A stretch of DNA of 64,000 nucleotides from Candidatus Omnitrophota bacterium (GTDB taxonomy: Bacteria; Omnitrophota; Gorgyraeia; Gygaellales; Profunditerraquicolaceae): contig JAQURX010000002.1 of assembly GCA_028715415.1 (NCBI GenBank), positions 4,703 to 68,702 of the forward strand, in the 5' to 3' direction. The number at the start of each line of letters is the position of its first letter. The first letter of the stretch is position 1. The notes beneath the pieces were generated by a model that was not told the DNA's origin, did no database searches, and was given only the letters and a program-made list of their open reading frames with translations. Position numbers and translations under genes: made by a program. Below, piece after piece: positions 1 through 64,000 of this stretch.

Positions 1-48
1 AACCGGAGAAACAAAAATAGAGATATATGAAGGCAAGGTAGACTAAAT

Positions 49-924
49 ATGGATATGCCAAAACTCCCAATTGATAAAAAGTACCTCCCGATGATTATAG
101 CGGCTGTCGCCGGTTTAGTCGCGGTGTATCTAATTAATATTTATATCCAGCAGACAGCAGATGAAACCAGAAAGAGAGAGCAGGAGAGGAGAAAAGAACT
201 GGCAACTGTTGTCATTGCAAAGCAAGATATTGCTTCGGGGACTGCTATTAAAGACACTATGGTTAAAGAAGAAATAATCAGTAAGTCTCTGATTCAGCCT
301 CGCGCCGCAAGTTCCTTGGATAGGGTTGTGGATAGAATTACAATTGCTCCTATATCTAAAGGTGAGCAAGTGCTTCTTAATAAAGTTACTCTTTCGGGAG
401 AAGCAGTTTCGTTATCGACAAAAATTCCCCGGGGAAAAAGAGCGATTACAATTCCAGTAGATAATATTTCTTCTGTTGGAGGGATGATCAGGCCGGGAGA
501 CCATGTAGATGTAGTCAGTATGATACCAATCCCGGGGATAGGCCAGGATGGAAAACCCAGTAACCAAATGAATACTACGCCGCTTTTTCAGGATGTTTTG
601 GTTTTAGCTGTTGGGCAAGAATATGCAGCAGTCCCCGGCGGGCAAAAAGGAGAAAAAAGGCAAACTCCAATTATTACTCTGGCATTAGCGCCTCAGGAAG
701 CGAATCTTATCGCATTTATTCAGGAACAAGGCAGAATTCGTTTAATCCTTCGTTCTCCCGGAGACAGCGGATCTGAAAGAATTGCTCCTGCTAATTGGGA
801 ATCTGTATTAAGAATGACTATACCGGAAATGTTTGAAAGAGGAGAAGAGGCGCCGGCTCCAAAGCCTCGTAAAACGGTTGAAATATACCGCGGTTTGCAA
901 AAAGAAGTAAAACCTTTGGATTAG
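49..924 (+). CDS. cpaB: Flp pilus assembly protein CpaB/RcpC (N-terminal TM anchor plus SAF-like domain)
   Basis: ORF track 291 aa. N-terminal hydrophobic segment IIAAVAGLVAVYLI is followed by a stretch typical of CpaB (VVIAKQDIASGTAI...GEQVLLNKV). It sits first in a Tad operon, directly before the secretin. Confidence 0.75.
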   Translation: MDMPKLPIDKKYLPMIIAAVAGLVAVYLINIYIQQTADETRKREQERRKELATVVIAKQDIASGTAIKDTMVKEEIISKSLIQPRAASSLDRVVDRITIAPISKGEQVLLNKVTLSGEAVSLSTKIPRGKRAITIPVDNISSVGGMIRPGDHVDVVSMIPIPGIGQDGKPSNQMNTTPLFQDVLVLAVGQEYAAVPGGQKGEKRQTPIITLALAPQEANLIAFIQEQGRIRLILRSPGDSGSERIAPANWESVLRMTIPEMFERGEEAPAPKPRKTVEIYRGLQKEVKPLD

Positions 925-940
925 AAGAAAAGGATAGATA

Positions 941-2602
941 ATGACGAGAAAATATAAGATTCTCTGTAGCTTAATTTTGTTTTCATCTTTTTTATTGGCA
1001 CACAAACCAGTTTTAATTACTGCGGAGAATGAAGAAACAATCCGTATGATAGTCGGAGAGTCAAAAGTTTTTCCTACATTATCGCCTACCCGAGTAGTTA
1101 TAGGAAATCCTAAGGTTGCAGACATTGTGGATGTCACGAATACCGAGATTTCCGTAAATGCAAAATTATCAGGAGTCACTACTTTGGTTTATTGGGATAA
1201 TTATGGCGAACAATCAATGAAAATCAGAGTTGTCCCCGAAGACACTATAGAGTTAAAGCGAAGAGTAGACAGTTTAATTTCCGGTTTAGGATTAGATGAG
1301 GTGAAAACCAATATTGCCGATGATGAGGGCAAGATTTTAATTATGGGCCGGGTAAAAAACCCGCAAGACAGAGAAAGAATTGGAGTTGCGCTTGGAGCAT
1401 TAAAAGATAAGACAATTGACCTTATTGAGGTAAAAGAAGAACAGGCAGTAGTTGAAATTGACGTGCAGATATTAGAGCTTGATAAAGACGGGACTACTTC
1501 ATTAGGGTTTAGCTGGCCCGGGCAATTCTGGATTAATGAAGTTGCTTCTCCGGGTATTGCTACTACAGGAGTTACTTCAATTGTTCAAGGAGCTTCTCCT
1601 TCCACAAGTTTCTCGGTTACAAATGCCGGAACAAAACTTTCAAATTTGTATAAAGTTGTAAATTATAGCCGTAATGCTTTTGGCGTCAAGTTAGATGCGT
1701 TGATTCAAGAAGGAAAAGCAAGGATTCTTTCCCGCCCGCGTTTGGCCTGCCAGAGTGGGAAAGAAGCAGAGTTGTTGGTAGGAGGAGAAAAGCCGATATT
1801 TAGCACAACACTTGCTGCTACAACAGGAAATTCAGGAACTCAGGTAGAATACAAGGAGTACGGAATTAAGCTAAATATTAAGCCAACCGTAGGTGCTGAT
1901 GAAAAAATCAAATTAAATTTAAAGGTTGACGTAAGCGAGTTGCAGGAAGCTGAAACCATAGGGACTACGACTTCAATTACGGCAAAGGCATATCCGCTTA
2001 CTAAGCGTTCCACGTCTACAGAGCTTTTTCTTGAAGATGAGCAGACCTTAGCTATCGGAGGTTTGATAAAGCAGAAAACCTCCGAGGATTTACGTAAATT
2101 CCCTTGGCTTGCTGATATCCCCGTTTTAGGATCATTTTTTAGACAAAAAATTACGACTACTGGTGGTGGAAGCGGCGAGAAAGGGGATACAGAATTATTT
2201 ATTACGCTTACTCCGAAAATTGTTAGTAGGGAATCGGATAGTAAAAAAAATAAGAAAGAGCCAGAACCCCGGGATTTTGTTAAGCCTTCTTTGCCCGTGA
2301 ATACATCTTCCTCACCAATTAGTAACTATGCTTCTTTAATTCAAAAGCGAATTACTGATAATTTGGAGTTTCCTGCAGCAGCCAAGAAAAGCGGTTTTGA
2401 GGGGACAGTGAAATTAAGTTTGCATCTTTCGTATCAGGGGGATCTTTTGGATACAGTGGTTAAGAAAACTTCCGGATACAAAATATTAGATGAAAGCGCG
2501 GTAAAGACAGCCCGGGGCATCGGAAGTTATCCTCCGTTTCCTCCCGCAATAACATCTCAGGATATTTGGATAGACGTACCAATAGCCTATCGGCTTGATT
2601 AA
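941..2602 (+). CDS. cpaC: CpaC/RcpA-type secretin with a C-terminal TonB-C-like domain
   Basis: 553 aa with a signal peptide (LILFSSFLLA). The secretin core reads RPRLACQSGKEAELLVGGEKPI...FPWLADIPVLGSFFRQ...ELFITLTPKIV. The last ~100 aa (GFEGTVKLSLHLSYQGDLLDTVVKKTSGYKILDESAVKTARGIGSYPPFPP) resemble the TonB C-terminal fold. Confidence 0.8.
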   Translation: MTRKYKILCSLILFSSFLLAHKPVLITAENEETIRMIVGESKVFPTLSPTRVVIGNPKVADIVDVTNTEISVNAKLSGVTTLVYWDNYGEQSMKIRVVPEDTIELKRRVDSLISGLGLDEVKTNIADDEGKILIMGRVKNPQDRERIGVALGALKDKTIDLIEVKEEQAVVEIDVQILELDKDGTTSLGFSWPGQFWINEVASPGIATTGVTSIVQGASPSTSFSVTNAGTKLSNLYKVVNYSRNAFGVKLDALIQEGKARILSRPRLACQSGKEAELLVGGEKPIFSTTLAATTGNSGTQVEYKEYGIKLNIKPTVGADEKIKLNLKVDVSELQEAETIGTTTSITAKAYPLTKRSTSTELFLEDEQTLAIGGLIKQKTSEDLRKFPWLADIPVLGSFFRQKITTTGGGSGEKGDTELFITLTPKIVSRESDSKKNKKEPEPRDFVKPSLPVNTSSSPISNYASLIQKRITDNLEFPAAAKKSGFEGTVKLSLHLSYQGDLLDTVVKKTSGYKILDESAVKTARGIGSYPPFPPAITSQDIWIDVPIAYRLD

Positions 2603-2605
2603 AAT

Positions 2606-4759
2606 ATGTCCAAAACAATTTCAATATTCAGCACAAAAGGCGGCGTTGGGAAGACTTTTGTCTCAATGAATTTGGCTGTAAGCCTTGGGTACTATTCCAA
2701 GAAAAAAGTCGCCCTTATTGACCTTGATCTTCAAGCAGTAGGGGATATGTCGCGGCTACTTAATGTTCAAAGCCGCAAATCTTTATTGGACCTTGCCGAA
2801 AATATAAAGAAAAATCCCGAAGCTGTATCATTGAAGGATTATATGGTAAAAATTCCCAATTTCGGGGTTGATTTTTTACCGGCAGTCTTAAACCCGCGGC
2901 AGGCTGTGCATCTGGATAGCGATAGAATTAAATGCGTCCTTGATTATTTGGATAAGAATTATGATTTCATTCTTATTGATGCAGGGCGGGCTTTTACGGA
3001 AAGTTTGTTTTCTACTTTTAATTATACCAATTTAATCCTCTTAGTTGTAACTCCCGACGTAATTTCAGTTTATCAAACAAAATGGTCACTTGATTCTTTA
3101 CAGTCTTTGCATATCCCTCTTAATATGATAAAGATTGTTTTAAACCGCGCTGAGAGCGCAGGCAGCGTCAGTTGGCAGGAAGTGCGCGCCGCGATACCCG
3201 TTGAAATAATTGGGAGAATCCCTTCAGAGGGAAAAACTGTTGGCCTTGCATTAAACCGCGCAACCCCGGTTGTTATAGATTCTCCTCGTTCAAAAGTAGC
3301 CCTTGCCATAAGAAAACTTGAGAAAGACCTTATTGAAAAACCAAATCTTTTCCTTGAACGTCAAGAAATAGCAGTTGCCGCTGGAGAAGAAGTTGTATTG
3401 CCTAAGGAAGGTGAGTTTTGGCAGAGGTTTAATCTAGCGAAGGATGCGCTTGTTGAAACCGATACTCAAGAAGAAGATGAGATTATTGAGTTAAAGAAAC
3501 GAATCCATTCAAAATTAATTGAAAAACTGGATTTAAAACATATTGAAATTGACATGACTGATCCGGTTAAAGCGCGCCAGATAAGGGATAAAACCGAAGG
3601 GCATATCTCTACTGCTCTAGCAGAAGAGACCGGTGTATTTCTCTCATCATTTGAAATAAGAAAAAGATTAGTTAAAGAGATTGCTGATGAGGCTCTTGGT
3701 TTGGGGCCTTTGGAAGACCTCGCAAATGACCCGGACATATCAGATATTATGGTTAATAATAAAAACCAGATTTATATTGAACGAGGCGGGAAAATTAAAT
3801 TATCTCCCAAAAGATTCCTTTCAAATGAACAGGTGCGCCAGGTTATTGAGAGGATTATTGCTCCATTGGGCCGCAGGATCGATGAGTCAGTCCCAATGGT
3901 GGATGCGCGCCTTCCTGATGGCTCGCGCGTAAATGCAATTATTCCTCCGCTTGCTTTATCCGGCCCGACTCTTACGATTAGAAAATTTGGAAGAGAGCGT
4001 CTTACTATTGACGATTTGCTTCGTATAAATACTTTAACCGAACCAATGCGCGATTTTATTGCCGGCTGCGTTTTATCAAGAAAAAATATTATTGTTTCGG
4101 GAGGAACCGGTTCAGGAAAAACAACCGTTTTAAATGTGCTCTCTACGTTTATCCCGGAGAATGAGCGAATTATTACAATTGAAGATGCTGCCGAATTAAA
4201 ATTAAAACAGGAGCATTGCGTGCGCCTTGAGTCACGCCCACCTAATATTGAAGGAAAGGGAGCAATTACAATTCGCGATCTTTTCCGTAACTCTTTAAGA
4301 ATGCGGCCTGATAGAATCATTATCGGAGAATGCCGAGGGGCTGAATCATTGGATATGCTGCAGGCGATGAATACAGGCCACGATGGTTCATTAACTACAA
4401 TCCATGCAAATTCTACACAGGATGTTTTAGTCCGCCTTGACTCCATGATTTTAATGTCTGGTGTTGAGTTGCCTATCAGGGCGATTAGAGAAATGATTGC
4501 CTCCGCAATTGATATCGTAATTCACACTGCCCGTTTGTCCGACGGAACCCGGAAAGTTATACAGATTACGGAAATTACAGGCATGAAAGACGATATTCAT
4601 ATAGGTTTAGAAGATATCTTTGTCTTTAAGCAAACCGGCATTGATGCGCAGAATAATGTTGTCGGTCAATTTAAAGCCACTGGTTACATCCCTGCATTTA
4701 TTGAAGAACTTAAGATTAAAGGGATACCAATCCCCGCTGATATATTTAAATCATCTTAA
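2606..4759 (+). CDS. Fused CpaE/TadZ (ParA/MinD-like ATPase) and CpaF/TadA (T2SS-E family secretion ATPase) in one polypeptide
   Basis: 717 aa. The N-terminal half has a deviant Walker A (STKGGVGKTFVSMNLAVSLG) and a MinD/ParA-like layout. The C-terminal half has VSGGTGSGKTT Walker A, RPDRIIIGECRGAE and GHDGSLTTIHANS motifs typical of TadA/CpaF. Confidence 0.85.
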   Translation: MSKTISIFSTKGGVGKTFVSMNLAVSLGYYSKKKVALIDLDLQAVGDMSRLLNVQSRKSLLDLAENIKKNPEAVSLKDYMVKIPNFGVDFLPAVLNPRQAVHLDSDRIKCVLDYLDKNYDFILIDAGRAFTESLFSTFNYTNLILLVVTPDVISVYQTKWSLDSLQSLHIPLNMIKIVLNRAESAGSVSWQEVRAAIPVEIIGRIPSEGKTVGLALNRATPVVIDSPRSKVALAIRKLEKDLIEKPNLFLERQEIAVAAGEEVVLPKEGEFWQRFNLAKDALVETDTQEEDEIIELKKRIHSKLIEKLDLKHIEIDMTDPVKARQIRDKTEGHISTALAEETGVFLSSFEIRKRLVKEIADEALGLGPLEDLANDPDISDIMVNNKNQIYIERGGKIKLSPKRFLSNEQVRQVIERIIAPLGRRIDESVPMVDARLPDGSRVNAIIPPLALSGPTLTIRKFGRERLTIDDLLRINTLTEPMRDFIAGCVLSRKNIIVSGGTGSGKTTVLNVLSTFIPENERIITIEDAAELKLKQEHCVRLESRPPNIEGKGAITIRDLFRNSLRMRPDRIIIGECRGAESLDMLQAMNTGHDGSLTTIHANSTQDVLVRLDSMILMSGVELPIRAIREMIASAIDIVIHTARLSDGTRKVIQITEITGMKDDIHIGLEDIFVFKQTGIDAQNNVVGQFKATGYIPAFIEELKIKGIPIPADIFKSS

Positions 4760-4792
4760 TCTTTAGATAGTAATTCCTTTCTTGTCACTAAA

Positions 4793-5134
4793 ATGCAAAT
4801 AATCAATAAAACTACAAATATAAGTTTGGCCAACGAAGTTATTATAGCGCAATCTTTTTTTAAAAAAGCAAAGGGGCTTTTGGGAGTTAAAGAGTTTAAA
4901 GAAGGACATGCACTTATTATTAAGCCATGTAATTCAATCCATACTTTTTTTATGCAAATTTCAATTGATGTTATATTTGTTGATGCAGCAAATATAGTAG
5001 TTAAATGTATCCCAAATCTTCCGCCATTTCGCTTAAGCCCAATTTATTTTGAAGCAAGCTACGTGATTGAATTACCCGCCGGAACAATCAATAAAACCCA
5101 AGTTAAAACAGGTGATTGCCTTTTAATATCATAG
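4793..5134 (+). CDS. DUF192 family protein
   Basis: 113 aa. The pattern ...KKAKGLLGVKEFKEGHALIIKPCNSIHTFFMQISIDVIFVDAANIVV...IELPAGTI matches the conserved DUF192/COG1430 core. Confidence 0.65.
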   Translation: MQIINKTTNISLANEVIIAQSFFKKAKGLLGVKEFKEGHALIIKPCNSIHTFFMQISIDVIFVDAANIVVKCIPNLPPFRLSPIYFEASYVIELPAGTINKTQVKTGDCLLIS

Positions 5135-5172
5135 CCTATCTGTCCTTTTCAGTTGTTTAAACCTTATTATAA

Positions 5173-5250
5173 ATGTCCAATCAGAGTTCTTGACAATGTC
5201 CAATCTATTTGGTACACTTTAATTGCTATATAAAAATGTCCAAACTGGAG
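5173..5250 (+). promoter_or_regulatory. Cluster of three direct repeats ATGTCCAA(T/A)C overlapping the promoter; candidate operator
   Basis: Exact ATGTCCAATC at 5173-5182 and 5196-5205; ATGTCCAAACTGGAG at 5236-5250. The first two copies are 23 nt apart. The same motif recurs three times at 16493-16555. Confidence 0.5.
5190..5218 (+). promoter_or_regulatory. sigma70-type promoter TTGACA-N17-TACACT for the HTH/PE-rich gene
   Basis: TTGACA lies at 5190-5195, a 17-nt spacer at 5196-5212, and TACACT at 5213-5218. The spacer itself contains one ATGTCCAATC repeat. Confidence 0.5.
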
Positions 5251-5264
5251 TGCTTGAGGTAGGT

Positions 5265-7244
5265 ATGGGTGTAATTTATAAATTAAGGCCGGAAATTAAG
5301 GATTTTATTGTTGAGAAGAAGAAGATTAATCCAATTATTAGTTGTCGTGGCCTTACTGAGCTTATTGAATCTGAATTTAAAATTAAATTATCAAAGTCTA
5401 CTATTAATGCAATAATTAAAGATGCTGGCTTAAGTATGCCGATTGGAAGGAGGCTTAAGAAGCACAAGCATCATCCCAAGGAGCAGATTGTTGAATCAAA
5501 AGAACCGCCTCTAGAATCACCTTCAAAAGAGTTGGTTCCCGTCGAGAAAAAGCCGGAGCAAATAGCTCAGCCAATCAGTATTCCTAAAATTGAAGAACCT
5601 GTTGAAGAAATAAAACCGCCGCAAGAAGCCCCTGAAACACCAATAATTCTCCCAGAAGAAAAACCAATTGAAGAAAAGAAAGAGGAATTGCCAGAGGTTC
5701 AAATAGAAAAGCCAGAGGAGCCGGTTATTGTTGAAAAGCAAGAAGAACTGATTCCTCCTCCAGAGCCTATTTTGGCTAAAGAAGAATTAGCTCAACCTGT
5801 TGCTCCAGAAGAAGTTATTGAAAAAGAACCAGAAAAAGAAGAAATTAGTGAGCCTGTAGTAGAAAAAGTTGTCGAGCCTGCAATATTACCTGTTGCAAGA
5901 GAAGAAGTTAAGAAAAATGAATCTTATGAGGAATTAGTCTCAACTGGAGCGGTTCTTTTAAAAGCTGCTGATTTTATTATTGGTGGAAGCAGTATAATTT
6001 CTGATGCGATCAGGAGTAGAATTATGTCTCTTGATGCCGCTCTTTTAGCTAAGACTGAGAGTGCAATTTATTTGCCTCTATTCCAAGGAGTAGCTGGTGG
6101 GCAGGAAGATGATTTGGAGAAATTATGGTCTTTAGTTGGACGAAATGTCACTTTAGATGCAATTTTGACATATCTTGATGATTTGCAGAAGGTTAAGCCA
6201 GTTAATACTGATATAATCCGTATTATTGACACCTCGGCGCAGGAAGTGAGGTGTATTAAGCTAGATCTTTCTAACGGAAGTATCTTGTATTTGGATGGGC
6301 AGTTTCAAACAGTGTGGTCAACACCGCATATACCGCATAGTTTTAACCTAACTGTAAATAATGTAAAGGGTTACATCAATAATTATTTCTTTGAAGAAAA
6401 GCCGTTAATCCTCGGTATGGCCCCGGGTTATGATTCTCCAACTGATGAATTTTTTAATTTTGCTTTAAGTCTTGATTCAAGAGAAAGAAAAATACGTTCA
6501 CTTTCTCTGATTGCGGATAATCTTGAAGAAATTGAAGTAATCCCAGTTGAAACAGCCCGAAGAAGGTTTTTTATTTTTGGCTTATGGCCGTGGCAATTTA
6601 CTCAGAGCCGGAAAGTAAGTTTATCCGGGGAATTTAAACCGTATCAATCCAATGTTTGCAAAAAAGAGTTATTTATAGCTTCCCTCGGGATTATTTTATC
6701 GCAAGTATCTGGAGATAAATCACTTACATTAAGAGGCTATGCAATAAAAACAAATCTTAACGAGAAAACCAGGTTGGTAATTTTAAGTAATCTTCCCATA
6801 GATACTAGCCCGGATTTATTGATTGAGCCGTATCTTGGCCGTTGGCCGAACTTTGAAGAGGCTTTTAAGGATTTTAGCCGAAAAGTTGAATTATTTACTT
6901 ATACCGCGAATTCGCAGAAATATTTTTCCTCAGCTTCTGCAGATTTATTTACTGTGGCAAACATTGATATCAAAACGATTTTCAACCAGTATCTGAAACT
7001 TTTGGATATGTTCGTAAAATATCATTTTCTACCTCCCGGGTCTGAAGATACAGATTTCTCGTCGATGAAAGAGCAGTTTTATAGCCTTAAAACCACATTT
7101 AAGAAAGAAAAGGGCTGTGTTTTTATCAAATTTCTTACCCCCGAAGGATATGCTTCGCAAAAGCTGCTTTCTTACGCCTGCAACAGACTGAACGAAAGAG
7201 AGATTATTTTCTTTAACGGCCTGCGCGCCTGGTTTTCGCTTTAG
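5265..7244 (+). CDS. Protein with an N-terminal helix-turn-helix-like domain, a ~200-aa Pro/Glu/Val/Lys-rich linker and a ~430-aa C-terminal domain of unknown function
   Basis: The ORF track starts at a TTG at 5223. ATG at 5265 with GAGGTAGG upstream is the more likely start. The N-terminus (RGLTELIESEFKIKLSKSTINAIIKDAGL) looks like a transposase- or regulator-type HTH. The PEVK-like low-complexity region spans ~5480-5900. Confidence 0.6.
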   Translation: MGVIYKLRPEIKDFIVEKKKINPIISCRGLTELIESEFKIKLSKSTINAIIKDAGLSMPIGRRLKKHKHHPKEQIVESKEPPLESPSKELVPVEKKPEQIAQPISIPKIEEPVEEIKPPQEAPETPIILPEEKPIEEKKEELPEVQIEKPEEPVIVEKQEELIPPPEPILAKEELAQPVAPEEVIEKEPEKEEISEPVVEKVVEPAILPVAREEVKKNESYEELVSTGAVLLKAADFIIGGSSIISDAIRSRIMSLDAALLAKTESAIYLPLFQGVAGGQEDDLEKLWSLVGRNVTLDAILTYLDDLQKVKPVNTDIIRIIDTSAQEVRCIKLDLSNGSILYLDGQFQTVWSTPHIPHSFNLTVNNVKGYINNYFFEEKPLILGMAPGYDSPTDEFFNFALSLDSRERKIRSLSLIADNLEEIEVIPVETARRRFFIFGLWPWQFTQSRKVSLSGEFKPYQSNVCKKELFIASLGIILSQVSGDKSLTLRGYAIKTNLNEKTRLVILSNLPIDTSPDLLIEPYLGRWPNFEEAFKDFSRKVELFTYTANSQKYFSSASADLFTVANIDIKTIFNQYLKLLDMFVKYHFLPPGSEDTDFSSMKEQFYSLKTTFKKEKGCVFIKFLTPEGYASQKLLSYACNRLNEREIIFFNGLRAWFSL

Positions 7245-7274
7245 AAAACGCTTTCTTTATACTCCCAAATATCA

Positions 7275-7303
7275 TTGACACTGTATTATATTAATGTTAT
7301 ATT
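7275..7303 (+). promoter_or_regulatory. sigma70-type promoter TTGACA-N17-TATATT (extended -10 TGt) for the Flp pilin operon
   Basis: TTGACA at 7275-7280, a 17-nt spacer, then TATATT at 7298-7303 with TG at 7295-7296. It lies ~230 nt upstream of the first pilin gene. Confidence 0.55.
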
Positions 7304-7311
7304 TTGAATGC

Positions 7312-7445
7312 AATTGAAAGGCGGCAACGAAAAGGCAATTCCACTATGGAGGTAGTGGATGCGCAAAGCCACGGTGAGTATGCTCGCAAAATATTGTTTT
7401 TATATTTCTAGCTTTGGGTCAGAGCGAGAAACTTTTACCGGGTTA
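7312..7445 (+). promoter_or_regulatory. Candidate c-di-GMP-I (GEMM)-like riboswitch aptamer in the pilin operon leader
   Basis: GGCAATTCCACTATGGAGGTAGTGGATGCGCAAAGCCACGG ... GAGCGAGAAACTTTTACCGGGTTACCGAAAGCC shares the GGCAAAC/hairpin/GGACGCAAAGCC and CGGGGTTACCGA signature blocks of the Vc2 c-di-GMP aptamer. It also matches the second element at 16925. It has a longer insertion than typical. Confidence 0.4.
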
Positions 7446-7478
7446 CCGAAAGCCGTCAATGGCTTTCGGTTTTTTATT
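7446..7478 (+). terminator. Intrinsic terminator/attenuator hairpin plus U-tract (expression platform of the leader element)
   Basis: Stem CCGAAAGCC (7446-7454), loop GTCAAT, stem GGCTTTCGG (7461-7469), then TTTTTTATT. The 5' arm overlaps the aptamer 3' stem GGGTTACCGAAAG. Confidence 0.6.
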
Positions 7479-7534
7479 GGATAAATTAGTAAAGACTTTG
7501 TAAAATCAATTAATAAGTTAAAGGAGGTGAGAAA

Positions 7535-7723
7535 ATGTTAAGTTTAAGAGGGAAAAAAGCTCAGAGTACATTAGAGTATATCTTGGTTCTTACGGCTATT
7601 GTTGCAGCAATCGTGGTTGTTTCACAGGGGGTAATAAAAGAAAAGGTTATAAGTATGTTCGGCAATGTAGCTAATCAGGCTGATAAGGCAGTTTCAAAGA
7701 TTAATTTTGATAACGAAGAATAA
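7535..7723 (+). CDS. flp: Flp-family pilin (class III signal peptide, A-QSTLEY motif)
   Basis: 62 aa MLSLRGKKAQSTLEYILVLTAIVAAIVVVSQ. AGGAGGTGAG RBS. G/XXXXEY-type motif with Ala at -1. Confidence 0.75.
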   Translation: MLSLRGKKAQSTLEYILVLTAIVAAIVVVSQGVIKEKVISMFGNVANQADKAVSKINFDNEE

Positions 7724-7751
7724 ACAAAAATTTTTGAGGGAGGTGAAGAAA

Positions 7752-8108
7752 ATGTTGATCTATTTAAACAAAAAAGCGCAAAGCACAGCCGAGTATGTCA
7801 TTGTGTTGGGGTTGGTTGTAGGAGCTGTGGTTGCTATGCAAACATTTGTAAAAAGAGGCTTGCAAGGCAGAATCCATGACGCAGTAAAATATACCGGGGC
7901 TGCAGGCGATACAGATGCAAAAGCAATATTTAAAGGCAACCAGTATGACCCGAATTATGTTGAGAGCAATTTAACAAGATCAAGCTCTTCAGAAGAAAGT
8001 GAAAAAATTGCTACAGGCGGAGGAGAGATTACAAAAGAACTTACCAAGGAATCAAGCTCCACAACTGGTACGCAGACTATGGAAGCAGAAGATGGCAATA
8101 ACGATTAA
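7752..8108 (+). CDS. Flp-type pilin paralog with Ser/Thr/Glu-rich C-terminal tail
   Basis: MLIYLNKKAQSTAEYVIVLGLVVGAVVAM. RBS GAGGGAGGTGAAG before ATG 7752. The ORF track start at 7707 is an upstream in-frame extension. Confidence 0.7.
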   Translation: MLIYLNKKAQSTAEYVIVLGLVVGAVVAMQTFVKRGLQGRIHDAVKYTGAAGDTDAKAIFKGNQYDPNYVESNLTRSSSSEESEKIATGGGEITKELTKESSSTTGTQTMEAEDGNND

Positions 8109-8177
8109 AAGTATGTACTTAACCCCCAATTTTATCGGATAAATTGGGGCGGGCTTGTGCCCAGGGAGGTGGAATAA

Positions 8178-8495
8178 ATGTTGAGATATCACTTAAGAAA
8201 AAAAGGCCAGTCAACTCTGGAATACGCGATTCTTATCGGAGTTATTGTTGCCGGGCTTATCGCGATGCAGACGTATATCAAGAGAGGCTATGAGGGAAAA
8301 TTAAGAGAGAGTGCTGATACTATGGGTAAGCAGTATAATCCCGAGGACACAACTTATAATTATACTACTTCAACCTCTTCTTTAAGTACTGAGGTTGTTT
8401 CTGATTCTAAAACAACAACAACAATTCAGAATCAGACATCGAATAGGACTGGAAACGAAACAGTTGGCGGCGTTACAAACGAAACATTGTTTTAA
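8178..8495 (+). CDS. Flp-type pilin paralog with Thr/Ser-rich C-terminal tail
   Basis: MLRYHLRKKGQSTLEYAILIGVIVAGLIAM. G-QSTLEY fits G/XXXXEY exactly. RBS GGGAGGTGG. Confidence 0.7.
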   Translation: MLRYHLRKKGQSTLEYAILIGVIVAGLIAMQTYIKRGYEGKLRESADTMGKQYNPEDTTYNYTTSTSSLSTEVVSDSKTTTTIQNQTSNRTGNETVGGVTNETLF

Positions 8496-8528
8496 GCAGG
8501 TTAATTAAATTTAAGAGGGGAGAAGCCC

Positions 8529-9380
8529 ATGTTTGTAAAAGCTTTGATATTTTTGGTCGTCTTTGGGGTGATATTCTTTCTTGTCACTTCTGCGTACCCC
8601 GCGTTTGAGATTTTAATGAAACGTTGGCGCAGAAAAAGAATGGATAATATTACCCCAAAGCTGGACCATATGTTTCTGGATATTACATTGCAGAAGCTGA
8701 TGTTTCTGGATGTGTTAGTACCTGTAATATTCGGGATTATAGCAGTTACAGTTTCCAGAAACATTTGGATAGTTTTAGGGGCAATCGTGTTGGGTTTAAT
8801 CATCCCTATCTTCGTGATTAAAAAGTTAGAGTCAATACGCCGGAATAAATTTGCGGGACAAATAGTAGATGTATTGATGATTCTTTCCAGCTGCCTTAAA
8901 GCAGGTTTGAGCATGACGCAGGCTCTGGAAGTTGTGGTTGAAGAAATGCCTTCTCCTGCTAACCAAGAATTTGGCTTAGTAACCCGCCAGATGCAAATGG
9001 GTGTATCTTTGGAGGATGCAATGAACAGCTTGCGCCGGCGTATGAAGGTAAGTGATCTGGATATGGTAGTAACAGCGATGATGGTTGCGAGGGAGAGCGG
9101 AGGAGACCTTACAGAAACATTCTCCCGCCTTGTCTTTACGATTCAGGAACGCAATAAATTAATCAGCCGCGTTAAAGCTTTGTGCGTTCAGGGAAAGTTG
9201 CAGGGTGCGATTATGTCGTTATTACCGATCTTTTTTGCGCTTTTTGTTTATAAGGTTAACCCGCATTTTTTTGATATCTTTTTTGAGGATAACTTTGGAA
9301 GGATGCTTTTTGCATACGCGATAATTTCAGAAATAATGGGGATAATCTTTATCCGCAAATTAAGCAAAGTGGATATTTAG
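8529..9380 (+). CDS. tadB: TadB-like inner-membrane platform protein (T2SS-F domain)
   Basis: 283 aa, multi-TM, with a GspF-like cytoplasmic domain (LKAGLSMTQALEVVVEEMPSP...GVSLEDAMNSL). RBS AGAGGGGAG. Confidence 0.8.
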   Translation: MFVKALIFLVVFGVIFFLVTSAYPAFEILMKRWRRKRMDNITPKLDHMFLDITLQKLMFLDVLVPVIFGIIAVTVSRNIWIVLGAIVLGLIIPIFVIKKLESIRRNKFAGQIVDVLMILSSCLKAGLSMTQALEVVVEEMPSPANQEFGLVTRQMQMGVSLEDAMNSLRRRMKVSDLDMVVTAMMVARESGGDLTETFSRLVFTIQERNKLISRVKALCVQGKLQGAIMSLLPIFFALFVYKVNPHFFDIFFEDNFGRMLFAYAIISEIMGIIFIRKLSKVDI

Positions 9381-9393
9381 GAGAATATATATT

Positions 9394-10287
9394 ATGTTAA
9401 TAATAATAGGGTTGCTTTTAAGTTTAGCGATATATTTAGTGCTCTACCAGATTGGGGTTGCTGCTTCTGAAAAGGCGCATCTTCCGCAGGAAGTTTTTTC
9501 CAATGATGTAGAGCAATCACTTTTGCGTTCTAGTGCTAGCATTGAAACACAGAATACCGCCTGGCTTTCTATTACTAAGCGGTTTAGGGCTCTCGAGAAG
9601 CGTATAAAAGCTACTGGCTTAAGAAGAAAGATAATCAAAGCAGGTTCTCCTATGGGTGTTTTGGAATTCATTTTCTTAAAGATACTTTGTATGACAGCAG
9701 TTCCTTTGATTGCCTTTATTTTATTAGGAAATAAATTTCCGCAGCATTTGGTATTTATTATATCGTTGGGTGTTGGCTTTATTCTTCCGGAATTTTGGTT
9801 GCAAAGGCAGATTAAGATCCGCCAGAACAATATCAGAAAGGACCTGCCCAATATTATCGACCTTTTAAATTTGTGCGTTAGCGGCGGTATGGATTTTATG
9901 CTTGCAGTTAACCGTGTTGTAAAAGAATTACCCAAGTGCGACTTAACGCAGGAATTAAGTGAAGTATACCGCCAGACCCAGATGGGTAAAAGCAGGAAAG
10001 AGGCTTTAAAAGAAATGGCTTGGCGTATAGATATGGCAGAGGTTTATTCATTCGTCAGAACTCTTGTGCAGGCAGATAGGATGGGTTCTCCGATGGCAGA
10101 GGCATTAAAACTTCAGTCAGAAGAGGTCAGGACAAGAAGATTCCATAGAGGAGAGGCAATGGCTTTAAAGGCACCTATAAAACTGCTCTTTCCTCTTTTT
10201 GCATTTATTTTACCGGTTGTTTTGATTATTGTAGGCGGCCCGATTATTTTAAATTTTGTGCGTAACAATGTCAGTATGGGGTTTTAA
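9394..10287 (+). CDS. tadC: TadC-like inner-membrane platform protein (T2SS-F domain)
   Basis: 297 aa. CVSGGMDFMLAVNRVVKELP...YRQTQMGKSRKEALKEMAWR is typical of the GspF/TadC domain. TM segments flank it. Confidence 0.8.
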   Translation: MLIIIGLLLSLAIYLVLYQIGVAASEKAHLPQEVFSNDVEQSLLRSSASIETQNTAWLSITKRFRALEKRIKATGLRRKIIKAGSPMGVLEFIFLKILCMTAVPLIAFILLGNKFPQHLVFIISLGVGFILPEFWLQRQIKIRQNNIRKDLPNIIDLLNLCVSGGMDFMLAVNRVVKELPKCDLTQELSEVYRQTQMGKSRKEALKEMAWRIDMAEVYSFVRTLVQADRMGSPMAEALKLQSEEVRTRRFHRGEAMALKAPIKLLFPLFAFILPVVLIIVGGPIILNFVRNNVSMGF

Positions 10288-10289
10288 AA

Positions 10290-10484
10290 ATGAGAAGACT
10301 AAGACGAGGCCAGAGTACGATTGAGTATTTTTTGATTATGGTGGCTTTTATTTTGGCGCTTCTCGTCAGTAACTTTATTTACAGATTGCATAATCCGACG
10401 GGTTCAGGGATATTCGATAGGTACTTTGTGAATCCGTCCAGCAGGATAGCAGGAAGCATTGGTGCAATGCATTTATTCCATTAA
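10290..10484 (+). CDS. Flp-type pilin paralog
   Basis: MRRLRRGQSTIEYFLIMVAFILALLV. Confidence 0.65.
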   Translation: MRRLRRGQSTIEYFLIMVAFILALLVSNFIYRLHNPTGSGIFDRYFVNPSSRIAGSIGAMHLFH

Positions 10485-10503
10485 GAATTTGGAGGGAAAA
10501 GTT

Positions 10504-10668
10504 ATGTTTAAGAATTTTAGATGCAGAAAAGCGCAAAGCGTTTTGGAATACGCAATGCTCATTATCATTATTGTTACAGCCCTAACAGCTATGAGTTTGT
10601 ATATTCAGCGCGCAATAAATGCCCGTATGAAACAAGTTCAGGCTGAATTGGATGAAAATAAAAGGTAA
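10504..10668 (+). CDS. Flp-type pilin paralog
   Basis: MFKNFRCRKAQSVLEYAMLIIIIVTALTAM. RBS GGAGGGAAAAG before ATG 10504. The ORF track begins at 10459 in the same frame. Confidence 0.65.
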   Translation: MFKNFRCRKAQSVLEYAMLIIIIVTALTAMSLYIQRAINARMKQVQAELDENKR

Positions 10669-10675
10669 GGTAAAT

Positions 10676-11044
10676 ATGAGAAGAGCCCAGAGCACATTAG
10701 AATATTTGGTTTTTATCGCTATCATTGTTGCGGCAGTTACTTCCATGGCCGTATATATGAAAAGGGCTATTCTTGGAAAATACAGGACAAATGCCGAGCA
10801 GGTTAGCGGAAGGTCATTTTATTCTCCGGGAGCAACGGAATCATATTATAAAACAACAAAGGATGTAATAGAGAATAATCATTCGGACAAATTTATACAA
10901 GAAGAGGGCGTTGTCCCTCCGCCAGTAGATGTGCTTGGTTTATCTCTGGGGGGGGAACCGGTGGTTACGCCTAACGTAACTAATATAACAGTTAATTCGG
11001 CTGAAACAGTGTTGCCTTTTGCAAAAGAGCCAGTGAGGCCGTGA
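10676..11044 (+). CDS. Flp-type pilin paralog with extended C-terminal domain
   Basis: MRRAQSTLEYLVFIAIIVAAVTSMAVYM. Likely start ATG 10676 preceded by AAGGTAAGG. ORF track start at 10652. Confidence 0.6.
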   Translation: MRRAQSTLEYLVFIAIIVAAVTSMAVYMKRAILGKYRTNAEQVSGRSFYSPGATESYYKTTKDVIENNHSDKFIQEEGVVPPPVDVLGLSLGGEPVVTPNVTNITVNSAETVLPFAKEPVRP

Positions 11045-11045
11045 T

Positions 11046-11834
11046 ATGAACTACAAAATTAACACAAGAAAACAGAGAGGATTTGCGTTTGCAGAATACG
11101 CTATTCTTATCGGCTTGGTGGCTATGGTGTTTGTAACTATGGATATGTATATTAAACGCGGTATTCAAGCGCGCACAAAGGATATAACAGATTTTTATTT
11201 AAGCCCTAATGGCGCGCCTAAGCAAGCAGTAGACCAGCTTTTGCCCAATAAAACTTACACAAGAGACTCTAGTACGGATTATGATGCAACTTCAGATTTA
11301 TCTATGTCTACAGGTGGAGGTACCGGAGTAGATGTAAGTTCAACCATGACTTCAAAAACACATTCAAAAACTGTAGATCAGGATTTGTATAGCGGCATAC
11401 TACCCGGGAACCTTTTAACTTTTATTCCTTGGGAATCTGGAGATATTCAGGCTCCAAAAAGCGAAGATTATACCAACCCGGATCATACTACTGAAGAAAC
11501 AAAATATGATTGGGAAATTGATGATGATATTCCTCGGCTGCAGGCAGAGGTAGATAAATTGGTTACGAAAGCGCAGATGTTAGAAGAAAGGGCGGCAATG
11601 TTAGATAAAACAAGCGGTTCTGTGTCTTCAGATGCTAATATTTTAAGTGGCAATTTTTTTACCAGTTTCTTTTCTGCAATCACAAGTGGGACTAATTCAA
11701 TGAATCAGACCAGCTCTGATTTATCCAATAATGCCAGTGACCTAAGAAGGCAGGCGCAAGAATTTAGAGATAGGGCTTCTCAAATAGAAGCGAGAATCGC
11801 AAGCCTTACGCAATCAACACAGGTAGGTGCATAA
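11046..11834 (+). CDS. Pilin-like protein (N-terminal Flp-like hydrophobic segment) with a C-terminal coiled-coil region
   Basis: 262 aa. RGFAFAEYAILIGLVAMVFVTM, then Ser/Thr-rich, then a heptad-like C-terminus (LQAEVDKLVTKAQMLEERAAML...RRQAQEFRDRASQIEARIASL). Confidence 0.55.
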   Translation: MNYKINTRKQRGFAFAEYAILIGLVAMVFVTMDMYIKRGIQARTKDITDFYLSPNGAPKQAVDQLLPNKTYTRDSSTDYDATSDLSMSTGGGTGVDVSSTMTSKTHSKTVDQDLYSGILPGNLLTFIPWESGDIQAPKSEDYTNPDHTTEETKYDWEIDDDIPRLQAEVDKLVTKAQMLEERAAMLDKTSGSVSSDANILSGNFFTSFFSAITSGTNSMNQTSSDLSNNASDLRRQAQEFRDRASQIEARIASLTQSTQVGA

Positions 11835-12649
11835 TGATTATATGCGGAAATAATAGAGGACAGGCGGTGTTAGAAATGTCGATTTTCGCGGTTGTATTAT
11901 TTATGGTCTTAGGGGGCCTTATTAGTTATATCCAGCAACTTAACGACCAGCAATATGTGCAGATGGAAACTTTTCGCAGGGCGCTTCAAACAGCAGGTGG
12001 ATCTTTCCCCCAATCATATTTACCAGAAGCTTTAGGAGGCGGCAAAGGAGCGGGTGCTGCGGTTAACTATGTTCTTGTCCAGCACCGTAGATATACTGAT
12101 TTTTCGGATTTCTTCAGGAAAGGCCAGCTGGTTCCTGTCTCTGGCAATGCTTCAATATACTGGGCGATCCCGGCAATTGGCGTAACAAAACCGCAGGACC
12201 GTTTAATTTATAGAATTAATGATGATGAGCCGCTACTTCCTCAAATTGTAAATGATGTAATGGGCGAGTTAAAAGATAGCATCCCGTCAATAGACATTCC
12301 TATTTTAGGCGAAAGTAGTATTACAGTGGGAGTTGCAGATATAAAAACAGATGTTAGTACAGATTTTAAAGAACGGGATATTAAACAAGAAAGCATAAAC
12401 AGTATTATTACTACAAAAAAATCCACACTGAAAGATACGATAAGGACAAGCTTTGGTTATACGGTTATACCGACTGGCTTAGCATCGGATTTAATTGGTA
12501 TTGACCCGGCAAAATTCCCCCAAGCAAATCATTCTATTACGCAGAGATTATATCGGGATGCAAGCGGGCAATATAGATATTCAAGGTTTGTTCCTGAAGG
12601 CACAACTGTAGAGAGAGGCAGGACATGGGAAACTCCTATTGGAAAATAA
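11834..12649 (+). CDS. tadE: TadE-like pseudopilin
   Basis: MIICGNNRGQAVLEMSIFAVVLFMVLGGLISY matches the TadE N-terminal (RGQ..VE..) pattern. Confidence 0.6.
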   Translation: MIICGNNRGQAVLEMSIFAVVLFMVLGGLISYIQQLNDQQYVQMETFRRALQTAGGSFPQSYLPEALGGGKGAGAAVNYVLVQHRRYTDFSDFFRKGQLVPVSGNASIYWAIPAIGVTKPQDRLIYRINDDEPLLPQIVNDVMGELKDSIPSIDIPILGESSITVGVADIKTDVSTDFKERDIKQESINSIITTKKSTLKDTIRTSFGYTVIPTGLASDLIGIDPAKFPQANHSITQRLYRDASGQYRYSRFVPEGTTVERGRTWETPIGK

Positions 12650-12912
12650 AAAATATTATTAAGAATAACAAGGGGCAGAACACTCTGGAGATTACCCTTG
12701 TTTTAATAATTATGATTAGCCTTCTTTATGGAGTGATTAATGTCTGGCTTTGGGGTAACAAACAGATTGTAAAAAGGCAGATTTCGTATAATAATTCAAG
12801 GATACAGGCTGGAACAGCTAAAGATGTATATCTTGAGCCGGTGTGGTGGGATTATAGAGGTAAAGACGCTATAGAAAAATTAACGGAAAACCAAGTCTTA
12901 ATTGATAAATAA
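12625..12912 (+). CDS. Small TadE-like pseudopilin
   Basis: 95 aa NKGQNTLEITLVLIIMISLLYGVINVWLW. Overlaps the preceding gene by 25 nt. Confidence 0.5.
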   Translation: MGNSYWKIKNIIKNNKGQNTLEITLVLIIMISLLYGVINVWLWGNKQIVKRQISYNNSRIQAGTAKDVYLEPVWWDYRGKDAIEKLTENQVLIDK

Positions 12913-12923
12913 AAAGGAAAATA

Positions 12924-15071
12924 ATGTTTATTTATTTTCACCAGAATAGATTAAATTACGAAAAAGGGCAGATGATGCCCGTTTTTATTTTGGTGCTGGT
13001 AGTTATTATTACAATGGCATTGGTTACTGTAAATATTTCTAAGATTGGTCTAATCAAGACAGACTCTTCAAATGCTGCAGATGCCGGTGCTCTGGCCGGA
13101 GGCGCTGCAATGGCAAATACTTTTAATAGTATTGCCTATGCTAATTCAGAGATGAAGGCTGCATATGATGAATTCTTCGCGCAGATGTCCACGATGTTTG
13201 CTATGCAGCTGGTTGCTTTAGTGTTGACTAAAACTTCCGCGACCGCAGCTCAAATAAGCGCAACAGCAGGCTTAGCAGCCGGCCAGGCCGCTGATACGTC
13301 TGCAATGTTAGCATTAGATGAAATTAATAGTGATTTGCCTTGTATTGCAATTGGATTTGCGGAATCGGCTTCTCAAAGCACTACTGCAGCACTCGCAGCT
13401 ATGACAGCTGCTGAAGCTTCAATTGGAACAGCTACTGCCATGATGACTGCAATAAAGATAACAACAGTTGGAATGATGTTATCTACTTTCTTTTTTGCGG
13501 TTGCGCAGAATTTTATGTATTTATCTATCAGAAAAATGGCGCGAGAAGGCAGAAAGAATGCAATCAGGGTTGCCCACCAGTATCTATTTAACAATAGCGG
13601 GATAACTCAAAAGTTAAAAAGGAATATTCTAAAAGACCCGGATTTTGGAATCGGCAATTGGCAGCAATTTAGCAATTATCAACAGGCATTTGCGCTTTTT
13701 ATGAAGTTTATTGTTAAAGACAACTCTTTTTATACTTACCCGTGGATAGATGGGCAAAATAGGACGCATACGGTTACTTCGCAGGTTGACATACGTCCGG
13801 TGGATAAGTTTTCGTTAAAAGTTTCTAATCTGCCGCTTCCCGCAATAGAAGCAATTTTTGCTGTAATCTTAATAACCGTTTCTGCGGCTATCTCTCAGTT
13901 TTCTGCAACCCTTGCTTCTTATGGAAAGGCAATAGCTTCTTACACCGACACAAAAACTAATTATGAGAAGGCACTTGAAGCTTTAGAGAGAGCTTGTGAT
14001 ACTTATTGGCCTTGCCATCTACTTGGAATAAGTTGTGATGTTTATGAGGCATCAATGAATGATGCTATAACTGCATTAACAAAAGGTGAAGAAGCTAACA
14101 AGGCAGGCAATGGTTTTGTTGAGGCTGGCTTAGGCACAAATGCATCAGCAATTGGTACAATTGCCCCAATAAGCACTCTTTTAGTAGGAGGAAATGCTTC
14201 TGCTTTGGGTGGCTTAAGGCCGGGCCCTACATTTACCAGTTTTAGCGATGCCGATGGGCTTTTGTTTATTATTGACTGGATAGAAGATGTTGTGCATGAT
14301 CGTTTAGTGCGCGTTTCAACGACGCAAACTCATGCTGGAGGAGATTTGACTTTATGGCAGACTAAGTATCCAAATATTAGCAGCTATTCTATAGTTAGCT
14401 TTCAGGGAGACGGTCAAATTAAACCTCAGCCAAAAGCAAATTTTGATGCAGATATAAAATGGACTGATATCTATTTACCTGAGATAAATCCTCCGGAGGA
14501 CGCGGTTTGTAAAGAAGTAGAAGGCAAAGTAGGTTTATTGCAAGAGCAGTTGGATAATCTTCAGGCAAGCAGTGATTCAATGGAAGCAAATGCAAATGAT
14601 GTAGATGGGTATGCTCAAACTGTTACAGAAGATAGCAATGCTTTGGCATCAAGTTATACTAGCATAGGCTCAGGGCTTTCTTTGAGCGCTGCGGAAACCA
14701 GAGAAGGGACTAGTGCGATAGATAATAAGGTGCAGAACATAGTAAATTCTTTGCAATCCATCTTAACTTGGATTCAAATCCTGATGGATCCACAGTTGCT
14801 TCCGATATTACTGGAGTTGATAAAGTCGCTTCCTCAAATAAAGGATGGTATTCTTGCAGGCGCAAGTTTTCTTGACGGAGGAGCAAGCTTTCTTAATGGA
14901 GAAGCTGACAGGTTAAATTCTACTGTTGGCTCGGAAACGCAGGCTTACGGAGAATCCACGAACACTATAAGAGAGCATATAGGAGAAGGCGGAGTGCAAC
15001 AGAATGAAATTAATGCAATGCAGGCTGAAATAGAGCAGTATAAAAAAGATTATTCCCAGTGTTCGTTTTAA
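12924..15071 (+). CDS. tadG: TadG-like pilus assembly protein (Tad_N/TadE-G N-terminal domain plus large C-terminal region)
   Basis: 715 aa. MMPVFILVLVVIITMALVTVNISKIGLIKTDSSNAADAGALAGGAAMAN matches the conserved AADAAALAGA block of TadG. The true start may be the ATGATG at 12972. Ala/Ser/Thr-rich. Confidence 0.7.
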   Translation: MFIYFHQNRLNYEKGQMMPVFILVLVVIITMALVTVNISKIGLIKTDSSNAADAGALAGGAAMANTFNSIAYANSEMKAAYDEFFAQMSTMFAMQLVALVLTKTSATAAQISATAGLAAGQAADTSAMLALDEINSDLPCIAIGFAESASQSTTAALAAMTAAEASIGTATAMMTAIKITTVGMMLSTFFFAVAQNFMYLSIRKMAREGRKNAIRVAHQYLFNNSGITQKLKRNILKDPDFGIGNWQQFSNYQQAFALFMKFIVKDNSFYTYPWIDGQNRTHTVTSQVDIRPVDKFSLKVSNLPLPAIEAIFAVILITVSAAISQFSATLASYGKAIASYTDTKTNYEKALEALERACDTYWPCHLLGISCDVYEASMNDAITALTKGEEANKAGNGFVEAGLGTNASAIGTIAPISTLLVGGNASALGGLRPGPTFTSFSDADGLLFIIDWIEDVVHDRLVRVSTTQTHAGGDLTLWQTKYPNISSYSIVSFQGDGQIKPQPKANFDADIKWTDIYLPEINPPEDAVCKEVEGKVGLLQEQLDNLQASSDSMEANANDVDGYAQTVTEDSNALASSYTSIGSGLSLSAAETREGTSAIDNKVQNIVNSLQSILTWIQILMDPQLLPILLELIKSLPQIKDGILAGASFLDGGASFLNGEADRLNSTVGSETQAYGESTNTIREHIGEGGVQQNEINAMQAEIEQYKKDYSQCSF

Positions 15072-16009
15072 GGAGGAGGTGTAAAGTGTTGTTAAAAGCA
15101 AGATACAAGATAATTTCTTTTCTCGCGGCTTTATTTATTTTATCTAATTTGGGAACGTGTTTTTCTGCTTGGTGGGATAATTCATATATACCGGCTCCCC
15201 CTGAAACCGAACAGCTAAGGACGCAAACAAAAGTCTTTTCCGGGACAGAATTCAAATTTACATATTATACCAGCACGCAGGATGAAAAGAGTATAAAGGA
15301 TTTCTATAAACGGGAACTAATTAATTTAGGTTGGAAGGAAAAGCAGATTTTGGATGGTTTAATGGGAGACAAAAAAGAGGAGATAAAAGAGGGTTCAACT
15401 TTAGATTTATTTTTTGACAACAATCTTATTTATGAAAAAGACGGGAAGATGCTCACTGTAACATTCCTTCCTAAAGAAGTCAGGCAGCAAGGAAGGGTTG
15501 ATTATTCAATTAGCATAGGAAAGCCTGATTTCGAAAAGTTTAAAGTTTCTCCTCAGGCAAGCCCAATTCCAAAATTAATGGCTAAGCCCCAAAAGAATGT
15601 TGCCCCGGTTTATCCCGGAGCAGTGTTAGTTAGCCTTTCAGAAAAAGCCGAGTATTTAAAAGCAGTTTATTATACTCAAGATGATATTGAGAAGGTTATG
15701 GATTATTATAAAGGAAAAATGCCTTCATCCGGATGGTCATTGGTTGATGAAGTCCCAATTACAAAAACAGATTACAGTAAGGCAACTGAAAAATTATGGG
15801 ATTTGGAATCATGCCCAACTTGCCAGCAAGGAAAAATAGGATTTTCTCAGATTATGGGAGAGGTTTGGTTTGGAGAATTGAGTTATGCTAATCAAAAAAG
15901 CGATACCTGTAAAGTTGGTTTTATCAACAATGCAAAAGCAGAGGGAGGAAAGCAGGGATATTTACCAGGCTTTACCGCTATAAGAGTAGACTATGAGAAG
16001 AAGAAATAG
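15059..16009 (+). CDS. Secreted or lipoprotein-like protein of unknown function with two internal repeats
   Basis: 316 aa. Likely start GTG 15086 after AAGGAGGAGG. Signal peptide ends near LGTC. Repeated block YYT..D..I.DFYK..L...GW appears at residues ~70 and ~200. Confidence 0.5.
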   Translation: MFVLRRRCKVLLKARYKIISFLAALFILSNLGTCFSAWWDNSYIPAPPETEQLRTQTKVFSGTEFKFTYYTSTQDEKSIKDFYKRELINLGWKEKQILDGLMGDKKEEIKEGSTLDLFFDNNLIYEKDGKMLTVTFLPKEVRQQGRVDYSISIGKPDFEKFKVSPQASPIPKLMAKPQKNVAPVYPGAVLVSLSEKAEYLKAVYYTQDDIEKVMDYYKGKMPSSGWSLVDEVPITKTDYSKATEKLWDLESCPTCQQGKIGFSQIMGEVWFGELSYANQKSDTCKVGFINNAKAEGGKQGYLPGFTAIRVDYEKKK

Positions 16010-16481
16010 TTTTATAAACGCTCAATCATTTGTTGAGTATGCTGTGATTATTGCAGTAGTAGCTGCTGCAATTTTGGCAGGGAGGGCCTTTTTTGTTCGA
16101 GCCTTGCAGGCAAAATACCGCCAGAGCGCAGATACTTTTGGCCAAGGCGAACAGTATGATAAAAGAGCGACCAAAGACGTTTCTTTAGATACTCCGGGGT
16201 CAGATCTTGTCCCTACAATACTCCCTGAGCTTGTGCATGATTGTGATGTAATTAGAGAAAGAGTAACCGGCTTAGAAACATCAATTAGTAACCTTTATAG
16301 TCAGGCAGATAAATTGGAGCAGAGTGCTGCAAGTTTGGCAGTAAGCGCGGCATTGGTAGGCAGCGTAAGCGATATTTCAATTAAGCAGTATAAATCTGAA
16401 GCAACATCTTTAAGAGATGAAGCAGCAGATAAGCAACAGCAGGTAGATACCATTAGAGGCAAGTTTCCAGATTGTTTTTAG
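15993..16481 (+). CDS. Pilin-like protein with C-terminal coiled coil
   Basis: MRRRNSFINAQSFVEYAVIIAVVAAAILAG, then a heptad-like C-terminus. The start overlaps the stop of the previous gene. Confidence 0.6.
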   Translation: MRRRNSFINAQSFVEYAVIIAVVAAAILAGRAFFVRALQAKYRQSADTFGQGEQYDKRATKDVSLDTPGSDLVPTILPELVHDCDVIRERVTGLETSISNLYSQADKLEQSAASLAVSAALVGSVSDISIKQYKSEATSLRDEAADKQQQVDTIRGKFPDCF

Positions 16482-16492
16482 CATGTTTTAAT

Positions 16493-16555
16493 TGTCCAAT
16501 CTGCTAATAAGTAATGTCCAATCTGGATAAAATACAATAAAAATGTCCATTCTGA
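16493..16555 (+). promoter_or_regulatory. Second cluster of three TGTCCAATCTG-type direct repeats
   Basis: TGTCCAATCTG at 16493-16503, ATGTCCAATCTGGA at 16514-16527, ATGTCCATTCTGA at 16543-16555. Spacings are 22 and 29 nt. Same motif as 5173-5250. Confidence 0.5.
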
Positions 16556-16568
16556 AACAAGGTTTTCG

Positions 16569-16654
16569 CTGGTAGATAGAAAAATAGAGGTTGGTTAAGC
16601 TTGTTTCGTTGCCACGAATAAGCGCCTTTCAAGCCAGCCTCTTATTTCTACCAG
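16569..16654. repeat. Long imperfect inverted repeat (potential ~85-nt hairpin)
   Basis: 5' arm CTGGTAGATAGAAAAATAGAGGTTGG (16569-16594) and 3' arm CCAGCCTCTTATTTCTACCAG (16634-16654). The outer 8 bp and inner AGAGG/CCTCT pair perfectly. Confidence 0.4.
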
Positions 16655-16858
16655 TGTTTCAAACATCCCACCATTAGGTTCTCTAAAAGTGAAGTAATCA
16701 TGAAAAACAATAGTTTTTGGGAAGCTTTTGCTTCTTTTCTGGCCAGGTAATTGACAATTAAACTAACTAAAAGTAAATTTTTTAAGCAGAGTTAAAACAT
16801 GCTCAAACTAAAGAACTTTCAATATGAAAGCGCTATCATTTTGGTATGATTTTTTGCT

Positions 16859-16887
16859 TGACACTATTAATAACTATATGATATACT
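16859..16887 (+). promoter_or_regulatory. Near-consensus sigma70 promoter TTGACA-N17-TATACT with extended -10 (TGa)
   Basis: TTGACA at 16859-16864, 17-nt spacer, TATACT at 16882-16887, TG at 16879-16880. About 35 nt upstream of the riboswitch. Confidence 0.6.
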
Positions 16888-16924
16888 TTTGATGCTCTTG
16901 GAAATAAGATTGTTTATCTGAAAA

Positions 16925-17005
16925 AGGTAAACTCCGAGTAATCGGAGGACACAAAGCCACGGGTCCTCACGCGAGAAAGAATTGTAGGATAGCCGGGTTG
17001 CCGAA
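16925..17005 (+). promoter_or_regulatory. c-di-GMP-I (GEMM) riboswitch aptamer
   Basis: GGTAAACTCCGAGTAATCGGAGGACACAAAGCCACGGGTCCT...GTAGGATAGCCGGGTTGCCGAA aligns block-for-block with the Vc2 aptamer (GGCAAACC-hairpin-GGGACGCAAAGCC ... GGTAGGTAGCGGGGTTACCGA). Confidence 0.6.
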
Positions 17006-17038
17006 TAAAAAAATTATTTGACAATCCGGCTTTTTTTT
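16991..17038 (+). terminator. Intrinsic terminator acting as the riboswitch expression platform
   Basis: AGCCGG (16991-16996) pairs with CCGGCT (17025-17030) and is followed by TTTTTTTT (17031-17038). The 5' arm is shared with the aptamer P3 stem, so the two structures are mutually exclusive. Confidence 0.6.
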
Positions 17039-17079
17039 GAAGCATTAATAAATAGTTTGTTAAAGAATAAAAAAAGAAA

Positions 17080-18078
17080 ATGAAAAACTTACTATCAAAC
17101 AGATTAATAAAAATAATCATAATTTTAATTATGGTTATTTTTTCTTTTAACCAGGTCGCCTTTGCAGCTCGTCATGCAGCTGGCGGAGGCGATATGGCGA
17201 AATTTAATGCCGGCAAATTCGCAGTAGGAACCGGTATTGGTTTAGCTTCTTTTACTGTTGGTAGTGCTTTAGCTGGCGGGATTTCATCTGGTATGCAAGG
17301 TGGCAGTTTTTCCGCAGGTATTGCTGCAACAAAACCATTAGCCTTTTCCACATGGGCAACAAATTATAGTGTAATGACTACAACCGGCCAATTAGGCAGG
17401 GCTGTTGGTAATATGGGCAATTATTATGGGTGGAATCCAAAAGCCACCTTAGCAATCAGCTCTGCTTTGCAGGGCGTTGTTGGCGGAGGGATGAATCCTG
17501 CAGCTTACGGAACCTCAAGCGTTTTAAATGGCATGGCATTAGGTGGGATCAATGGTAGTGTGCAGGGCGCTGTTTTGGCAGCAACAGCAAATAAAAGAGG
17601 TGTTGTACAGCCTTGGGCTGGAGCTGTAGCAGGAATAGCAGGTGGTTTTGCCAGTGGATTTGTTTCCGGAGCGCTTACGCCTACCAATGGAAACTTTTCT
17701 TTCGGAAATAAATTTAATGCGGGGGCTGGATTTAAAGCCGCGGCTACTTCTACAATTCAAAGCCTTCCTTCTCAAGCAATTAGCGTGGGTGTTGGTTACA
17801 TTGCTCAGAATTCAAAAAATCCACAAGATAGATATATGATTCAACAGGCATTTAGCGGTGTTTATCCTATGGTAAATGCGGTAACTAATCCAGTTTCTGT
17901 AACAAACGTGAGGCAGCTTGGCCCCGGCTTTATTAACGTAAGGGCAACACCAAGCGCATACAATTATTCTCAATTCCAGCATGCTAATCCTGTTGGTTCA
18001 GGGTTGCCATCGAATCAGACTCTTAATTATAATTCAAATTCAGGGATTAATAATTTCCCAACAGCTGGTAGTAGATAA
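17080..18078 (+). CDS. Secreted Gly/Ala-rich protein of unknown function
   Basis: 332 aa, signal peptide IKIIIILIMVIFSFNQVAFA, then Gly/Ala/Ser-rich low complexity. Its stop TAA overlaps the ATG of the giant ORF (TAATG). Confidence 0.65.
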   Translation: MKNLLSNRLIKIIIILIMVIFSFNQVAFAARHAAGGGDMAKFNAGKFAVGTGIGLASFTVGSALAGGISSGMQGGSFSAGIAATKPLAFSTWATNYSVMTTTGQLGRAVGNMGNYYGWNPKATLAISSALQGVVGGGMNPAAYGTSSVLNGMALGGINGSVQGAVLAATANKRGVVQPWAGAVAGIAGGFASGFVSGALTPTNGNFSFGNKFNAGAGFKAAATSTIQSLPSQAISVGVGYIAQNSKNPQDRYMIQQAFSGVYPMVNAVTNPVSVTNVRQLGPGFINVRATPSAYNYSQFQHANPVGSGLPSNQTLNYNSNSGINNFPTAGSR

Positions 18079-21000
18079 TGCATAATTTTGCGCAACTAAA
18101 AACAAACATGAGCGAAGACAGAAACACGACAGAAAATAATCTTCAGGCGGAAGCGGTAAAGGAAGAATTCAAATCCAGTTTTAAAGCTTGGATTAGAATT
18201 GTTGCTTTTATCGTCGTGGCTGTGTTTTTGCCTGAGCAGGCTGCCCAAGCTGCAGGGTATGACTGGAGAGTTATTTGGAATAAGCCGGGTTTATCTATGC
18301 CTGCTGTTTTAAATTCAAATGTCGGCCAAGTTAATCAAATTGATATCCCGTTAACCATAAAGAATATTTTAAAAGAAGTTTCCGGTAAACCTTACACTGC
18401 GATAAAGCTCTCTGATAAATTGACCGTTAATTTAGATAAGCCAATTAACCTTTCCCAAGAGAGAATTGAAGAAATTTACAGCTGGCTTAAAGGCAAGCCA
18501 TGCGGATCAAAAGCACTATTAGATTATTTAAAACTTAAAGGTGTGCAGGTCAGCGAGCAGGATATTGCTGTTATGGCTTTGACAGTGGATATTATGAATG
18601 ACGTGGTCAAGCCGGAAGGCAACCCCGCAATTATTTTGAACTCATTATATGCTTTATCTAAAACCGCGGAATTTTATGGACAAAAACTTTACTCTGTTAA
18701 ATTAGCAACTTCAGATTACGGATCATGGAATAAAATAGCGCCTTTTATCGCCCATCTAAACGGCAACCACTTTGTTTTAATAAATAAAATTTCTGGCAAC
18801 AAAATTTACCTTTCCGATAATCACGCAGAAAAAGTTTTATCCACAGATGAATTCAAAAAACAATTTACCGGCTATGCTTTAATCCCTGAAACTAGCAACC
18901 TGAAACCTGAAACTGTTGAATTGTCTGATGCAGAAGCAATGAAGATAATGGGGGCTGCTGCTGCCAATGATAATGTTTGGGGCGGCCAGCTTAACTTGAG
19001 CTTAGATAGCGGTTCTTCGCCTTCGCGTTCTCCTGCACCGACAACTCAGCCTAGTTATACGCCTCAAGCGCCTGCTCAGCTCGGTCTTGGTTATAGCCCT
19101 TCAACACCGTCTTATACACCTACTTATACGCCAAGCTATACTCCAAGCTATACTCCGACGACTCAACCGTCTTATACTCCTGCTGTGCAGACACCAATGC
19201 CTCAAATTACCAATAATTTCTGGACTAATGTGAATAATTTTGCGAATTATACTCCTACGCCAGTTTATACACCACAAGTTAATACTTATACACCTCCGAC
19301 AAATTACGTAACACCTTATACACCGACAACTCAACCAGTGGTTTATACACCCAGCGTTACCCCATCATACAACCTTAATCTTTTTTCTCCAGTTTCCAAT
19401 TATATTCAAAATACTCAACCTGCTTATAACATAACTGTTCCTTTCGCAGCTCCGGCTTATACGCCTCCAGCAAATAATTATGTTACAACTACTCAGCCTG
19501 CTTATACTCCTGTATCTTTTAAACTAGATTTTAATTCTCCGATAGCAGCTCCGTCTTATACATCGCTTACTAATTATGTTGCACCCGTAGCTAAATTTAC
19601 TCCGACAACGCAACCCGCAGCGGTTAGCATGCCTCAGGCAGGCCCGACATTCTGGGATAGCGTGAATAGTTTCTCTAAATATACTCCTCCTGCTGTTCAG
19701 TCTTATTCAGCTCCTCAAATGCCTGTTGCTCAGCTTACTATAGACCCAGTTGCAAATTCTAAACAATGGTCAAATCAGCCTTATGGAAATAATGTAAGTA
19801 TTATGGGGACAAATGCTGCTGGAATGACTACGATTAGCGGAGCAAAGAATTATTCTTCGCATAACAACACAGTAGCTGTTAATTATCCACAGGGAGCTGT
19901 TTTATTTAATGATAGCAAAAGAGGTTTAGGGGATAGGATAGCTATTGGAGTAGGTAGGGTTGCGGCGAGCTATTTAAATATTCCAAAAAACAGTCCAGTT
20001 AGAGATGTTGCGCTTCAGGTTTGGGATAAAGAAACAACTTCTGTCCGGTATTCTTTGGATACAAATCGGGTAACAGGTGGGTTAACAAGCGGCTCTAAAT
20101 TATTTACAGATTTTTCTTTAGCACCGAAAAGCTCAGTTGTCGCAAATACTGTTTCTCCAGTAAATCGTAATGAACACGCCCTGGTTTTAGGAATAAATAC
20201 TCCTAAATCACCTACGGCATTTCAGATTACGCATGTTGACAGGACTCCTGTCAGCCAGCATATGGGGTATTTTCCGCAGGTAAATACTCTACAAGGAAAG
20301 ATTGCTTTTGATCCCTTGGTTTTGGATACAGGAAGATATAATCCTGTAACTCAATCTATCGCTGGCAAGGGCTGGCATACGGATTTGGCAATTAAAAATG
20401 CCCCTAGTAGTAATTTGCAGGTAGTAGTTGGAAAAACTTTTATAGACAAATTACCCGCTTCTTTACCCGGCATCCAGTCGACAATGACTATCCCAAGCGT
20501 TTCTCGTATGGATATTCCTATGGGTTCAGCAGGGTATAACGCAACGCTTAAAGTCGCGGACAACTATAATTTTTCATCCGGCAGTAAGAAATTTAACGGG
20601 GATTTATATGTAGGAATTCCAGATGCCAAAATAGATTCATTTCAGCAATTGGCTTGGGGTACTAAAGCCCCCGGTAAAATCTGGGTGGATATCAATAAAA
20701 TTCCAAATTTAACCAATAATCCATTTAGTAATTCTCCTGCATTTGGCCCGACAGTTACAAGTAAAATGATCGGAGTAGACCTTTCTCAATTTGCGAAGAA
20801 TCAAAATGCCGCGCAAGGCGGAAAGCCCCAGAAATTACAAGGCGGATGGGAATTAGAAGGAAAGTTAAGTTTTGTTAAGATCGCAAATTATAATTCTAAC
20901 TCTCCAAAGATTAAATCACAGACAGATTGGACATTTAATACTAACGGGTTAGGCGCTCGTTATACCAATATAGGTAAAAATTTGGATTCAACGCCTTTGG

Positions 21001-24000
21001 CTCCAAGTTTGGGGATTATGAAGGGAGATACATTGGCTCACTTGCCTTTTGCAAGTACTCATAATCCATCTAGCTCGGGCTTATTCCTGTCAACTTCCCG
21101 TCCAGATGTTCAATTTAGAGATTGGAAGACAAATCATGATTCTACTTGGAACAAACAAACGGTGGTTAATCAGTATAATGCGGGAGTTGAAAGAATAAAT
21201 GCAAGGTTAATTCCCGGTGAAAGAATACAGCCTATAAGCGCAAATAAATACCAGTATTTCCCTCTTTTAAAACCGCAAGTAATAGGTTCTGATATTGTTT
21301 CTGTAAATCATTTTGTCAAACTTCCAATTTCACAAAAGGCTTCTTCTGCTGATGCTGCCAGAATATTTGGCGAAGATTTCTTAAGTACCTACAAAGTAGA
21401 AAAGATAGGGCGTGGTTTACAGTTGACAGGCAAAAATGAATTTAGCGGGCTTTGGCAGATAAATACATTAGGAGTAGATGGTAAGTTAGTAACACGGACA
21501 ATTACTGAAGGTTATGTTTGGACAAATAAAGTCGGGAAAATAGGCGATGTGGATTTAAGCCAAAAAAATAACGTAATAAGCGACGCTCGTTTTAATTTTG
21601 ATCATTTTAAAGGCGATGCAAATGTAATTCCTTTTAAAACAGGATACGGAGTTAACTTAGCTGGCGCTAGAATTGAAAGCGGCATGATTAAAGGGCCCGG
21701 GCTTGCCACTGGGGCATTACCGCAGCGAGTAATAAATAAAGTAGATGGCCTTCTTAAGGCTACCGATATCCACCAGGTATTTCCAAATAATAAGCAAATT
21801 AATCTTACTACAAAAATTAATAGCGATGGAAGCCTCGTAGAAAATTATTTTATAAAAGATAAGAGTTACAGTGCAAGTGTTTTAAGCGGTAAATTCGAAC
21901 AAGATATTACTAATGTGCCGCTAAAAGTAAAATATGATTTGAATAAATTTTCTGCACAGCTTATGCCTAATGGCTCAGTAAAATTAATTACTCCCAACAA
22001 TGCCATTACTTATAGCTATTCTCATCTATTGTCTAATCAGGGTGGTAGTGGTGTAGGCATTAAAAATTTAGGAAAGGGTGTGGAATTAGACTGGATTTCT
22101 CCTGTTTCCAGAGGAGCGGATGTAAATGTTCATTTAGGCAAAGCAGGCATTTTAATCAATCCTCAGGCTAATACGCTGGATTTCTCTCCAACTTATTCCG
22201 AAGGTGCGGTATGGAAGAAGACCGCGGAATTTAATATCGTTAGCAAAGACCAAGCAGTATATGCAGATAAATTAACTGGCATACATTTTTCTTCTGATAC
22301 ATGGTTAGGGCATTTAAAAGGCCAGTCTGGAAGAATAGAAATTGGCGAGCCAGGCAAATTCTCCGGAGATGCAGCTTTTATCAAAGCATTTGCTAATAAT
22401 ACTCCTTATCAATTAACTTCTCAGGATAAAGCAAAATCATTAAATGTTAGCTTAACTCAATTTGATTTGGTAAATAGATTTGATGTAAAAGGCCAAGTTG
22501 CTCCGGATTGGCACTTGTCTTATATGAAAGGCAACGGCATTGTTAATGGCAACAAAATTGATATATTTGATTTAGGGGTAACTAAATTTAGTAATGGCAA
22601 TGAAATGCCCACCTTAGGCGTTAAAGCTGTTAAATCAGGCAATTTATCTATTCCGGAATTTTTCAACAAAGCCGGCGGAGGTTCTTCTGCAGAAATAACA
22701 TACAGTAGCTTTAGCCCGAAATTAAATCTCTTAAAGGTTCAGAATACGACAGAATTAATTGCTAAACAAAATGGCCAGGATATTTATCGCAGAACAAATA
22801 TTGCAAGCGGAACAACGGGCATTTTACTTAACCCAGCAGAAATCAACAAACAGCAGACTTATTTTGACGGCCAGGGAAATTTTGTAGTTGGCTCTGCTGA
22901 TATCAGCTCTTTGTCTTTAAGCAATCGTGCTGAGTGGCAAAATGTTGGGAAAGCTTCTTTAATAAATGGAAAGATTTATGCGAATGACGAAAAGCTCGTT
23001 GCTTTTTCTACTAATTTAAATGGAGATAAAGTAATCCGTGCATCTTTAGGAATTAAAGCCGGAAAAGAATCAGGAGATGTATTAAAAATAGGTAAAAATG
23101 ATTTTCAATTAACTAGTTATCTTCTATCTTCTCCTGAAAAAATTAAACAATACCCGGGAATGAATTTATCTCCTTTGCAAAGAAGCACATTAGGCATGCA
23201 AGAGATAGTTCCTCAATTGTTTTCCGGTGTTGATTCTTATGATCCTCTTGCTGGTTTTTACTCTTCATTAATGCCAAGCTCAAAGAATTTGTCTGAAATT
23301 AATCAAATCATGGGCAGCAATCTTTTACAGAATATTTACAAAGATTGGCCTTCAATTGCAAACACCGGCATAGAATATACTATTTCATCTTGGGCTACTT
23401 ATCAGGAAAGAGATGCCTTGGGGAACATGGTTTTTCCTAACAAGGATGTTATCTTTGGAAAAGGCATTCAGGATAATCATTCTATCAATTGGAAAATTGG
23501 CCAGGTTGATATAAATGGGGAGATAGGTCCTCTTGCTGAAGGAACAAAAACTCTTCTCGGGAATGATTTAATAACCAAGGGGTCCTCTCCTTTGGTTATG
23601 CAAAAGGCAGCTACAGAAATAAATATGAAAGATGGTAAGCCGGTAAATGAAGCTATCGGGCTTTTAGGCTGGCAAGGATTGCCTGTGATTTCTCAGGGGC
23701 TTGTTAATGCAACGGTTAACGCCGGAGGAAATTTATCAACAGATGCTAATCAAAATGGAACAATTCTTAATTCCGAGCATACCTACAATATTAGTGACCG
23801 CATAGGTGGTGTTTTATTAAATGATAATGCTACTCTTACGAATTTAGGTATTGATAATAATGGTAAGGTTAATTTTAACCCTGTAACCCAAGCGGGAAGA
23901 TTAGGGTATTCAAACGTAAAAACATCAGAAATTGTTAATAACAAAGATCTTTCCAGAGTGGCTGATATCAAATGGAAAGATGGTTCGCTTGCAATGCCAT

Positions 24001-27000
24001 GGAATTTAAGTGTTAATGTAAATAATGAAGGAAAACCGACGCATTTTGAAGTTGGATATTTAGGCGGGGCTAATAGCAAATCCGTTAAATTCGACGAGAA
24101 AGGTAATTTAATGAATGGGGCTGGGCAAATTACTTCTACCCAGTATTTATTATCATTAAGGCCTGGTCTGGAATATGGGCCTGATGCCAAGATGCTCACG
24201 CCTGTTTTGTATAGATACAGCGAATTGAAAGATGGTTCTTGGCAGATTCCAAAAGGGAGCACATATTTTGGAGAGAATTTAAAATCGATGATTGGCAAGG
24301 TTATTTCTATTCCAGAAGGCAGTGCAGCACGGAGAATTTTTACTGCGCAAGGCGAAGAATTCAAATCAGGTTATTGGGCTGCTGATCAGAATGGGAAGGT
24401 GTGGGCTTTGAGCCCAACCGCAATGCGTTATGGTATTTTGAATGTTGATGGGTCTTTGCAATATTTAAATAGCGAAGGCCAATCTTTTAAGGAAAGCGAT
24501 ATTCCTGAGGAGATAAGGCCGAATTTAACCTTAGCAAAAGAAATAGCTTTACAGAAAAAGAGCATTGCTGAAAATTCGGAATTTGTGCATAACCAGCTTA
24601 ATGATTTGCATAATGGATTCGCTTATAAATATTTTAGAGCCGGAGAAGGCACAGAAAAAGCATTGAATAATGAGCTTGCAGCAATTCACGATAAGAAGCT
24701 TCTTATCAAAGAAGCTGAAGCGTTCTTGAATGTTGATAATATTGATGGCGCGAAAAATACATTTGATATGTTGGTTGGCGGAGATGCTTTAGCAAAAGTT
24801 GTTGTAGAGGCTCTTCCTTATGCCAAGCACGACGAAAGATTAGTTTTAGATGCATATATGCGTAATGCTGGTGTTAAAGATGATAAAGATGTTGCAGGTA
24901 TTGCAAGAATGGTAAGAGAGGATCCTAAAGCGCGCATGTTTGCTCATAAACTCCCGCAATGGATCAGAGAAAGTAATGATGAATTAAGAGATTGGAAACA
25001 GGGAAATGATATTGTGCGCGATAATCCGGACAGCCCTTGGACAGTATGGGCAGAATCTTTTTATCGCGAAGCTGCAAGTAAAATTTTACCCGTAGATTAT
25101 GTTTTAAATAATCCGGATGCTTCAATGCCTCGCCAAGGTTGGGAAACTTTCAAGAACGTCGGCTCAACTGAATTAGAAGGTTTGGGTATGATGTCTAAGG
25201 GGGGTTGGCAAGGAGTAAGGTCAGTAGTTACAGAACTAGGTGTTTTAGGAGATTCTTTAGTAAGATGGGATTCTTCAGAATTAAAAGAGGGTTCTTTGCT
25301 AGCTTGGGAAACTTTAAAGGGAGGTTATAACCCTTACGACGATGCTTACAACAAAGGCGGCGCATGGAAATCCTTATATTATATGGGGAATGGTTCAGAA
25401 ATTACTCTTGAGATTTTATTAGGCAGAGGCGTTTTGCGTGGGCTAAAACTTGGAGAATACGGAGCTGCCGGAGAAAAGTTAGGACAAGTTTTATCATTCG
25501 GCGGAAAAGTTTCACCTTATGCGACAGCTTCTTTATTGACTGGTGCTGCTGCCGCTGGCGGAACTGCAGTTTATAATGCAGCAGAAGGCAAACCAGTAAC
25601 AGAGGATTTAGCTAAAAATTCACTTCAGGGTTTGCTCGCACCATATCTTATTCATCCTACTACCAAAAGCATTGCTGCTAAAGTAGCGGCTTATGGCCCA
25701 TCTATATTGGGTTTGATGGCTACTCTTGGCGGCACTCTCGATCTAGCTCTTTCTTCCGATAAGAAGTTGGAACGCTATTATAGCGTTGGTGAAAACAAAA
25801 CTTCCGTAAAAGATTCTTCTACAACCTTCTCGTTTGAAAGGTATTTTATTTTTTCTTTTGCAGGAGAACTTTCTGCAGCAGCCGGATCGGTTGTAAGAAA
25901 TTTTGCCCTTTCTTTGGCCGGCAAACTTTCTGCAACAACTGGATATATATCTGGAGATAAAGCAGGCGCGGAAGCAATGGATACGATTACAAAAGGTTTT
26001 GAGGCTTCATATCAAAAGACTTTAGGAAACTTTGTAGAAGTAACCAGAAAATTATTTGGAGATATCCCAGCTATCATTCCAGAGGTGTTACGTACGTTGC
26101 CCGGATTCGCGGGTTTCCCACATACTGTGCTACGTGATATGGCTTATTTTGGCAGAGAAAACGCCGATTTAGCTAATCAGTTTGGCGGAGATCAGATGGG
26201 TGGTTGGATTGCAGGAATTTTCCGCGGCTCAGCAAAAGGTGCTTGGGGTATGTTTAGTTATGTTACTTCTATAGCTGATGCTTCATTGCATGTATTTGAA
26301 GGCGGCGGGGACACTGGAAAGTTCTATCAGGGATTTATTGGCGATAAAATAAAATCAGTTTTAGGGCAAGAGGTTTCTATTTTTGTAGATCCTGAAGGAA
26401 CTGCTAATATTGTAGCTCAACGAGCCTATGAAGGATTTTCATATGTTATTGCTAATTTATTGCTTATGCCTGGAGCGCAACATATAGGTAAAGGCGAGAA
26501 TATTATGGCAGCTGAGAAAACTGCACCTAAGAGCACAGCGGGACAGGTTGCAGTGAGCATTCTTGATGGCTATAACGCAGCAACACGCGCTATACTTCTT
26601 CCTACGGATATGTTAATAGGGATTGGTAAAGCTCCATTAATAGTTGGCAAAGAGACTATTAAAGGAGAGATCTTAGGCAAAGATACCGATACTTCAATAT
26701 ATTCTGGTTTGGTTAAAGCAGGCAAAGAAATAGAAAATAAAATTCCCGGGTTAAGACAGGTTAATACTGAGGCTCCAAAGAAGGCCAATGAATCCCGACC
26801 TACTTTTAAAGACGGCGAAGTTGGCGGCAGACAAGGATCGAAAGTAAGTGCTGCAGAATTAAATTCCGCTGCAAAGGATGCAAGATATGTAGGAACATAT
26901 AATGACGTAGAGGTTTGGTTAAAACCAGGTAATGAAGTAGTCCCTGGACAAGCCGGTGCCGGCGGATTAACTATTGATGGCAAACAAGTAGTCCTTATCG

Positions 27001-30000
27001 CAGAAAATACTTGGAGAAATGCAGAAGGCGGTAACGCAGATGCAAAGTGGACTGTGCATCATGAGTTAATAGAAGCAGCTGGCCGCGGTTCATTCGCAGA
27101 GGGGCCTTTGGCTCCATCTAAAGAAAAAGTTTCTGATGCGGTGCATTGGGAAGGTGAATTAGGTAAAGCGTATGAAGATAATGTAAAGAAAAATTGGCAG
27201 ATGCCGAGATTTGAAGAAGCAACTCCAATCTATTCTAGGGTTGCTACTCCAATGCAAAGAGCAATGGCTTTATTTAATAATATAGCAGGTAGAGCTCCGA
27301 CGCAGAAAGAAATGGTTACAATCATTAAGAACTCACCAATAAAAACAGACTTTATTGATGCAGCAAGGAATGTAGCTAAGGAAACTAAAGTTAAAATAGG
27401 TGACGAATTCTCTTTTGATAATGCTTGGGCAGGGAAATTGTTTAGGGTGAAAGCAAAAGCTACTGAAGGAGAAGGCTGGATCACAGAATATTATTCTGAA
27501 GGGGATAATGCATGGAAACATTTTGCGTTTAAGAAGTTTAGCAGCAGAGAAGTGGTGTTAGGGCAAGAAAAGTTAGCCGCTCAAAAGTCATTAACTGAAG
27601 TGCAACAGGCAAATTTAGATTTTGAAAGATTAACAGGGCACAATCCATCATACAACGAAACAAAGGCAATTGTCACAGAAGTGGTAAACAGGGGAGGAAG
27701 GACAACTTATAGAGATGTTGCTATGGAAAGAGCGGAAATCATAAAAGCCAATCAACGTCTACAGCCCACAGGCACCTTACCTATTATTAATGAAGGCCCT
27801 CTGCAGTTTGCCGAAGGAAGGTTTGGGTTTAATGAGGGAGATGCTAAAGTTGGTAAGGTAGAGGAAAAAGACTTAGCTACACGTGTTGCCGAAGCAACTG
27901 GTGGTAAAAAGATTGAGGAGTTAAATCTTAGAGAAAGAGTGTTTCTTGCTTGGAGCGATGTGCGTTCTTCTCTTCCAAAGGATCAAGCGCAGGCAGATTT
28001 ATTCTGGAGAATAGATTCTACTAATCAAGAGGTAGTATCAAGATTACAAAATAGAACTCCAGGAAAAGATGTCATTCCTCCTACATTTGAAATCCAAGGT
28101 GGTATGTCTTCAGGTAAAGATTCAGGTGCATTGGTATACGACAGTTTACGTCTAAGTGAATTAGGTGATCCAGCAATAGGTAGAGAGGTAGTACCATTAA
28201 GAACTCATTCACAAGCCCAAGAAACAGCAGCTGAGGTTAGAAGAATAATTACTCATCCTTTAATTGGGCTTAAAGAAGGAGACGTTGCAGTTGTTTCTGC
28301 GCACGATCCTAAATCAATAAAGGCTGCAGAAAAAGCACAATTTGTATTCTCTGCAAATGAGGATTTACAGCTTCTTTCTGCAACTCCAGAAGGAAGGAAA
28401 TCAATTGAATCTTTTATGGGGTCTAAAGATGCCCGTCGTCATTATTGGAATCCAGAGGCTGAAGATACTCCAGGCCTTATGGTAGGGACTAAGGCAGCTA
28501 GGAATCTCTCCGCTAAAGAAGGGAATGTCGGGGGCGAGACTCAAAATGTGCTAACCGAGAGACTGGGTTCAGAAACTGCAACAAGAAATGGTGAGAAAAT
28601 TATTTCAAAAGATACTGATCATATAGTGAGTTTAAATGAACCATTAATAGAATCTATTATGCCCGTTTTGAAAGCGGATAGCTTAGAGGAGGCAGTAAAA
28701 ACTGAAGATGGGGCTTTAAGAATGTCGGCAATGGCAGCGAATGCTAAAGCACGCCACGATAAACTTGGTGTTGATGTTGATAGGTTAGAAAATGGGCAGA
28801 CATCTCCGTTGGATGGTCTTTCTGGTGTTAGGCATAGGGTAAGGCCGCATGATCCAATGGATGCAGTTGCTCAAGCCCATATTACAAGAGCAAAAATGGG
28901 AGAGATAACAGGAGAGACTCCTGATTTGCCTGCTAATATTGAATCCCAAGCAGAAACTACCAAGGTTTTAGATGAACAAATGATAAGGATATTAAGGCCA
29001 AGCTCTGTTCGTTTTGCAACAGGCTCTCTTACTTCTGAGGCAGCAAAAAGAAATCAGGTGGTCTATGGTGCAGAATTGCCGCCAGGTGATAGTGTTGCTC
29101 CTTTAGATTTAGCCAGCCTTAAGGTAACCCAAGGGGAACATGATACCGGAGTTAAAAATTTTGAAACTATAATGCAAAAACTGGCTCAAGAAAAAGTCAG
29201 CGGGATTATAACTATTGCAGCTAGAGGAGAAGATTTGCCTGCTTTTGTAACACGAGCAACTGAATTAGCTAAGAATACACAGCAAAGAGTTATATTAGTT
29301 GATGCTGCCGGTGAAAGCAGTTTTGTCACAGGATCTAAAGAACGCATTGCAAGTGATAAAGATGTTAATACTCAGTTAGTTACTTCAGATAACATTGTAG
29401 TTATAGTAGCTCATGGATCTGCAAAGAGTAAGAGTTATTATTTTGGCCAGGATTCTGAAGGAAAACCTCTTGGTAGAGGTTTTGTTTTGGCTGATGGAAA
29501 AGCTTATGCAGAAATTGTCGCACAAGGCACCAAACGTCCAAGGACAGCAGCTACTCTTAATGAAAATGGCGAATTAGTGAAAGATTGGGGAAAACAGCAA
29601 GAGGTATCTGATACTGTTGAAGTTGTAGCTTATGGCCCTACGCGTGAAGGTGCTTCCACCCATCAGGAGAGTTGGTTGAGGAACCAGAGAGACGGAGAAT
29701 TAAGAGCTAATCATCGTAAAGTTATAGATAATTCAATTAGAATGCCGCATGATTCTTTGGAATATTTAGCTCAACTAGCTCCGGAAGCAAGTAAAGAAAT
29801 AGCTACAAGATTAGAGAGAAGAAGACAAGAAGATACGATTTACAAGAATACTGAATTACGAGGCGATGCTGAAAGTGGAGAAACTTCAGCTCTTAGGACA
29901 AGAGATAGGTCAAATATCTGGCTTAGGGAGCAGATGAAGAGTTTGGAATCTTTTGTTAGGGCGGATAATACACAAGCAAGGGATTTTATGAAAGAAATAC

Positions 30001-33000
30001 TCGGTGAAGAATTAAGCCGTGGTCCAGTGCCTTTAGGGTATGCACGTACTCCCGCTGAATTGATTGAAGCTTTAAAAAGATTTGATTCTGCTGATTATCC
30101 AGCTCGCACTCCTCACTACGTAGAAGCAGGTGTTGCTTCAGCTGATGCTGCTGCAGGAGCAAGAAAAGATTTAGGGTTAAAAGGACATGAACCTATAATA
30201 GCAGAAAGATTATTAGCAGTTAGAGGCATTGCTCCAGCAAATGCTCAATGGTTGAAGGATAATGGCTATGCTGATCCTCAAAGCGGCGTTTTATATATTG
30301 ATTCACAATTCTTACCTATAATTAATCAGTTAGTTAATTCTACACAAGCTACAAGACAGGCGTTAAATAGTGGTTTATCCACTCTTAATATTACAGCTGC
30401 TACTTTGCCTGATTCGGAAACTGTTTCAAACCAGCAGGCCTTTGATACACTAAAATCAATTATTGATAACGTTGTGCCGGCAGCTAATACAAGGCAAGGT
30501 TTTAATTCTCTCATGACTTTAGGCCAGCTCGTTAAACCTTTTGAGAGTACTGGCGATAGCGTCTCGATTACTCCTGGAGCATTCAAGAAAGCCCAGCAGA
30601 GCTCGGATTATTTAGCAATTGTAGATTTGGTTTTAAACCTGGTAAGAGCGAGCCATCCTGAAAAAGCAAAAGCCATAGATAACTTGCTTAATGATAAAGT
30701 TAGAAGCGCATATAAGAAAATGCAGATGGCAAGAACTGATGCAGAACGCAAAGCCGCTGCCAAAGCTTTAACTAAAGCTTTGCCTACCCGTACTGCTATT
30801 TATGATGCAATGACGCCTTTTGGCACAGCTGGCACAACTGATGATGAGTGGAAAGCTCCGGAAAAACTTCGTTCAATGGAATTCGTGCCTTTCTTAATTC
30901 CTATGTCTCCAGAAGAAACACGCAATTTAATTGCTGTTGATGATGCCTTATTAGAAGATGATTTGCTCCCAGCATCAGTAGCTACAAAGGTTCCTTTAAT
31001 TGATACAGTAGCTGTTGCCCAAGGCCAGATGAATTTCTCGGGTTTGATTTCCAGATGGGGCGGCAGAAGCGAAGTAGCTAAAGCTGCCAGAATGCTTAGT
31101 AATTTAGAGAATGCTTCCGCAAGGTTATCCGCAGCTAGGAGAATACTTAGCAAACAGGCGCAATCCGGAGAACAACCAGATAAGAAATTACAAAGCGCAT
31201 TAAAGAGTTTATCAAAGCAGATTAAGAGATTGCAAAGATTAGGGCTTGATCCTACTCAATATACCAGTAATGATAATCTAACTGTAATTGCACAAAGAAT
31301 TGTTGGCGAGGATAAGGCTAAAACAGATAAATTAATGGAAAAATTAATTCTTCTTTCTATGGCAGGAAGAAGAGATTTGCTTGAGAAGCAGGTTAATAAA
31401 CATAAAGAATCTTTGGATCCGGCTATCGCAGCGTTGAATGCATTAATTGAGGAAGAAAGGCCGATTGCTGAAGGCGGAGAGAATTTAACAAAGAAAGCCG
31501 AAGAAGTCCGCCAGCAAAGAGAACAGAGGCGTCAACAGCAGATTGCTCAGGTTGAAGAAGATGCAGCTAAAGCAGCCCAAGAGGGAAAAACAGTAGAACC
31601 AACCGAAATCCCAGAAACAGATAGCGTTGAAACGATTGCTGCAGAATTACAAAGCCGCGCTAAAATAACAATTGATTTAGCTAAAGAAAAGTTGGCTAAA
31701 CTTGAAAAAGAAAAGGCTGATGCTGCTGCAGTAACTAATGAAACTCCTCTTGCACAGCAATATGCTGCTACAGAAGCTTATCTTCCTGAAGCATTAGAGT
31801 TGTCCATTAGAAGCGAAGCTTACCAGAAATTTGCTAAAGATAAAGCTGCTGAAGAAAATCAGCCTGCAACAACTGAATTCTCCGCAGAAGACGTGGCTAA
31901 TCGCCTTAACGAAATTTCGAATCAAGATTCCGGCGAACATATGAATCTTATGGCGAAGAAATATACTTATAACACCATCACTCCTGACGAAGATGTCCGA
32001 TTGAATGAAATTGAGAAGAATCGTAGGCAGCAGGCAGAGAGTTTACTCCAGGGCCTTAGTATTGAACAATTGGAAGCAGTTGTAAGGCTTAATGTTGAGC
32101 AGGATGAACGTTTAAATAATGGAGAAAAGCCAGCTTCGTTATTTGGTAATGGAGCTCCAGATTATGCCGCGCAAGAGTTAATAAGGAAATTAAAAGCTAG
32201 GGATGAAGCCAAGTCCGATGCACAATCGAAACAAGGTAATCAACCAGTGGCTCAAGAGCCAAGTAATCAAAGCTTCTTTAAGCGCGCATTGTATTATAAA
32301 GTCACCCTGCCTTTATCAGAAAAATTATTGGGCTCCCCGGTAAGCGTGCATTGGAGTGTTGCTGCTTTAGTAGCGTTCTTGGGGATTAAATTTGGAGGTG
32401 TTACAGCTGGTTTGGCGGCTGCAACGCCTATTATGATTTCAGTATTCTTACATGAAGCTGGGCATGCATGGGCTGCATTTAAGAAAGGAATGAAAACCGA
32501 TAATATTACTCTATTTGGTTTTGGTGGATCAACTAATTTTGATAAAGATAGATATGAAGCTATGTCTCAGAAAGATAAGAAATTTGTCGCTTTAGCTGGC
32601 CCGGCGATGAATTTTGTTTTGGCTGGTGGAGCAGCTATGTTGAATGCTTTAGGCGTTATTGATTCACATTCGGCAAATTATTTTGCTAACATGAATTTAT
32701 TCTTAGGGGCATTTAACTTGATTCCTTTCTGGCGGATGGATGGGGCAATTATATTCAGAAATATTGGTAGAGCTACTAGTAATGCCTTTACACCGCTTGG
32801 CTTGATGATTTATGCTGCTGGGAAGCTTATGTTTGGTAATGGCGGATTAGACAATGCAGGTGTTTCTGGCGCTGGGCAGAATAGTAATGGTGGCGCTAAA
32901 GAAAAGCCTGAACAACAGCCGATGGGTCAACCTCTGCCTTTCACAAATATTCCAACACCAAATGTTAATAATTTGAAGGTTCCTGCAAGTAATGGCTTAA

Positions 33001-36000
33001 TTCAACATTTACATAGCATATTTGGTTTGTTTGGACAGGCGTTATCATTCGCAAGGCCAGCTTATGCCGGAGAAACCAGCTCCCAGCATCTCACTAAGGT
33101 AGCTGGTGCAGGCGTATTTGGCCGTAGCAGCCCGGGTGTCAACTCCGCGGCTGCGATTAGCCCAATCGCAGGTCGTGGTTCTAGGCAAGAGGGCAAAAAT
33201 AGTGCAGGTTCAGTAACTCTTGCTACTACGGAGACTGGATCTGAAACAAGAAATGAAGTAGTAGGTGCAGAAAGTGCCGAAGGAAAGGTAGATGCCCAGA
33301 GTGCAACTAGAAAAACTCAAGGCGCAAATACAGGTTCTAATGATAGAACCGGTGGTTCGACAAGTGCAACCTTAAATGGCACAAATTCTGGTAACGGCAG
33401 CGGTGCAAATAATGGTGCAGCAGGCTTAGGTGGAAAATTAATATTAATTCCTCCAATGGTATGGAGGCTTTTGCGTCTTCTTAATACAATTATTCCTCCA
33501 CAAATCCTCGGCAATAACCATAATGCCCGTGGTCCGCCCGCCAAACTTGGCGCATTAGTAAAAACTTTATCAACTGCTGTATTAATCCTCGCTTCAATCT
33601 GTGGTTGTGCTTCAAATCAAAATCAATATAATCAATCTTCCTCTATCCAAGTTGTTGGCATTATCGCTGCCGTATTAATTATCGCATTACCAATAGTAAT
33701 TAAATTATTAACCAAGCCGGTTTCTGTTCCTTCCGTGGCAGGAAAGACAGTCCCGGCTTTTGTTGTAAATGAGGGCTTCGCAGGAACCCTCCTCCAGGGA
33801 TTGACCCTTCTTGTTGGAGCCCTCATTACAACTGTTTCAAAAATTATAGGAGGTGTAAAATGGTTAAAATCAATTTATCAGAGCTTAGTTTCGACCATCT
33901 TGTCATCTTTGAGAAAGACAGTACAATCTTTGCAGCAGCCCGGTGCGTTGATAAGAATCTTAGGATCTTTCTTATCCATGATAAAACAGGCAACGCATAC
34001 ACCCGTAACGGCAGAGCAGACAGCTGGGAAGAACTCTGTGATACCGACAGAGATATCGTCCTCCAGCGAATTATCGCAGCCCGAAAAACCAATGCAATCC
34101 CAGTCTACAGAATCAACGGAAGACACGATAGCTGATGAAGATGTGCCGTATGTTGTTTACAGAAGAAGATTTGGAATTGTTAATCCTTATCTTTTAGAAG
34201 GTGGATTAAAGGACGATGATTTTAGAGTTGTTTCTGGTGATAGAAGATATAAGCTAGGTCAATTAATTCCCGGGTTTTCTAAGCCAACTCCTGAGGATTG
34301 GGATGAAGCAGATGCATATTTCGCACAAGAAGCTGAGAAAGAAAATCAGGCTGCAGGCGTAATTGCGGGATTACCATTAAGAAGAATGGCTAAAGCCGCC
34401 GGCTTCGTTGTATTAGTAGGCGGTGCGCTTTACGCTGGTGCTGCCCTGTTTGACGGCACACCAGTTTATGCAGCAGATAATCATGCTTCAACCATGAATG
34501 CTCCAAGATTGGATTTGGGAGAAATGTTGAATAATGATGGGAATATCTTTGGGCAGACAACAACTTCTCAGGCCGCACAATTGACAGAAGCAGTAATTGA
34601 GAATGGTAAAGCAGTGCAGATTGTCGATGGAAGCCATCGTATGATATTAGGCGTTCCTGCATTAAACTGGCAGAATTATTCTGATTATCAGGCCTTTAAG
34701 AATGCTGTTAGGAAGAATGTTGAAAGCCAGATCGAATCTTTAAACTTATATACTAAGAAGAATTATTCAATTGATAATCTTAAACAGTACAACGGTTTAA
34801 TTACGAAATATTTAGAAGGTGCATATTGGGCGTTTGATGCAAGAAATAGAAAAGTAACTACAACTTCTTCAACTGCTACGGCAACAGCTACTGCGTCAGT
34901 AACCACGACTAGCAACTTATCTACAACGACTTCTAGCAATGTAGCTACATCTAACGTAACTACTACCACAACAACAGATTCTGCTCCAGCTTTAACTGAA
35001 CAGCCATTTATTTTAGTTGAAGACATCGAAAAGGTTAACTTTGGAAGGCCGTTGTTTGTTGGCCCAGTTGATTCTGTGATTATTACTACTGTTGATGGCG
35101 CACATTTTGTAATTGATGACGCAGAATTCTTAGCTAACCAGTTCGGCTTAAAGACCGGCAAGATTACAAAGATGGAATTTGGCCGTGCAAAGAAGATAGA
35201 AGTTATAGGCGTAGATGGCGAAGTAAAAGTACTTGGTATCAAAGGCATAATAGAAGAAGCAAGAGCACAGCAAGCAAATAAAACTTATCAGTCAAACACC
35301 AATCCTCGTTTTAATATTGATTTAGTTAGAAATGCTCACGAAAAAGGCCTGACAAGAGGTTTACGCGAAGTTCTTACTCTCGGTATTGTTAAGGGCCCGC
35401 GCGCTACCGGATTATATCAGCTTGATTTAAATGGCCGCCAGGTATTTGTATATTATGGTGGAAGCAATGGCCAGGATTTACTCAATGCATTAAATGATTT
35501 TGGTGTCCCAGATGAAAATATTCTTATGGATTCAGCTAAAGAGGAAAAAGTAAAATCATGGGGAATGGCTGCAGGGCGTACTTACGCAGTTGATGTCAGA
35601 CTTCCTGATGGAGAAGTTGTAACAGCTACTTATGATAATGCTTTAGAGATTGCACATCTTTTTAAAGATGCTAAACAGGCAGCCAAAATCAAGCCTGTTA
35701 AACCAGTTCCTGTTACTTCAATAACAACTACTAATACAACAGACATCGGTACTCCTTTTACTCAATCAATGCCGAGCTCTAAGCCGGTTGATACTTTACC
35801 GACAACAACAAGTTTACCTGTAGTAAATCCAGAACCAACAACAACTACAAAGGCAGTGTTACCTCCTGTTACAACAACTAAGCCAGTTGTGCCGACTACA
35901 CAGGCTGCTCCTAAAGCAAAAGTTACTCCAGTAATACCGACAGTAACTACTCCACTACATACCCGCGCTCCTCCGTATGTGGCTCTCGCTGCTCTTTTCT

Positions 36001-39000
36001 TTGCTCTCGCCGCTGGATTATTATCCAAAAATCGCAATTGGGAAATAAAGAATCGTATTAACGATATCCTTAAGAAAGTATTCCCCGAATCCCGCTGGTT
36101 AGCTCCTGCCGTTGAAGGTATCAAAGGTGTTAGAGGTTTAATCAATAGTGCCAAAAATGCATGGTACAACTGGACTTCAAATCATAGTGACTTACGTAAT
36201 ACCATTTTTATTACCGGAGCAGGATTAGTTATTCTCGGTATTGTAGTGGATGGTTCAGTATTTGGTTTTGATTATCATTATAATTGGAACAAAATAACTG
36301 ATGTCTTAAGATTTACATTTACCGGGATTGCGATAGGCTTTGGTTATTTAGCAATAATCGCTGCACTGTTATGGAGAGTTAAGCAAGGCATCCAACCAAT
36401 ACCAGAGGATGACAAATTTGCTCGTATTACAGGCGGCGATCCGGTAGATTTATTAGTTAATGCATATGGATATGGAGAAGAAGAGAGCAATTCAAGCATG
36501 CTTGAGACTGCAGCTAAGTTTTTGCGCAAGAGAGGTTCAGCTGCGCTTTTAGCTGGTATTATGTCTGACAGTGATTATCCGTTAGATTCATATGCAGAAA
36601 TAGTTGGATACTTGAATAGGCAGTCAAGAAGTTGGATAAGAGAGCTAAGTGAAATGGATCGTCAAATTGGGGTTCCAATGCATAGGGATTGCAGAGTTGT
36701 GGTTGGTATACCAGTTGCTGGCCACCAGGAAGGGGATAATATTTATCGTACGTTACAAAGCTATACTCATCAAACTGATAGGTCAGGTAAGGCATTAAAT
36801 AATAATTATTTTGAAATAATTGTATTCATAAATCATCCTTCTGATGTTGCTCCGGATAATACAATTGACGAAGTCCGAAGATTCCAGGCTGATTATCCGC
36901 ATATAAATGTAAGAATGGTCTATAAAAAATTAGATCGTTCAAATATTACGATGGGTAGAATTAGAAAATATGCAACTGACTTGGCGTTGTTAAGACATAA
37001 AAATAGGCACAACAATAGTGATTTGATAATTATTGGAAATGATGCTGATTTAAATGGTTTAGCTCCTACTTATATTTGGGCATTTATTAATGGATTTGAT
37101 ACTCATAGCAATTGGGATGGTATTTTGGGTAAATTAGATTGGGGCTATGATGGGTATTTATCTTCACCTGTATTTCATTTTGGTACTAGGATTTTCCAAT
37201 TGCAGGAGATTATATGTAGGCGTAACTGGGGAACTCCGGGTAGTAGTGGGGCTAACTTTGGTTATAGAGCTAGCCGATATGCTGCTTTGGGAGGTTACAA
37301 CGATAGGATGAAGTGGGGTGAAGATTCAGAATTTGGCTTAAGATTAAGAATGGCAAGAGATAAGAGAGCATTCAAAGCCATCGACCATCCTACTTCAGCT
37401 AATGTTGGTTATGTAGGAAATGCAGCCCTACTATTTACTAACGCAAGAAGAGGGATAGATGCTGTTATTAAAGGAAAAGCTCCTATAGAACAGTGGGATA
37501 GATTTGGTCCTGATGATGCTTTAAGAAAACAGCGCTGGGCAAGGGATCAGAATGATGCATTTAGTGTGGTTTTAAGTCCGGAAGAATTAAGGGACTTATT
37601 AGATAATCCAGCTTATTTGGAAAGATTAAAGAAGGATTTGGAAAGAGTTTTAAATAGAACTTTCATGGGTAGATATGATATTTATGTAGAGCAGGTTCTT
37701 AGGTTGTTGGGGGTACAGCACATTTTATCTACTGATCCCGATGGCAAAAGATGGATAATCTTAACCGATATTACCAAGGCAGTTAAAGGGTTTAAGAGAT
37801 TTCAAGAAACAGCTTCTTCAATATTCGCTGGCAAGACAGGGGCAAAGAAAATAGTCACAAATACTGTTAAGCAGTCAGCTCCTGTAGAGCAACCTGTTTC
37901 TCATGAAGAAAATACAGATGCTCTGCGCACCCAAGCTGAAGAAGCATTGAAGGCAAATGAAGAAATTCTGGCGAGAATTCGCGCGGCATTGGATAGCTTA
38001 GCCAAATCGGAAAATGAATTAGAGCAAATGTTGAATAGGTTGCAAGAGGCACAGCAAGCTGAGCTAACTATAAAGGAAGAATCTACTGTTGAAGCTGCCA
38101 AGCCGGTAGAAGTTGAAGTAATGTCAGTAACTACTGAATCTATTGAAGAAGAGAAGGAGAGATTATTTGGAAAACTAAGGGATATCGGATTTGAGGATTT
38201 TAAGAAATTGAATAAAGCTATATTTGATGCAGCAAGAAATGCAGAGCCTGAAAAAGCACAAGAAGCAATTATAGAAGCTTTAAGGAGAATAGTTAAAGAA
38301 GCAATTGCAGCTTGGCAAAATGCGCAAGCTGCTGTTGAAGTTGTCAAACCGGTAGAAGTTGGAGTAATACCAGCAGCTCCTAAGGCCATAGAAGATGAAG
38401 GTGTGATTGATGTTGAATTTACACCAGTTGAAGATAGCGTAAATAATCAAGTTGAGGATAGCAGAGATCCAGCTGAAAGAGCAATTGAAGATTTATTTGC
38501 CCACAAAGAATTCTTGGAAAATGCGTTAGAAGCTCCTTCATTGCGTCTTAGAAACGGCGCTGCTAAAGAGGCAAGGGAATCATTAGAAGCTGCTTTGGAA
38601 GATGTTAATGCAAAAATAGCACAATTGGAAAAAGAAGCAGATGCAGAAGTTGAGCCAGCAGAAAGTGAAGTAATCCCAGCAACTCCTGAAGCCGCGAAGA
38701 AGGAAGGTGTGATTGATGTTGAAGCGCAACCCGTAACTACTAAAGATGATCCATATGCGTTAACTCAAGAGGAATTAAATACATTAATAGAGGAATTGGG
38801 AGAAGAGCTTGACCCTGTAACTCCTCCAGCAGTAGATAATAATGTTGTTGATGCTGAACCGGCAACTGCTGACCCGATTGTAGCGACTTACCGATTCTTG
38901 AAGCCCAATGATGCTTACGATACAGAAGTTTATGACCAATTAAAAGCATTGGGAGCGCCCATAGATATGTATATAGGTAATGCTGAACCTGGGCAGATAA

Positions 39001-42000
39001 TAGAATTAAAGAAAGGATGGCTATTTAAAATAGGCCTTGATTCTCAGCTTAGAAGAGCGATTTTAATGGTATATCAGACCAGCGCTGCAATAGTAAATGA
39101 GCCAAAAGTAGAGCAGTCTGTAGTAGAAGCTCCTAAGGCGGAAGCAAAGCAAGGCTGGTTAAAGAGAGCTGGAGCTCGAGTGCTCGGAAGATCCTATTCT
39201 ATTATTCCTTTGGGTGCATTATTCCCTCTCGCTAATAATACTTCAACTCCCGTAGTTAACGATGCTTGGGTTATGGTTGTTTTACTTGTTATCGCCGCAA
39301 TATTATTGCCGGTTGCTTTTGCAGATATGGCAGATATGAGGGTAAATTCTTCAACTGTTACTAAGATTAGCCCTGTTGTTGGAGCATTCTTAAATCGCGA
39401 GAAAGAAAAGAACTCAGCAAAAGAAGAAGGGGCTCGCGAAGATACAGTAGAAATTTCTGAAGAAGCACGCAGAGCTGCAGCGCAGAAAGTAGCCAAGATA
39501 TTTACTGGATATGGTTTTGTTGGCACAAGAGATGGTGGGATTGATGTCGTAGCTTTAGGATTAATTTGGTGTGCTTGTGTTGGCATATTTGATGACAAAA
39601 ATAACAAATTCGTCGTGGCACATCTTGGAATGGATAATGATGTTGCTGCCTCTATAGATTTATTACTTGCTAAGTTAGGGAATGCAAATATTAAAGAGCT
39701 TAGATTTGAGGTAATTTCTTCAAAAGAAGGGGATATCTTAAAGAATGAAATTATGCGCGAGCTTGGTAGAAGAGGAATTGTGTTATCTCAGGTTGCTGAA
39801 TCTAGGGTTGAGCAAATGTCTGCTAACGCTTATTTGAATGCAAATAGCGCTAGTATGGATGTACGTAAGAGCGAAAACTTAACCTTTGATTTAATAGCTT
39901 CTCAAGATAAGGTTGGCCAAGGGCAATTCGAGTTGCCGCTAAAGAATTCTTCTTTAAGTAAATCTTTATTTGATTTTGGTGCTATTGTTGCTGGTTTAAT
40001 GACTCAATCAGCATTCGGCGCTAGCACAAGTATTCTTGCAAATGCAGGTGACGCAATAAATTCAATCATGACTTATCTTCAATATGCATTAATCGCTTTA
40101 ATTATTTATGGCATATATTCAATTATGCAGAAAAGATTTGTTGCCGGAATTTATAGTATTGTATTATCAGCTGCGATGTTTGGCATAATGGCAATGCCGC
40201 AAGTTAGCCCTGAATTAGCTTTAGCTGTATTTGCTATTTCCGGGCTGGGTGGATTAGGCGCAAAATTATATTTTAGAAGAGCAAGTGCTCGTGATATTAA
40301 TTTTGGTAAATTGCTTTTGACTTCATCTTTATTGACTGCAATTCTTGGTATGGTTGCAGAGGCAAGAGGCAACACAACTCAGATCCAGTCTTCAGCAACG
40401 ACTGTTAATTCGTTAGTATTAGGGGCTGTAAATAAAGTTAAAACTCCTGTAAGAGCTGCAAATAATGTTAAACCTCAAAAAGCCGGTAAATCAGCGCTCA
40501 AAGCACGCAGCCCACCAGTAATTAATTATAAATCTTTTGAATTGAATGAACTTACCAGAGTAATTGTCGGTGAAAATATTTTCGAAATCCTCAAAGCCTC
40601 CAATAAAGCACAAAGAGAAAGAATAATCGCTTCAATTGTCTGGATTGTTATTAACAGAGCAAAAGACGGTGATTTTGGCGGTAACACTATTTGGAAAGTT
40701 CTAACTTATTCAAATGCTTTCAGCTGCAGATATGATAGAAACAGTAATTATTATACCTATTATAATGATGTTGATAACAAAGAAGAAATTGCTCGTATTA
40801 AAGCCGCTGTTCAGGCTGTCTTGACAGGTAAAATCGCCAATCCAATCGGTAAGGCCACTCATTATTATAATCCGAATAAATCGAATCCTTATTGGGGTAT
40901 AAACGCCAAGACAATAGCTTGGGTTGGCCCGCACAGATTCGTAAATGTGAACAACAAAGAACTTCCTACCGCTAGCCAGAAAATAGCAAGCACAACTAAA
41001 TATTATGGCAAAAAAGCTATTAATGCAGCTTCAAAAGCAGCTTTAAGAGCTTTAAAGAATGCTTTTTCAACAAAAGGTGTTAAACATAGAGATGTTGGAA
41101 CTGGCCTTGTTCTCGTAGGTGTAGTTGGCACAGAAGCTTTTGCAGGCATACTATTAGCTGTAGTAGCTTTACTGGTTATTAAATTAGCACTTAATAGAAT
41201 TGATATAAGAAAAGCTTTGATTGCTGTAACTTTGCCAGCGATGTTCTTCTATGCAGATGTAAAAGATACTGTTGCCAAGTTTATGGATAGTGAAAAATTA
41301 GTTTGTTCCCACTGTAGTAAATTACCTCCGGGAGGAATCAGCCCTAAGCTTGCTGCTCAAATTGATGTATTAGAAGCTCGCCTGAAAGAATTCTTCCAGA
41401 ATAAGAAAGAAATAAAGATTATACCAACATCCGTCTATAGATGCCCTGCATACAATAAGCAAGTTGGCGGTGCGAAGAATTCGCAACATGTAGACGGAAT
41501 CGCTGCTGATTTTCAGGTATTTGTTGATGGAAAGCAAATGCCGGCTATACTTGTGAGGCATTTTATCGACCAATTTAATCTTGGATTTACAGGTAATGGC
41601 ACATATCATGTCAGAAAAATTGTTAATGGAAAAGTGACCTATGTTGATTGGAATCATGGGGATGTAAGAGAAGGTGCTAAGGCCGAATGGAAAGATATCG
41701 ACTCTGGATCTACTAACCAGAAAAATACCAAAGTAACTAAGTATACTCATCACCGTCATGGCCGCGCAAGAGGGTGTTCAATGTTAGGTTCATTCTTCTT
41801 TGGCGCGCTTTATTATCGTGATGACGGGAAATTACTGCTCCATCAAGGACTGATTATTAGAAAAGCATTTGTTGCCACATATGGAATGTTCTGGGGTAAT
41901 ATTTATGCGTTGACCAGTCCGATTATCAGCCAGACTGTATTAAGTTATGATATGGAAGCTGATGCGGCGTTTGGTTATCTTGAAAAAAGAGCAGAATACA

Positions 42001-45000
42001 AAAGATTTGTTGATGCTATTTTAAAACATGAGCATGTCCACTTAACAAGTACTTCTGAAAGAGTTGCGTATAGAGTTAACTTAATCGCATTACAGAGAGC
42101 AAAAATTAATTCATTTGAGGACTTAGTTGAATATTTGGCTCCAAAAGTAGAAATTGCAGAAAGGGGATTTGATCCTAGAGATGAAGAGAAAACTATTGAT
42201 ATTGTTGCTGATAAAAAACCCGCGGTTAATATCTCTGTAGTGGTTGTTAGGCCGGAATCAGGACATTACTTAGATGTTAAGCCTTGGCAATTAAATAGCT
42301 TTATTGTCGGTGCACTCGTTGCCTTCTTCGGCTTAGGCGAGGTAGTGGCTAATGCTGCTACAACTGCTGTTCAGGATCCAACCAATAGCGATTTACTTGG
42401 CCTTCTTGCAGTTGCCTTTGTATTATTCATTAGCCCTATAACAGCTATATTAGCAGGATTTACAAAGGCTTCTGAACGTAACGGTACTGTGATACATGAA
42501 TCAAGAGAAGATGTAGGTCTTCCTAGCGAAGCATATATCATCATCTACGCCTTAACCTTGATATCCAGCATGATCTTGCCTGAATTACGTGTAATAACCA
42601 GCTTCGCAGGCCTACTTGGTATAGCAGTATTTTCCTTAAAAAGAGGCGTTATTAATGACATAAAGAAATATAAAGAAGAGTTGATGGTGCTTGCAGTGAT
42701 GGTCATAGTTATCCTTGGTATTGTAAAGATGATGAATAGCATGCCAATAGCAGGGCAAAGCAGTATTTCTTTAGGAGTTGTATTGCCGCTTGCTATTCTT
42801 GCGGTATTAGCTTTAAGTAATCTTAATTTCTCCGCAACAGCGGTTAGGGCTAGGCCAACAGTGGCCCAGGATAAGAATTTAAGAAAAGCAATTAGATTAA
42901 TAGATATAAAACTTAAGAAAATTAATGGAGCAAGGCCGGCTGTCGTAATTATTGATGGCGCTTCTGGGGTTGGTAAAACTGTTTTTGGAAAGAGACTCGC
43001 AGCGCAGTATAAAGGCTCCAGGCTTATAGACGTCGATGATTATGTCCGAGAAATGCATCCAGATGGTGATAGCATTGAAATGGTTGATTATTGGCAAATC
43101 AAGAATGAAATTGAGAATTCGGATAATAGTCTTGTGATAGTTTCTGGGTTAAATGCTTTGTATAATTTAAGCAGTATTAATGTTGATGTTACAATAAAGC
43201 TGAAAGCAGATGAAGAAACAAGAGAGGCTCGGCTTCTTAAGAAAGCCAAAGAATTAAGTTTGACTGAAGAAGAGTTGAATGATAGAAGAGATTCATTCTC
43301 TCTTTCCGGTGATAATAAGTTTGATTTAGTGATTGATGTTAGCGCGCAGAAACAAAAGAATTCAAGAAGCACATCTTTAGCTACCGCAGTTGTGTATTTA
43401 GTTGCAGGTTTAACCGCCTTCTTTGGCTTAGGCGAAACTATTGTTAATGCAGCGACAAGCGGAATTGTTGCGCAAAACAGTATTTTTGTTAACGCTATCC
43501 CGGTAATCTTAATAATTTTAGTTATATTGGCTGGGGCATATATCATTAATCCTAAAGTTAGAGATGGTATTGATAACACGTTAGCGCAGATTAAGGATTG
43601 GATAGTAGCAAATAAATTCGTAGTTAAAATTTTCTCAGGTATTGTAGTAGGAATTTCGCTAATCTTATTTACTTTTAACCATTTCGCTTCTTTAAGGAAT
43701 AAAGAGTGGAATGAGTCTAAGAGCAATAAGAACTTAGTTGAAATCAAGAATGCTTTTGAAAATAAGAATAGCGAAGCGCTTGATGGAATTATTAAAGATG
43801 CAACTGCGCGCGGCAATAGAATGCAGGAACGCCTCAAGAAAGCTGAAGTAAGCAAGGCCAAGAAAGTAGAGGATGCTACTAACGACCCAGTTAAGCTCGC
43901 AAAACGTTATCTTGCTTATGACCGTATGGTTGCTAATTTGGCTGAATTATTCAAGAACCAGATTACAGATAAATCTTCAAGCCGCATTGGAGCAATAACT
44001 CCTAATGCTTGGAAAAAAGAACTGAATGATTTAGAGCAGGATGCTATTAAAACCGAATTTGAAGGTTATTTATTCGCTGCATTAAAAGCTCTTCATAACG
44101 AAATCCTCGCCCAACAATTTAAAGCAAAGCAATCTGAAGAAACCATCAATGGATATAAATCTGCGGCACCTTTCTTATTTAAGAAAAATATGGGAGATGT
44201 AATTAATCAGGCAATCGCAGCATTAGAGCAATTTAAGAAAGAAATTGCTGTAGAAGAATCTCAATACAATTCCAAAACCGCAGCAATGAGACAGCGCGTA
44301 AGCGATAAGCTTTATAAACAAGATAATGCATTTAAGGCCCATCGCGATAGAAGAGATGACTTAGGAAAATTATTAAACAGCAAGATTGTGCCTATGGTGG
44401 AAATTGCAAAAGAAATTGACAGTAACCTTGAAGGAGTGATTTCGGCTAGAAATAAAGAAACAGAAATGAATGCTTTGGCTGAGGCTAATAAGGACGTTGC
44501 AGAAGAAGAGGTGGAAAGAAATTCAAAAGGCGAAATAGTCCGTCGTTATACAGTATATAGAGATTATAGCGGTCCTTATAGAGCAGCTGCAGCCGTCGCA
44601 GCTTCGGATGCGCAAAGCCACGCCCGTAAGGCAAATGAGGGAGCAGAAAAGCTAAAGAAGCAATTATTAGAGTTAAAGAATGATAAAATTTTTGTTTCTG
44701 AAGAACTTGGTTCCATGCTAATTGGTGGAATAAATGTTAAGCTTGGCCAAGGCCATGGTATTTTCTCAGATTTGTTCTTGCCGCCAGTGTTAAATATATT
44801 TACTGGAGTTAGTTCTTCTTCATCTGCATCAAGCGCTCGCGTAGAATTTGCTCCGTTACTAGCTTCTTTGAAAAATGTTCAAAATATTGTTCAAGGTAGG
44901 CTTGATGTTGAGAAAAAATGGATTAATGCTCAAATCGACGCAGAGCTCAATCGGCAGATTTTACAGGTTAAACCAGAAAAGGAATCTCTTCAGCCAGAAA

Positions 45001-48000
45001 GAGCTCCAAAATATTCTTCGAAAAAACTAAACAAAGTATCAACTAAACAAGAAAAACCATTCTGGGCTGCTTTGAATGAGAAGGCTCAGCGCAATAGACG
45101 CTTTGTAACACTCGGCGCCCTCAACGTCTTCTTCGGTGCTGAGACGATTGTTAATGCAGCACAAACTGCCACTACTCAGCCAGCTCAACAGCCTTCTATT
45201 TTAGCCGCAGTTATAGTAGCAATTATCGCATTAGCCGCGGTTGGATATTTAAATCACTCAATGAATAAGTTTGGAGGTTCCGAATCACAGAAGAATGTTA
45301 AAGGCGATGCAGAAAGTATTGATTTAATTGATATGTACGGTATTAGCTTATTGCCTTTAGCACTGCCTCTATTAATGGGGGCAGCTCCAGCAGCCACCTC
45401 TGCTGCACAGACATCTGCTCAGTTAAATGATGGGTTTGCTATTTTAGGACTCTCCTTCATTATTCCAGTAAGCATTGTATGTGCAATAGCAGGAGGAATC
45501 CTAAATGCTGTTGAACGTAATGGTAGCTTAAATGAATCAAGAGATGACGCTGGAATCCCCAGCATATTCTTAATAGCTATCTATGTATTAACTTTAGTAT
45601 CCAGCATAATATTACCCGAAGCCAGATTAATAACCAGTTTTGCCGGATTGATAGGAGTAGCTGCCTACTTATTAGCAAGAGGTATCATTAAAGAAACCAA
45701 AGCTTTAGCAATATCCGTTGCAACTAAAATCTATTCTGGCATCAAATTATCTAGTAGGGCATCGTTAGTATTATTGGTGTTAGCTTTACCTATATTAATG
45801 GGTGCAGCTAGCGTAGATTTAGATAGTATCGATCCTTTTGTTATAATTCTTCCTCTTTCTTTAATAATAGTAGGAGCTGTTGTTATTTCTATTGTATCGC
45901 GTTACAACCGAAATTTAGCGAAGTCAGGTTATGATTTAGAAGCTCTTAGTAAAATGACAGATACAGAAAAAGCAATGCTTGTCCCGCAGCTTATCGAAGA
46001 TGTCCAGCAACAAAGAAGTGAATGGGAAAAAGCGGTTATTATCTTGGGATTAATAGGTGACAAGATGGCAAGTAGGCCTTTAGTTAGGCTTTTAAATGAT
46101 CAGATAACTCGCTACTTGGCGTCCTTAGCTGCTAAAGATGGTATGAATAGTAATATAGAAACTTGGTATAAAGAATGCATAAGCGCGATATTAAAATCAT
46201 TAGAACAGATAGGGGATATATCAATTGCTGCGAATTTGATTCTTATGTCTTATCGTATACCAAAAACAGTCAGAAGAGTAGATGTAGCAGCTAATAGCAT
46301 CAGTTTAAATGTTACCTCAGAGTATGCTCCGAACGAAATATATAATATGTTTAGTAGTACCATTAGCAAAATGTCTAGCAGTTCTTCGCTAGCTGTCTCT
46401 TTTGCAAATTCAGTTGCATATGGCTTATTGTTTATTGGGAGAAATGGTACGTATCTGATTAAACAGGCTTTTAGGGTTGCCCAGGCTTTTATAAAAGAAT
46501 ATGGGATATTGAACGGTTTACTGAAAGCATTAAAAGCACCCATTGCTACACCATATAATTATGATATTGCTTTTAGGAATTTACCTAATAAATATCAAGA
46601 TGCAATAAATATGCATGAATGGGCACATGAAAGAGGATATAACGAATATGTCGCTTACAAAGCACAGGTAAGATTTATGAGAAAAGAAAATAAAAATTCT
46701 TCTCTTCGTCAGGCAAGAGCAGTTCTTTCTGCAATTAGAAAGCCTTACGAGGATTTAATAAATACTGTAAATGAGCAAATAGAAAAACAATCATATTTGG
46801 AAGGATCTCTTTCAAAGAAAGCAAGAACAATAATTAATTATAGGATAGAAAGCCTCAAGAAAATATTAAGCGATATGAAAGAAGATAAAATTGGCTTAAG
46901 AGGCGCTCTAAGTAGCGTCCCCGTTAAACTTCGCGATAGTATTTCATCAGAAGTAAATCTTACTGAAGAAATATTGACGGAAATGATTAACAAAGAAGTT
47001 GCAAGATTAGAGAATCTAAATAATTTACGAATTAATAACCGGATAATGCCTGCTGAGAATAAAATAGACGCTTTAGCGAAGAATGGCCCTACGATATCAG
47101 AATGGTTGGTTTATACTGTATTCAACAACTATTATCGTTGGCTCAGAGAATATGTAGCTCACAATAATTCTATGCCATCTTTGAATGTGAGATTAAATAA
47201 GTTTATTGGGGTAGGGAAAGGTTTAAATTTTAAGGAGAGTTTATTAGGGGAGTATCTATTAAAGACTATTCAGGCGTTAGTTGAGGAGAATAAAGAGATT
47301 AAAGATGTAGAGATAATTGCTTATTTAAACGAAATGTTAGATTCTAAGACGTATAAACAACTTATATCTTTGGTTATCGGTGAAGATGAAAAATTAACCG
47401 AAGAGATTATTGCTAATCAGCGTGAAAACGCAATTAACGTGGCACTAAGCGATATAAGAGTAAGGCGCGTTTTGCGTGAGAGAGTAGCCATAGTTAATGA
47501 TTATGCGGCGGATTTAGGTTTGTTCGGTAGACTCGTTCGTGCGGTAAAGCGTTTTGTGGCAAAATTAAGCGGTGAAATCAAATCGTTAGAAATGATGGAA
47601 AGAGATATTGCTACTCGTGTAAAGGAAGCGGTTCTAGCTATAAGAAAGAATGCAAATGAATTAAGGCAAAATAGCAGTAATCTCTATGATTCTTTTGCTG
47701 CGTTAATTGAAAATGATGAAGATGCAGTTATTTCAGGTGGAGTTAGAATGGGTTGGTTGAAGTTCGCTCCGGCTACCGTTGGTGTTTTAGGCTTAGTTGC
47801 GGTTTGTGGGATACTCTGTGGTGGATGTGCCGCTGGTTCAAATCTATCCTCCGGTTTTATGACAACAATAGATAATTCAACTATGGATTATCCTGATGTT
47901 TCAATGGATGGTAACAATCAATTATCCTCACAGAATTTATCTGTTGGAGCTTATCCTTATTTTGCACCTGTAGTAAAAGCTTTGAATGCTGTAATGCTTG

Positions 48001-51000
48001 GGCAGGTGGAGAAGGATGATGATTTACATGTTAAAATTTATACTGGTGATTGGTGTGGGATGTGCCATGCAGCGAAGGATTTCTTTGATAAACAAAGTAT
48101 CCCTTATGAAGAATATAATATAACCAATAATAAAGCTAATGCAGAAGAGGCCAAAGCAAAGTCTGGGCAAGATGCTATACCGGTTATTGATATTAATGGT
48201 ACAGTTATTGTAGGCCTTGAGCGTGAGAAGATTTTAGCGGCAATTGCGCAGGCAAAGCAGGAATTAGAAGCAAAGCGTGCAGCTGAAGCAGCAGCGAAAA
48301 CTGTTAAAGAAACTCCTGTTGTAGAAGAAGTAAAAGCAAAAGAACCTGTTGAACCAAAAGAAAAAGCAATACCGCCAGCCCCAGCCTTAATGGAAACAAC
48401 CAAAGTTAAATCTATTTCTCAATATGGCATTACTTGGACATTTGATAAAGAAGTTGAGGCATTCCAGTTTGTAGACGGAAGCTGGGGAGTTAAAGGGCCG
48501 GTAACAGTTGTTAGTATTAATCCTATGCCGTCTGATGGAAGCAATGGTTCAATGGTTAATCCTATGCCTGGAACAGAGCAGGCATATGATTCACGTATTG
48601 CTGGTTACAACAGCGCGTTGTCAATACAACCTCCATTTACACTTGAACCAAATGAATCTTTAGTTTCTACGATTAGCACTGATAATGGACAGCAGACTAA
48701 TTATAGAGGATATACTGGAGCAAGGTCTTTATTAAAAACCGCCGCAGTATTAACTTCTTTGGAGAATGTCCCTGCTAAAGGCGCATTTCGTCCTCCTTAT
48801 ATTGGCAATGAAAAGCCTGTATTTAATACTAATAAACTACGCACAGAACTTCTGCCTTCATTAAAACCTGTAGGAAATGTTCCGGAATTGTCAACTTTTG
48901 AGCGTGATTTCCAGAGAGTTTGGATTGATCATATGACAGGATGGCAAAGCCGCTTTATGCATCCTTTGGAAAATATGGAAGATTACGGTGCGCGTATCGC
49001 AGGCGTTGTTGGTGAAGCAGGATTATTGCTTTCAATGGATTATCCTCTTAAAGAAAAACAAACATTGCTTAATGGAGTTGTCCAAACCGGAATTGATTTG
49101 TATGGAGTTGCAAAATTACATAAATCAATTTGGGAGCCTGATGGCGGCCATGGCCCGGGACGCAAATGGTTAATTACTTTTGCCGGATACATGCTTAATG
49201 AAAAAGATTTTTATATGAATGATTATTTAAGCGAAGATAATAATACCTATTATGGTGATGAGCAGAATCAGCTTTGGACTGGCTGGCAGAATTCTGGCAA
49301 TCCTTATGCAGCGAATGTAATGTGGAGAATGAGGGTTGATCCTGATAAATTCAATTATGAACATATAATACCTGAGAATTGGGATAAAGCACCTTTCCCC
49401 ATTAACGGGCAATACCCATATAACAAATTCCGCGCTTATCAAGGTTTATGGTCTAAGGCTGTGGTAGCAGAGGCACTTGCTGCACGGCTAATTGGTTTTA
49501 AGGATAAATGGAATCACGATGCTTTCTTTGATTATGTTGACCGCTGGGTTTATGAAGATGATGTAATGGTAAGGAAAGCGATTCAAAATGCCGCTATTTC
49601 TAATGATTGGTCTGATCCGCAAGGCCGCGATCCAAAAGATATTAATTATTACGCTCCTTATTTTGGCCAGACTGCCTCAGAGCCTTGGGTAATGGATATG
49701 TATAAAGAGTATCGTTCTTCTCATCCAGCAACAATTGAAACCGTAGCAACAAAACCTGCGAAGAGTTTAGCAAGCAAAGTAATAAAAACGGCAAAAAATC
49801 TTAAATATGAATTAGGCCTTACTAAGAAGAATGCCGCAAAATTGGCGTTAACAGTTGCTAATTTAATTCCTCAAACTCCGGCAACGTCAATGCCAACAAG
49901 TAGAGACAATGTTAATTTCCCCGCTGCAAGAATAGTAACGCTTAATCCAGCAGATGCAACCGTAGATAATTATGGCCTTGGTTTATTTGATGAAAATGGA
50001 AATATTAATTTAAATAGAATAATGATGTTCCCTGAAACAAAAGATTATTTGAAGTTTAGCGGCCTGGCTCCTCCAGTATCTAGCCATCCAGCAACCCAAA
50101 CACAGATTAAAGATTTATTAGGCGAGATTGCGCAAATCGTAGCACAAAAAGATCAAACATTGGCTGCACAGTTACGCAAAGCCAATGTAGTTATTTCTGA
50201 TAAAACACAAGGTGTTGTATTTGTTAAGGAAGGCGTTTATATTGCAAAGGATATAATTGATAATCCTCAGGAACTCATCCGTTCAATCATTCATGAAACA
50301 GGCGCAGCATTAGGAAAGTCAGATACAGAGAATCAAAAACTCGAACAGGCCTATGCAGAATGGAAAGGGAAGCAGAAAGTTTCAACTAAGCCTGTTGTTG
50401 CCCCCACCACCAAAGAATCTGTGTCTAAGCCGGCTAATAATAAAGAAGCTACTGACGATAAGTATAAGAAAATATTAACCGCTTTTAAGTCCGCAGGAAA
50501 GTTAGACATCGCAGCTAAAAGAATATGTTGTGTACAGTTGGGTATGTATGTAGAAAAAGAGCCGATGCCAGATCAGGTAATCAAGGTTCTTGTAGAGGCA
50601 GCTACGGCAAATAAAGAAAATGTATTTTATATACCGGTCCGTCAAGCGGCAGCAATGGAATTAGCAAGCCAGGTTAGAAAATACGGATTACCGGAAAGCG
50701 CAATAAGGGATTTATCCAGGGCTTTTGTTTCAGAAAAATCCCCGGAAATGTATGATCCTATTACTGTCATATTTAGTATGTATTCAGAAAAGCAAAGATT
50801 ACCAGAAGATGTCTTATTGTCCCTTGTTTCTAAATTAAATAAAGAATATAAAGATATTAATGCGCAAACCAATATAATCCCAGCATTATTAACCCATACT
50901 CAAAGACACGGCCTTCCAGAAAAAGTATTCTCTGTTTTTATCAATATATTAGGTTATGACAATATCGATGAATTTCAGCGTTGGTATGTTACTGAAGCTG

Positions 51001-54000
51001 CAATTTGGCAGGCACAAAACAAGAATATAGATACAACTTCGCTTAAGGAAATTCTTGGAACAAAAGTAAAAGAGCACAAGGCTACTAAATTCTCAGCTGA
51101 AGAATTAAATGCAGTAAGAAATGTTTTTGAAAAGAAAGCTATTAAGGTAGCGCCCAAAGAGGTTGCGCCTCAAAAAGTTACACCCAAAAAGGTTGTTCCT
51201 AAAATAGCGGAATCAACAGTTACTGTTGATTGGGAGACGCAGAGGAAGGCACAGATGGAAGAATTTAAACGTGCACTTCAACTTGCTCCTGAACCGAAAT
51301 TTGTCCAGGCAAAGAGCGAAGCAGTCTCGGCTTCGGCAACTCTTGATTTAGGCATGATAACTGGCCAGGACACTCGCTCTGCTGAATGGTCTGCATGGTG
51401 GAAAGATTTTACTAATCCAGTTGATTTTTCTTCATTCCGCTTTGTTAATTTAAAAATTCGCGGTGAAGGCAATGTTTACTTCCAATTAGTAGATAAAAAT
51501 ACTCAGGATGGCGCACCGGGAGGAATGAATCGCAAGGCTTATAAATTAAATAGTGAAATTTCTGTAATAAGTGTGCCGCTAAGTGAATTTACAGGAATAG
51601 ATTTGACTCAAATAAGAAGGCTTGTAATCAATGGTGGGCCGGATGTATTTGGTGATAAGATTAATTCTGAGCAAGCAAAGGTATATGTCGAGAATATCTG
51701 GGCTTCTCAAGTAGAAGGTGAAATTAAAGAAGCGGCAGAAGAACAAGTTGCTGCTTATCCTCAAGCTTTAACTCCAACATTTGTACAGGTGGCACATACT
51801 GACGGTGGTTTTAAATTAGAAGTAACAGGGCAAGCTGCCGGTAAACAGTGGTCTGCTATCTGGTCAGATTTCCCAGCTATGGATTTTCGTAATTTTGAGA
51901 GCCTTAAGTTGATAGTCAGAGGGCAAGGGAATTTCACAGTGCAGTTATTAACAAAAGATGCTGATGAAAACCAGCCACAAGGAATGCATGCAAAGACTTT
52001 TGCTTTAAGCCAAGAGCAGAAAGAAATTTCCATACCTTTAACTGGATTCGGTGTTGATTTAAGTGCGATAAGAAGAGTGATTATACATCGCGGTGAAGAA
52101 GTTTATGGCCAGGTTCTAAACAAAGACGGAAAAGCAGAAATTGTTGTTGATGGATTGTATGTATCAACACAAAATGGTGAGCGTAAGATTTTGACTCCTA
52201 ATGGGCCAGAATTTGGTTTGGTAAAAGCAGTTAATTATATGCCAAATCCTGTAGGCAAGAGCCCCGATGCAGGGAATCTTGTGGTGCATGCTGATTGGTT
52301 AATCAGTGATGCTAATAAAAATGGTATGCCTGATGGACCGTTTGATTCATGGGTGGATTTGAATAGGAATAATCGTCAGGATAGTAACGAAAAGGCAGTA
52401 GGAGATTTCTGGCTCATGCGTCAGATGAACGCTAATGTAGTGAAAGTTTATCAGGTAGAGTGGGATAATCTTGCTCAGAGAAAACAAGTGCTAAGAACCG
52501 CGTTTGATAAGAACGACTTAATGTTCATTATGGGTGATTATTTAGGAGCGTATGGCCAGCACGCAGGTATTAAGTGGCCGGAGATAACAGACTATAGTAA
52601 TGACCAGCAGCGACAGGCTATGACTGATTTTGTCTTAAAGATGGTTAAAGGATATAAAGATGAGCCATATGTATTAATGTGGATGCTTGGTAATGAAAAT
52701 AACTTTAAATTTACTAACACTAACGCTGGGCAGAACATGAAAGTTTTCTTAAAGTTTGTTAATGAGGTGGCACTTAAAATCAAGGAAATTGATGCAAGGC
52801 ATCCTGTTAGTATTTGCCTTGGTGGAGATGATGCTAATCTTGTAGAAATTCTTAAATTAATGAAAGAATATTGCCCTGCAGTTGATATCGTAGGCCTTAA
52901 TTCTTATAAAAATGGTAACAACTTTGGCCCTATTTGGCAGCAGGTTAAAGATAATTGCGATAAACCGGTTTTCATTACTGAGTTTGGCTGTCCTGCTTAT
53001 ATTCCGGGTGAGAGTGTTCAAGTTGCTGAAAAAGCACAGGATCAATATTTGCAATCCTGCTGGAATGATATAGTTGCAAACAGCTTTGGAAAAGGAAAAG
53101 TTGGTAATGCATTGGGTGGAGCGGACTTTGAAATACTGGATGAATGGTGGAAAGTTCAGCCTCATCATAATGGTGGAGCTAACGCTAGCGCAGACAGACA
53201 GGATGCAATTAGTGTTGCTCCCGGTCCATTCCCTGGTAAAGGATTCTATGAGGAATACTTTGGTTTAATGTCACAAGGTGACGGCAGCAACAGCCCGTTT
53301 GCAAGACAGCTTCGACCAGCTTATTTCATGTTTAAAAAGGCCTGGAGTAATGAAGTCACAGATTATAATCGCGCAAGAAATACAGCTAATCCTCCGACAA
53401 AAGAAGAAGTAACCGCTGCTTTAATATCCGGTCAACAGCGCAATGAATTCAGCGATGTTGCCGCGGATGCTCGTGTTCAGTCAGCGGTCAAGGAAGTAGC
53501 AAGATTCTTCTCTGAAACAGCTCGTGAAGCAGAAGCTCAGCGCCTGAAATTAATGGTTAAGCAAGGTTTGTTACGTGCCGGGCCAGCATTTGATAAATTT
53601 ACTGCTACGTATCAACCCCCGCAGCTTTTTGTTAACAAATCTTTATTAAGTTATCCTCAAAAACTTATCTCTCAGATAAAATCACTTTTTGGAATTGCTC
53701 CTACATCTCAAACAACCAGCGCGGCTAAATCATCTGCATTAGAAATTAAGCCGGGTAGTTTGGCTTATACTATAAAAGTAAGTGAAAGAAATCTCCAGAT
53801 TAATACTATGGCCGCAAAGAATTCGTTTGAAGATGCGCTAAGAGGCAAGAATCAATCTATTGCATTAAAAACAGCCCCAGAGAATAAGCTTACTCTTTCT
53901 TTAAATGGGATGAATGAAGCGGTGAAGTTTGATATCGCTGGGTATAAAGATGTAAGAATTGCTGCTCACGCCGTAATTGAGAATTTATTTAAAGACGGGT

Positions 54001-57000
54001 TAATGAGTTTAAGTGCTCCCGCAGGATATTATTTTGCACGCGGCAATGCTGGAAATCAAGTTAACGTAATTAATGCAAGTGATTTTGATGCAGGTATATT
54101 GCCAGCTGGTTATAAATTGTATTGGTTTGAAAAACAAAACGGTAAATGGGCAAAAGTTAATCAAGGGGACCTTGGCAATTCAGATTATATGGCTGTGCTC
54201 TTACCGGAAGCAAACAGAGAAAGGCATTGGTGGTGGCTTTTTGGTGCGCCAATAGATCCGGATAAACTTGAAAAAGCAATTTCCCGCGGCGGGATGGTTG
54301 TTTCTAAGACAATCAGTAGTTGGGATGTGTATGAAGATCTTTTCTTGGCTGACGGAGCTGCCGGTGCGAGGACATTTAGCTCAATACTTACTACAATTGA
54401 TGGCGAAGATGCTGTTGAATTTACTCCAGTGTTCTTCCACAGGGGATTAAACTTTATTGATATTGATTATCTGGATGCTGTAGAGAGGGTTGTTTATGTT
54501 GATGTAAGCGTTAAGCCTATCAGAGTTATGGATAAGTTTGAAGCCATTGGTAAGGCATTCGGAAGCTTTGATGTGTATTTAACTCCGGAAGGTAAGCTCG
54601 CCGAACAATATAAAACCGGCGAAACTGTAAGAAAAGAGTGCCTTAATATACGCTCACTTGATAAAACAGCCAGAGTTATGTCTGATTGGGGATCTGATGT
54701 AGCAAGAAACAGAGCATTTGTTGCGATGTTACAGCTTTCAGGCAGCCTTGTAAATGTTATTCAGATAGGCGAAGACGGTATATTAAAAATGGTGAAGTCT
54801 TACTCTGATGAAGCGGAATTTGAAGAAGATAGGAATAACGGAACGTTAAATAATTTAGTTAATCAATATAATACATTCTTAGTTTATGGATGCGGTTCAT
54901 TGAAATTACCGGAAAACTTCTTTGTCAAGCATGGTAATGCAGTGCAGCTTATCATTGACTTGTTTAAGAAACATAAGAAAGAAATCGCTCCTATTGCCGG
55001 CGGCTATATGTTATTTGCTCCTTATTCTGCAGATAAAGAAGCTTATCTTGTTCCATTAGAGGAAATAGAAAAGCGTTTCTTATTGTCAAGATGGACAGAG
55101 GTAACTCCGAATTACAGTAGGGCGCAAATGGTTTCTTTTAATCAAGATACAGCTAAGCTTGAAGTTAAGGCTGAGGCGGATTTACTTTGGTTGTATGGCA
55201 AGAAAGAAAACTTAAAGTATAGCTTCATTACGCGTCCTTTCTTTACCCTCGCATTTGATACTAATTCTAATGTTTGGCATGTTGAAGATGTTTATAAAAC
55301 CGAGAACGAGCATAACAAAGGCGCTTTGGCTTTTAGAAGCAAGGTTTTATATATGAAAGACGGCGAATCGGTAGTCGGATGGTTTGATTATGGCCATCTT
55401 CCTGCAGATCCAGCAGCTATAATTCTTGAAGTCCGTGACATTGAAGGTAATTTAGTCTGGGGTAAAACATTAACTGCGGCAAAGTATCTTTATGAGAAAG
55501 CCCAGAGAAGCGTTTATTATAACCTTCAATCACAGAATGCCGCAACCAGAGGCACTCTTATTAATATCGCTAAAGATGTTTTTAAGAATGGCACGATACT
55601 AAATCCTATGTATTTGCAAGAAATCGCCAATTCAATTAAATATTATTCTATCCTTTCCGGTTGGGGCGGAGAAGATGTGGATCTTAATTTCTTGCCTAAG
55701 CCAGCTCTTGATATGTTCGGCAATTATTTCCCGCATTGGGCTACAGCAAAGAGTTTTGATAAAGGTTTTGATATAGGAGGATTTGCGAAGACAGCTTTAT
55801 TGGGGGCAAAATTACCAAAAGATAATCCTAATTCAATCGAGGATTTAGGTAATGGTAATTACACTATGACAATGGAAGTTCCTTATGGAAAAGGAATTCC
55901 TGAACAATTGATTCTAAAGGAAAATAGCTGGTTTGTAATTAATTGGCTTTGGGATACATTCTGCGTGCATCCGAATCAGTTTATCATGGGTTCAATTGGC
56001 GCAGGCAATCCTACTCCTACACAGAAATTCTACTTTTTAACTCCTAATGGCCATAAGGTATTTATTCCCGGAATCAAAATGGCGTTACGCGGTTTGGAAG
56101 CGAATAAGATAAATTATGAGAATAGCGTTAGAGAATATGAGCATTTAGGCCAGAGCATTGTAAGGTCTTGGTGGGTAGACGCTGAAACCGGATATCTGCA
56201 TATTGAGGTTGCTTTTGGGCATGATGAATATATCAAAACCCAGAAATTGGCTCAAGCCCAAAGAGCTTCTATTGAAAAAGGCCAATTCCAATATACTGAC
56301 GAGAAAGGTAATACTCACTACGTTGTAATTGAGACGGGAGTGGAAGATGCCTTTAAAGTCGCTCAGTATTTGAAAGCCGCTGTAAAGTACGCCTACGACA
56401 TTAAAGCAATAGCAATTAATGGCGGCACGATGGTTATTCCGAATGAAGAAGGTAAATTTTATCTTCTTGGCGAAACTCCTCAAGGATTAAAGATTAATGT
56501 AGGAGGCAATCCTTTAGAGGCATTTGCAGGGCTACAGAAACAAATTGTAACTGGTAATGCGGTAGACTCAATTAATAACTATTTAAGATTTTATAGATTG
56601 ATTAAGCCGAGCGAATCAGTAACTCTGGATAAGGCAATTGGCATCTTAGGCAGCTACGATAAAGATGTTAATTTAGCCGAGCTCAAGGCTTACTTGGAAA
56701 ATAAAGGGGCTGCAGCAGTAACGCCAGAATTGCTCTGGCTTATTTCCCGCCCACCGTTTGAGTTTGATTGGGTTGTGTATTCCAAGGCAAATAATAGTTT
56801 CTATAAGTTCGCGTTTAACCCCGAAGATACAAAAGAATTAACCCGCCTGCAGAATCAGAAACATTCTCTTGAATTGGCATTAGGTAATTTAACCAAGGCA
56901 GTTAATGATCTTGGAGATGGGGCACCATATCCTTACTTAGATTTTATGAATGCGATTGTAAATGAAGAATATGTGATTGAACATGGTACGCCATTTAAAG

Positions 57001-60000
57001 TAATTACATTTGAAAACGCAGTTACCAAGAAACAATTCAGGGCTACGTTTGATACAAAAGGTTATCTTATTAAAACAGTTGATTCTGATTCTAAAGAAAC
57101 AATTCTTTATGATTACGACGCAGAGATTGGTAAAGACGTGCCTTTAGAGGCGTATGATGCTAAGCGTACAGGCGTTGCATTATTTACAGCAAAGAAGGCG
57201 GAAAATAAAACATATGAAATTATCCGTACAAATCATGAGCCTATAAATTATGAGAAACAAGTTTCTATTCTTTACGCGGAAGACGGGTCAGAACTAGCAA
57301 AAACAATAGTTCTTTCAAATGGCGATGTGATAAAAAATGTTTATTTAAGAGATGCCACTAATATTAAGAGATTTATTGTTGCTTATAAGAATGGGCGCTT
57401 CTTTAAGATTTCCAGATTTGATTCTCAAGAGGCAAATGGTAATAGCCGTTATGAGGTAGTGGAAGCTAAAGAATTATGGTCTATACCCGCACAATTAGAA
57501 ACTGCAAATGGAGTTTTAAATGTTAATCAGGCAGAAACAATCTTTGCAGGGCTTAACCGTAAGAGTCCCGCAGCCACAACTTATGGGAATTACGATGCAA
57601 GGTTTGACAGAGAGATATCTAAGGTCATTGAAATGAAAGACAAAGACAATAAGGTTGATATTAAGAGAATTATAGAGTTTGTTTATAAGGGAAATTCAAA
57701 GATTCCTTCAATGACAATCTTAAGAGAAGATGTCCGTAATAATGAAGTCGTGAATAAGATTTGGTCTGTATCAGTAAGGGAAGATGGAACTGAGGCTGAA
57801 GTGCATCGTGAATTTTTGCAGCGCATGGGGATAACTGAAGAAAGCGCCATTGAAAAATTCTTTGCTGAATTAATAGAAGGCAAGAGAGGGCTGCCGGAAG
57901 TAGTAAGAATCCATACCCGTAATGTTCATGGCTGGGATACAGAAGTTAAATTCGGCGGAACAAGGCAATATTTTATCTATGATCAAGATGGCGTGTTAAA
58001 GGGCGGCATAAATACTGTAGCAGGGGAAATTGATACTTTGAGTTATGTTGATGATAAAGGCTTGATTCATCTTCTTGAGTTAAATAGTTTAGATAAAGAA
58101 ACAGCTGAAGGCATTCGTAAAGAATTTTCTGGCCTTCCAAAGCTAGTAAAGGAAAATCACAGCATTTTAAATGCCAATTTCAATATTGAAAGATTGCGCG
58201 AAGTTATCAATAAAAATGCCCTTCGTATTTTAGAGGCTGACTTCTTCGGAGATATAAGGAAAGAAGACGTTGGCGTCCGTAAGATAACCTACAAAACCGA
58301 TGTGCGCGTTGACCATAAGTTAGGTATTACTACTGTTAATGGAAAGTTAGTTGAGGCAAGCTTTAACATTGATAAAAACACTCCTTGGATTGTTTATCGC
58401 ATCAAGGCAAAGAATTTGTCCGCAGAAGAGGCTAAGCTTATTGAAGGGTTGCTTGCGAAAGGGTACATCTCTACAGAATCTAAGAGTGAACTTGATATAA
58501 AGAAGTTGGTTGATATCTTTAAATCCAGAGAAACCAAAGCCCGTGTTACTTTTATTGATATGTATCGCAACGAGGCTTTCTATATTGAAAAAGGCAAGCT
58601 TCAATTCCCCATAAGGGATCGCTTAGGCAGAATTTTACACACCTTAGCTTACGAGATTAAGAATAGCGGGAATGTTGTGGCTGAATTAAATAAACTTCTT
58701 GCTGCTTCTGGGTATGAATATAATCAGAAATTATACGATAGTGTTAATGCGCTTGGGTGGTTAAGCCCGGTTTCTTATACCTTAGAGCTTGGTTCGATTA
58801 CTCTTCCTGATGGAGCTAAAGCCCGCCTGATGCAAGTTCACGAATGGAAAGATAAGAAAAAAGCAATTGGCAGCGGTAAGCTCTTGCGCACCTTCGGCGT
58901 GGATATGTTTGGTGATGAAGTAGTAAAGATTAAATATTGGAATGATGCAAAGAAAGATATGCTGTTTATTGTGAGGGATAGTAAGGATATTAGTCATAGT
59001 ACCGCTTTTATAGGGGGCATTGATAGAGAGAATAGCATTGTTAAAGATCAAGTAATCTCTGTATCAAAAGAAGGGGTGTTCGCAGATATAGTAAATAATG
59101 AAATGAGAAGCCGCATACTCGGAGTGGAAAGATTTCTCAAAAGCCAAGGCTTTGCTACTGATATGGGGTTTGAAGGTTTGACTTGGGCTAAGATTACCAT
59201 GCTTGATAAAAATAATAGGCCTATTAGTGAGTCTATCCAGGCTTTTAAGGATAGCGAAGACCCAGTTGTAAAGATTGAAAAAGACTTGGCCGACTTTGTA
59301 TTTGTTTATGCAGGGAAAGAAATTAGTTTACGTTTTGATTTATCCGTAGCGTTTGACGAAAAAACTGCAAGCCCATCTGTTATTGCGAATGTTGAGAATA
59401 AATACAGTAGGCTGATTGTTGATCTATATAAACAGATGATCTTTAGGGATAGAGCAGATGATGATAATACTAAGATTACACGTGAACATTTACGTAAGAA
59501 TGGCTTATTTAACCATGATTGGAAATGGTTCTTGGAAAATATAGCAGAAATAGGTAAGAGGCCAATAGATCGAGAAGAAAAATTTGATTATCAGGAAGTC
59601 AAAGTTGGTAAAACAGTATTTTCTTCTTCTTTGCTGAAAGCTTTAGATGTTCCTTCACTGTCAGATACCTCTTATCAATTTGTTCATACTACTGATCCGG
59701 AGATACATACTCTGCATATAGGGCAAGGGCGGTTAGAGAATATAGATTGGGAAAATCATTTAATAGTTTCCCGAAACGAAATATTCTTTTATAACAATGA
59801 AAATGTTGATAGTAAGGATGTATTTTTTACAATCTACTATAAAGCATACCGAGATTTCTCTGGTAACATACCAATCCAAACATTTTACGCCGATAAAGAA
59901 TATAATGATCCTCGTTTTTCAAGCCATGTTTTTGATTTTGATCGTTATGGAATTGGGCGTCTTTCAGCTGTATTTGGCAAGGAAGAATCCGGAGCATGGG

Positions 60001-63000
60001 AGCCTCTTAGTGTTGGTAGATCGGTTAGACAGGGTATCTCTAATAATAGGTGGGAACCTTTAGTTGGCGGGGCAAGTGTTACTCCAGTTAAAATGCTGCT
60101 TAAAAATTTGGTTAACCAAGATACTAATGAAAACATCTTCTTTTTTGAAATTACTGATATTAACCGAACTATTGATATAGGATTTAATCCTTCAGATCCA
60201 GTTTCTACCTATAAGAATATTTATGCTAAATTTAATGAGCTTTTGGCGAAGGAATATATTAAGGAACGTTATATTATAGGTAAAACTGGTACAGGAAGAA
60301 TGGTTACTCGCTTGATAGATTTCAAACTTAATTCGGCTGGAGATATTATTAGCGATCCACGTTTGATTGTTTATTTTCTATATACTCCAGAAATCTTGAG
60401 CGCCACAGAAGCAGGCCCGCTTCACTTTGGATATTCTCGAGAAAGCTATATTTATCCATATAATAAACAAGAAGGCCTCGATGTTATGTCGTATGCAAAT
60501 AAAGAATGGAGTAACAGTAATTGGGTCGCACATATTTTTAATCGTCAGTTCGCTACCGACTTACAAACAAAAGAGATATTAATACATTATGATGTGCAAG
60601 ATCGTAGAGAAGGGTATACATTTATTGGCAAGGCTCTTTCAACCTATGGGATGCTTAAATATGATGAGTATTTAGGGCAGTCTGGGGAGCCCGAAACAAT
60701 GAGAATTTATTATGGCCTTCGTGAGATACCAACAAAAGCCGTTGGTTTTGATATGAAAGGGAATAACCCGGAATTATGGAGACAATACCGTAATAGCGTA
60801 GTGGATGAAAACGGGCATACCTATTTGATAGTTGATGAAATCGATCCTATTAGGAATGCTCATCCATATATGTATGCTGCAGAAAAATTTGTTTATCCTG
60901 AACTTAATTGGTTTGTTTTGCGGGATGGAATGTTCTTTGCTCGCGCCGATAAATGGAATTATTCTACGCAAAAATATAAAGCAACGCGTGATTTTTCTGA
61001 AGATGTATCAAATAGCGGATTGTTTAGGATTCTTGGTAATCAAAAAGCTGTCAAAGAATCAAAGAAAGTAATTGAAAAAGCGTTGAAAGAAAATAGATTT
61101 AATCCTGTTCCGGATGTTTCTCAAGATGAAATTAAGAACGCAATGGAAATGCGCAAAGCGCGTTCCATTGATGGTTATGTGCCAGTAATGTTAATTATCG
61201 CAGGAATTATTGGCTGGGTTGTTTTGGTATGGCAATTGTTGAAATTTGCTGTTTCTAAACCAAATATTAATTCTGCAAATAAGGAAGAGCTTGAAGGAGT
61301 TTTTTCTCCGCATGATGCAGGGAATATCCTTCTAGCCCGCAAAGAGCGCGTAGCAATTGGCAATGTAACAGAATTGCCAGAACTGCGCGATACTACAGTA
61401 GATAAAATAAGAAACAAGATTAGGTTTACTGAAACAGTAGGAGGGATTACTCTTGAAGAAATAAGTAGTCTTAATGATTTCAAATATGAGAATATAGAAG
61501 GTACAATTCTTTCTGATAGCGTGGAGTATGTTAACGATCTTATTGAGAAAGGTTTCATTTCTAAAGAAGAAGTCGAACAGATTGTACGCGAATTGGCTAA
61601 AGGGTTATCTGTTGGAGTGTTGCCATTGAGTTTGGTAAAGGCTAAATTACTAAGTAGAATCTTTAGGTGTGCTTACTGGGATGGTAGTTACCTTCTTAAA
61701 GATAGTGTGAGAAAAACTTTAACTAAAGCAATAAAAGACCTGTTTACAAGAATAGACATGCCAGTCTCTAAGGTTCTCCCAGATCAGTTTATCAATGAAA
61801 TTATCCAGGAAATATCTGTCCATCGTGTACCTGAGTATGTATATGATTGCGATACGGGTAAATATGAAGGTGGCAAGAAACTTTCTTTAGGCACTGGTTT
61901 GTGGGTGTTTGATCCCAAAGCAGATTATCAAGTTGTTTCTTTAGAGGACTTTGTAATTAAGTATAAGGTAATTTATACATTAGTGCCATTTTTTAGCACC
62001 CATACCCCGGCAGTAAATTGGTTTACTCGCCAGGTAAAAGAGATGCTTATTAATAAACAAGATAAGGATATAAAGGCTTTTATCAATAACCATCGGAAAT
62101 TTTGGTATCAAGCGTTAAAGGATCAGTTGGATAATAAGTGGGAACCTATGCGTGACGACCGCGGTAAAGGGCCTGCTTATGAGAATGAAAAGACCAGAGA
62201 GTGGAAATATTTAATGATTTGGTCTGAATTCAATGATTTATTCCGTTATTTGCTGGAAGTGGACGATTACAATAAGCCATTACCTTGCCTTAAAGATGGA
62301 ACATTCTTCGATCTTAAACAAAAGATAATGACCGATGTTTTTTCTAAGATTGCAGCTGGTGATACACAGTTTACAAATGATGAGCTGACCTCAGATTTTC
62401 TCCAGAAGATAGTGGATGTTTATTTCAAGCCATTTAATCTTTACGTAACCGGTAAATTAAGAATTCCTTATTATGATAGGAAAGTATACAAAGCCAATAA
62501 TACGGGTGATGTTAAGACCGGAATATGGGCAAAGATTAAGCCTTATATTCCGTTTGTAAGGAGATGGAGAAGCCCTGAACGAGGAGAGATCGGCCTTTGG
62601 GCCTTTGTATTATTTAAATTGTTAGGAGATAAAAGATTTTGGAGTAAGGATATCAAAGATAAAAATAGAAATGCCGGGAAAAAATCTAGTTTTGTATCGA
62701 GTATCCCTGTATTTATCCGTGTAGCAGGATATGCCACTATAGCTATTTTAGCTGCAGTTTACATTCCCGAATATCATCTTTTAGGATTCAATGTTCCATT
62801 CTGGTTTAATTCTGTGGCAGCAGTAGGTTTAATAATGACTATACGTTTATTCCTGAACGATACTACTTTAAAAGCCCGTCGCCAAGCGTTGATCTGGGGT
62901 GCAATTAGCTTAGTAACCGGCATGTTTATTACATATATCATAGGATACGTAGCAACGCATTGGATGTTTATGCCTATACCTTTTGAACTTAGTTTTTCAC

Positions 63001-64000: not shown

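What the first reader, a model, noticed from the sequence alone, without database searches (positions are those of the whole stretch)
1..64000. System-level hypothesis: Tad pilus plus c-di-GMP riboswitches plus giant multi-hydrolase membrane protein as one attachment-and-attack locus
Adhesion pili, second-messenger control and a giant envelope protein carrying proteases, peptidoglycan hydrolases, glycoside hydrolase, CBM-like, GT and redox modules are co-localised. All are on one strand, in an AT-rich genome with overlapping or coupled genes. This resembles what has been proposed for epibiotic or predatory ultra-small bacteria such as Omnitrophota, where Tad loci and giant genes co-occur. The two riboswitch-like leaders would give the locus a unified c-di-GMP-responsive switch.
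Basis: inference. Interest (0 to 1): 0.8.

Follow-up and report, generated by a model that had tools for sequence, protein, structure and literature searches.

The report
Riboswitch-gated pilus and giant-gene locus, Omnitrophota
This is an Omnitrophota locus, of a type already described, in which a Tad/Flp pilus gene cluster sits next to a giant (more than 15,300 aa) multi-hydrolase membrane protein gene; what I did not find in the papers I could search is that two c-di-GMP riboswitches, predicted to switch transcription on, head the pilin operon and the giant-gene operon, the second in about 90% of related loci.

Summary
Every supported gene is on the + strand and GC is 39%. A Tad/Flp cluster (49-16481) is followed by a giant ORF that starts at 18078 and is still open at the window end (at least 15,307 codons). 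The ORF carries C39, M50, SleB-like, M15, P-loop, glutaredoxin, a weak CBM-like hit and a GH-A glycosidase module. Catalytic motifs are present in the six I checked. No GT was found. One window protein is identical to a protein from an NCBI 'Candidatus Omnitrophica' MAG, and all 80 related loci are Omnitrophota-type. Tad next to a giant gene is already published (West-Roberts 2023; Seymour 2023).

Both riboswitch leaders are real c-di-GMP-I aptamers with the canonical G/A/C ligand residues. Aptamer B (16917-17006) precedes the giant operon in about 71 of 76 evaluable loci. Aptamer A (7324-7451) precedes Flp pilin arrays in a subset of lineages. In 79 of 81 leaders an intrinsic terminator overlaps the aptamer's 3' strand, which predicts ON switches. 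Both leaders also share a promoter layout and upstream boxes. No held paper mentions these riboswitches.

Verdict: a new member of a known kind, with an apparently unreported and testable regulatory layer. The attach-and-attack function is still inferred.

The parts
49..924 (+). CpaB/RcpC pilus assembly protein
   Evidence: Pfam RcpC 2.8e-28 and SAF
941..2602 (+). Secretin (CpaC/RcpA type) with a C-terminal TonB_C domain
   Evidence: Pfam Secretin 4.2e-40, T2SS-T3SS_pil_N 1e-11, TonB_C 1.4e-14
2606..4759 (+). Fusion of a TadZ-like ParA/MinD domain with the CpaF/TadA secretion ATPase
   Evidence: Pfam CbiA/AAA_31/ParA on aa 2-240 and T2SSE 3.5e-63 on aa 364-644
4793..5134 (+). DUF192 protein
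   Evidence: Pfam DUF192 8.8e-19
5173..5247 (+). Three direct copies of ATGTCCAATCTG around a promoter-like site (5190-5218)
   Evidence: The same motif is conserved in relatives
5223..7244 (+). Conserved 673-aa protein: N-terminal helix-turn-helix, disordered Pro/Glu-rich linker, C-terminal alpha/beta domain with a weak Tn5-transposase-like fold. Candidate locus regulator (inferred).
7244..7255 (+). Palindrome-like box GAAAACGCTTTC, ending 19 nt upstream of the -35 hexamer
7275..7303 (+). Sigma-70-type promoter TTGACA-17-TATATT with TG, conserved in relatives
   Evidence: 11 of 12 matches. Conserved after the 673-aa gene in relatives
7324..7451 (+). c-di-GMP-I aptamer A: a variant with an 8-nt P1a loop and a 63-nt insertion in the second stem
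   Evidence: Rfam RF01051 29.9 bits, gathering score 35. My model R1 34.2 bits, E 4e-5. 50 homologous aptamers in metagenome loci, 99.8% of cells paired in the 55-hit alignment that holds them (it also includes about five type-B hits), all six P1a pairs covary. G/A/C at the three ligand positions.
7445..7470 (+). Intrinsic terminator of leader A. Its 5' arm includes the last 7 nt of the aptamer.
   Evidence: dG -16.5, followed by a T-run
7535..8495 (+). Three Flp-type pilin genes (7535-7723, 7707-8108, 8178-8495)
   Evidence: KKAQSTLEY-type N-termini. Class_IIIsignal below cut-off. Homologues in 13-39 relatives.
8529..9380 (+). TadB platform protein
   Evidence: Pfam T2SSF 2.6e-19
9394..10287 (+). 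TadC platform protein
   Evidence: Pfam T2SSF 4e-14
10290..12912 (+). Six small or medium ORFs with pilin-like N-termini (minor pilins, TadE-like)
   Evidence: Class_IIIsignal and TadE below cut-off. Homologues in relatives.
12924..15071 (+). TadG-like protein
   Evidence: Pfam Tad (TadE/G-like) 1.2e-6
15059..16481 (+). 316-aa protein without a family hit, and a 162-aa Flp/Fap-like protein
   Evidence: Homologues in 23 and 34 relatives.
16492..16554 (+). Three direct copies of ATGTCCAATCTG, about 300 nt upstream of the giant-operon promoter
   Evidence: Found, with at most 1 mismatch, in 59 of 74 related leaders, peaking 250-400 nt upstream of the aptamer.
16826..16837 (+). Box GAAAGCGCTATC, ending 20 nt upstream of the -35 hexamer
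16858..16887 (+). Sigma-70-type promoter TTGACA-18-TATACT with TG
   Evidence: 11 of 12 matches
16917..17006 (+). c-di-GMP-I aptamer B, with a GNRA-type GUAA loop on P1a
   Evidence: Rfam RF03167 67.7 bits, above the gathering score of 59, and a second clan member also reached its own gathering score. R1 96 bits. Covariation over 83 sequences. Ligand positions G/A/C.
16991..17039 (+). Intrinsic terminator of leader B plus its U-run. Its 5' arm is the last 16 nt of the aptamer.
   Evidence: dG -20.9, U8
17080..18078 (+). Gly-rich 332-aa protein with an N-terminal hydrophobic segment (gly332). Its stop codon overlaps the giant's start codon.
18078..63998 (+). Giant ORF, N-terminal 15,307 codons, cut by the window end. 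One TM segment at about aa 33-55 and many between aa 5157 and 9903.
18642..18893 (+). C39 cysteine peptidase module (aa 189-272 by Pfam; Cys142 and His231 invariant, Asp247 nearly so)
32322..32780 (+). M50 site-2-protease-like intramembrane metalloprotease module (HEAGH, NLIPxxxxDG)
40638..40940 (+). SleB-type cell wall hydrolase module (Hydrolase_2)
41358..41534 (+). M15 peptidoglycan peptidase module (SQHVDGIAAD)
42945..43268 (+). P-loop NTPase/kinase-like module (GASGVGKT)
48030..48209 (+). Glutaredoxin module (CGMC)
51402..51590 (+). CIA30/CBM-like stretch (weak)
   Evidence: 22.3 bits, cut-off 24
52386..53000 (+). Clan GH-A TIM-barrel glycosidase module (GH2_C / GH158-like; NE... and ITEFG motifs)
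   Evidence: (GH158 1.1e-13)

Best explanation
The window comes from an Omnitrophota genome. It holds the phylum's characteristic pairing of a Tad/Flp (type IVc) pilus cluster with an adjacent 'archaeovorin-like' giant membrane protein gene.

Predicted transcription layout. Two of the transcription units have the same modular leader: a conserved GAAAGCGCTTTC-like box, about 20 nt of spacer, a TTGACA-17/18-TATAYT promoter, about 25 nt of spacer, a c-di-GMP-I aptamer, and an intrinsic terminator whose 5' arm is the aptamer's own 3' strand.

Predicted switch. Without ligand the terminator forms and transcription stops in the leader. With c-di-GMP bound, the aptamer holds that strand and RNA polymerase reads through, so these are ON switches.
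- Unit A then expresses the Flp pilins, TadB/C, the minor pilins and TadG.
- Unit B expresses a Gly-rich secreted or membrane protein and, translationally coupled to it, the giant protein.

The giant protein. It is anchored by an N-terminal TM helix followed by a C39 peptidase module that looks active. Further along it carries an M50 intramembrane protease, SleB-type and M15 peptidoglycan hydrolases, a GH-A glycosidase and a glutaredoxin.

Inferred biology. High c-di-GMP, the usual 'attach' signal, co-induces the adhesion pilus and a surface-displayed hydrolase array that attacks the envelope of the cell the bacterium is attached to.

Shown here: anatomy, taxonomy, conserved synteny, aptamer structure and ligand-contact residues, and the overlap between aptamer and terminator.

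Inferred: ligand binding, the ON direction, co-expression, surface display, and a role in predation or epibiosis.
For: Taxonomy. An identical protein occurs in an NCBI Omnitrophica MAG. The 80 loci found with the giant's N-terminus are all Omnitrophota-type.

Tad genes.

Giant ORF and modules.

Conserved synteny. 46 of 53 loci carry Tad homologues upstream on the same strand.

Aptamer B.
- It passes Rfam gathering in the window and in 6 of 7 relatives tested.
- A model built from 7 sequences finds it 120-315 nt upstream of the giant's N-terminus in 64 of 80 loci. In 7 more it heads an operon that contains the giant. 4 loci lack enough upstream sequence to judge.
- 98.8% of cells are paired, 10 of 18 pairs show compensatory changes, and 0 of 500 shuffles reach the observed values.
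- The ligand-contact positions are G in 74/82, A in 82/82 and C in 79/81 sequences.

Terminator. In 79 of 81 leaders a terminator (dG -8 or lower, followed by a U-run) overlaps the aptamer's 3' strand by at least 5 nt. The unconstrained MFE fold of the window leader is the terminator form. The terminator's 3' arm co-varies with the aptamer's Y position (Fisher p 4e-4).

Aptamer A. There are 50 homologues in metagenome loci. The 55-hit alignment that holds them shows strong covariation. 38 of 46 evaluable copies are followed by Flp pilin genes. Aptamers A and B occur 8.7-10.8 kb apart on one strand in L105, L133 and L143.

Shared promoter and box.

Literature.
- A Tad or T2SS-like cluster upstream of giant genes, PilZ genes downstream, and GGDEF domains inside many giants.
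- Giant-ORF peptides increased 3-fold in attached V. archaeovorus cells, and its Tad complex was expressed in co-culture.
Against: - No experiment or transcript data were available. The ON direction rests on folding logic alone.
- Aptamer A is below Rfam's gathering score, and its terminator overlaps the aptamer by only 7 nt in this window.
- CpaB, the secretin and CpaF lie outside both riboswitch-gated units, so the whole locus is not shown to be under one switch.
- Five related loci have the promoter but no aptamer. Many lineages lack aptamer A.
- About 90% of the giant protein has no recognisable domain. Its interior has no close homologue in 1.84 billion representative proteins and only patchy collinear similarity to relatives.
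- Topology is uncertain. A crude hydropathy scan places the glutaredoxin and the glycosidase on the same side of the membrane.
- SecA_DEAD, GT, methyltransferase and NUDIX domains, typical of published archaeovorins, were not found in the 15,307 aa available.
- No prepilin peptidase gene is present in the window.
Confidence: 0.7

Rival explanations
1. The Tad-like cluster is not mainly an adhesion pilus. It is a dedicated T2SS-like export or assembly machine for the giant protein or its processed fragments. On this reading the riboswitches co-induce a cargo and its exporter.
For: West-Roberts et al. describe the cluster as a secretion system of more than 10 subunits with gspD/E/F homology. The secretin carries an unusual TonB_C domain and the ATPase is fused to TadZ. 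The synteny with the giant gene is tight.
Against: The gene set is that of Tad: RcpC, T2SSF x2, CpaF, TadG-like and arrays of Flp-type pilins. Seymour et al. place TadB/C with the Tad systems of predators. A protein with dozens of TM segments is unlikely to pass through a secretin.
Confidence: 0.2
2. The locus serves non-predatory surface life, such as biofilm, aggregation or a cell 'coat'. The hydrolase modules remodel the cell's own envelope so that the giant protein and the pilus can be inserted.
For: c-di-GMP ON control of pili and adhesins is typical of ordinary biofilm formers (own knowledge). SleB and M15 modules also occur in autolysins. Most of the protein is unannotated.
Against: Omnitrophota are mostly ultra-small with host-dependent traits. 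Giant-ORF peptides rise in attached V. archaeovorus cells. The protein combines peptidoglycan hydrolases with a glycosidase and a carbohydrate-binding-like stretch.
Confidence: 0.2
3. The leaders respond to a different ligand, as the Rfam label 'c-di-GMP-I-GGC variant' might suggest, or they act as OFF switches.
For: Rfam's best-scoring model for aptamer B is the GGC variant. A few sequences deviate at the first ligand position. L013 and L049 have C there in aptamer A.
Against: The position that defines the GGC variant is A in 82 of 82 sequences, and the window differs from the GGC consensus at exactly that position. G and C are kept at the other two contact positions. Direct sharing of a strand between aptamer and terminator in 79 of 81 leaders is the layout of an ON switch.
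Confidence: 0.08
4. The giant ORF is an assembly artefact or a decayed, non-functional gene.
For: MAG assemblies can be chimeric. The interior has no close homologues.
Against: - 15,307 codons without a stop have a chance probability of about 10^-495.
- Amino-acid composition is normal.
- There are no long repeats and composition is even.
- Catalytic motifs are present in the six modules checked.
- Homologous ORFs are open for about 3,600 codons in 33 of 39 relatives.
- Collinear blocks are shared with L026 and L007.
- Giant genes have been verified by long reads and proteomics in the literature.
Confidence: 0.02

Closest known systems
Omnitrophota 'archaeovorin'-type giant genes with an upstream T2SS/T4P-like cluster (West-Roberts et al. 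2023, bioRxiv 10.1101/2023.11.21.568195; confirmed in bioRxiv 10.64898/2026.06.07.730766)
   Same: An N-terminal signal or TM segment followed by a C39 peptidase. Many TM segments. Peptidase and glycoside hydrolase modules. An upstream cluster with secretin, ATPase, platform proteins, rcpC and many class-III-signal small genes. [quoted passage not shown] A link to c-di-GMP through PilZ and GGDEF.
   Different: Those papers do not mention riboswitches. In the 15,307 aa available here, no SecA_DEAD, GT, methyltransferase or NUDIX domain was found. The total length and the downstream PilZ genes cannot be seen because the window ends inside the ORF.
Velamenicoccus archaeovorus LiM: Tad complex plus a 39,678-aa giant protein (as summarised in Seymour et al. 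2023, PMC10066038)
   Same: A Tad complex and a giant multi-TM ORF in one Omnitrophota genome. The Tad complex is expressed in co-culture, and giant-ORF peptides are enriched 3-fold in attached cells.
   Different: It is a different lineage: relatives' N-terminal modules are only about 47-59% identical to the window's. I could not check whether LiM carries the aptamers, because its sequence was not among the fetched loci.
c-di-GMP-I (GEMM-I) riboswitch, Rfam RF01051 / clan CL00126
   Same: Two-stem aptamer with G, A and C at the three ligand-contact positions. A GNRA loop on the first stem of aptamer B. A transcription terminator as expression platform. Association with pilus and adhesin genes, as for known c-di-GMP riboswitches upstream of adhesins and type IV pilins (own knowledge: B. 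thuringiensis Bc2/cap; C. difficile pilA1, which is class II).
   Different: Here it heads what is among the longest known bacterial ORFs, and it does so phylum-wide. Aptamer A is a variant with a non-GNRA 8-nt loop and a 60-70 nt insertion, and it falls below Rfam's gathering score. Rfam's best-scoring model for aptamer B is the GGC variant, although the defining G is absent.
Bdellovibrio-type predation control by c-di-GMP and Tad/type IV pili (own knowledge; the relatedness of Tad systems to those of BALOs is stated in PMC10066038)
   Same: A small predator that uses pili to attach to prey, with c-di-GMP governing the switch to attack. Omnitrophota TadB/C group with Bdellovibrionales homologues.
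   Different: No giant protein is involved in Bdellovibrio. Control there is mainly through protein receptors. Predation by this Omnitrophota lineage has not been demonstrated.

Membership tests
Tad/Flp (type IVc) pilus system | CpaF/TadA secretion ATPase | tested here: met
   T2SSE 3.5e-63, aa 364-644 of 2606-4759
Tad/Flp (type IVc) pilus system | Two T2SSF platform proteins, TadB and TadC | tested here: met
   8529-9380 and 9394-10287
Tad/Flp (type IVc) pilus system | Secretin RcpA/CpaC plus RcpC/CpaB | tested here: met
   941-2602 and 49-924
Tad/Flp (type IVc) pilus system | TadZ (ParA/MinD-like) localisation factor | tested here: met
   Present as the N-terminal domain fused to CpaF
Tad/Flp (type IVc) pilus system | Short Flp pilins with a G/XXXXEY processing motif | tested here: inconclusive
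   The motif can be read in at least ten ORFs. Pfam Class_IIIsignal and Flp_Fap hits are all below cut-off.
Tad/Flp (type IVc) pilus system | Dedicated prepilin peptidase (TadV/CpaA) | tested here: not met
   None of the 20 Tad-cluster ORFs scanned has an A24 peptidase hit. It may be encoded outside the window.
c-di-GMP-I riboswitch (aptamer B, 16917-17006) | Reaches the Rfam gathering score | tested here: met
   RF03167 67.7 bits against a cut-off of 59. A second clan member also reached its own cut-off.
c-di-GMP-I riboswitch (aptamer B, 16917-17006) | Both stems supported by covariation | tested here: met
   98.8% of cells paired, 10 pairs with compensatory changes, 0 of 500 shuffles
c-di-GMP-I riboswitch (aptamer B, 16917-17006) | Ligand-contact nucleotides G20, A47 and C92 (Vc2 numbering, from memory) | tested here: met
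   G 74/82, A 82/82, C 79/81. The window has G, A and C.
c-di-GMP-I riboswitch (aptamer B, 16917-17006) | Binds c-di-GMP and changes expression | not testable with these tools
   Needs in-line probing or ITC, and termination assays
c-di-GMP-I riboswitch (aptamer A, 7324-7451) | Reaches the Rfam gathering score | tested here: not met
   RF01051 29.9 bits against a cut-off of 35, E 0.071. A 63-nt insertion costs score.
c-di-GMP-I riboswitch (aptamer A, 7324-7451) | Conserved structure with covariation, ligand-contact nucleotides and an expression platform | tested here: met
   50 homologues. The 55-hit alignment that holds them is 99.8% paired and all six P1a pairs covary. The window has G, A and C. 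Terminator at 7445-7470.
Archaeovorin-type giant protein (West-Roberts 2023) | Gene longer than 90 kb (protein over 30,000 aa) | not testable with these tools
   The ORF is cut by the window end at 15,307 codons. The source contig is 196 kb but could not be fetched.
Archaeovorin-type giant protein (West-Roberts 2023) | C39 peptidase near the N-terminus, next to a signal or TM segment | tested here: met
   TM at about aa 33-55, C39 at aa 189-272, Cys142 and His231 invariant
Archaeovorin-type giant protein (West-Roberts 2023) | Numerous TM regions | tested here: met
   About 30 hydrophobic segments by a Kyte-Doolittle scan, which is crude
Archaeovorin-type giant protein (West-Roberts 2023) | Divergent SecA_DEAD domain | tested here: not met
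   No hit in Pfam, NCBIfam or PDB within the 15,307 aa available. It could lie downstream.
Archaeovorin-type giant protein (West-Roberts 2023) | Domain set of GT, methyltransferase, GH, peptidases and NUDIX | tested here: inconclusive
   GH and peptidases were found. GT, methyltransferase and NUDIX were not found in the part available (same calls).
Archaeovorin-type giant protein (West-Roberts 2023) | Preceded by a multi-subunit T2SS/T4P-like cluster | tested here: met

The most novel reading that the evidence does not exclude
Omnitrophota run a dedicated c-di-GMP-triggered regulon that spans the phylum. ON riboswitches gate transcription of the Flp pilins and of the giant genes, which are among the largest bacterial genes known. 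A second shared layer of control acts on top of this. It consists of the GAAAGCGCTTTC box at about -61 and clusters of ATGTCCAATCT direct repeats that bracket the pilin module. These sites may be read by the conserved helix-turn-helix protein encoded at 5223-7244, which may derive from a transposase. Together with the GGDEF domains inside many giants and the PilZ genes downstream of them (both from the literature), this would form a feed-forward 'contact, then commit' circuit for attacking prey.
Probability: 0.3. Interest if true: 0.7.

Novelty: new member of a known kind. Interest (0 to 1): 0.55.

Why it matters
Giant genes of Omnitrophota are an open puzzle. They cost a tiny cell an enormous amount to transcribe and translate, and nobody knows when or why they are expressed.

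A conserved c-di-GMP ON riboswitch directly in front of them, and in some lineages in front of the neighbouring pilin genes too, names a concrete signal. It also offers a small RNA that can be tested in vitro without cultivating the organism.

It links three observations already in the literature into one circuit: PilZ genes downstream of giants, GGDEF domains inside them, and higher giant-protein abundance in attached cells.

It also gives a cheap sequence marker (aptamer plus the conserved N-terminal C39 module) for finding the starts of giant genes in fragmented metagenomes.

Tried and rejected
1. Exact look-ups of window proteins. CpaF is on record only on a 5.4-kb Logan contig. gly332 and P0046 are not on record. 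The 196-kb source contig could therefore not be fetched, and the giant's 3' end and the downstream PilZ genes remain unseen.

2. Homologues of the giant's interior (aa 7400-8400). The word-indexed search found nothing. The exhaustive HMMER search of 1.84 billion representatives found only domain-level SleB, M15 and P-loop hits, with E no better than 7.5e-11. Collinearity with other giants could only be shown patchily, by tblastn against the fetched loci.

3. GT module. Not found with Pfam on 5000-aa and 1600-aa pieces down to E 0.5, with NCBIfam, or with PDB sequence searches.

4. 'GGC variant with another ligand'. Rejected because the defining position is A in every sequence. I could not read the paper that defined the variant, so the meaning of 'GGC' is from memory.

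6. Promoter-like sites as a whole are no more frequent than chance (51 found, 50.3 expected). Only the two top hits, conserved in relatives, are used.

7. No tRNA genes and no other Rfam family are present in the window.
Full report
**1. What is in the window**

The window is 39% GC. Every ORF with family support is on the + strand.

Positions 49-16481 hold a Tad/Flp pilus cluster:
- RcpC/CpaB, 49-924.
- A secretin with an added TonB_C domain, 941-2602.
- A TadZ-like ParA domain fused to the CpaF ATPase, 2606-4759.
- DUF192, 4793-5134.
- A conserved 673-aa protein, 5223-7244.
- Three Flp-type pilin genes, 7535-8495.
- TadB, 8529-9380, and TadC, 9394-10287.
- Six further ORFs with pilin-like N-termini, 10290-12912.
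- A TadG-like protein, 12924-15071.
- Two more ORFs, up to 16481.

The small ORFs carry the K/R-G/A-Q-S-T-L-E-Y motif. Their Pfam hits to Class_IIIsignal, TadE and Flp_Fap are all below cut-off. No prepilin peptidase was found. Adjacent genes are 1-33 nt apart or overlap.

From ATG 18078, which overlaps the stop codon of the preceding 332-aa gene, one reading frame stays open to the last base of the window. That is at least 15,307 codons. The chance of this in DNA of the same base composition is about 10^-495.

**2. The giant protein**

Amino-acid composition is ordinary. There is one hydrophobic segment at about aa 33-55 and about 30 more, mostly between aa 5157 and 9903.

Recognised modules, with catalytic motifs read from the sequence:
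- C39 peptidase, aa 189-272. Cys142 and His231 are invariant, and Asp247 nearly so, in an alignment with 21 homologues. Cys142 is the only cysteine in the first 5,174 residues.
- M50 site-2-type protease, aa 4749-4901, with HEAGH and NLIPxxxxDG.
- SleB-type Hydrolase_2, aa 7521-7621.
- M15 peptidase, aa 7761-7819, with SQHVDGIAAD.
- A P-loop module, aa 8290-8397.
- Glutaredoxin, aa 9985-10044, with CGMC.
- A weak CIA30/CBM-like stretch, aa 11109-11171.
- A clan GH-A TIM barrel, aa 11437-11641. The best solved relative is a GH158 enzyme, E 1.1e-13.

No GT, SecA_DEAD, methyltransferase, NUDIX or GGDEF module was found in this part. About 90% of the sequence has no annotation.

There are no long internal repeats. 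Composition is even along the ORF.

**3. Where it comes from**

The 673-aa protein is 100% identical to NCBI MDD5431567.1 (locus tag PHO70_01050). That protein comes from a 'Candidatus Omnitrophica bacterium' MAG and sits on a 196-kb contig.

The 45 database homologues of the giant's first 800 aa are almost all Omnitrophica/Omnitrophota proteins cut at contig ends; two are labelled otherwise by their sources.

A scan of one genome per GTDB species, using the N-terminal alignment, returned 80 loci. All are Omnitrophota-type; some carry an automatic 'Planctomycetales' label. Identity is 47-59% over the first roughly 290 aa.

Beyond that module, similarity is detectable in only a few loci, at 25-32% identity. 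In L026 and L007 it is collinear. The interior has no close relative among 1.84 billion representative proteins.

In 33 of 39 relatives with at least 3,000 codons of downstream sequence, the homologous ORF is open to the end of the fetched DNA.

**4. What is already known**

- West-Roberts et al. 2023 describe Omnitrophota giant genes with an N-terminal C39 domain, many TM segments, and peptidase and glycosidase domains. [quoted passage not shown] They are followed by PilZ genes, and many giants contain GGDEF domains.
- A 2026 preprint finds secretion or pilus genes flanking 13 of 14 giants.
- Seymour et al. 2023 report Tad complexes and ORFs longer than 20 kb across the phylum. They note that giant-ORF peptides rise 3-fold in attached V. 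archaeovorus cells.
- In my own set, 46 of 53 loci with at least 7 kb upstream of the giant carry homologues of this window's Tad genes on the same strand, and 41 carry TadB or TadC.

**5. The riboswitches**

*Aptamer B, 16917-17006*
- It passes Rfam's gathering score: 67.7 bits against the c-di-GMP-I-GGC model. Another member of the same clan also reached its own cut-off.
- Six of seven relatives tested with Rfam have the same hit 160-300 nt upstream of the giant's N-terminal match.
- A covariance model built from those seven sequences finds an aptamer 120-315 nt (median 190) upstream of the N-terminal match in 64 of 80 loci.
- In seven more loci it heads the operon, with an N-terminal extension or another ORF in between. 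Examples are a gly332 homologue in L013 and L034, as in this window, and a 2,378-aa ORF in L080.
- Four loci have too little upstream sequence to judge.
- Five loci keep the promoter but lack the aptamer.
- The total is therefore about 71 of 76 evaluable loci.
- The structure is well supported. 98.8% of cells are paired, 10 of 18 pairs show compensatory changes, and no shuffle or slid control comes near.

*Ligand specificity.* At the three positions that, from memory, contact the ligand in the Vc2 structure, the sequences have G (74/82), A (82/82) and C (79/81). The position that gives the 'GGC' variant its name is A in every sequence. In the Rfam alignment the window differs from the GGC consensus at exactly that base. 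These are therefore canonical c-di-GMP pockets, whatever the Rfam label says.

*Aptamer A, 7324-7451*
- It scores only 29.9 bits in Rfam (cut-off 35), because it carries a 63-nt insertion and a non-GNRA loop.
- My model finds it (E 4e-5), along with homologues in L013, L049 and L071, in each case between a conserved promoter and an array of Flp pilin genes.
- A metagenome scan with its 3' motif gave 80 listed loci, and 50 of them hold this aptamer. In the 55-hit alignment (which also includes about five type-B hits) 99.8% of cells are paired and all six pairs of the first stem covary.
- 38 of 46 evaluable copies are followed within about 150 nt by Flp-type pilin genes according to a strict pattern. 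More qualify by eye.
- Aptamers A and B lie 8.7-10.8 kb apart on one strand in L105, L133 and L143, as they do in this window.
- Many lineages lack aptamer A, so it is lineage-restricted.

**6. How the switches most likely work**

In 79 of 81 evaluable leaders a stable hairpin (dG -8 kcal/mol or lower, typically -15 to -30) followed by a U-run starts inside the aptamer's 3' strand. The overlap is usually 13-21 nt.

In this window the terminator of leader B is 16991-17031, followed by U8 (dG -20.9). It uses the last 16 nt of the aptamer. The unconstrained minimum-energy fold of the leader is the terminator form.

The terminator's 3' arm tracks the U/C variation in the aptamer strand. There are 49 of 56 pairs, in two Watson-Crick types (Fisher p 4e-4).

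An aptamer and a terminator that compete for one strand make an ON switch: bound c-di-GMP prevents termination.

Leader A's terminator (7445-7470, dG -16.5) shares 7 nt with the aptamer, including the third ligand-contact position. The ON call for A in this window is weaker for that reason.

All of this is inference from sequence. No binding or transcription data exist.

**7. Shared promoter layout**

The two best promoter-like sites on the + strand of the first 19 kb are TTGACA-17-TATATT at 7275-7303 and TTGACA-18-TATACT at 16858-16887. Both match 11 of 12 positions and have an extended -10 TG. Each lies 20-30 nt upstream of an aptamer. Promoter-like sites overall are not enriched, so only these two conserved ones carry weight.

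Each is preceded at the same distance (19-20 nt) by a palindrome-like box: GAAAACGCTTTC at 7244 and GAAAGCGCTATC at 16826. A match with at most 2 mismatches lies within 140 nt upstream of 81 of 128 related aptamers, mostly 75-95 nt upstream. The background rate is 0.017 per 140 nt.

Clusters of direct ATGTCCAATCT repeats sit at 5173-5247 and 16492-16554. In relatives, copies with at most 1 mismatch occur in 59 of 74 leaders. They peak 250-400 nt upstream of the aptamer, and 109 are forward against 6 reverse.

This supports common control of the two units. However, CpaB, the secretin and CpaF (49-5134) lie outside both units.

**8. The 673-aa protein**

It is conserved directly upstream of the pilin promoter in many loci. 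The AF2 model (pLDDT 74) shows an N-terminal three-helix HTH, a disordered Pro/Glu-rich linker and a C-terminal alpha/beta domain.

No complete DDE triad is invariant. It may be a domesticated transposase acting as a DNA-binding regulator of this locus. That is a lead only.

**9. Verdict**

The 'one locus' and 'Omnitrophota' parts were already published.

In the held literature I found no mention of c-di-GMP riboswitches in front of Omnitrophota giant genes or Tad pilins. That is the added value here. It is a known riboswitch class in a striking, conserved and testable new context.

Function in attachment and attack remains an inference from domain content and from work on V. archaeovorus.

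Noticed in passing
window 7244-7255 and 16826-16837; related loci L002-L161: A palindrome-like box GAAAGCGCTTTC ends 19-20 nt upstream of the -35 hexamer of both riboswitch promoters, centred at about -61. It occurs upstream of 81 of 128 related aptamers, and also in the five loci that have lost aptamer B. It is a candidate site for a shared activator.
   Followed up: partly
window 5173-5247 and 16492-16554; 61 of 201 fetched loci: Clusters of 2-3 direct repeats of ATGTCCAATCT(G), all in the same orientation, bracket the module that runs from the 673-aa gene through the pilin and Tad genes. One cluster sits at the 673-aa gene's own promoter. The other sits about 300 nt upstream of the giant-operon promoter. 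Their function is unknown; they could be an operator or a recombination site.
   Followed up: partly
window 5223-7244: A conserved 673-aa protein with an N-terminal helix-turn-helix, a disordered Pro/Glu-rich linker and a C-terminal domain that weakly resembles Tn5/IS4 transposases. No complete invariant DDE triad is present. It holds a fixed syntenic position directly upstream of the pilin promoter across Omnitrophota.
   Followed up: partly
window 17080-18078; L013, L034, L021, L041, L065, L074: The Gly-rich protein gly332 has a conserved A-(A/S)-G-G-G motif just after its hydrophobic N-terminus. It is translationally coupled to the giant ORF. Its homologues sit either before or after aptamer B, depending on lineage. 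It could be a substrate of the giant's C39 (double-glycine-type) peptidase, but that is speculation.
   Followed up: partly
window 16917-17006 and 82 related aptamers: Rfam's best-scoring model is the c-di-GMP-I-GGC variant, yet the position that defines that variant is A, not G, in every sequence. Annotation pipelines would mislabel these aptamers.
   Followed up: yes
L013:881-969, L049:267-409: In two type-A aptamers the first ligand-contact position is C instead of G. This might change ligand specificity in those lineages.
   Followed up: no
L014:1945-2410, L026:1781-2255, L032:570-1190; L062 and L076 upstream of the giant: Lineages without aptamer A keep a hairpin that resembles its first stem, and the GGAGG loop of that hairpin appears to serve as the Shine-Dalgarno sequence of the first pilin gene. 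Two loci without aptamer B keep a terminator-like remnant. These look like traces of riboswitch gain or loss.
   Followed up: no
L008:79-200, L063:1474-1581, L080:2553-2639, L045:7015-7110: Further c-di-GMP-I aptamers precede other large secreted-looking proteins (722 to 2,504 aa) that are encoded just upstream of giants. The riboswitch regulon in Omnitrophota is therefore wider than pilins and giants.
   Followed up: no
window 941-2602 and 2606-4759: There are two unusual fusions in the Tad machinery: a secretin with a C-terminal TonB_C domain, and TadZ fused to the CpaF ATPase in one polypeptide.
   Followed up: no
window 19032-19713 and 38080-38723: Degenerate in-frame repeats inside the giant ORF: Pro/Thr/Tyr-rich units (such as YTPTTQPSYTP) right after the C39 module, and roughly 80-100-aa Glu/Val/Pro-rich units near aa 6670-6880. 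They look like linker or stalk regions.
   Followed up: no

Follow-up and report, generated by a model that had tools for sequence, protein, structure and literature searches.

Organization of the locus

The window, that is the whole stretch of 64,000 nt that was analyzed, carries the gene of a helix-turn-helix (HTH) protein, the genes of a pilus locus (the last one at 15993-16481) and a c-di-GMP-I-GGC riboswitch, which precedes the gene 17080-18078 and then a giant gene starting at 18108. Two short elements recur in this region: a 12-mer, ATGTCCAATCTG, hereafter the A site, and a palindrome, GAAAGCGCTTTC, hereafter the B box. A sites 1 to 3 form cluster 1 and A sites 4 to 6 form cluster 2.

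5173-5184, plus strand: A site 1, ATGTCCAATCAG, at most one mismatch; distal copy of the putative operator, its end 5 nt upstream of the -35 box
5190-5218, plus strand: sigma-70-type promoter of the HTH gene, TTGACA-N17-TACACT (TTGACA-N16/17-TATAnT is kept upstream of homologues)
5196-5207, plus strand: A site 2, ATGTCCAATCTA, at most one mismatch; within the -35/-10 spacer
5236-5247, plus strand: A site 3, ATGTCCAAACTG, at most one mismatch; proximal copy of the putative operator, between the -10 box and the ribosome-binding site, in the expected transcription start region
5265-7244, plus strand: gene of the candidate binder (659 aa), with HTH, linker and C-terminal domain
7244-7255: B box, GAAAACGCTTTC, 31 nt upstream of the -35 box (7275) of the flp pilin promoter
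16492-16503, plus strand: A site 4, TTGTCCAATCTG, at most one mismatch; 10 nt past the stop codon of the last pilus-locus gene
16514-16525, plus strand: A site 5, ATGTCCAATCTG, exact
16543-16554, plus strand: A site 6, ATGTCCATTCTG, at most one mismatch
16569-16654, plus strand: long imperfect hairpin directly after cluster 2 (folding of a 219-nt region, z = -4.2)
16826-16837: B box, GAAAGCGCTATC, palindrome 32 nt upstream of the -35 box of the riboswitch promoter
16858-16887, plus strand: promoter of the riboswitch and giant-gene operon, TTGACA-N18-TATACT
16917-17006, plus strand: c-di-GMP-I-GGC riboswitch aptamer (67.7 bits, gathering score 59)
20923-20934, minus strand: A site 7, exact; about 940 codons into the giant gene, function uncertain

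The A-site signal resides in the full 12-mer

With at most one mismatch, ATGTCCAATCTG was matched seven times in the whole window for 0.29 matches expected, a count reached in none of 100 dinucleotide-preserving shuffles. The signal was weaker at two mismatches (8 found, 4.8 expected) and the TGTCCA core by itself was not enriched (24 found, 18.5 expected), indicating that it is the full 12-mer that carries the signal. A first-pass annotation of this DNA had listed six copies of the repeat. All six are present on the plus strand, each with one mismatch or none, and five start where they had been placed, the fourth starting at 16492 and not at 16493; the list was incomplete, as it left out A site 7. 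This seventh copy is the sole close match in the 46 kb of the giant gene, and the match found in one other giant gene that was checked (L109) lies at a position which is not homologous. A look-alike noted at 2606, on the cpaE-cpaF start codon, turned out to be a coding coincidence, encoding Met-Ser-Lys-Thr; it was rejected as an A site, the same codons varying synonymously in 53 related loci, at 4-10 mismatches from the motif.

Conservation across Omnitrophota

In 80 related loci (1.25 Mb), 63 exact A sites were found for 0.17 expected, and 142 with one mismatch for 6.2 expected. The full 12-mer occupies fixed positions in more than 100 loci, the proteins of which are just 32-48% identical. 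The motif and its conservation are direct observations, and the proposal of a real cis-regulatory element was borne out, both clusters being kept at the same two places in distantly related Omnitrophota genomes. The A site is a binding-site motif that Omnitrophota share throughout the phylum. An origin by chance, or from coding or low-complexity sequence that yields the word as a by-product, could be argued from the unenriched 6-mer core and from the metagenomes, where 65 contigs hold an exact tandem pair of A sites but about 15 of these hits are unrelated tandem duplications merely holding the word; the shuffles and the fixed positions among such divergent loci have already refuted this explanation.

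In about 35 of the 65 metagenome contigs, pilus genes are followed by A sites, then by the riboswitch and a giant gene; in 4 further contigs, rsmI is followed by A sites and by a giant gene that encodes GNAT acetyltransferase and methyltransferase domains, and about three quarters of the genuine tandem pairs adjoin giant genes. A sites were also detected at parA/parB and ahead of an Rrf2-hcp operon, and phage-like contigs carry them in tandem arrays. Long arrays of the word were seen both on such phage-like contigs and within a parA gene.

A sites flank the promoter of the HTH gene

Comparison with 70 loci encoding relatives of the 5265-7244 protein (32-48% identical) showed that A sites recur in the upstream regions of these genes, on both sides of a near-consensus sigma-70 promoter. 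The proximal copy, between the -10 box and the Shine-Dalgarno sequence, is present with at most one mismatch in 61 of the 70 loci; it begins 38-46 nt after the start of the -35 box, and in 51 loci its end falls 8 nt before the ATG. The distal copy begins 14 or 18-21 nt before the -35 box in most related loci. About ten loci have an A site within the promoter spacer, some eight of them as the reverse complement. The copy at 5196 likewise lies inside the spacer, as first described, and fills most of the 17 nt between TTGACA (5190-5195) and TACACT (5213-5218). In an unbiased 8-mer count, AATGTCCA was the most widespread word, found in 67 of the 70 homologue upstream regions.

The A sites keep to the HTH-gene promoter despite inversion or other neighbours (L007, L014, L059, L056, L067), which makes the adjacent protein the best candidate binder. 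This geometry and the coupling to the HTH gene are direct observations as well; when it comes to the earlier suggestion that the repeats are the operator of that protein, its promoter coupling thus stands, and the identity of the binder is what we infer.

A sites upstream of the riboswitch and giant genes

All 42 loci with a c-di-GMP riboswitch carry 1-4 A sites upstream, 37 of them two or more, and the last A site lies 256-595 nt upstream of the riboswitch core. Upstream of giant genes, 2-3 copies are placed right past the preceding stop codon, and the promoter of the riboswitch/giant-gene operon follows about 165-315 nt downstream; the first copy lies -1 to 31 nt past the stop in the 12 loci that allowed measurement. 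Giant genes of a second class have A sites upstream as well. The view that cluster 2 belongs to the sequence preceding the riboswitch/giant-gene operon was supported. In the window, cluster 2 precedes the riboswitch promoter by about 300 nt, and the hairpin lies between them; this is too far for simple promoter occlusion, a reading that found no support. The hairpin is probably a terminator or a 3' structure of the upstream operon; the 110 nt past the last A site fold much better than shuffles (z below -2) in 18 of the 42 loci.

Spacing of the A sites and recognition on DNA

Start-to-start distances within the two clusters are 23, 40, 22 and 29 nt, so that a spacing of 22-23 nt, as initially reported, fits two of the four and misses the others. 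In related loci, same-strand spacings group at 20-24, 29-32, 39-40, 51-55 and 61-66 nt, with a periodicity of 10.5-10.75 bp (Rayleigh p ~3e-9, a statistic that ignores shared ancestry), and the independent metagenome set gave 20-22, 29-34 and 41-46 nt. The A site is asymmetric. Its copy number is 1-3 (up to 9), and the spacings vary, with values near 21, 31, 42, 52 and 63 bp. The idea of a dimeric regulator was not supported by such an asymmetric site, variable in number and spacing; the arrangement fits single HTH units on a flexible linker and not a fixed dimer.

These data also bear on whether the motif acts in RNA. Translation, stability or termination would then be controlled through AUGUCCAAUCUG, recognised beside the ribosome-binding site in the 5' leader of the HTH mRNA, and in the 3' untranslated region of the operon before it. 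A strong bias to the sense strand (207 plus, 49 minus; 81% sense) would suit such a role, as would the proximal copy abutting GGAGG with its end fixed before the start codon, and the position of the first giant-gene copy just past a stop codon, followed in 18 of 42 loci by a stable hairpin. However, reverse-complement copies occupy a conserved place in promoter spacers, the distal copy lies outside the gene's own transcript and at a constant distance from the -35 box, a DNA landmark, and the spacings track the DNA helical repeat. In addition, neither cluster 1 nor cluster 2 matched an Rfam family or showed a conserved RNA structure, the two copies in parB of L138 are in different reading frames, and inverted pairs occur in L012, L013 and L036. 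We regard the RNA explanation as very unlikely. Because of the spacing multiples of about 10.5 bp, the reverse-complement copies in the spacers and the positions fixed to the -35 box, the A site is judged to be read on DNA and not on RNA.

The 5265-7244 protein as candidate binder

The 5265-7244 protein begins with a three-helix HTH (aa 9-53, modelled with confidence, pLDDT ~90), which has a basic GRRxKK tail behind it. A Pro/Glu-rich linker, predicted to be disordered, covers aa 60-221, and the remaining 440 or so residues (aa 222-659) form a conserved C-terminal domain. Transposase-type HTH families (HTH_33, HTH_32, HTH_Tnp_Tc3_2) match 16 of 27 members, below the Pfam threshold (best E 6e-4 to 1e-2). 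The recognition-helix residues S43, K44, S45 and N48 are at least 96% conserved among 235 members; this conservation parallels that of the A site, both being almost invariant. Going by its co-location with the sites, the protein is most likely the binder of the A site, and its disordered linker of about 160 residues would suit variable A-site spacing. Against this assignment speak the sub-threshold HTH matches and the A sites at parA/parB, at Rrf2-hcp and on phage-like contigs, which would suit a global and a local factor equally.

For the C-terminal domain, Tn5 transposase was the top structural match in both models, a weak one (E ~1e-3, TM 0.22). D236, D344 and E532 are conserved in 95-99% of the 235 members, and the pattern Y523/W527/E532/K540 resembles the YREK region of Tn5. 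The protein matched no Pfam DDE family and no solved structure by sequence, and its transposase ancestry is a lead, not a result. As an alternative to transcriptional control, the protein might still be active as a DDE enzyme descended from Tn5/IS4, with the A sites serving for synapsis or cleavage in a programmed rearrangement (phase variation) of the pilus/giant-gene region. The fold match, the acidic residues, the transposase-type HTH and the exact inverted A site inside the giant gene go in this direction. Nevertheless, both clusters are direct and not inverted repeats, their positions relative to promoter hexamers are typical of operators, and the gene has a conserved place in the locus, with neither terminal inverted repeats nor rearranged variants seen; together with the weakness of the fold match, this leaves an active enzyme highly improbable.

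The B box is likewise conserved and forms part of one regulatory module with the A sites. It is found 31-32 nt upstream of the -35 boxes of pilin and giant-gene promoters; this distance to TTGACA holds for 39 of the 40 cases, which are confined to the promoters of pilins and riboswitches, and the GNAT/methyltransferase giant genes are preceded by the same geometry (L097). The box at 7244 overlaps the last base of the HTH-gene stop codon. It could be a competing target of the 5265-7244 protein, and maybe its real site.

In that case the A site would be bound by another, unlinked and possibly global regulator, the HTH protein binding the B box and controlling the pilin and giant-gene promoters from about -61. 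The start of the B box at the HTH-gene stop codon, its strict distance to TTGACA, shared by the GNAT/methyltransferase giant genes, and the A sites at parA/parB and Rrf2-hcp, which are loci without a link to pili, would all agree with this possibility. It is weakened by the A sites at the HTH-gene promoter in essentially all loci, rearranged ones included, when compared with a B box that follows the gene in just about 19 of 70 loci (strict pattern) and was not found beside it in the rearranged loci L056 and L067. Furthermore, a DNA-binding domain on a disordered tether of 160 residues is a poor match for a tight 12-bp palindrome and a good one for single sites at variable distances, and the predominance of giant genes next to genuine tandem pairs fits a locus-encoded regulator. 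We therefore consider an unlinked regulator unlikely, if still worth bearing in mind.

Proposed mechanism and comparison with known systems

Our preferred reading, which we hold to be somewhat more probable than its negation, is that the A site is an asymmetric double-stranded DNA operator bound by the 5265-7244 protein, which would regulate its own gene and act on the giant genes. The protein would bind A sites through its transposase-type HTH and the following basic tail. Occupied sites around the 5190 promoter would block RNA polymerase at a near-consensus promoter, leading to negative autoregulation. Copies near whole helical turns would place several units on the same DNA face, where they may associate via the large C-terminal domain, each DNA-binding domain being tethered by the linker. 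At giant genes, the A sites probably exert their effect from a distance. They may do so by forming a loop with the promoter region or its B-box factor; alternatively, they may serve as a roadblock or insulator against read-through. Giant-gene expression would thereby be coupled to the level of the regulator. Autoregulation and cross-regulation of the giant-gene region, as put forward in the first-pass annotation, remain the best reading of the site placement, from which we infer the binder, the sign of regulation and the mode of action of cluster 2.

Lambda CI, AraC (O2-I1), LacI and GalR are autoregulated repressors with multiple operators at their own promoter, acting cooperatively or by looping. 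Similarly, several copies of one site here flank or overlap the regulator's own core promoter on the same helix face, and a second controlled promoter has further copies a few hundred bp upstream, within the range over which AraC and GalR loop. Unlike classical operators, the A site is asymmetric and mostly in direct orientation, with no palindrome for a fixed dimer, and from genome to genome its number varies and its spacing changes by whole helical turns; the candidate protein, which at 500-830 residues includes a long disordered linker as well as a large domain of unknown function, is also a putative binder, in contrast to these repressors.

The HTH domains of transposases act as single units on asymmetric binding sites of about 12-20 bp, and the Mu repressor, with operator sites common to it and MuA, is an example of a transposase-derived type of regulator. 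The candidate resembles Tc1/mariner/IS630 and Tn5/IS4 transposases in its N-terminal HTH (matched below threshold) followed by a basic GRR-type tail, in the best structural match of its C-terminal domain, which is Tn5 transposase, and in its three conserved acidic residues and YREK-like stretch. It differs from transposases by the lack of a Pfam DDE match or significant sequence match to a solved transposase, and by a gene fixed in the locus, without inverted terminal repeats and with sites in operator positions.

Iterons and centromere-like direct-repeat arrays occur in plasmids and phages, such as parC of plasmid R1. They share with the A sites the direct repeats at helical-turn spacings, as well as the arrays on phage-like contigs and in a parA gene; in contrast, the A sites of the window are at promoters of chromosomal genes, three per cluster, with no adjacent replication or partition gene.

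In Pseudomonas aeruginosa, PprB is a co-activator of both the large adhesin BapA and the flp-tad-rcp pilus genes, and in Caulobacter both pilA and cell-cycle genes are under the control of CtrA. Likewise, the Tad/Flp pilus genes and the gene of a very large surface protein would here share one regulator, possibly also with parA/parB, whereas PprB and CtrA are response regulators with unrelated sites and the 5265-7244 protein has no receiver domain. Taken together, the A sites and their candidate binder provide a first testable lead on the control of the giant genes of Omnitrophota and of their pili.

Repeat copies in the window

The first-pass annotation had described six copies of a direct repeat in two clusters, read as candidate operators of the adjacent helix-turn-helix (HTH) protein. 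All six were recovered with at most one mismatch to the 12-base element ATGTCCAATCTG (A site), at 5173, 5196 and 5236 (cluster 1) and at 16492, 16514 and 16543 (cluster 2), every one on the + strand, and a seventh, exact copy was found on the - strand. These seven matches compare with 0.29 expected, and none of 100 shuffles got to seven. The 6-mer core by itself was not enriched in the window, which indicates that the signal resides in the entire 12-mer.

Features of the window
49-16481, Tad/Flp pilus locus: CpaB, CpaC, CpaE-CpaF fusion, DUF192, HTH protein, Flp pilins, TadB/C, TadG-like
5265-7244, + strand, HTH gene (659 aa), recorded as PHO70_01050, from an Omnitrophota metagenome-assembled genome
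7244-7255 and 16826-16837, B box AGAAAnCGCTTTCT, a palindrome conserved across the phylum
16569-16654, hairpin after cluster 2
16858, promoter of the riboswitch
16917-17006, c-di-GMP-I-GGC riboswitch, 67.7 bits (Rfam)
17080-18078, gene of a glycine/alanine-rich 332-aa protein, between riboswitch and giant gene
18108-64000, giant reading frame with a peptidase C39 domain at its start; 15,297 codons, still open where the window ends
20923-20934, - strand, seventh A-site copy

The three copies of cluster 1 surround the promoter of the HTH gene, TTGACA-N17-TACACT, with its -35 hexamer at 5190, and the spacer of this promoter is mostly occupied by the copy at 5196. The seventh copy lies antisense about 940 codons into the giant gene, where it encodes ..TDWTF.., and is the sole close match across the 46 kb of this gene. 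Its position is not homologous to that of the only other giant-gene match checked (contig L109), and it could be either functional or a chance match. The look-alike at 2606, also proposed by the first-pass annotation, was dismissed as a coding coincidence. Tiny reading frames (Met-Ser-Asn-Leu) starting from each window copy were likewise rejected, as none has a ribosome-binding site and they are not conserved, the copies being found in differing frames and orientations. Between the pilin promoter (TTGACA at 7275) and the first flp gene (7535), positions 7445-7470 contain a strong hairpin that resembles a terminator and has a T run. It matches no Rfam family and may be a transcribed leader or attenuator of the pilin operon.

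Conservation at the HTH gene

More than 300 homologues of the HTH protein were found, almost all of them in Omnitrophota, and 80 loci were fetched (L001-L080), each encoding a relative 32-48% identical to it. Almost every locus shares the same layout within the 160 nt before the start codon. A near-consensus promoter, TTGACA-N16/17-TATAnT, lies upstream of the homologues; the distal copy begins 14 or 18-21 nt ahead of the -35 and the proximal copy 38-46 nt past the start of the -35. Of these two, the proximal one carries at most one mismatch in 61/70 loci, and in 51/70 it is separated by 8 nt from the ATG, thus abutting the GGAGG ribosome-binding site. About eight loci have a reverse-complement copy within the spacer. 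In a motif-blind 8-mer count, AATGTCCA ranked first, above the -35 word, and was present in 67 of the 70 upstream regions. Across 1.25 Mb of loci, 63 exact and 142 one-mismatch copies were counted versus 0.17 and 6.2 expected from base composition. A stop-to-stop coding mask proved misleading for density, because 5' leaders were counted as coding, and position classes were used instead.

The A sites also follow the gene. They stay at the HTH promoter in L007, L014 and L059, in which the gene has the opposite orientation between the pilin and cpa operons, and are kept there in the relocated loci L056 (5812-9419) and L067 (6558-10194). In these two relocated loci the HTH gene adjoins a group of three genes, the first of which encodes a protein whose beginning resembles a response-regulator receiver domain; this may hint at a signalling input.

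Many loci (for example L003, L005, L018, L022, L048 and L052) also contain recurrent GGGGACAC...GTGTCCCC hairpins and AACGTCCCTGCTTTGG-type repeats in two places: ahead of the HTH promoter, and in the stretch that separates cluster 2 from the riboswitch promoter. These elements look like a terminator or REP-like family; none was found in the window.

A-site pairs upstream of giant genes

The riboswitch core pattern was detected in the window and in 20 of the 80 loci, all of which carry a copy 270-540 nt upstream of it, and 17 at least two. To this set were added metagenome contigs (L081 upward) from a scan for pairs of exact copies separated by 20-50 nt, which returned 65 contigs. About 15 of them are tandem duplications or minisatellites merely containing the 12-mer and were set aside (L081, L095, L102, L103, L106, L110, L113, L123, L128, L132, L133, L137, L139, L143), and about 35 show the order TadC or other pilus-locus gene, copies, riboswitch, giant gene. 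The pooled sets contain 42 loci with a detected riboswitch, which precedes a giant gene in all of them; at least one copy is present in 42/42 and at least two in 37/42. The last copy lies 256-406 nt ahead of the riboswitch core in 37 of the 42 loci, and the first copy -1 to 31 nt past the preceding stop codon in the 12 loci with a callable gene end. In 18/42 loci the 110 nt past the last copy have a far more favourable fold than shuffled sequences; in the window this structure is the hairpin at 16569-16654.

Four further contigs (L086, L097, L119, L122) share a conserved order: rsmI is followed by two A sites starting at its stop codon, a hairpin, a B box, a promoter and a different very long gene, with about 200 nt between the two copies and this gene. 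The encoded protein is secreted, extends over more than 1,300-1,750 aa on the contig and contains GNAT acetyltransferase and methyltransferase domains. Together with the riboswitch loci, these contigs indicate that cluster 2 belongs with the giant-gene upstream region and not with the preceding pilus genes of the window.

Probable recognition of the A site as DNA

Several features of the copies favour recognition as double-stranded DNA. Promoter spacers harbour reverse-complement copies at a conserved position, inverted pairs are found at other places, and the distance of the distal copy to the -35 hexamer is fixed. Same-strand spacings fall at 20-24, 29-32, 39-40, 51-55 and 61-66 nt, a helical period of 10.5-10.75 bp (Rayleigh p ~3e-9, a descriptive value only, as spacing p-values ignore shared ancestry), and the independent metagenome set gave spacings of 20-22, 29-34 and 41-46 nt. 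A role in RNA, for which the strong sense-strand bias (207 vs 49) and the proximity of copies to stop codons and ribosome-binding sites could speak, is a minor rival. The motif is found in both orientations, and neither cluster matches an Rfam family, the c-di-GMP riboswitch at 16917-17006 being the only match in the window, which argues against a structured cis-regulatory RNA and for the DNA reading. We are confident that the A site represents a conserved element in DNA to which a protein binds.

Two known types of site were considered. DnaA boxes, 9-mers of the form TTATCCACA or similar, are found in clusters at replication origins. They were rejected, since only the TGTCCA core is common with the TTGTCCACA variant and the conserved 3' half AATCTG does not fit; in the HTH-gene loci and metagenome contigs covered, A sites are located mainly at the HTH promoter and in giant-gene upstream regions. 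Sites of OmpR/PhoB-type regulators consist of tandem half-sites 10-11 bp apart and are bound by a protein with a receiver domain. These were also rejected, as A-site copies are 20-66 bp apart and the HTH protein has no receiver domain in Pfam searches.

The HTH protein as candidate binder

AlphaFold models the HTH protein as a confident three-helix bundle (aa 9-53, the HTH) with a basic GRRxKK stretch after it, a linker that is disordered and rich in Pro/Glu (aa 60-221), and a 440-residue C-terminal domain (mean pLDDT 82). The Pfam families HTH_33, HTH_32 and HTH_Tnp_Tc3_2, all of the transposase HTH type, matched below threshold only, in 16/27 members. The family comprises 582 clusters at 50% identity, and in nearly all loci checked the gene lies within or beside the pilus cluster, with varying immediate neighbours and orientation.

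The adjacent HTH protein is the favoured candidate binder of the A site. The motif is found at its promoter in essentially every locus, including the inverted and relocated ones; the recognition-helix residues S43, K44, S45 and N48 equal the motif in invariance; and a single HTH on a long flexible tether suits asymmetric, variably spaced sites. As expected of an autoregulated transcription factor, the motif surrounds the gene's own core promoter, in a layout shared by about 70 loci, is conserved at orthologues and follows the gene. Covariation between recognition helix and motif gave nothing, both being nearly invariant.

The B box, a tight palindrome, could instead be the target of the HTH protein. 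In L001-L080 and the window it is restricted to the pilin and riboswitch/giant-gene promoters, where it lies 31 or 32 nt upstream of TTGACA in 39/40 cases, its centre at about -61 being a typical activator position; it is also present ahead of GNAT/methyltransferase giant genes (for example in L097). However, the B box does not follow the HTH gene when this is moved, and such a palindrome is better suited to a compact dimer than to the architecture of this protein. The occurrence of A sites beyond the pilus locus, at parA, parB, an Rrf2-hcp locus and phage-like contigs, weighs against the adjacent protein as binder. The first-pass interpretation as a whole is partly supported: the repeats and their conservation stand, the look-alike does not, and for the entire proposed mechanism, including the identity of the binder, our confidence is modest and only just on the favourable side.

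A-site copies beyond the pilus locus

The copies at parA and parB, at the Rrf2-hcp locus and in phage-like arrays indicate that the reach of the binder exceeds the pilus locus. Two contigs (L094, L120) carry two copies directly upstream of parA. In L129 (3798-4997, - strand) nine copies lie within an insertion of about 130 codons that keeps the frame of a ParA gene, with every spacing divisible by three and the AAA_31 domain split in two, and the ParB gene of L138 (~1486-1520) has two copies, in differing reading frames, in the part for the N-terminal linker. In L105 (~400-1170) two exact A sites precede by about 110 nt a consensus promoter, followed by a structured-looking leader and genes for an Rrf2-family regulator, an Fe-S protein and a protein resembling hybrid-cluster protein (hcp).

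Four phage-like contigs (L093, L087, L127, L130) contain tandem arrays in which 4-7 copies recur every 14 or 16 bp; further copies, dispersed and palindromic, are found close to terminase genes, and L093 gave a Pfam match to a terminase large subunit. None of the phage-like or array-bearing contigs encodes an HTH-domain homologue. These arrays come from the metagenome scan, and a scan of IMG/VR for tandem copies found none. They might serve in packaging or as decoys of the host regulator, or be coincidental.

In one subclade (L030, L038, L039, L040, L045, L057), TCGTCCAATCTG and ATGTCCAATCAG lie 39 nt apart inside the giant gene, about 300 nt into the coding sequence, where they encode ..SSNL.. 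and ..MSNQ... Since this spacing fits the usual helical phasing, the pair may represent operators embedded in coding sequence.

Possible relation to transposases

Foldseek searches of the PDB placed Tn5 transposase on top for both models, weakly (E 9e-4, probability 0.77, TM 0.22). A DDE transposase of this family would be expected to combine an RNase-H-like catalytic fold with a D, D, E triad and the YREK signature. Conservation across 235 family members is 95-99% at D236, D344 and E532, likewise at Y523, W527 and K540, and the series Y523-W527-E532-K540 resembles Y319-W323-E326-K333 of Tn5 (segment IYTHRWRIEEFHKAWK, checked), with a different spacing. Assignment to the IS4/Tn5 family by sequence would call for Pfam DDE_Tnp_1 or significant similarity to a known transposase. 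The HTH protein matches no Pfam DDE family, profile searches of PDB sequences with the whole protein and with the C-terminal domain returned no transposase, and an exhaustive profile search gave only close family members among the matches listed. The locus also differs from an IS4/Tn5 transposon, which would be expected to have terminal inverted repeats and to occur in several copies at variable genomic places: the repeats are direct and located at promoters, there are no inverted ends, and the HTH gene remains associated with the pilus locus, so that a transposon was rejected. Descent of the protein from a transposase is only a lead.

In a broader scheme, which we consider unlikely, the binder would stem from a Tn5/IS4-like transposase by domestication, with the catalytic acidic residues retained, and would bridge A-site arrays through its former end-binding HTH and a synapsis-competent C-terminal domain. 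As a master switch it would then control Tad pili and giant surface proteins, and possibly parAB; coding sequences (parA, parB, the 5' end of some giant genes) would have acquired its sites, and phages would have copied them in array form.

Proposed mechanism and significance

At its own promoter, the simplest reading is that the HTH protein would exert negative autoregulation by occlusion, since the A sites bracket and overlap a strong promoter. The proposed system would work like a classical multi-operator autoregulated repressor, from which it differs by its asymmetric, direct and variably spaced sites and its unusual protein. At giant genes, cluster-2-type sites lie 165-315 nt from the -35 of the giant-gene operon, with the hairpin between. 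Bound protein could act there by looping to the promoter region or to a B-box factor, or alternatively as a roadblock or insulator versus read-through from the preceding operon.

Omnitrophota, bacteria that are ultra-small and have not been cultivated, are noted for genes 15,000 to more than 40,000 codons long that adjoin Tad-like secretion and pilus genes. The literature examined describes this gene neighbourhood and mentions no regulator, riboswitch or promoter motif in it, and the candidate regulator-operator pair appears to be previously undescribed. The analysis points to a conserved regulatory module ahead of giant genes, made of A sites, hairpin, B box, consensus promoter and c-di-GMP riboswitch, and puts forward, as candidate regulators, a family of about 580 sequence clusters to which no function is assigned. 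The A-site motif can be used for regulon prediction in newly available complete genomes, and the switching of giant genes becomes testable with recombinant protein and synthetic DNA, without cultivation.

Follow-up and report, generated by a model that had tools for sequence, protein, structure and literature searches.

The 5' leader of a Tad-like pilin operon in a Candidatus Omnitrophota genome, spanning positions 7310-7534 of the 64-kb stretch of DNA under consideration (hereafter the window), is predicted to carry a c-di-GMP-I (GEMM-I) riboswitch that turns transcription on. In the ligand-free state the segment 7445-7454 would pair with 7461-7470 to form an intrinsic terminator, and transcription would stop near the U tract at 7475. 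When c-di-GMP is bound, C7446 would pair with one of the ligand guanines and the basal helix P1 (7322-7329/7447-7455) would be held closed. With P1 closed the 5' arm of the terminator would be unavailable, so that transcription could run on into the Flp-like pilin gene that starts at 7535 and probably also into the pilin and tadB/tadC genes behind it. We assign a probability of roughly 85% to the reading that this leader is a c-di-GMP-I ON switch that raises pilin transcription with rising c-di-GMP; within it, we infer the binding-induced shift in fold and the extent of the operon. The relevant elements of the window, with the evidence used for each, are:

7275-7303, + strand: sigma-70-type promoter (promoter scan, 11 of 12 consensus matches plus TG)
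7312-7320, + strand: tentative antiterminator extension (P1-enforced fold, close orthologs)
7322-7455, + strand: predicted c-di-GMP-I (GEMM-I) aptamer of a long-P3 subtype (RF01051, subtype model R1, contact bases)
7335-7364, + strand: helix P2 (pairing, double changes, mutual information)
7367-7444, + strand: expanded P3 (pair counts of P3a and P3b, conservation of GGGUC)
7445-7475, + strand: intrinsic terminator (terminator scan, minimum-free-energy fold of the leader, all orthologous leaders)
7520-7723, + strand: ribosome-binding site and first gene under predicted control (open reading frame list, PF04021, N-terminal motif)
7752-10287, + strand: downstream genes of the presumed operon (T2SSF domains, short gaps)
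16917-17038, + strand: predicted compact GEMM-I riboswitch, with the aptamer at 16917-17006 (RF03167, 67.7 bits against a cut-off of 59)

The genomic neighborhood is that of a Tad-like system: upstream of the leader are genes for RcpC/CpaB (49-924), a secretin (941-2602) and a TadZ-TadA fusion (2606-4759), and after it come three small pilin-like genes, two T2SSF (TadB/C) genes and a TadE/G-like gene. The first gene (7535-7723), with the ribosome-binding site AAAGGAGGTG at 7520-7529, encodes a 62-aa putative pilin of the Flp-like or class III signal peptide type, whose N-terminus begins with MLSLRGKKAQSTLEY. The class III signal peptide model PF04021 matches it with E = 0.006 and 16.9 bits, below the cut-off of 23.7, and no curated family for these pilins was found in NCBIfam; we designate it Flp-like on the basis of its size, its N-terminus of KKAQSTLEY plus a hydrophobic stretch, and the Tad gene context. 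The next genes code for pilin-like proteins (7752-8108, 118 aa, with an identical counterpart in an NCBI MAG, and 8178-8495) and TadB/TadC-like proteins (8529-9380 and 9394-10287, both T2SSF). The short intergenic gaps suggest that the genes across 7535-10287 are co-transcribed.

The promoter consists of TTGACA (7275-7280), a 17-nt spacer, an extended -10 TG (7295-7296) and TATATT (7298-7303), and is the only strong site recovered by the promoter scan in 6800-8200. It predicts a transcription start at about 7310 and a leader of about 225 nt up to the ATG at 7535. Within the leader lie GGCAA (7334-7338), a hairpin, and the blocks GGATGCGCAAAGCCACGG (7357-7374), GCGAGAAAC (7424-7432) and ACCGGGTTACCGAAAGCC (7437-7454), followed by the terminator with its 5' arm ACCGAAAGCC (7445-7454), loop (7455-7460), 3' arm GGCTTTCGGT (7461-7470) and a U tract of six at 7470-7475. 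By itself the terminator hairpin folds with -16.6 kcal/mol, and its 5' arm comprises A91 and C92 (Vc2 numbering) together with the entire 3' strand of P1. The initial annotation of this DNA, made by reading the letters, had proposed the promoter, a leader of about 230 nt, these blocks, a clean terminator ending in T6 and an overlap of its 5' arm with the 3' stem of the aptamer; each of these is present where it had been placed, with the leader measuring slightly less. A 41-aa open reading frame at 7359-7484 was considered as a possible coding region and rejected as non-coding, since an ortholog has a 5-nt indel within it. All orthologous leaders have TTGACA-N17-TGTTATATT equally spaced from the aptamer, and the promoter-aptamer-terminator layout is kept across the orthologous loci. 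This conservation, together with an end-to-end alignment to RF01051, makes the arrangement more than a chance occurrence.

In a permissive scan of 7200-7560 (361 nt), RF01051 aligns in full length to 7324-7450 with 29.9 bits and E = 4e-4, and c-di-GMP-I is the best clan member for this segment. Taken alone, this score is suggestive but sub-threshold, the Rfam gathering score for the family being 35 bits, which is an operational threshold rather than a structural feature. Scanned over the whole window with its gathering cut-offs, Rfam lists only 16917-17006 and not 7324-7450; c-di-GMP-I-GGC (RF03167, cut-off 59 bits) has no gathering match at 7324-7450, and c-di-GMP-II (RF01786) has no match with E up to 10 in 7200-7560. 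The low score of the window copy is explained by the absence of a GNRA loop and its receptor, by A7437, by changes in P3a and by a long insertion, the alignment placing 63 nt within P3 where the model expects 27.

The assignment of the window element to GEMM-I as a genuine member rests mainly on orthologs located through proteins, independently of the RNA. TadB (8529-9380), used as the query against genomes, yielded 18 loci, and further loci were collected via contigs that encode homologs of the neighboring 118-aa protein. The TadB relatives are nearly all from Omnitrophota MAGs. At the closest TadB locus (L001, 76% identity), RF01051 matches with 40.5 bits at the same upstream distance as the window element, and the leader is 84% identical to that of the window from promoter through terminator. 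Other orthologous leaders score 45.1 (L024), 41.4 (L028-L031), 40.5 (L020, as in L001) and 38.6 bits (L022), with L026, L033 and L034 at 33-36 bits; the matches are 125-135 nt long and lie about 100 nt ahead of the first pilin gene. Indeed, a c-di-GMP-I clan match is found in every protein-anchored locus with enough upstream DNA except L023, in which the promoter is kept and the aptamer is absent. Eight distinct orthologous leaders have the promoter, core blocks and terminator in common. Neither of the two observations that the initial annotation named as refuting its reading was made: the GCAAAGCC and GGGTTACCG blocks are kept in eight of eight distinct orthologous leaders, and an RF01051 match exists, although that of the window copy stays below 35 bits, with four distinct orthologs at 38.6-45.1. 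Distant Tad loci (TadB identity of 57% or less) have no leader riboswitch at the corresponding position. Several of these distant loci contain compact GEMM-I elements elsewhere within the locus.

A metagenome scan with the pattern GCGCAAAGCCACGG-N50-80-ACCGAAAGCC recovered 81 loci, which together with the protein-anchored loci give 80 distinct aptamers, a lower bound on the size of the group (at least 80 examples). As both pattern blocks are fixed by the search, their invariance in the metagenome set is uninformative; the conservation of these blocks is instead shown by the protein-anchored set, since the metagenome set was selected by them. A Flp-like pilin gene follows at least 66 of 78 related elements by a strict motif, namely a 55-75-aa open reading frame with a [K/R]..[G/A]Q[S/A]xxEY N-terminus, and inspection of six further elements revealed the same pilin motif behind a mis-called start. 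A covariance model (R1) built from 79 sequences, with the window copy left out, matches 7315-7455 in full length with 130.3 bits (E ~8e-38). The same model gives the element at 16906-17010 only 41.4 bits, reflecting the lack of a P3 expansion there. When 20 sampled metagenomic relatives were scored against the Rfam cut-off of 35 bits, 15 reached it, four fell below and one had no match, i.e. the cut-off overlooks about a quarter of this long-P3 subtype. The P2 loop contains GGAGG in 66 of 79 sequences and the P3 loop contains GGGUC in 73 of 79; both are present in 63, one alone in 10 and 3, and neither in three. This co-occurrence was set aside as evidence for a connection between the two, being too weak and confounded by shared ancestry. 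Together, the model match and the downstream genes indicate that the leader is a member of a recurrent subtype located almost exclusively ahead of pilin genes. The suspicion that an element longer than canonical GEMM-I might be a divergent variant was well founded, the excess length corresponding to a conserved expansion of P3.

The aptamer is modeled as a three-helix junction of P1, P2 and P3. P1 is formed by 7322-7325/7452-7455 and 7328-7329/7447-7448, with an AA/AAA internal loop between them; it is conserved with almost no covariation, and its 3' strand is fixed by the metagenome search pattern. The joining segment J1/2 is AAAAG, its last base being G7334 (G20). P2 is made up of the pairs G7335-C7364 and C7336-G7363, an internal loop and the helix 7340-7346/7353-7359, capped by the loop UGGAGG (7347-7352) in place of the usual GNRA tetraloop. 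Its six inner pairs are 98.7% paired across the 80 sequences with 5-34 double (compensatory) changes each, and inner pairs of P2 make up the top five by mutual information. The base of P3 is 7367-7370/7441-7444, a bulged A7371 and 7372-7374/7438-7440, followed by P3a (7376-7378/7432-7434) and P3b (7383-7387/7424-7428), the latter a CUCGC/GCGAG helix. The expansion of about 40 nt consists of P3b and a large loop in which GCUUNAGGGUC is conserved; this loop (7388-7423, about 36 nt) is first A-rich and then U-rich, with the conserved GCUUUGGGUC (7411-7420) in its 3' part. P3a and P3b both vary in a manner that preserves pairing among the 80 sequences: the P3a pair 81-164 is CG in 72 and UA in 5, while P3b is 93% paired with its innermost pair CG in 54, UA in 10 and UG in 10. 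In the window copy P3a reads UGAG...CUUUUA against the consensus GACG...CGUUAG, with pairing kept via exchange of C-G for A-U. The structure as a whole is 95.4% paired, as against 21.5-34.3% with slid partners, and none of 500 shuffles, which ignore relatedness, reaches the observed values.

Other pairings within the expansion were explored and rejected. A further hairpin (P3c) in its interior has no support, as the interior folds like shuffled sequences (median z +0.31, mean -1.4 kcal/mol). A helix CGCUU/AAGCG (P3d) that would compete with P3b is 80% paired against 93% for P3b, and where GCGAG has become ACGAG the change of CUCGC to CUCGU keeps P3b, while the unchanged GCUU breaks P3d (e.g. 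in L038 and L102). A pseudoknot between the GGAGG loop and either a pyrimidine run or CUU in the P3 loop is unsupported, with an unconstrained flanking base and no mutual-information signal. More generally, the mutual-information scan for long-range covariation returns P2 and P3a pairs only.

With respect to the ligand, the bases that contact c-di-GMP in the Vc2 riboswitch have clear equivalents in the model alignment and its column counts: G20 is G7334, A47 is A7365 and C92 is C7446. [quoted passage not shown] Position 20 is G in 76 of the 80 sequences; A47 and C92 are invariant in all 80, although both lie inside the search pattern. From these conserved contact bases we infer c-di-GMP as the ligand, and the G at position 20 favors it over cGAMP, which needs an A there, A20 being the base that confers cGAMP recognition in GEMM-Ib (PMC6140456). 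One departure concerns C44-G83, an interhelical Watson-Crick pair for which universal conservation has been stated (PMC4744006): the C44 equivalent C7362 is present, but the position aligned with G83 is A7437. Of the 80 relatives, 64 have G at this position, 14 have A and two have U, and the change to A recurs in several otherwise intact lineages, so that it appears to be tolerated rather than a sign of decay.

The proposed polarity of the switch follows from the arrangement of its parts: since the 5' arm of the terminator is made up of A91, C92 and the 3' strand of P1, a ligand-stabilized P1 and the terminator would be mutually exclusive, which predicts an ON switch. The minimum-free-energy fold of 7310-7480 (-55.0 kcal/mol) has P2, P3 and the terminator formed and P1 open, while the aptamer forced to have P1 closed (-46.4 kcal/mol) excludes the terminator. 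In the nearest-neighbor model, closing P1 at the expense of the terminator thus costs 8.6 kcal/mol, implying that switching would depend on ligand energy and co-transcriptional kinetics. In related leaders the 5' arm of the terminator is either the 3' strand of P1 or that of P3 (CCGGGUUACC with GGUAACCCGG), so that the logic of competition is conserved while the sequence that serves it varies. When P1 is closed in the folding model, AAUUGAAAG (7312-7320) additionally pairs with CUUUCGGUU (7463-7471) in the 3' arm of the terminator; close orthologs can form such a pairing as well, and L026 shows one compensatory change in it. Class-wide, pairing of the 5' flank with the 3' arm of the terminator gave no signal (median z +0.36), in a comparison whose inconsistent flank window missed 7312-7320 in the window copy, and the antiterminator extension is accordingly a tentative element of the model.

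Three alternatives to a c-di-GMP-responsive cis-acting switch deserve consideration. The window copy might be a decayed relic without response to the ligand, in which case the leader would work as a fixed attenuator or as a terminator under the control of a protein. The sub-threshold Rfam score, the replacement of G83 by A and the off-consensus P3a could all be read in this way. We consider this very unlikely: all helices are intact, as are the promoter, the terminator and the three contact bases, the off-consensus P3a retains its pairing through the compensated exchange noted above, and the G83-to-A change is shared with 14 of 80 examples that are otherwise well conserved and come from several lineages. 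It is likewise improbable, if marginally less so, that a GEMM-I fold is used here to sense another ligand, such as 3'3'-cGAMP, pGpG or some other dinucleotide, with the unusual periphery having retuned its specificity. This periphery does differ from that of Vc2 in the GGAGG loop, the expanded P3 and the lost G83, and a few relatives have A or C at position 20 (L040, L065, L085 and L090). However, the window copy has the same G20, A47 and C92 as 76 of its 80 relatives, and the known changes of specificity in the GEMM-I family map to the contact bases and not to the periphery (PMC6140456).

The near-invariance of GGAGG in the P2 loop raises a different kind of alternative, namely that the terminated leader of about 165 nt acts in trans, or binds the ribosome or a protein through this Shine-Dalgarno-like loop, either besides or instead of control in cis. 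The same pentamer forms the core of the pilin ribosome-binding site (7523-7527), and covariation reveals no intramolecular partner for it. Yet there is neither a target nor a complementary CCUCC in the leader, and the idea, which is purely conjectural, has very little probability in our assessment. That the GGAGG loop sits exactly at the position where the tetraloop of canonical GEMM-I docks makes a tertiary contact the simpler reading, and the simplest idea for the role of the GGAGG and GCUUNAGGGUC loops is that they provide a replacement for that contact. The ON switch in cis thus stands as the preferred interpretation. A more far-reaching version, to which we give well under even odds, would see in the long-P3/GGAGG-loop form a separate GEMM-I subtype of the Omnitrophota that is dedicated to pilins. 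Here the contact between tetraloop and receptor (and C44-G83 in about one-fifth of the copies) would have given way to a new module that docks the GGAGG loop to the GCUUNAGGGUC loop, or a second input (such as binding of the 30S subunit or a protein) would have been brought in. Along with the compact GEMM-I ahead of the giant gene and with the PilZ genes and GGDEF domains reported at such loci, this form would constitute a c-di-GMP regulon for deploying both the pilus and the giant protein of a proposed predatory apparatus.

The compact element further downstream in the window belongs to the same family. Its terminator is formed by 16991-17000/17022-17031 followed by U8, with the 3' strand of P3 as the 5' arm. 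It precedes a gene for a 332-aa protein (17080-18078), after which a giant open reading frame begins at 18078 and meets no stop codon before the window ends, encoding more than 15,308 aa with peptidase, cell-wall hydrolase, glutaredoxin and GH2 domains in the visible part. A search for GGDEF among the 15,308 visible residues of this frame found none, and the 64-kb window as a whole, this part of the frame included, showed no diguanylate cyclase. In the locus L005, a compact GEMM-I lies directly ahead of a homolog of the N-terminus of the giant protein. The initial annotation had regarded the two leaders of the window as bearing the same aptamer; this is correct as to the family and the core blocks, but the downstream element represents the compact subtype, with 41 against 130 bits on R1. 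Its further suggestion that the pilin genes and the giant gene are both under c-di-GMP control agrees with the two predicted switches (7322-7455 and 16917-17006), and we likewise predict from these that both the pilin operon and the giant gene respond to c-di-GMP. The element at 16917-17006, for which c-di-GMP-I-GGC is the best Rfam family, thus resembles 7322-7455 in family, core blocks, predicted ON logic and locus. It differs in having a GNRA (GUAA) P2 loop, a short P3 and a terminator that competes with the 3' strand of P3, and in being placed ahead of the 332-aa and giant genes rather than pilins.

Compared with the Vc2-type GEMM-I (RF01051, type 1), the window copy shares the P1/P2/P3 junction, the AAAAG-GC of J1/2, the GCAAAGCC...GGGUUACC core, the equivalents of G20, A47 and C92, the bulged A in P3 and the use of P1 as the switching helix. 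Unlike Vc2, it has UGGAGG and not GNRA in the P2 loop, lacks the 11-nt receptor (CUAAG/UAUG), has a P3 that is about 40 nt longer owing to P3b and the GCUUNAGGGUC loop, and offers an A in place of G83. Docking of the GNRA tetraloop to a receptor in P3 is reportedly confined to type 1, with type 2 doing without it. The 3'3'-cGAMP riboswitches of Geobacter (GEMM-Ib) have the same fold and belong to the same family, but are defined by A20, where the window copy has G7334. A precedent for the function is presented by Clostridioides difficile, in which c-di-GMP turns on transcription of type IV pilin genes via a riboswitch-controlled terminator (PMC6366702). The riboswitch concerned, Cdi-2-4 upstream of pilA1, is the closest functional precedent for the window element: in both, binding of the ligand prevents, or is predicted to prevent, a terminator in the leader, so that the pilus genes are read (PMC6366702). 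Cdi-2-4 differs in that its aptamer is of the unrelated c-di-GMP-II class and serves a type IVa pilus in a monoderm, as opposed to a Tad/Flp-like system in the diderm Omnitrophota.

The riboswitch family, its mechanism and the type of target gene are therefore already known. New are the phylum, the dedicated subtype with a long P3 and a GGAGG loop, and the fact that it is accompanied by a second predicted switch ahead of the giant gene. The contribution to RNA biology is the smaller one: a well-known aptamer is seen to recur in a form with an altered periphery, in which two loops, GGAGG and GCUUNAGGGUC, are conserved. For the organisms it may be more consequential. The uncultured, ultra-small bacteria of this phylum probably live as predators or parasites, and the Tad-like pilus locus with the adjoining giant gene is the main candidate for their attack machinery. 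The limited selection of literature on the Omnitrophota considered here does not mention riboswitches and does not address the control of the pilus and giant genes. Giant genes of the phylum have been described with a secretion/pilus gene set upstream, including many small class III signal peptide genes, and with PilZ homologs downstream, and many of the giant proteins possess GGDEF domains (10.1101/2023.11.21.568195). The presence of two predicted c-di-GMP ON switches in one locus leads to the hypothesis that a rise in c-di-GMP triggers deployment of this machinery, which would fit the PilZ genes and GGDEF domains reported at giant-gene loci.

The giant gene of the window is preceded by a GEMM-I (c-di-GMP-I) riboswitch of the compact subtype, that is, without the P3 expansion, and by a membrane protein gene:

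16917-17038: compact GEMM-I riboswitch with terminator, upstream of 17080-18078
17080-18078: gene for a 332-aa Gly/Ala-rich membrane protein, after the riboswitch
18078-64000: giant ORF, open to the window end, >15,308 aa

The P2 loop of this element is GUAA, the 3' strand of its P3 forms part of the terminator and, although the c-di-GMP-I-GGC model (RF03167) is its best match, position 47 (Vc2 numbering) is A. The ATG of the giant ORF overlaps the stop codon of the 332-aa gene, and the visible part of its product shows Pfam matches to Peptidase_C39, Peptidase_M50, a cell wall hydrolase (Hydrolase_2), Peptidase_M15, glutaredoxin and GH2. The Pfam domains of this visible part (18078-64000) do not include GGDEF.

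Compact GEMM-I elements also occur 2-4 kb 3' of tadB in more distant Omnitrophota Tad loci (L005:6310-6419, L011:6136-6242 and L014:8123-8233). The ORF downstream of the L005 element shows homology to the N-terminal end of the giant protein in the window (VAFIVVAIFLPEQ...DWRVLWNKP). The contig JAIWAR010000014.1 (L004), whose bin is assigned to a Methanosarcinales archaeon, has an Omnitrophota-like tadB (45% identity) together with a c-di-GMP-I riboswitch scoring 42.1 bits. It is probably mis-binned; the assignment is of note, as attack on Methanosaeta has been reported for a cultured Omnitrophota member (PMC10066038). Within the window, the Tad secretin (941-2602) carries a TonB_C domain at its C-terminal end, and the pilus ATPase (2606-4759) is a single 717-aa protein with a ParA/MinD-like (TadZ-type) domain fused to its N-terminus.

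Among the 80 long-P3 relatives of the pilin-leader aptamer, G20 is lost in four, being replaced by A in L040, L065 and L085 and by C in L090. As A20 is the signature of the cGAMP-sensing GEMM-Ib, their sequences suggest that ligand specificity may be altered or relaxed. In about 15 of the 80, the CGGCAACGAAAA 5' strand is swapped for a stable 5' hairpin (e.g. CUCGCCAA...UUGGCGAG) adjoining GGCAA:

L036, L037, L040, L064, L067, L071, L073-L075, L078, L094, L099, L113

The GGAGG of the conserved P2 loop (7347-7352) matches exactly the core of the pilin gene ribosome-binding site (7523-7527), located ~175 nt downstream.

In a more distant homologous pilin cluster (L023:1242-1345), the TTGACA-N17-TGTTATATT promoter is retained, while the leader spans only ~60 nt and contains neither aptamer nor terminator. 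Thus, the riboswitch has been gained or lost within this pilin gene family.

Follow-up and report, generated by a model that had tools for sequence, protein, structure and literature searches.

In the Kil Tad pilus of Myxococcus, a model with a major pilin, Flp pilins as adapters and a tip of TadE/F/G has been demonstrated genetically (PMC12075869), and the Omnitrophota predator V. archaeovorus is known to express Tad complexes (PMC10066038). Many small genes with class III signal peptides at the conserved locus studied here, with giant genes downstream, were described in a 2023 preprint. In the archaeal Methanococcus maripaludis, the EppA substrate site is [KR][GA]↓Q with Glu at +5, as in EpdA (RAQI) and EpdB-E (KGQx) (PMC4371748 Table 1; PMC3875500). 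Here we analyzed a 64-kb stretch of DNA (the window) from a Candidatus Omnitrophica MAG, that is, an uncultured Omnitrophota bacterium. Taking our explanation as a whole, we consider it likely that the region between 7535 and 16481 encodes the structural subunits of a Tad-type (type IVc) pilus machine, one that is conserved in Omnitrophota. The pilin gene set is ordinary in kind, with eight small pilins and three tip-type pilins of a Tad-type pilus; new are the pattern of Ala at position -1, a common helical-hairpin module, and c-di-GMP riboswitches ahead of both the pilin operon and a giant-gene operon.

The machine genes and non-pilin neighbours are the following:

49..924, + strand: RcpC/CpaB-like Tad assembly protein (Pfam RcpC 98.6 bits, SAF)
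941..2602, + strand: Tad secretin (RcpA/CpaC-like) with C-terminal TonB_C fusion (Pfam Secretin 137.5 bits, T2SS-T3SS_pil_N, TonB_C 54.7 bits)
2606..4759, + strand: TadZ(CpaE)-TadA(CpaF) fusion of a ParA/MinD-like ATPase and a T2SSE traffic ATPase (Pfam T2SSE 213.9 bits; N-terminal half CbiA/AAA_31/ParA)
4793..5134, + strand: DUF192 protein, a conserved accessory gene of such Tad loci (Pfam DUF192 67.9 bits)
5223..7244, + strand: Omnitrophota-specific 673-aa protein with Pro/Glu-rich linker (no Pfam family)
8529..9380, + strand: TadB-like platform protein, single T2SSF domain (Pfam T2SSF 69.9 bits, one stretch)
9394..10287, + strand: TadC-like platform protein, single T2SSF domain (Pfam T2SSF 53.1 bits, one stretch)
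15059..16009, + strand: conserved 316-aa protein within the pilin operon, hydrophobic N-terminus (no Pfam family at E <= 0.01)

RcpC, the secretin, the TadZ-TadA fusion and DUF192 thus lie upstream of the pilin operon. The secretin-TonB_C fusion recurs in loci L001, L002, L082 and L084, the best relatives of the TadZ-TadA fusion are from Candidatus Omnitrophota (58% and 52% identity), and the DUF192 protein has tblastn matches in 48 fetched loci, non-Omnitrophota Tad loci among them. The 673-aa protein occupies the same position in 32 Omnitrophota-type loci and is absent from L001-L080; the 316-aa protein is conserved in 8 loci, and the only precomputed annotation of its orthologs is a 'faint' AF_1845 match. 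The pil genes and the TadE/F/G-like genes are tightly packed with TadB and TadC, and since the genes between 7535 and 16481 are at most 69 nt apart or overlap, they form one operon. The first proposal from the sequence, that a Tad locus here encodes prepilin-type (class III signal peptide) proteins, is borne out by the neighbouring RcpC, secretin, TadZ-TadA fusion and two single-T2SSF platform proteins, and by a Tad_N/TadG match above the Pfam threshold.

Ten class-III-type N-termini (pil1-8 and the TadE-like and TadF-like proteins) accompany a TadG-like ORF at the locus. The first six pilins, with the predicted cleavage site marked by an arrow, are:

7535..7723, + strand: pil1, 62-aa prepilin (KK-A↓QSTLEY), 53-aa mature (Class_IIIsignal 16.9 bits)
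7752..8108, + strand: pil2, 118-aa prepilin (KK-A↓QSTAEY) (motif, alignment, strong Shine-Dalgarno)
8178..8495, + strand: pil3, 105-aa prepilin (KK-G↓QSTLEY) with conserved Thr-rich C-terminal part (homologs, AF2 model)
10290..10484, + strand: pil4, 64-aa prepilin (RR-G↓QSTIEY), 57-aa mature (motif; Class_IIIsignal 16.2 bits)
10504..10668, + strand: pil5, 54-aa prepilin (RK-A↓QSVLEY), 44-aa mature, all-helical type, candidate adapter/minor pilin (motif)
10676..11044, + strand: pil6, 122-aa prepilin (RR-A↓QSTLEY), 118-aa mature (motif; Class_IIIsignal 14.3 bits)

All eight N-termini quoted in the preliminary description were found on the + strand where it had placed them. The eight ORFs begin with the consensus [KR][KR]-[G/A]-Q-S-x-x-E-Y ahead of some 20 hydrophobic residues; when aligned, each motif precedes an uncharged hydrophobic stretch of 20-22 residues and then usually Y-[IM]-K-R. 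Two further ORFs, the TadE-like (11834-12649) and the TadF-like (12625-12912), bear G↓Q...E[M/I]. A search of the six-frame translation of the window with [KRN][GA]Q[SAN]xxE[YFMI] gave 9 matches, every one on the + strand between 7.5 and 16.5 kb, against a mean of 0.065 and a maximum of 1 in 200 codon shuffles. Mature sizes fall at 44-57 aa (pil1, 4, 5), 95-118 aa (pil2, 3, 6) and 152-250 aa (pil7, 8), so that five of the eight exceed classical Flp pilins, and several do carry C-terminal extensions of the kind reported earlier; pil1 falls within the 40-60 aa known for Tad pilins (PMC10710030).

Curated profiles gave a mixed result. The TadG-like ORF exceeded the Tad_N (PF13400) threshold (29.1 bits vs 22.3), and the Flp and TadE assignments of the preliminary description did not reach theirs: Flp_Fap (PF04964) matched only pil8, at 17.1 bits vs 32.2, and TadE (PF07811) gave 15.1 and 12.4 bits vs 22.9. 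No Flp_Fap, Class_IIIsignal or TadE match among the window ORFs attained the Pfam gathering score, and the NCBIfam pilin models had no match to these ORFs. The best model for the small pilins, also sub-threshold, was the archaeal Class_IIIsignal (PF04021), the nearest HMM for 4/8 window pilins, which matches 97/117 pil3 orthologs, compared with 9/117 for Flp_Fap. The failure of every curated pilin HMM to reach threshold would suit a reading in which the N-termini are plain Sec signal peptides, or anchor small unrelated proteins in the membrane, and the motif has no part in prepilin processing. We regard this as very improbable, given that the conserved polar motif with its acidic residue precedes the hydrophobic segment rather than following it, that it occurs 9-10 times in 9 kb vs 0.065 expected and does so within a complete Tad machine locus, and that most orthologs match the class III profile and the motif is kept across more than 80 loci.

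The pilins differ in their position, size and conservation. The first gene past the leader is pil1, with a perfect Shine-Dalgarno sequence, AAAGGAGGTGA; it is identical to NCBI PHO70_01055, and its orthologs hold position 1 in four close Omnitrophota relatives (L082, L084, L086 and L090). At position 2 of the same four, pil2 orthologs share 47-54% identity over ~100 aa (34-54% across the eight loci compared), including a conserved, Ser/Thr/Gly-rich C-terminal part of ~60 aa. For pil3 there are 165 homologs, every named one from Omnitrophica/Omnitrophota and some labelled by JGI as 'UPF0333 family' or 'Flp pilin'; its AF2 model places a helix at 13-51 (pLDDT up to 94) and, with low confidence (pLDDT just 50-60), a beta-hairpin at 58-96. 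The Ser/Thr-rich tails thus modelled are conserved in sequence, with 45-70% identity over the full length in ~120 orthologs. The glycosylation once suggested for the pilus gained no support: N-glycosylation sequons are not conserved (no alignment column above 28%; 1.7 observed vs 1.3 expected), and no glycosyltransferase was seen among the scanned genes of the first 18 kb. Weakly conserved positional orthologs of pil4 occur in L084, L086 and L090; in L082 the position-4 gene bears the motif, yet the best BLAST match of pil4 there is pil1. Orthologs of pil5 in all four relatives have 64-68% identity over the full 44 aa and Ala at -1 throughout, and positional orthologs of pil6 have 34-36% identity.

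The earlier word 'expanded' suggests recent growth, but the set is ancient and fixed: its orthologs are collinear and one-to-one in all four relatives. Other long Omnitrophota loci have 9-14 prepilin-like genes (one locus has 6 and two truncated ones 3), compared with a median of 2 (0-7) in 78 Tad loci from other phyla. We also considered that the eight Flp-like genes might be interchangeable alternative major pilins, each able to form a filament alone and so provide surface or host-range variation, as in Haloferax PilA1-6. All eight do share the processing site and a similar alpha-1 helix, and multi-pilin archaea include sets in which each can be the major pilin (PMC4371748); nevertheless, the paralogs are merely 16-31% identical to pil1 in the alignment and fall into three size classes, the operon is single with no sign of switching elements, and ribosome-binding strength, near-perfect on pil1-3, drops sharply past pil3. 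Since each pilin has its own collinear ortholog in the four relatives, old, non-redundant roles are indicated rather than a variable family, and we consider such interchangeability improbable.

The remaining pilins are the candidates for a tip complex:

11046..11834, + strand: pil7, 262-aa prepilin (QR-G↓FAFAEY) with C-terminal helical module (motif)
11834..12649, + strand: TadE-like minor pilin, 271 aa (NR-G↓QAVLEM) (Pfam TadE 15.1 bits vs threshold 22.9)
12625..12912, + strand: TadF-like minor pilin, 95 aa (NK-G↓QNTLEI) (Pfam TadE 12.4 bits, sub-threshold)
12924..15071, + strand: TadG-like large minor pilin, 715 aa (Pfam Tad (Tad_N, PF13400) 29.1 bits, threshold 22.3)
15993..16481, + strand: pil8, 162-aa prepilin (IN-A↓QSFVEY) (Flp_Fap 17.1 bits, sub-threshold)

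The two TadE-like genes and one TadG-like gene announced earlier are present among the pilins, as two TadE/F-like ORFs and one TadG-like ORF. TadE is the only family recurrent among the TadE-like orthologs (6/21 at E <= 0.1), and the TadF-like gene, which overlaps its TadE-like neighbour by 25 nt, has orthologs in L084 and L090 at 47-48% identity. The C-terminus of the TadG-like protein is a Cys-bounded helical module ending in YKKDYSQCSF, and its last ~200 aa align with the L082 ortholog of pil8, which has two modules (E 1e-7); the alignment takes in both Cys positions as well as the terminal YKKDY-x-x-C. In pil8 itself, one helical-hairpin module lies between Cys84 and Cys161; the single-sequence AF2 model has a helix at 10-46 joined by a disordered linker to two more, 84-122 and 127-157, at pLDDT 80-94, and pil8 orthologs have one to about three modules, each with terminal YP[DQEF]CF. 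The AF2 models show an unbroken helix at the N-terminus, as type IV pilins do. Residues 95-259 of pil7 resemble TadG-like residues 462-611 (E 0.002), its helical part is similar to the L082 module of pil8 type (E 3e-5), and its residues 150-260 match many coiled-coil families weakly. Judged from these alignments, the predicted helical-hairpin module is common to TadG, pil7 and pil8 and bounded by two Cys in TadG and pil8, at low similarity (23-26% identity) in coiled-coil-like sequence.

Two leaders on the same strand precede the pilin operon and the operon downstream of it:

7275..7480, + strand: pilin operon leader, with promoter-like site 7275-7303, c-di-GMP-I-type aptamer 7324-7450, and terminator-like hairpin 7445-7470 with T-run
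16858..17050, + strand: downstream operon leader, with promoter-like site 16858-16887, c-di-GMP-I-GGC aptamer 16917-17006, and terminator

The pilin leader has a promoter-like TTGACA-17-TATATT with TG and an 11-bp terminator-like hairpin followed by Ts. Its aptamer falls short of the RF01051 threshold (29.9 bits vs 35; E 3e-4 in the 296-nt leader); the core is conserved, stem P1a has compensatory changes, and orthologous leaders exceed the threshold in L082 and L083 (45.1), L084 (36.6), L086 (48.9) and L102 (37.2). The downstream aptamer passes its own threshold (RF03167, 67.7 bits vs 59, E 2e-14), and the 5' arm of its terminator is the aptamer 3' strand; in the minimum-free-energy fold the terminator forms from GCCGGGUUGCC, then a U-run (z -4.4). 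RF03167-family aptamers also lie upstream of giant ORFs in L084, L090 and L130. The giant ORF of this downstream operon carries Peptidase_C39, M50, cell-wall hydrolase and M15 domains, and because it and the pilin operon each follow a c-di-GMP-class riboswitch, joint deployment of pilus and giant protein while the cell attaches to a host or prey is suggested.

These same riboswitches and the giant ORF, together with the many minor pilins per one major pilin typical of T2SS, could also point to a mainly T2SS-like device, in which the class III proteins assemble into a short endopilus (pseudopilus) in the periplasm, fitted with specialised caps, by which the giant protein that degrades cell walls, or other cargo, is pushed or anchored through the secretin, and not into a long adhesive pilus. 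We hold this to be unlikely, since the components are of Tad rather than T2SS type (TadZ-TadA fusion, two single-domain platform proteins, RcpC, Tad_N), GspC/L/M-like genes were not detected, and no part of the giant protein's visible 15,307 aa resembles the C-terminal modules of the pilins. The giant protein also has its own N-terminal membrane anchor and ~11 TM-like segments, and giant proteins of such loci contain SecA-like domains (2023 preprint).

Half of the pilins were originally said to carry Ala at -1; it is present in five of eight (pil1, 2, 5, 6, 8), with Gly in pil3, 4 and 7. Ala occurs in 37% of Omnitrophota E-Y N-termini vs 6% in other phyla. Orthologs interchange the two residues (Ala 87 and Gly 32 among 120 in the pil3 family; 12 G, 10 A and 1 S in the TadE-like family), so both are tolerated at the same site. 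Ala at -1 reportedly lowers cleavage by classical PilD (Strom and Lory, 1991). As for the peptidase, the window shows none, as previously noted: the A24 motif GxGDxK is in no ORF of the whole window, Pfam Peptidase_A24 matches none of the ten large ORFs scanned in the first 18 kb, and no A24 prepilin peptidase was found in any Omnitrophota locus fetched, which counts against our explanation. So does the statement that Ala at -1 is essentially absent from bacterial prepilins (PMC4471445). On the other hand, an unlinked peptidase is normal for type IV filament systems, where it may be a 'loner' or common to several systems (PMC6668835).

Returning to a Tad-type pilus, the ten class III proteins, each with a short basic leader, [KR]-[G/A]↓Q, Glu at +5 (plus Tyr at +6 in the eight that are Flp-like) and a ~20-residue hydrophobic helix, would insert in the inner membrane. 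We infer that the cut after Gly/Ala is made on the cytoplasmic side by an A24-family prepilin peptidase whose gene lies elsewhere in the genome; with either residue at the site, the proposed enzyme must accept both. The TadZ-TadA ATPase and TadB/TadC platform would then polymerise the mature pilins through the RcpC/secretin channel. The filament body most likely comes from the first genes past the riboswitch, which have the strongest ribosome-binding sites: pil1, the candidate major pilin, and perhaps also pil2 and pil3. Low-abundance adapter pilins are the most likely role of pil4 and pil5, which are very short, and a tip complex is most likely made up of TadE/TadF/TadG, pil7 and pil8. This proposed division into body, adapters and tip follows the model of the Myxococcus Kil Tad pilus (PMC12075869). 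The processing sites, in turn, resemble the archaeal EppA substrate site in their [KR][GA]↓Q and E+5, and the presence of Ala, instead of the near-universal bacterial Gly, at the cleavage site in more than one third of the pilins of this lineage is a likeness to archaea.

Between 7535 and 16481, the forward strand of the window encodes eight Flp-like prepilins, pil1 to pil8, together with three proteins resembling TadE, TadF and TadG. Residues are counted from the predicted cleavage site, marked by an arrow, with −1 directly before it and +1 directly after it.

Prepilin-type genes of the window
7535–7723, forward strand: pil1, Ala at −1, mature protein of 53 aa
7752–8108, forward strand: pil2, Ala at −1
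8178–8495, forward strand: pil3, Gly at −1
10290–10484, forward strand: pil4, Gly at −1, mature protein of 57 aa
10504–10668, forward strand: pil5, Ala at −1, mature protein of 44 aa
10676–11044, forward strand: pil6, Ala at −1
11046–11834, forward strand: pil7, Gly at −1, site G-F-A-F-A-E-Y
11834–12649, forward strand: TadE-like, NR-G↓QAVLEM and a hydrophobic helix, TadE 15.1 bits
12625–12912, forward strand: TadF-like, NK-G↓QNTLEI and a hydrophobic helix, TadE 12.4 bits
12924–15071, forward strand: TadG-like, Tad_N (PF13400) 29.1 bits against a gathering score of 22.3, residues 15–62
15993–16481, forward strand: pil8, Ala at −1

In the ORFs listed between 5 and 19 kb, pil1 to pil8 start with a short, Lys/Arg-rich leader followed by [G/A]-Q-S-[TVF]-x-E-Y, from which pil7 differs, and their alignment continues with some 20 uncharged, hydrophobic residues and then, in most, Y-[IM]-K-R-G/A. 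All eight carry E5-Y6 and the hydrophobic segment, with Gly at −1 in three and Ala in five, while [GA]↓Q…E5 is found in seven of the eight as well as in the TadE-like and TadF-like proteins, the exception being pil7 with G↓F. When the whole window was translated in six frames, the degenerate site pattern occurred nine times, always on the forward strand between 7.5 and 16.5 kb, as against a mean of 0.065 and a maximum of 1 in 200 codon shuffles. Each N-terminus quoted in the preliminary description was recovered on the forward strand, and its estimate that about half of the pilins have Ala at −1 agrees with the count of 5/8 (pil1, 2, 5, 6 and 8). The C-terminal extensions it ascribed to many of the pilins are likewise real, being conserved parts of 50–200 aa in five of the eight: pil1, pil4 and pil5 have mature sizes of 40–60 aa and no C-terminal domain, and pil2, 3, 6, 7 and 8 measure 95–250 aa. 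The genes from 7535 to 16481 are spaced by 69 nt at most or overlap, Shine-Dalgarno sequences are near-perfect in pil1–3 and weak in the later genes, or these are apparently translationally coupled, and the TadE-like and TadF-like genes lie directly upstream of the gene with the Tad_N domain.

Existing Pfam and NCBIfam pilin models miss these proteins, and in NCBI they stand as hypothetical proteins, with PHO70_01065 and PHO70_01055 of Candidatus Omnitrophica identical to pil3 and pil1, respectively. None of the eight reaches the Flp_Fap (PF04964) gathering score of 32.2 bits; only pil8 matches (17.1 bits, E 0.0048), none of the remaining seven gives a match at E ≤ 1, and 9 of 117 pil3 orthologs match at E ≤ 0.1. 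No NCBIfam pilin model, Flp included, matches the window pilins. Class_IIIsignal (PF04021, gathering score 23.7 bits) gives sub-threshold scores for pil1 (16.9 bits), pil3 (16.7), pil4 (16.2) and pil6 (14.3), and matches 97/117 pil3 orthologs at E ≤ 0.1 (best 3.3e-4). JGI labels several pil3 orthologs "UPF0333 family" or "Flp pilin". The TadE model (PF07811, gathering score 22.9 bits) likewise leaves both of its candidates below threshold, and at E ≤ 0.1 it matches 6 of 21 TadE-like orthologs (best 9.7e-4), with no competing family recurring. The assignment to Flp and TadE families in the preliminary description was therefore borne out only in part, with Flp_Fap and TadE sub-threshold and Tad_N above threshold. 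Searched against the databases, pil1 (62 aa) recovered only itself and one other protein, the query being too short for 5.8 billion sequences, and a pil3-family profile found no relative among solved structures, its only matches being chance ones to G5 domains at E > 2. Based on the motif, the neighbouring genes and the Tad_N match, there is little doubt that the window proteins are prepilin-type subunits of a Tad machine.

We also considered that these N-termini might be ordinary Sec signal peptides. This was rejected, as the polar motif with its acidic residue comes before, not after, the hydrophobic segment, and AF2 models contain a single continuous N-terminal helix (residues 13–51 in pil3 and 10–46 in pil8).

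The pilin region forms the distal end of a complete Tad-type locus, in which the Tad (type IVc) machine set is brought together with every component above its Pfam threshold.

Tad machine and adjoining genes
49–924, forward strand: RcpC/CpaB (Pfam)
941–2602, forward strand: secretin with a C-terminal TonB_C domain, 54.7 bits (Pfam)
2606–4759, forward strand: fusion of TadZ (ParA/MinD-like) and TadA/CpaF (T2SSE), 717 aa (Pfam)
4793–5134, forward strand: DUF192 (COG1430) (Pfam)
5223–7244, forward strand: 673-aa protein without a Pfam family
8529–9380: TadB-like, one T2SSF domain (Pfam)
9394–10287: TadC-like, one T2SSF domain (Pfam)

The closest relatives of the TadZ-TadA protein are Omnitrophota sequences with 58% and 52% identity. 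The fusion drew 599 relatives in a genome scan; 80 loci were kept, most of which match it over nearly the full query length, across many phyla. The fusion is thus widespread in hundreds of bacterial loci and not special to this organism.

Several neighbours deserve mention in their own right. The secretin-TonB_C fusion is also present in four of the Tad loci fetched for comparison (L001, L002, L082 and L084), and its TonB_C domain may anchor the secretin by spanning the peptidoglycan or the periplasm. The DUF192 gene, which directly follows TadZ-TadA, is tblastn-positive in 48 fetched Tad loci, including those of Firmicutes, Chloroflexota, Acidobacteriota and Geobacteraceae, and would seem to be an accessory gene of this Tad subtype that has gone unrecognised. 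The 673-aa protein occupies the same position in 32 Omnitrophota-type loci and is absent from the Tad loci of other phyla; read by eye, its N-terminus is helix-turn-helix-like, and a long Pro/Glu/Lys-rich linker leads to a C-terminal domain of about 400 aa. Between the TadG-like gene and pil8 lies a gene for a 316-aa protein (15059–16009, forward strand) with a hydrophobic N-terminus and, by eye, two similar halves; it is conserved in eight loci, where the orthologs carry just a "faint" match to the archaeal Pfam family AF_1845. In L001, a related Omnitrophota locus, a 1,050-aa protein combining a PIG-L deacetylase with glycoside hydrolase family 3 (7020–10172, forward strand) lies between TadZ-TadA and the pilins, in the same interval as an 800-aa Cys-rich protein with a hydrophobic N-terminus, which shows that the Tad locus accepts cell-wall-active insertions.

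The pilin set is shared with relatives gene by gene. Database searching with pil3 yielded 165 homologs, of which the 120 listed are 45–70% identical over the full length, and all homologs with an organism name belong to Omnitrophica/Omnitrophota. Two long contigs with pil3 homologs, L082 and L084, have the same gene order: TPR protein, rotamase, RcpC, secretin-TonB_C, TadZ-TadA, DUF192 and an unknown protein, then three pilins, TadB, TadC, four or five pilins, TadE/F and TadG, and finally a protein of about 300 aa, a coiled-coil pilin and a large or giant ORF (16,746 aa in L084). In the four close Omnitrophota relatives L082, L084, L086 and L090, the best match of each window pilin lies at the same ordinal position with two exceptions, namely pil4 in L082 and the TadF-like protein, which has no detected match in L082 and L086. 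Identity between positional orthologs is 64–68% over all 44 residues for pil5, 59–62% for pil3 and 47–54% for pil2. In the more distant Omnitrophota loci L102, L110, L117 and L130 the order differs, with 11–12 prepilin-like genes, and other long metagenomic Omnitrophota loci have 9–14, with three in two truncated loci and six in another. Tad loci of other phyla retrieved with the same TadZ-TadA query (n = 78) have 0–7 such genes, with a median of 2. The set described beforehand as expanded is hence larger than in other bacteria (9–14 against a median of 2), although not through a recent burst of paralogs, as the orthologs are fixed by position; judged from these sequences, the repertoire is ancient, stable and differentiated.

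The residue at −1 varies within the lineage. In the pil3 family it is Ala in 87/120 and Gly in 32/120, and among TadE-like orthologs there are 12 Gly, 10 Ala and one Ser. The 80 metagenome-derived Omnitrophota-type loci L085–L164 hold 476 prepilin-like N-termini with 299 Gly, 167 Ala and 10 Ser, and 461 of the 476 have Gln at +1. Restricted to E-Y (Flp-type) sites, Ala makes up 153/409 (37%) in L001, L082 and L084–L164, compared with 4/68 (6%) in other phyla, at least one of the four being doubtful. Usage varies by locus, from 12 Gly and no Ala to one Gly and eight Ala (permutation p ~5e-5, a value inflated by kinship among loci), and because Gly and Ala swap between orthologs at the same position, both residues must suit the processing enzyme. 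Many bacterial phyla often have Gln at +1 in their Tad loci, so that the unusual trait is Ala at −1 and not Gln at +1 alone, and the Omnitrophota processing code breaks the bacterial rule of invariant Gly at −1. In archaea, Ala at −1 is common. Gln at +1 is likewise frequent in Gram-positive Flp pilins (PMC3875500). Substrates of the M. maripaludis peptidase EppA have the site [KR][GA]↓Q with E+5, as in RAQI of EpdA and KGQx of EpdB–E (PMC4371748), and EppA needs the +1 Gln (PMC4371748; PMC3875500). In the published view, Tad systems derive from Epd-like archaeal pili (PMC6668835; PMC10710030); the Ala −1/EppA-type site pattern fits such an origin. The combination of Gly or Ala at −1, Gln at +1 and Tyr at +6 is intermediate between archaeal Epd and bacterial Flp pilins, and bears on the archaeal origin proposed for Tad.

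Which enzyme cuts these sites was sought in the same loci. No ORF of the 64-kb window contains the A24 motif GxGDxK, in agreement with the preliminary description, which had seen no prepilin peptidase in the window, and the absence extends to the Omnitrophota-type loci L001, L002 and L081–L164; Peptidase_A24 is also absent from the Pfam lists of L082 and L084 and from scans of the upstream genes of L002. In Tad loci from outside Omnitrophota, a GxGDxK ORF lies within 10 kb in 26 of 78. An unlinked peptidase is not anomalous in itself, because prepilin peptidases may be "loners" and may be shared between systems (PMC6668835) and type IVa pili are also present in many Omnitrophota (PMC10066038). 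Two neighbours were considered as stand-ins and dropped: DUF192 is without membrane segments and is found together with TadV-like genes in five loci of other phyla (L006, L031, L039, L072 and L077), and the 673-aa protein has neither a Pfam family nor, on reading its translation, a hydrophobic segment.

Beyond the N-terminal helix, sequence conservation extends to the Thr-rich tails of pil2 and pil3, and the pil3 tail has a low-confidence model as a long beta-hairpin (pLDDT 50–60). The earlier proposal of a glycosylated pilus fared poorly: N-x-S/T sequons in pil3 orthologs are not conserved (at most 28% in any column; 1.7 observed against 1.3 expected from composition), and scanning genes in the first 18 kb revealed no glycosyltransferase. 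Glycosylation of the pilins is accordingly unsupported, although O-glycosylation is possible.

In pil8, the AF2 model has a C-terminal helical hairpin (helices 84–122 and 127–157, pLDDT 80–94) bounded by Cys84 and Cys161. Orthologs of pil8 contain one to about three copies of this module, each ending in YP[DQEF]CF, and a Cys-bounded module ending in YKKDY[PS][DQ]C[FS] occurs once each in the TadG-like protein and pil8 of the window and two to three times in pil8 orthologs of two relatives; the pil8 ortholog of L084 is just 66 aa long and lacks it.

Copies of the Cys-bounded module
Window 14400–15071, forward strand: one copy, C-terminal part of the TadG-like protein
Window 16230–16481, forward strand: one copy, C-terminal part of pil8
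L082 16267–17079: two copies, pil8 ortholog
L090 about 16594–17500: two to three copies, pil8 ortholog

The TadG-like protein ends in YKKDYSQCSF, and its last ~200 residues align with the two-module pil8 ortholog of L082 (E 1e-7), both cysteines included. The helical part of pil7 aligns more weakly with that ortholog (E 3e-5), and with TadG at E 0.002. Neither pil7 nor the TadG-like protein gave a significant BLASTP match to pil8 of the window, and kinship of the modules is tentative because it is seen against the longer L082 ortholog alone and because the resemblance is slight and falls in coiled-coil-like sequence. With this reserve, the module would be common to the minor pilins and mobile between them, disulfide-stapled where both cysteines are present, and its distribution looks like domain shuffling among minor pilins.

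Both the pilin operon and the operon of the giant gene that follows have leaders with features of c-di-GMP riboswitches.

Leader elements and the giant ORF
7275–7303, forward strand: promoter-like site, pilin operon leader
7324–7450, forward strand: c-di-GMP-I-type aptamer (RF01051), 29.9 bits against a gathering score of 35
7445–7470, forward strand: hairpin and T-run, pilin operon leader
16917–17006, forward strand: c-di-GMP-I-GGC aptamer (RF03167), 67.7 bits against a gathering score of 59, E 2e-14
18075–63998, forward strand: giant ORF, stop-free for more than 15,300 codons and running past the end of the window

The aptamer of the pilin leader stays below 35 bits because of a 63-nt insertion. 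Orthologous pilin leaders exceed the RF01051 threshold in L082 and L083 (45.1 bits), L084 (36.6), L086 (48.9) and L102 (37.2), with aptamers at L082 9198–9328, L084 9201–9337, L086 7074–7208 and L102 7681–7819, and a five-sequence leader alignment contains a conserved core and compensatory base pairs. In the minimum-free-energy structure, the terminator hairpin of the pilin leader folds independently of the aptamer. The RF03167 aptamer lies upstream of a 332-aa gene and the giant ORF, and RF03167 is also found upstream of giant ORFs in L084 (19789–19931), L090 (18961–19051) and L130 (18347–18423). The 3' strand of the window's RF03167 aptamer is also the 5' arm of a terminator, and ligand binding should therefore allow read-through, which predicts an ON switch for the GGC-variant leader. 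Thus, as far as sequence and predicted folding can tell, both operons appear to be under c-di-GMP-class riboswitches.

A further c-di-GMP-I riboswitch (73.8 bits) was noticed in L086 at 3121–3211 on the opposite (reverse) strand, some 4 kb ahead of the pilin leader, and suggests that c-di-GMP riboswitches exert dense control in these genomes. In the window, the GGC riboswitch is followed first by the gene for the 332-aa protein (17080–18078, forward strand), whose stop codon overlaps the start of the giant ORF. The protein is Gly/Ala/Ser-rich, has a Sec-type signal peptide (…VAFA↓A) and no Pfam family, and is conserved in five related loci.

The giant ORF matches the published Omnitrophota giant genes. 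It begins with an N-terminal membrane anchor, Peptidase_C39 and a long Pro/Thr/Tyr-rich low-complexity stretch, and contains further along Peptidase_M50, a cell-wall hydrolase (Hydrolase_2), Peptidase_M15 and about 11 TM-like segments; relatives of its N-terminal 1,500 aa are encoded downstream of the Tad genes in nine further loci. The main rival reading, considered less likely, is that the machine acts as a T2SS-like endopilus serving the giant protein. This is implied by the label used in a 2023 preprint (10.1101/2023.11.21.568195), and the Peptidase_C39, M50, cell-wall hydrolase and M15 domains of the giant ORF would suit it. Against it, the machine has Tad-type and not T2SS-type components, and a comparison of the pilin C-terminal modules with the giant protein revealed no similarity.

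For a Tad pilus, gene order, ribosome-binding strength, size and module sharing allow us to infer a division of labour. Prepilins would most likely be inserted in the inner membrane, where an unlinked A24 peptidase tolerant of Gly or Ala would cut after that residue, and the TadZ-TadA/TadB/TadC motor would assemble the pilins through RcpC and the secretin. In this assembly pil1, and possibly pil2 and pil3, would probably form the body of the filament, pil4 and pil5, both very short, would probably act as adapters, and TadE/F/G with pil7 and pil8 would probably make up the tip. The genetically dissected Kil Tad pilus of Myxococcus, with major pilin KilP, short adapters KilK and KilO and TadE/F/G-like tips (PMC12075869), provides a precedent for such parts. 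A more ambitious proposal, which we consider improbable when taken as a whole, joins the archaeal Epd/EppA-style code to a set of about ten pilins, a relaxed unlinked peptidase, co-evolution and a delivery filament. Omnitrophota Tad machines would have kept the substrate code [KR]-[G/A/S]↓Q…E5, read by a peptidase of archaeal-type −1 specificity, perhaps one resembling EppA or one so far unrecognised, whose co-evolution with its substrates would explain the near-all-Gly and mostly-Ala lineages, and the multi-pilin, c-di-GMP-riboswitched filament would be a contact or delivery device for the giant cell-wall-degrading protein in predation.

Omnitrophota are widespread, uncultured and ultra-small, and are thought to be predators or parasites. 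The Tad locus with its adjacent giant gene is their most conserved candidate attack apparatus, which becomes testable with subunits defined (eight Flp-like and three tip-type), orthology fixed, a processing code and apparent riboswitch control, and which offers targets for metaproteomics (mature N-termini QSTLEY), heterologous cleavage assays and cryo-ET.

Compared with the bacterial Flp/Tad systems (Aggregatibacter Flp1-TadE/F/G, Caulobacter PilA-Cpa), the window has the same TadA, TadZ, TadB, TadC, RcpC, secretin and Tad_N/TadG, and its pilins likewise open a continuous hydrophobic helix with E5-Y6 and lack Pro22. Studied Tad loci usually carry one to three Flp-like genes, whereas the window has eight, five with conserved C-terminal parts of 50–200 aa and five with Ala at −1 (37% in the lineage against 6% in other phyla). 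It differs further in the fused TadZ-TadA, the TonB_C domain of the secretin, the predicted c-di-GMP riboswitch leader, the lack of TadV in or near the locus and Flp_Fap scores below threshold. The smallest window pilins, at 44–57 aa mature, are within or near the 40–60 aa of Tad pilins (PMC10710030).

With the Epd pilus of Methanococcus maripaludis (DUF361/PF04021), the window shares the site [KR]-[G/A]↓Q with Glu at +5 (PMC4371748), two single-domain platform genes and about ten pilin-like proteins in three size classes, Epd pilins also numbering about ten with classes of 55–63, 130–156 and 200–299 aa (PMC3875500). PF04021 is the best HMM for the window pilins, though sub-threshold, and published phylogenies group Tad with Epd in a single clade (PMC6668835). 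Unlike Epd pilins, which are without Tyr at +6 (PMC3875500), the window pilins have this residue; the host is a diderm bacterium with secretin and RcpC; the pilin genes are clustered with the machine, whereas Epd genes are scattered; N-glycosylation, documented for EpdE, finds no support in the window pilins; and an EppA homolog was not found in the window or the loci examined. EpdE is also reported to occur in a pyroglutamate form.

The Kil system of Myxococcus xanthus has the same part classes, that is a Tad machine, a major Flp, short Flp adapters and TadE/F/G, its TadE/F/G-like proteins forming trimers in which the large TadG-like member exposes a variable C-terminal domain, and it is used by a predator alongside a second lytic/secretory apparatus (PMC12075869). 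Its minor-pilin tips are interchangeable. The likeness rests on part classes, with no sequence homology to Kil tip proteins claimed. A single TadE/F/G set and two module-sharing pilins here stand against four paralogous tip clusters in Kil, and the partner is a giant multi-domain protein rather than a T3SS-like body.

Within the phylum itself, Tad complexes are known and are expressed in the predator V. archaeovorus (PMC10066038). The 2023 preprint (10.1101/2023.11.21.568195), in whose full text "riboswitch" occurs 0 times, describes a secretion/pilus locus upstream of giant genes as conserved across the phylum, which the loci fetched here confirm, and notes many small genes with class III signal peptides there; these small genes are analysed neither in it nor in PMC10066038. 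A 2026 preprint likewise finds giant genes flanked by genes for pili and secretion. In these accounts of Omnitrophota Tad loci and giant genes we did not find the anatomy of the pilin set, its number and orthology, its C-terminal modules and shared helical hairpin, the lineage-wide Ala at −1, the EppA-type site with Flp Tyr6, the missing linked peptidase or the two riboswitches. The window locus belongs to a known, barely characterised kind, and its analysis sharpens a known system.
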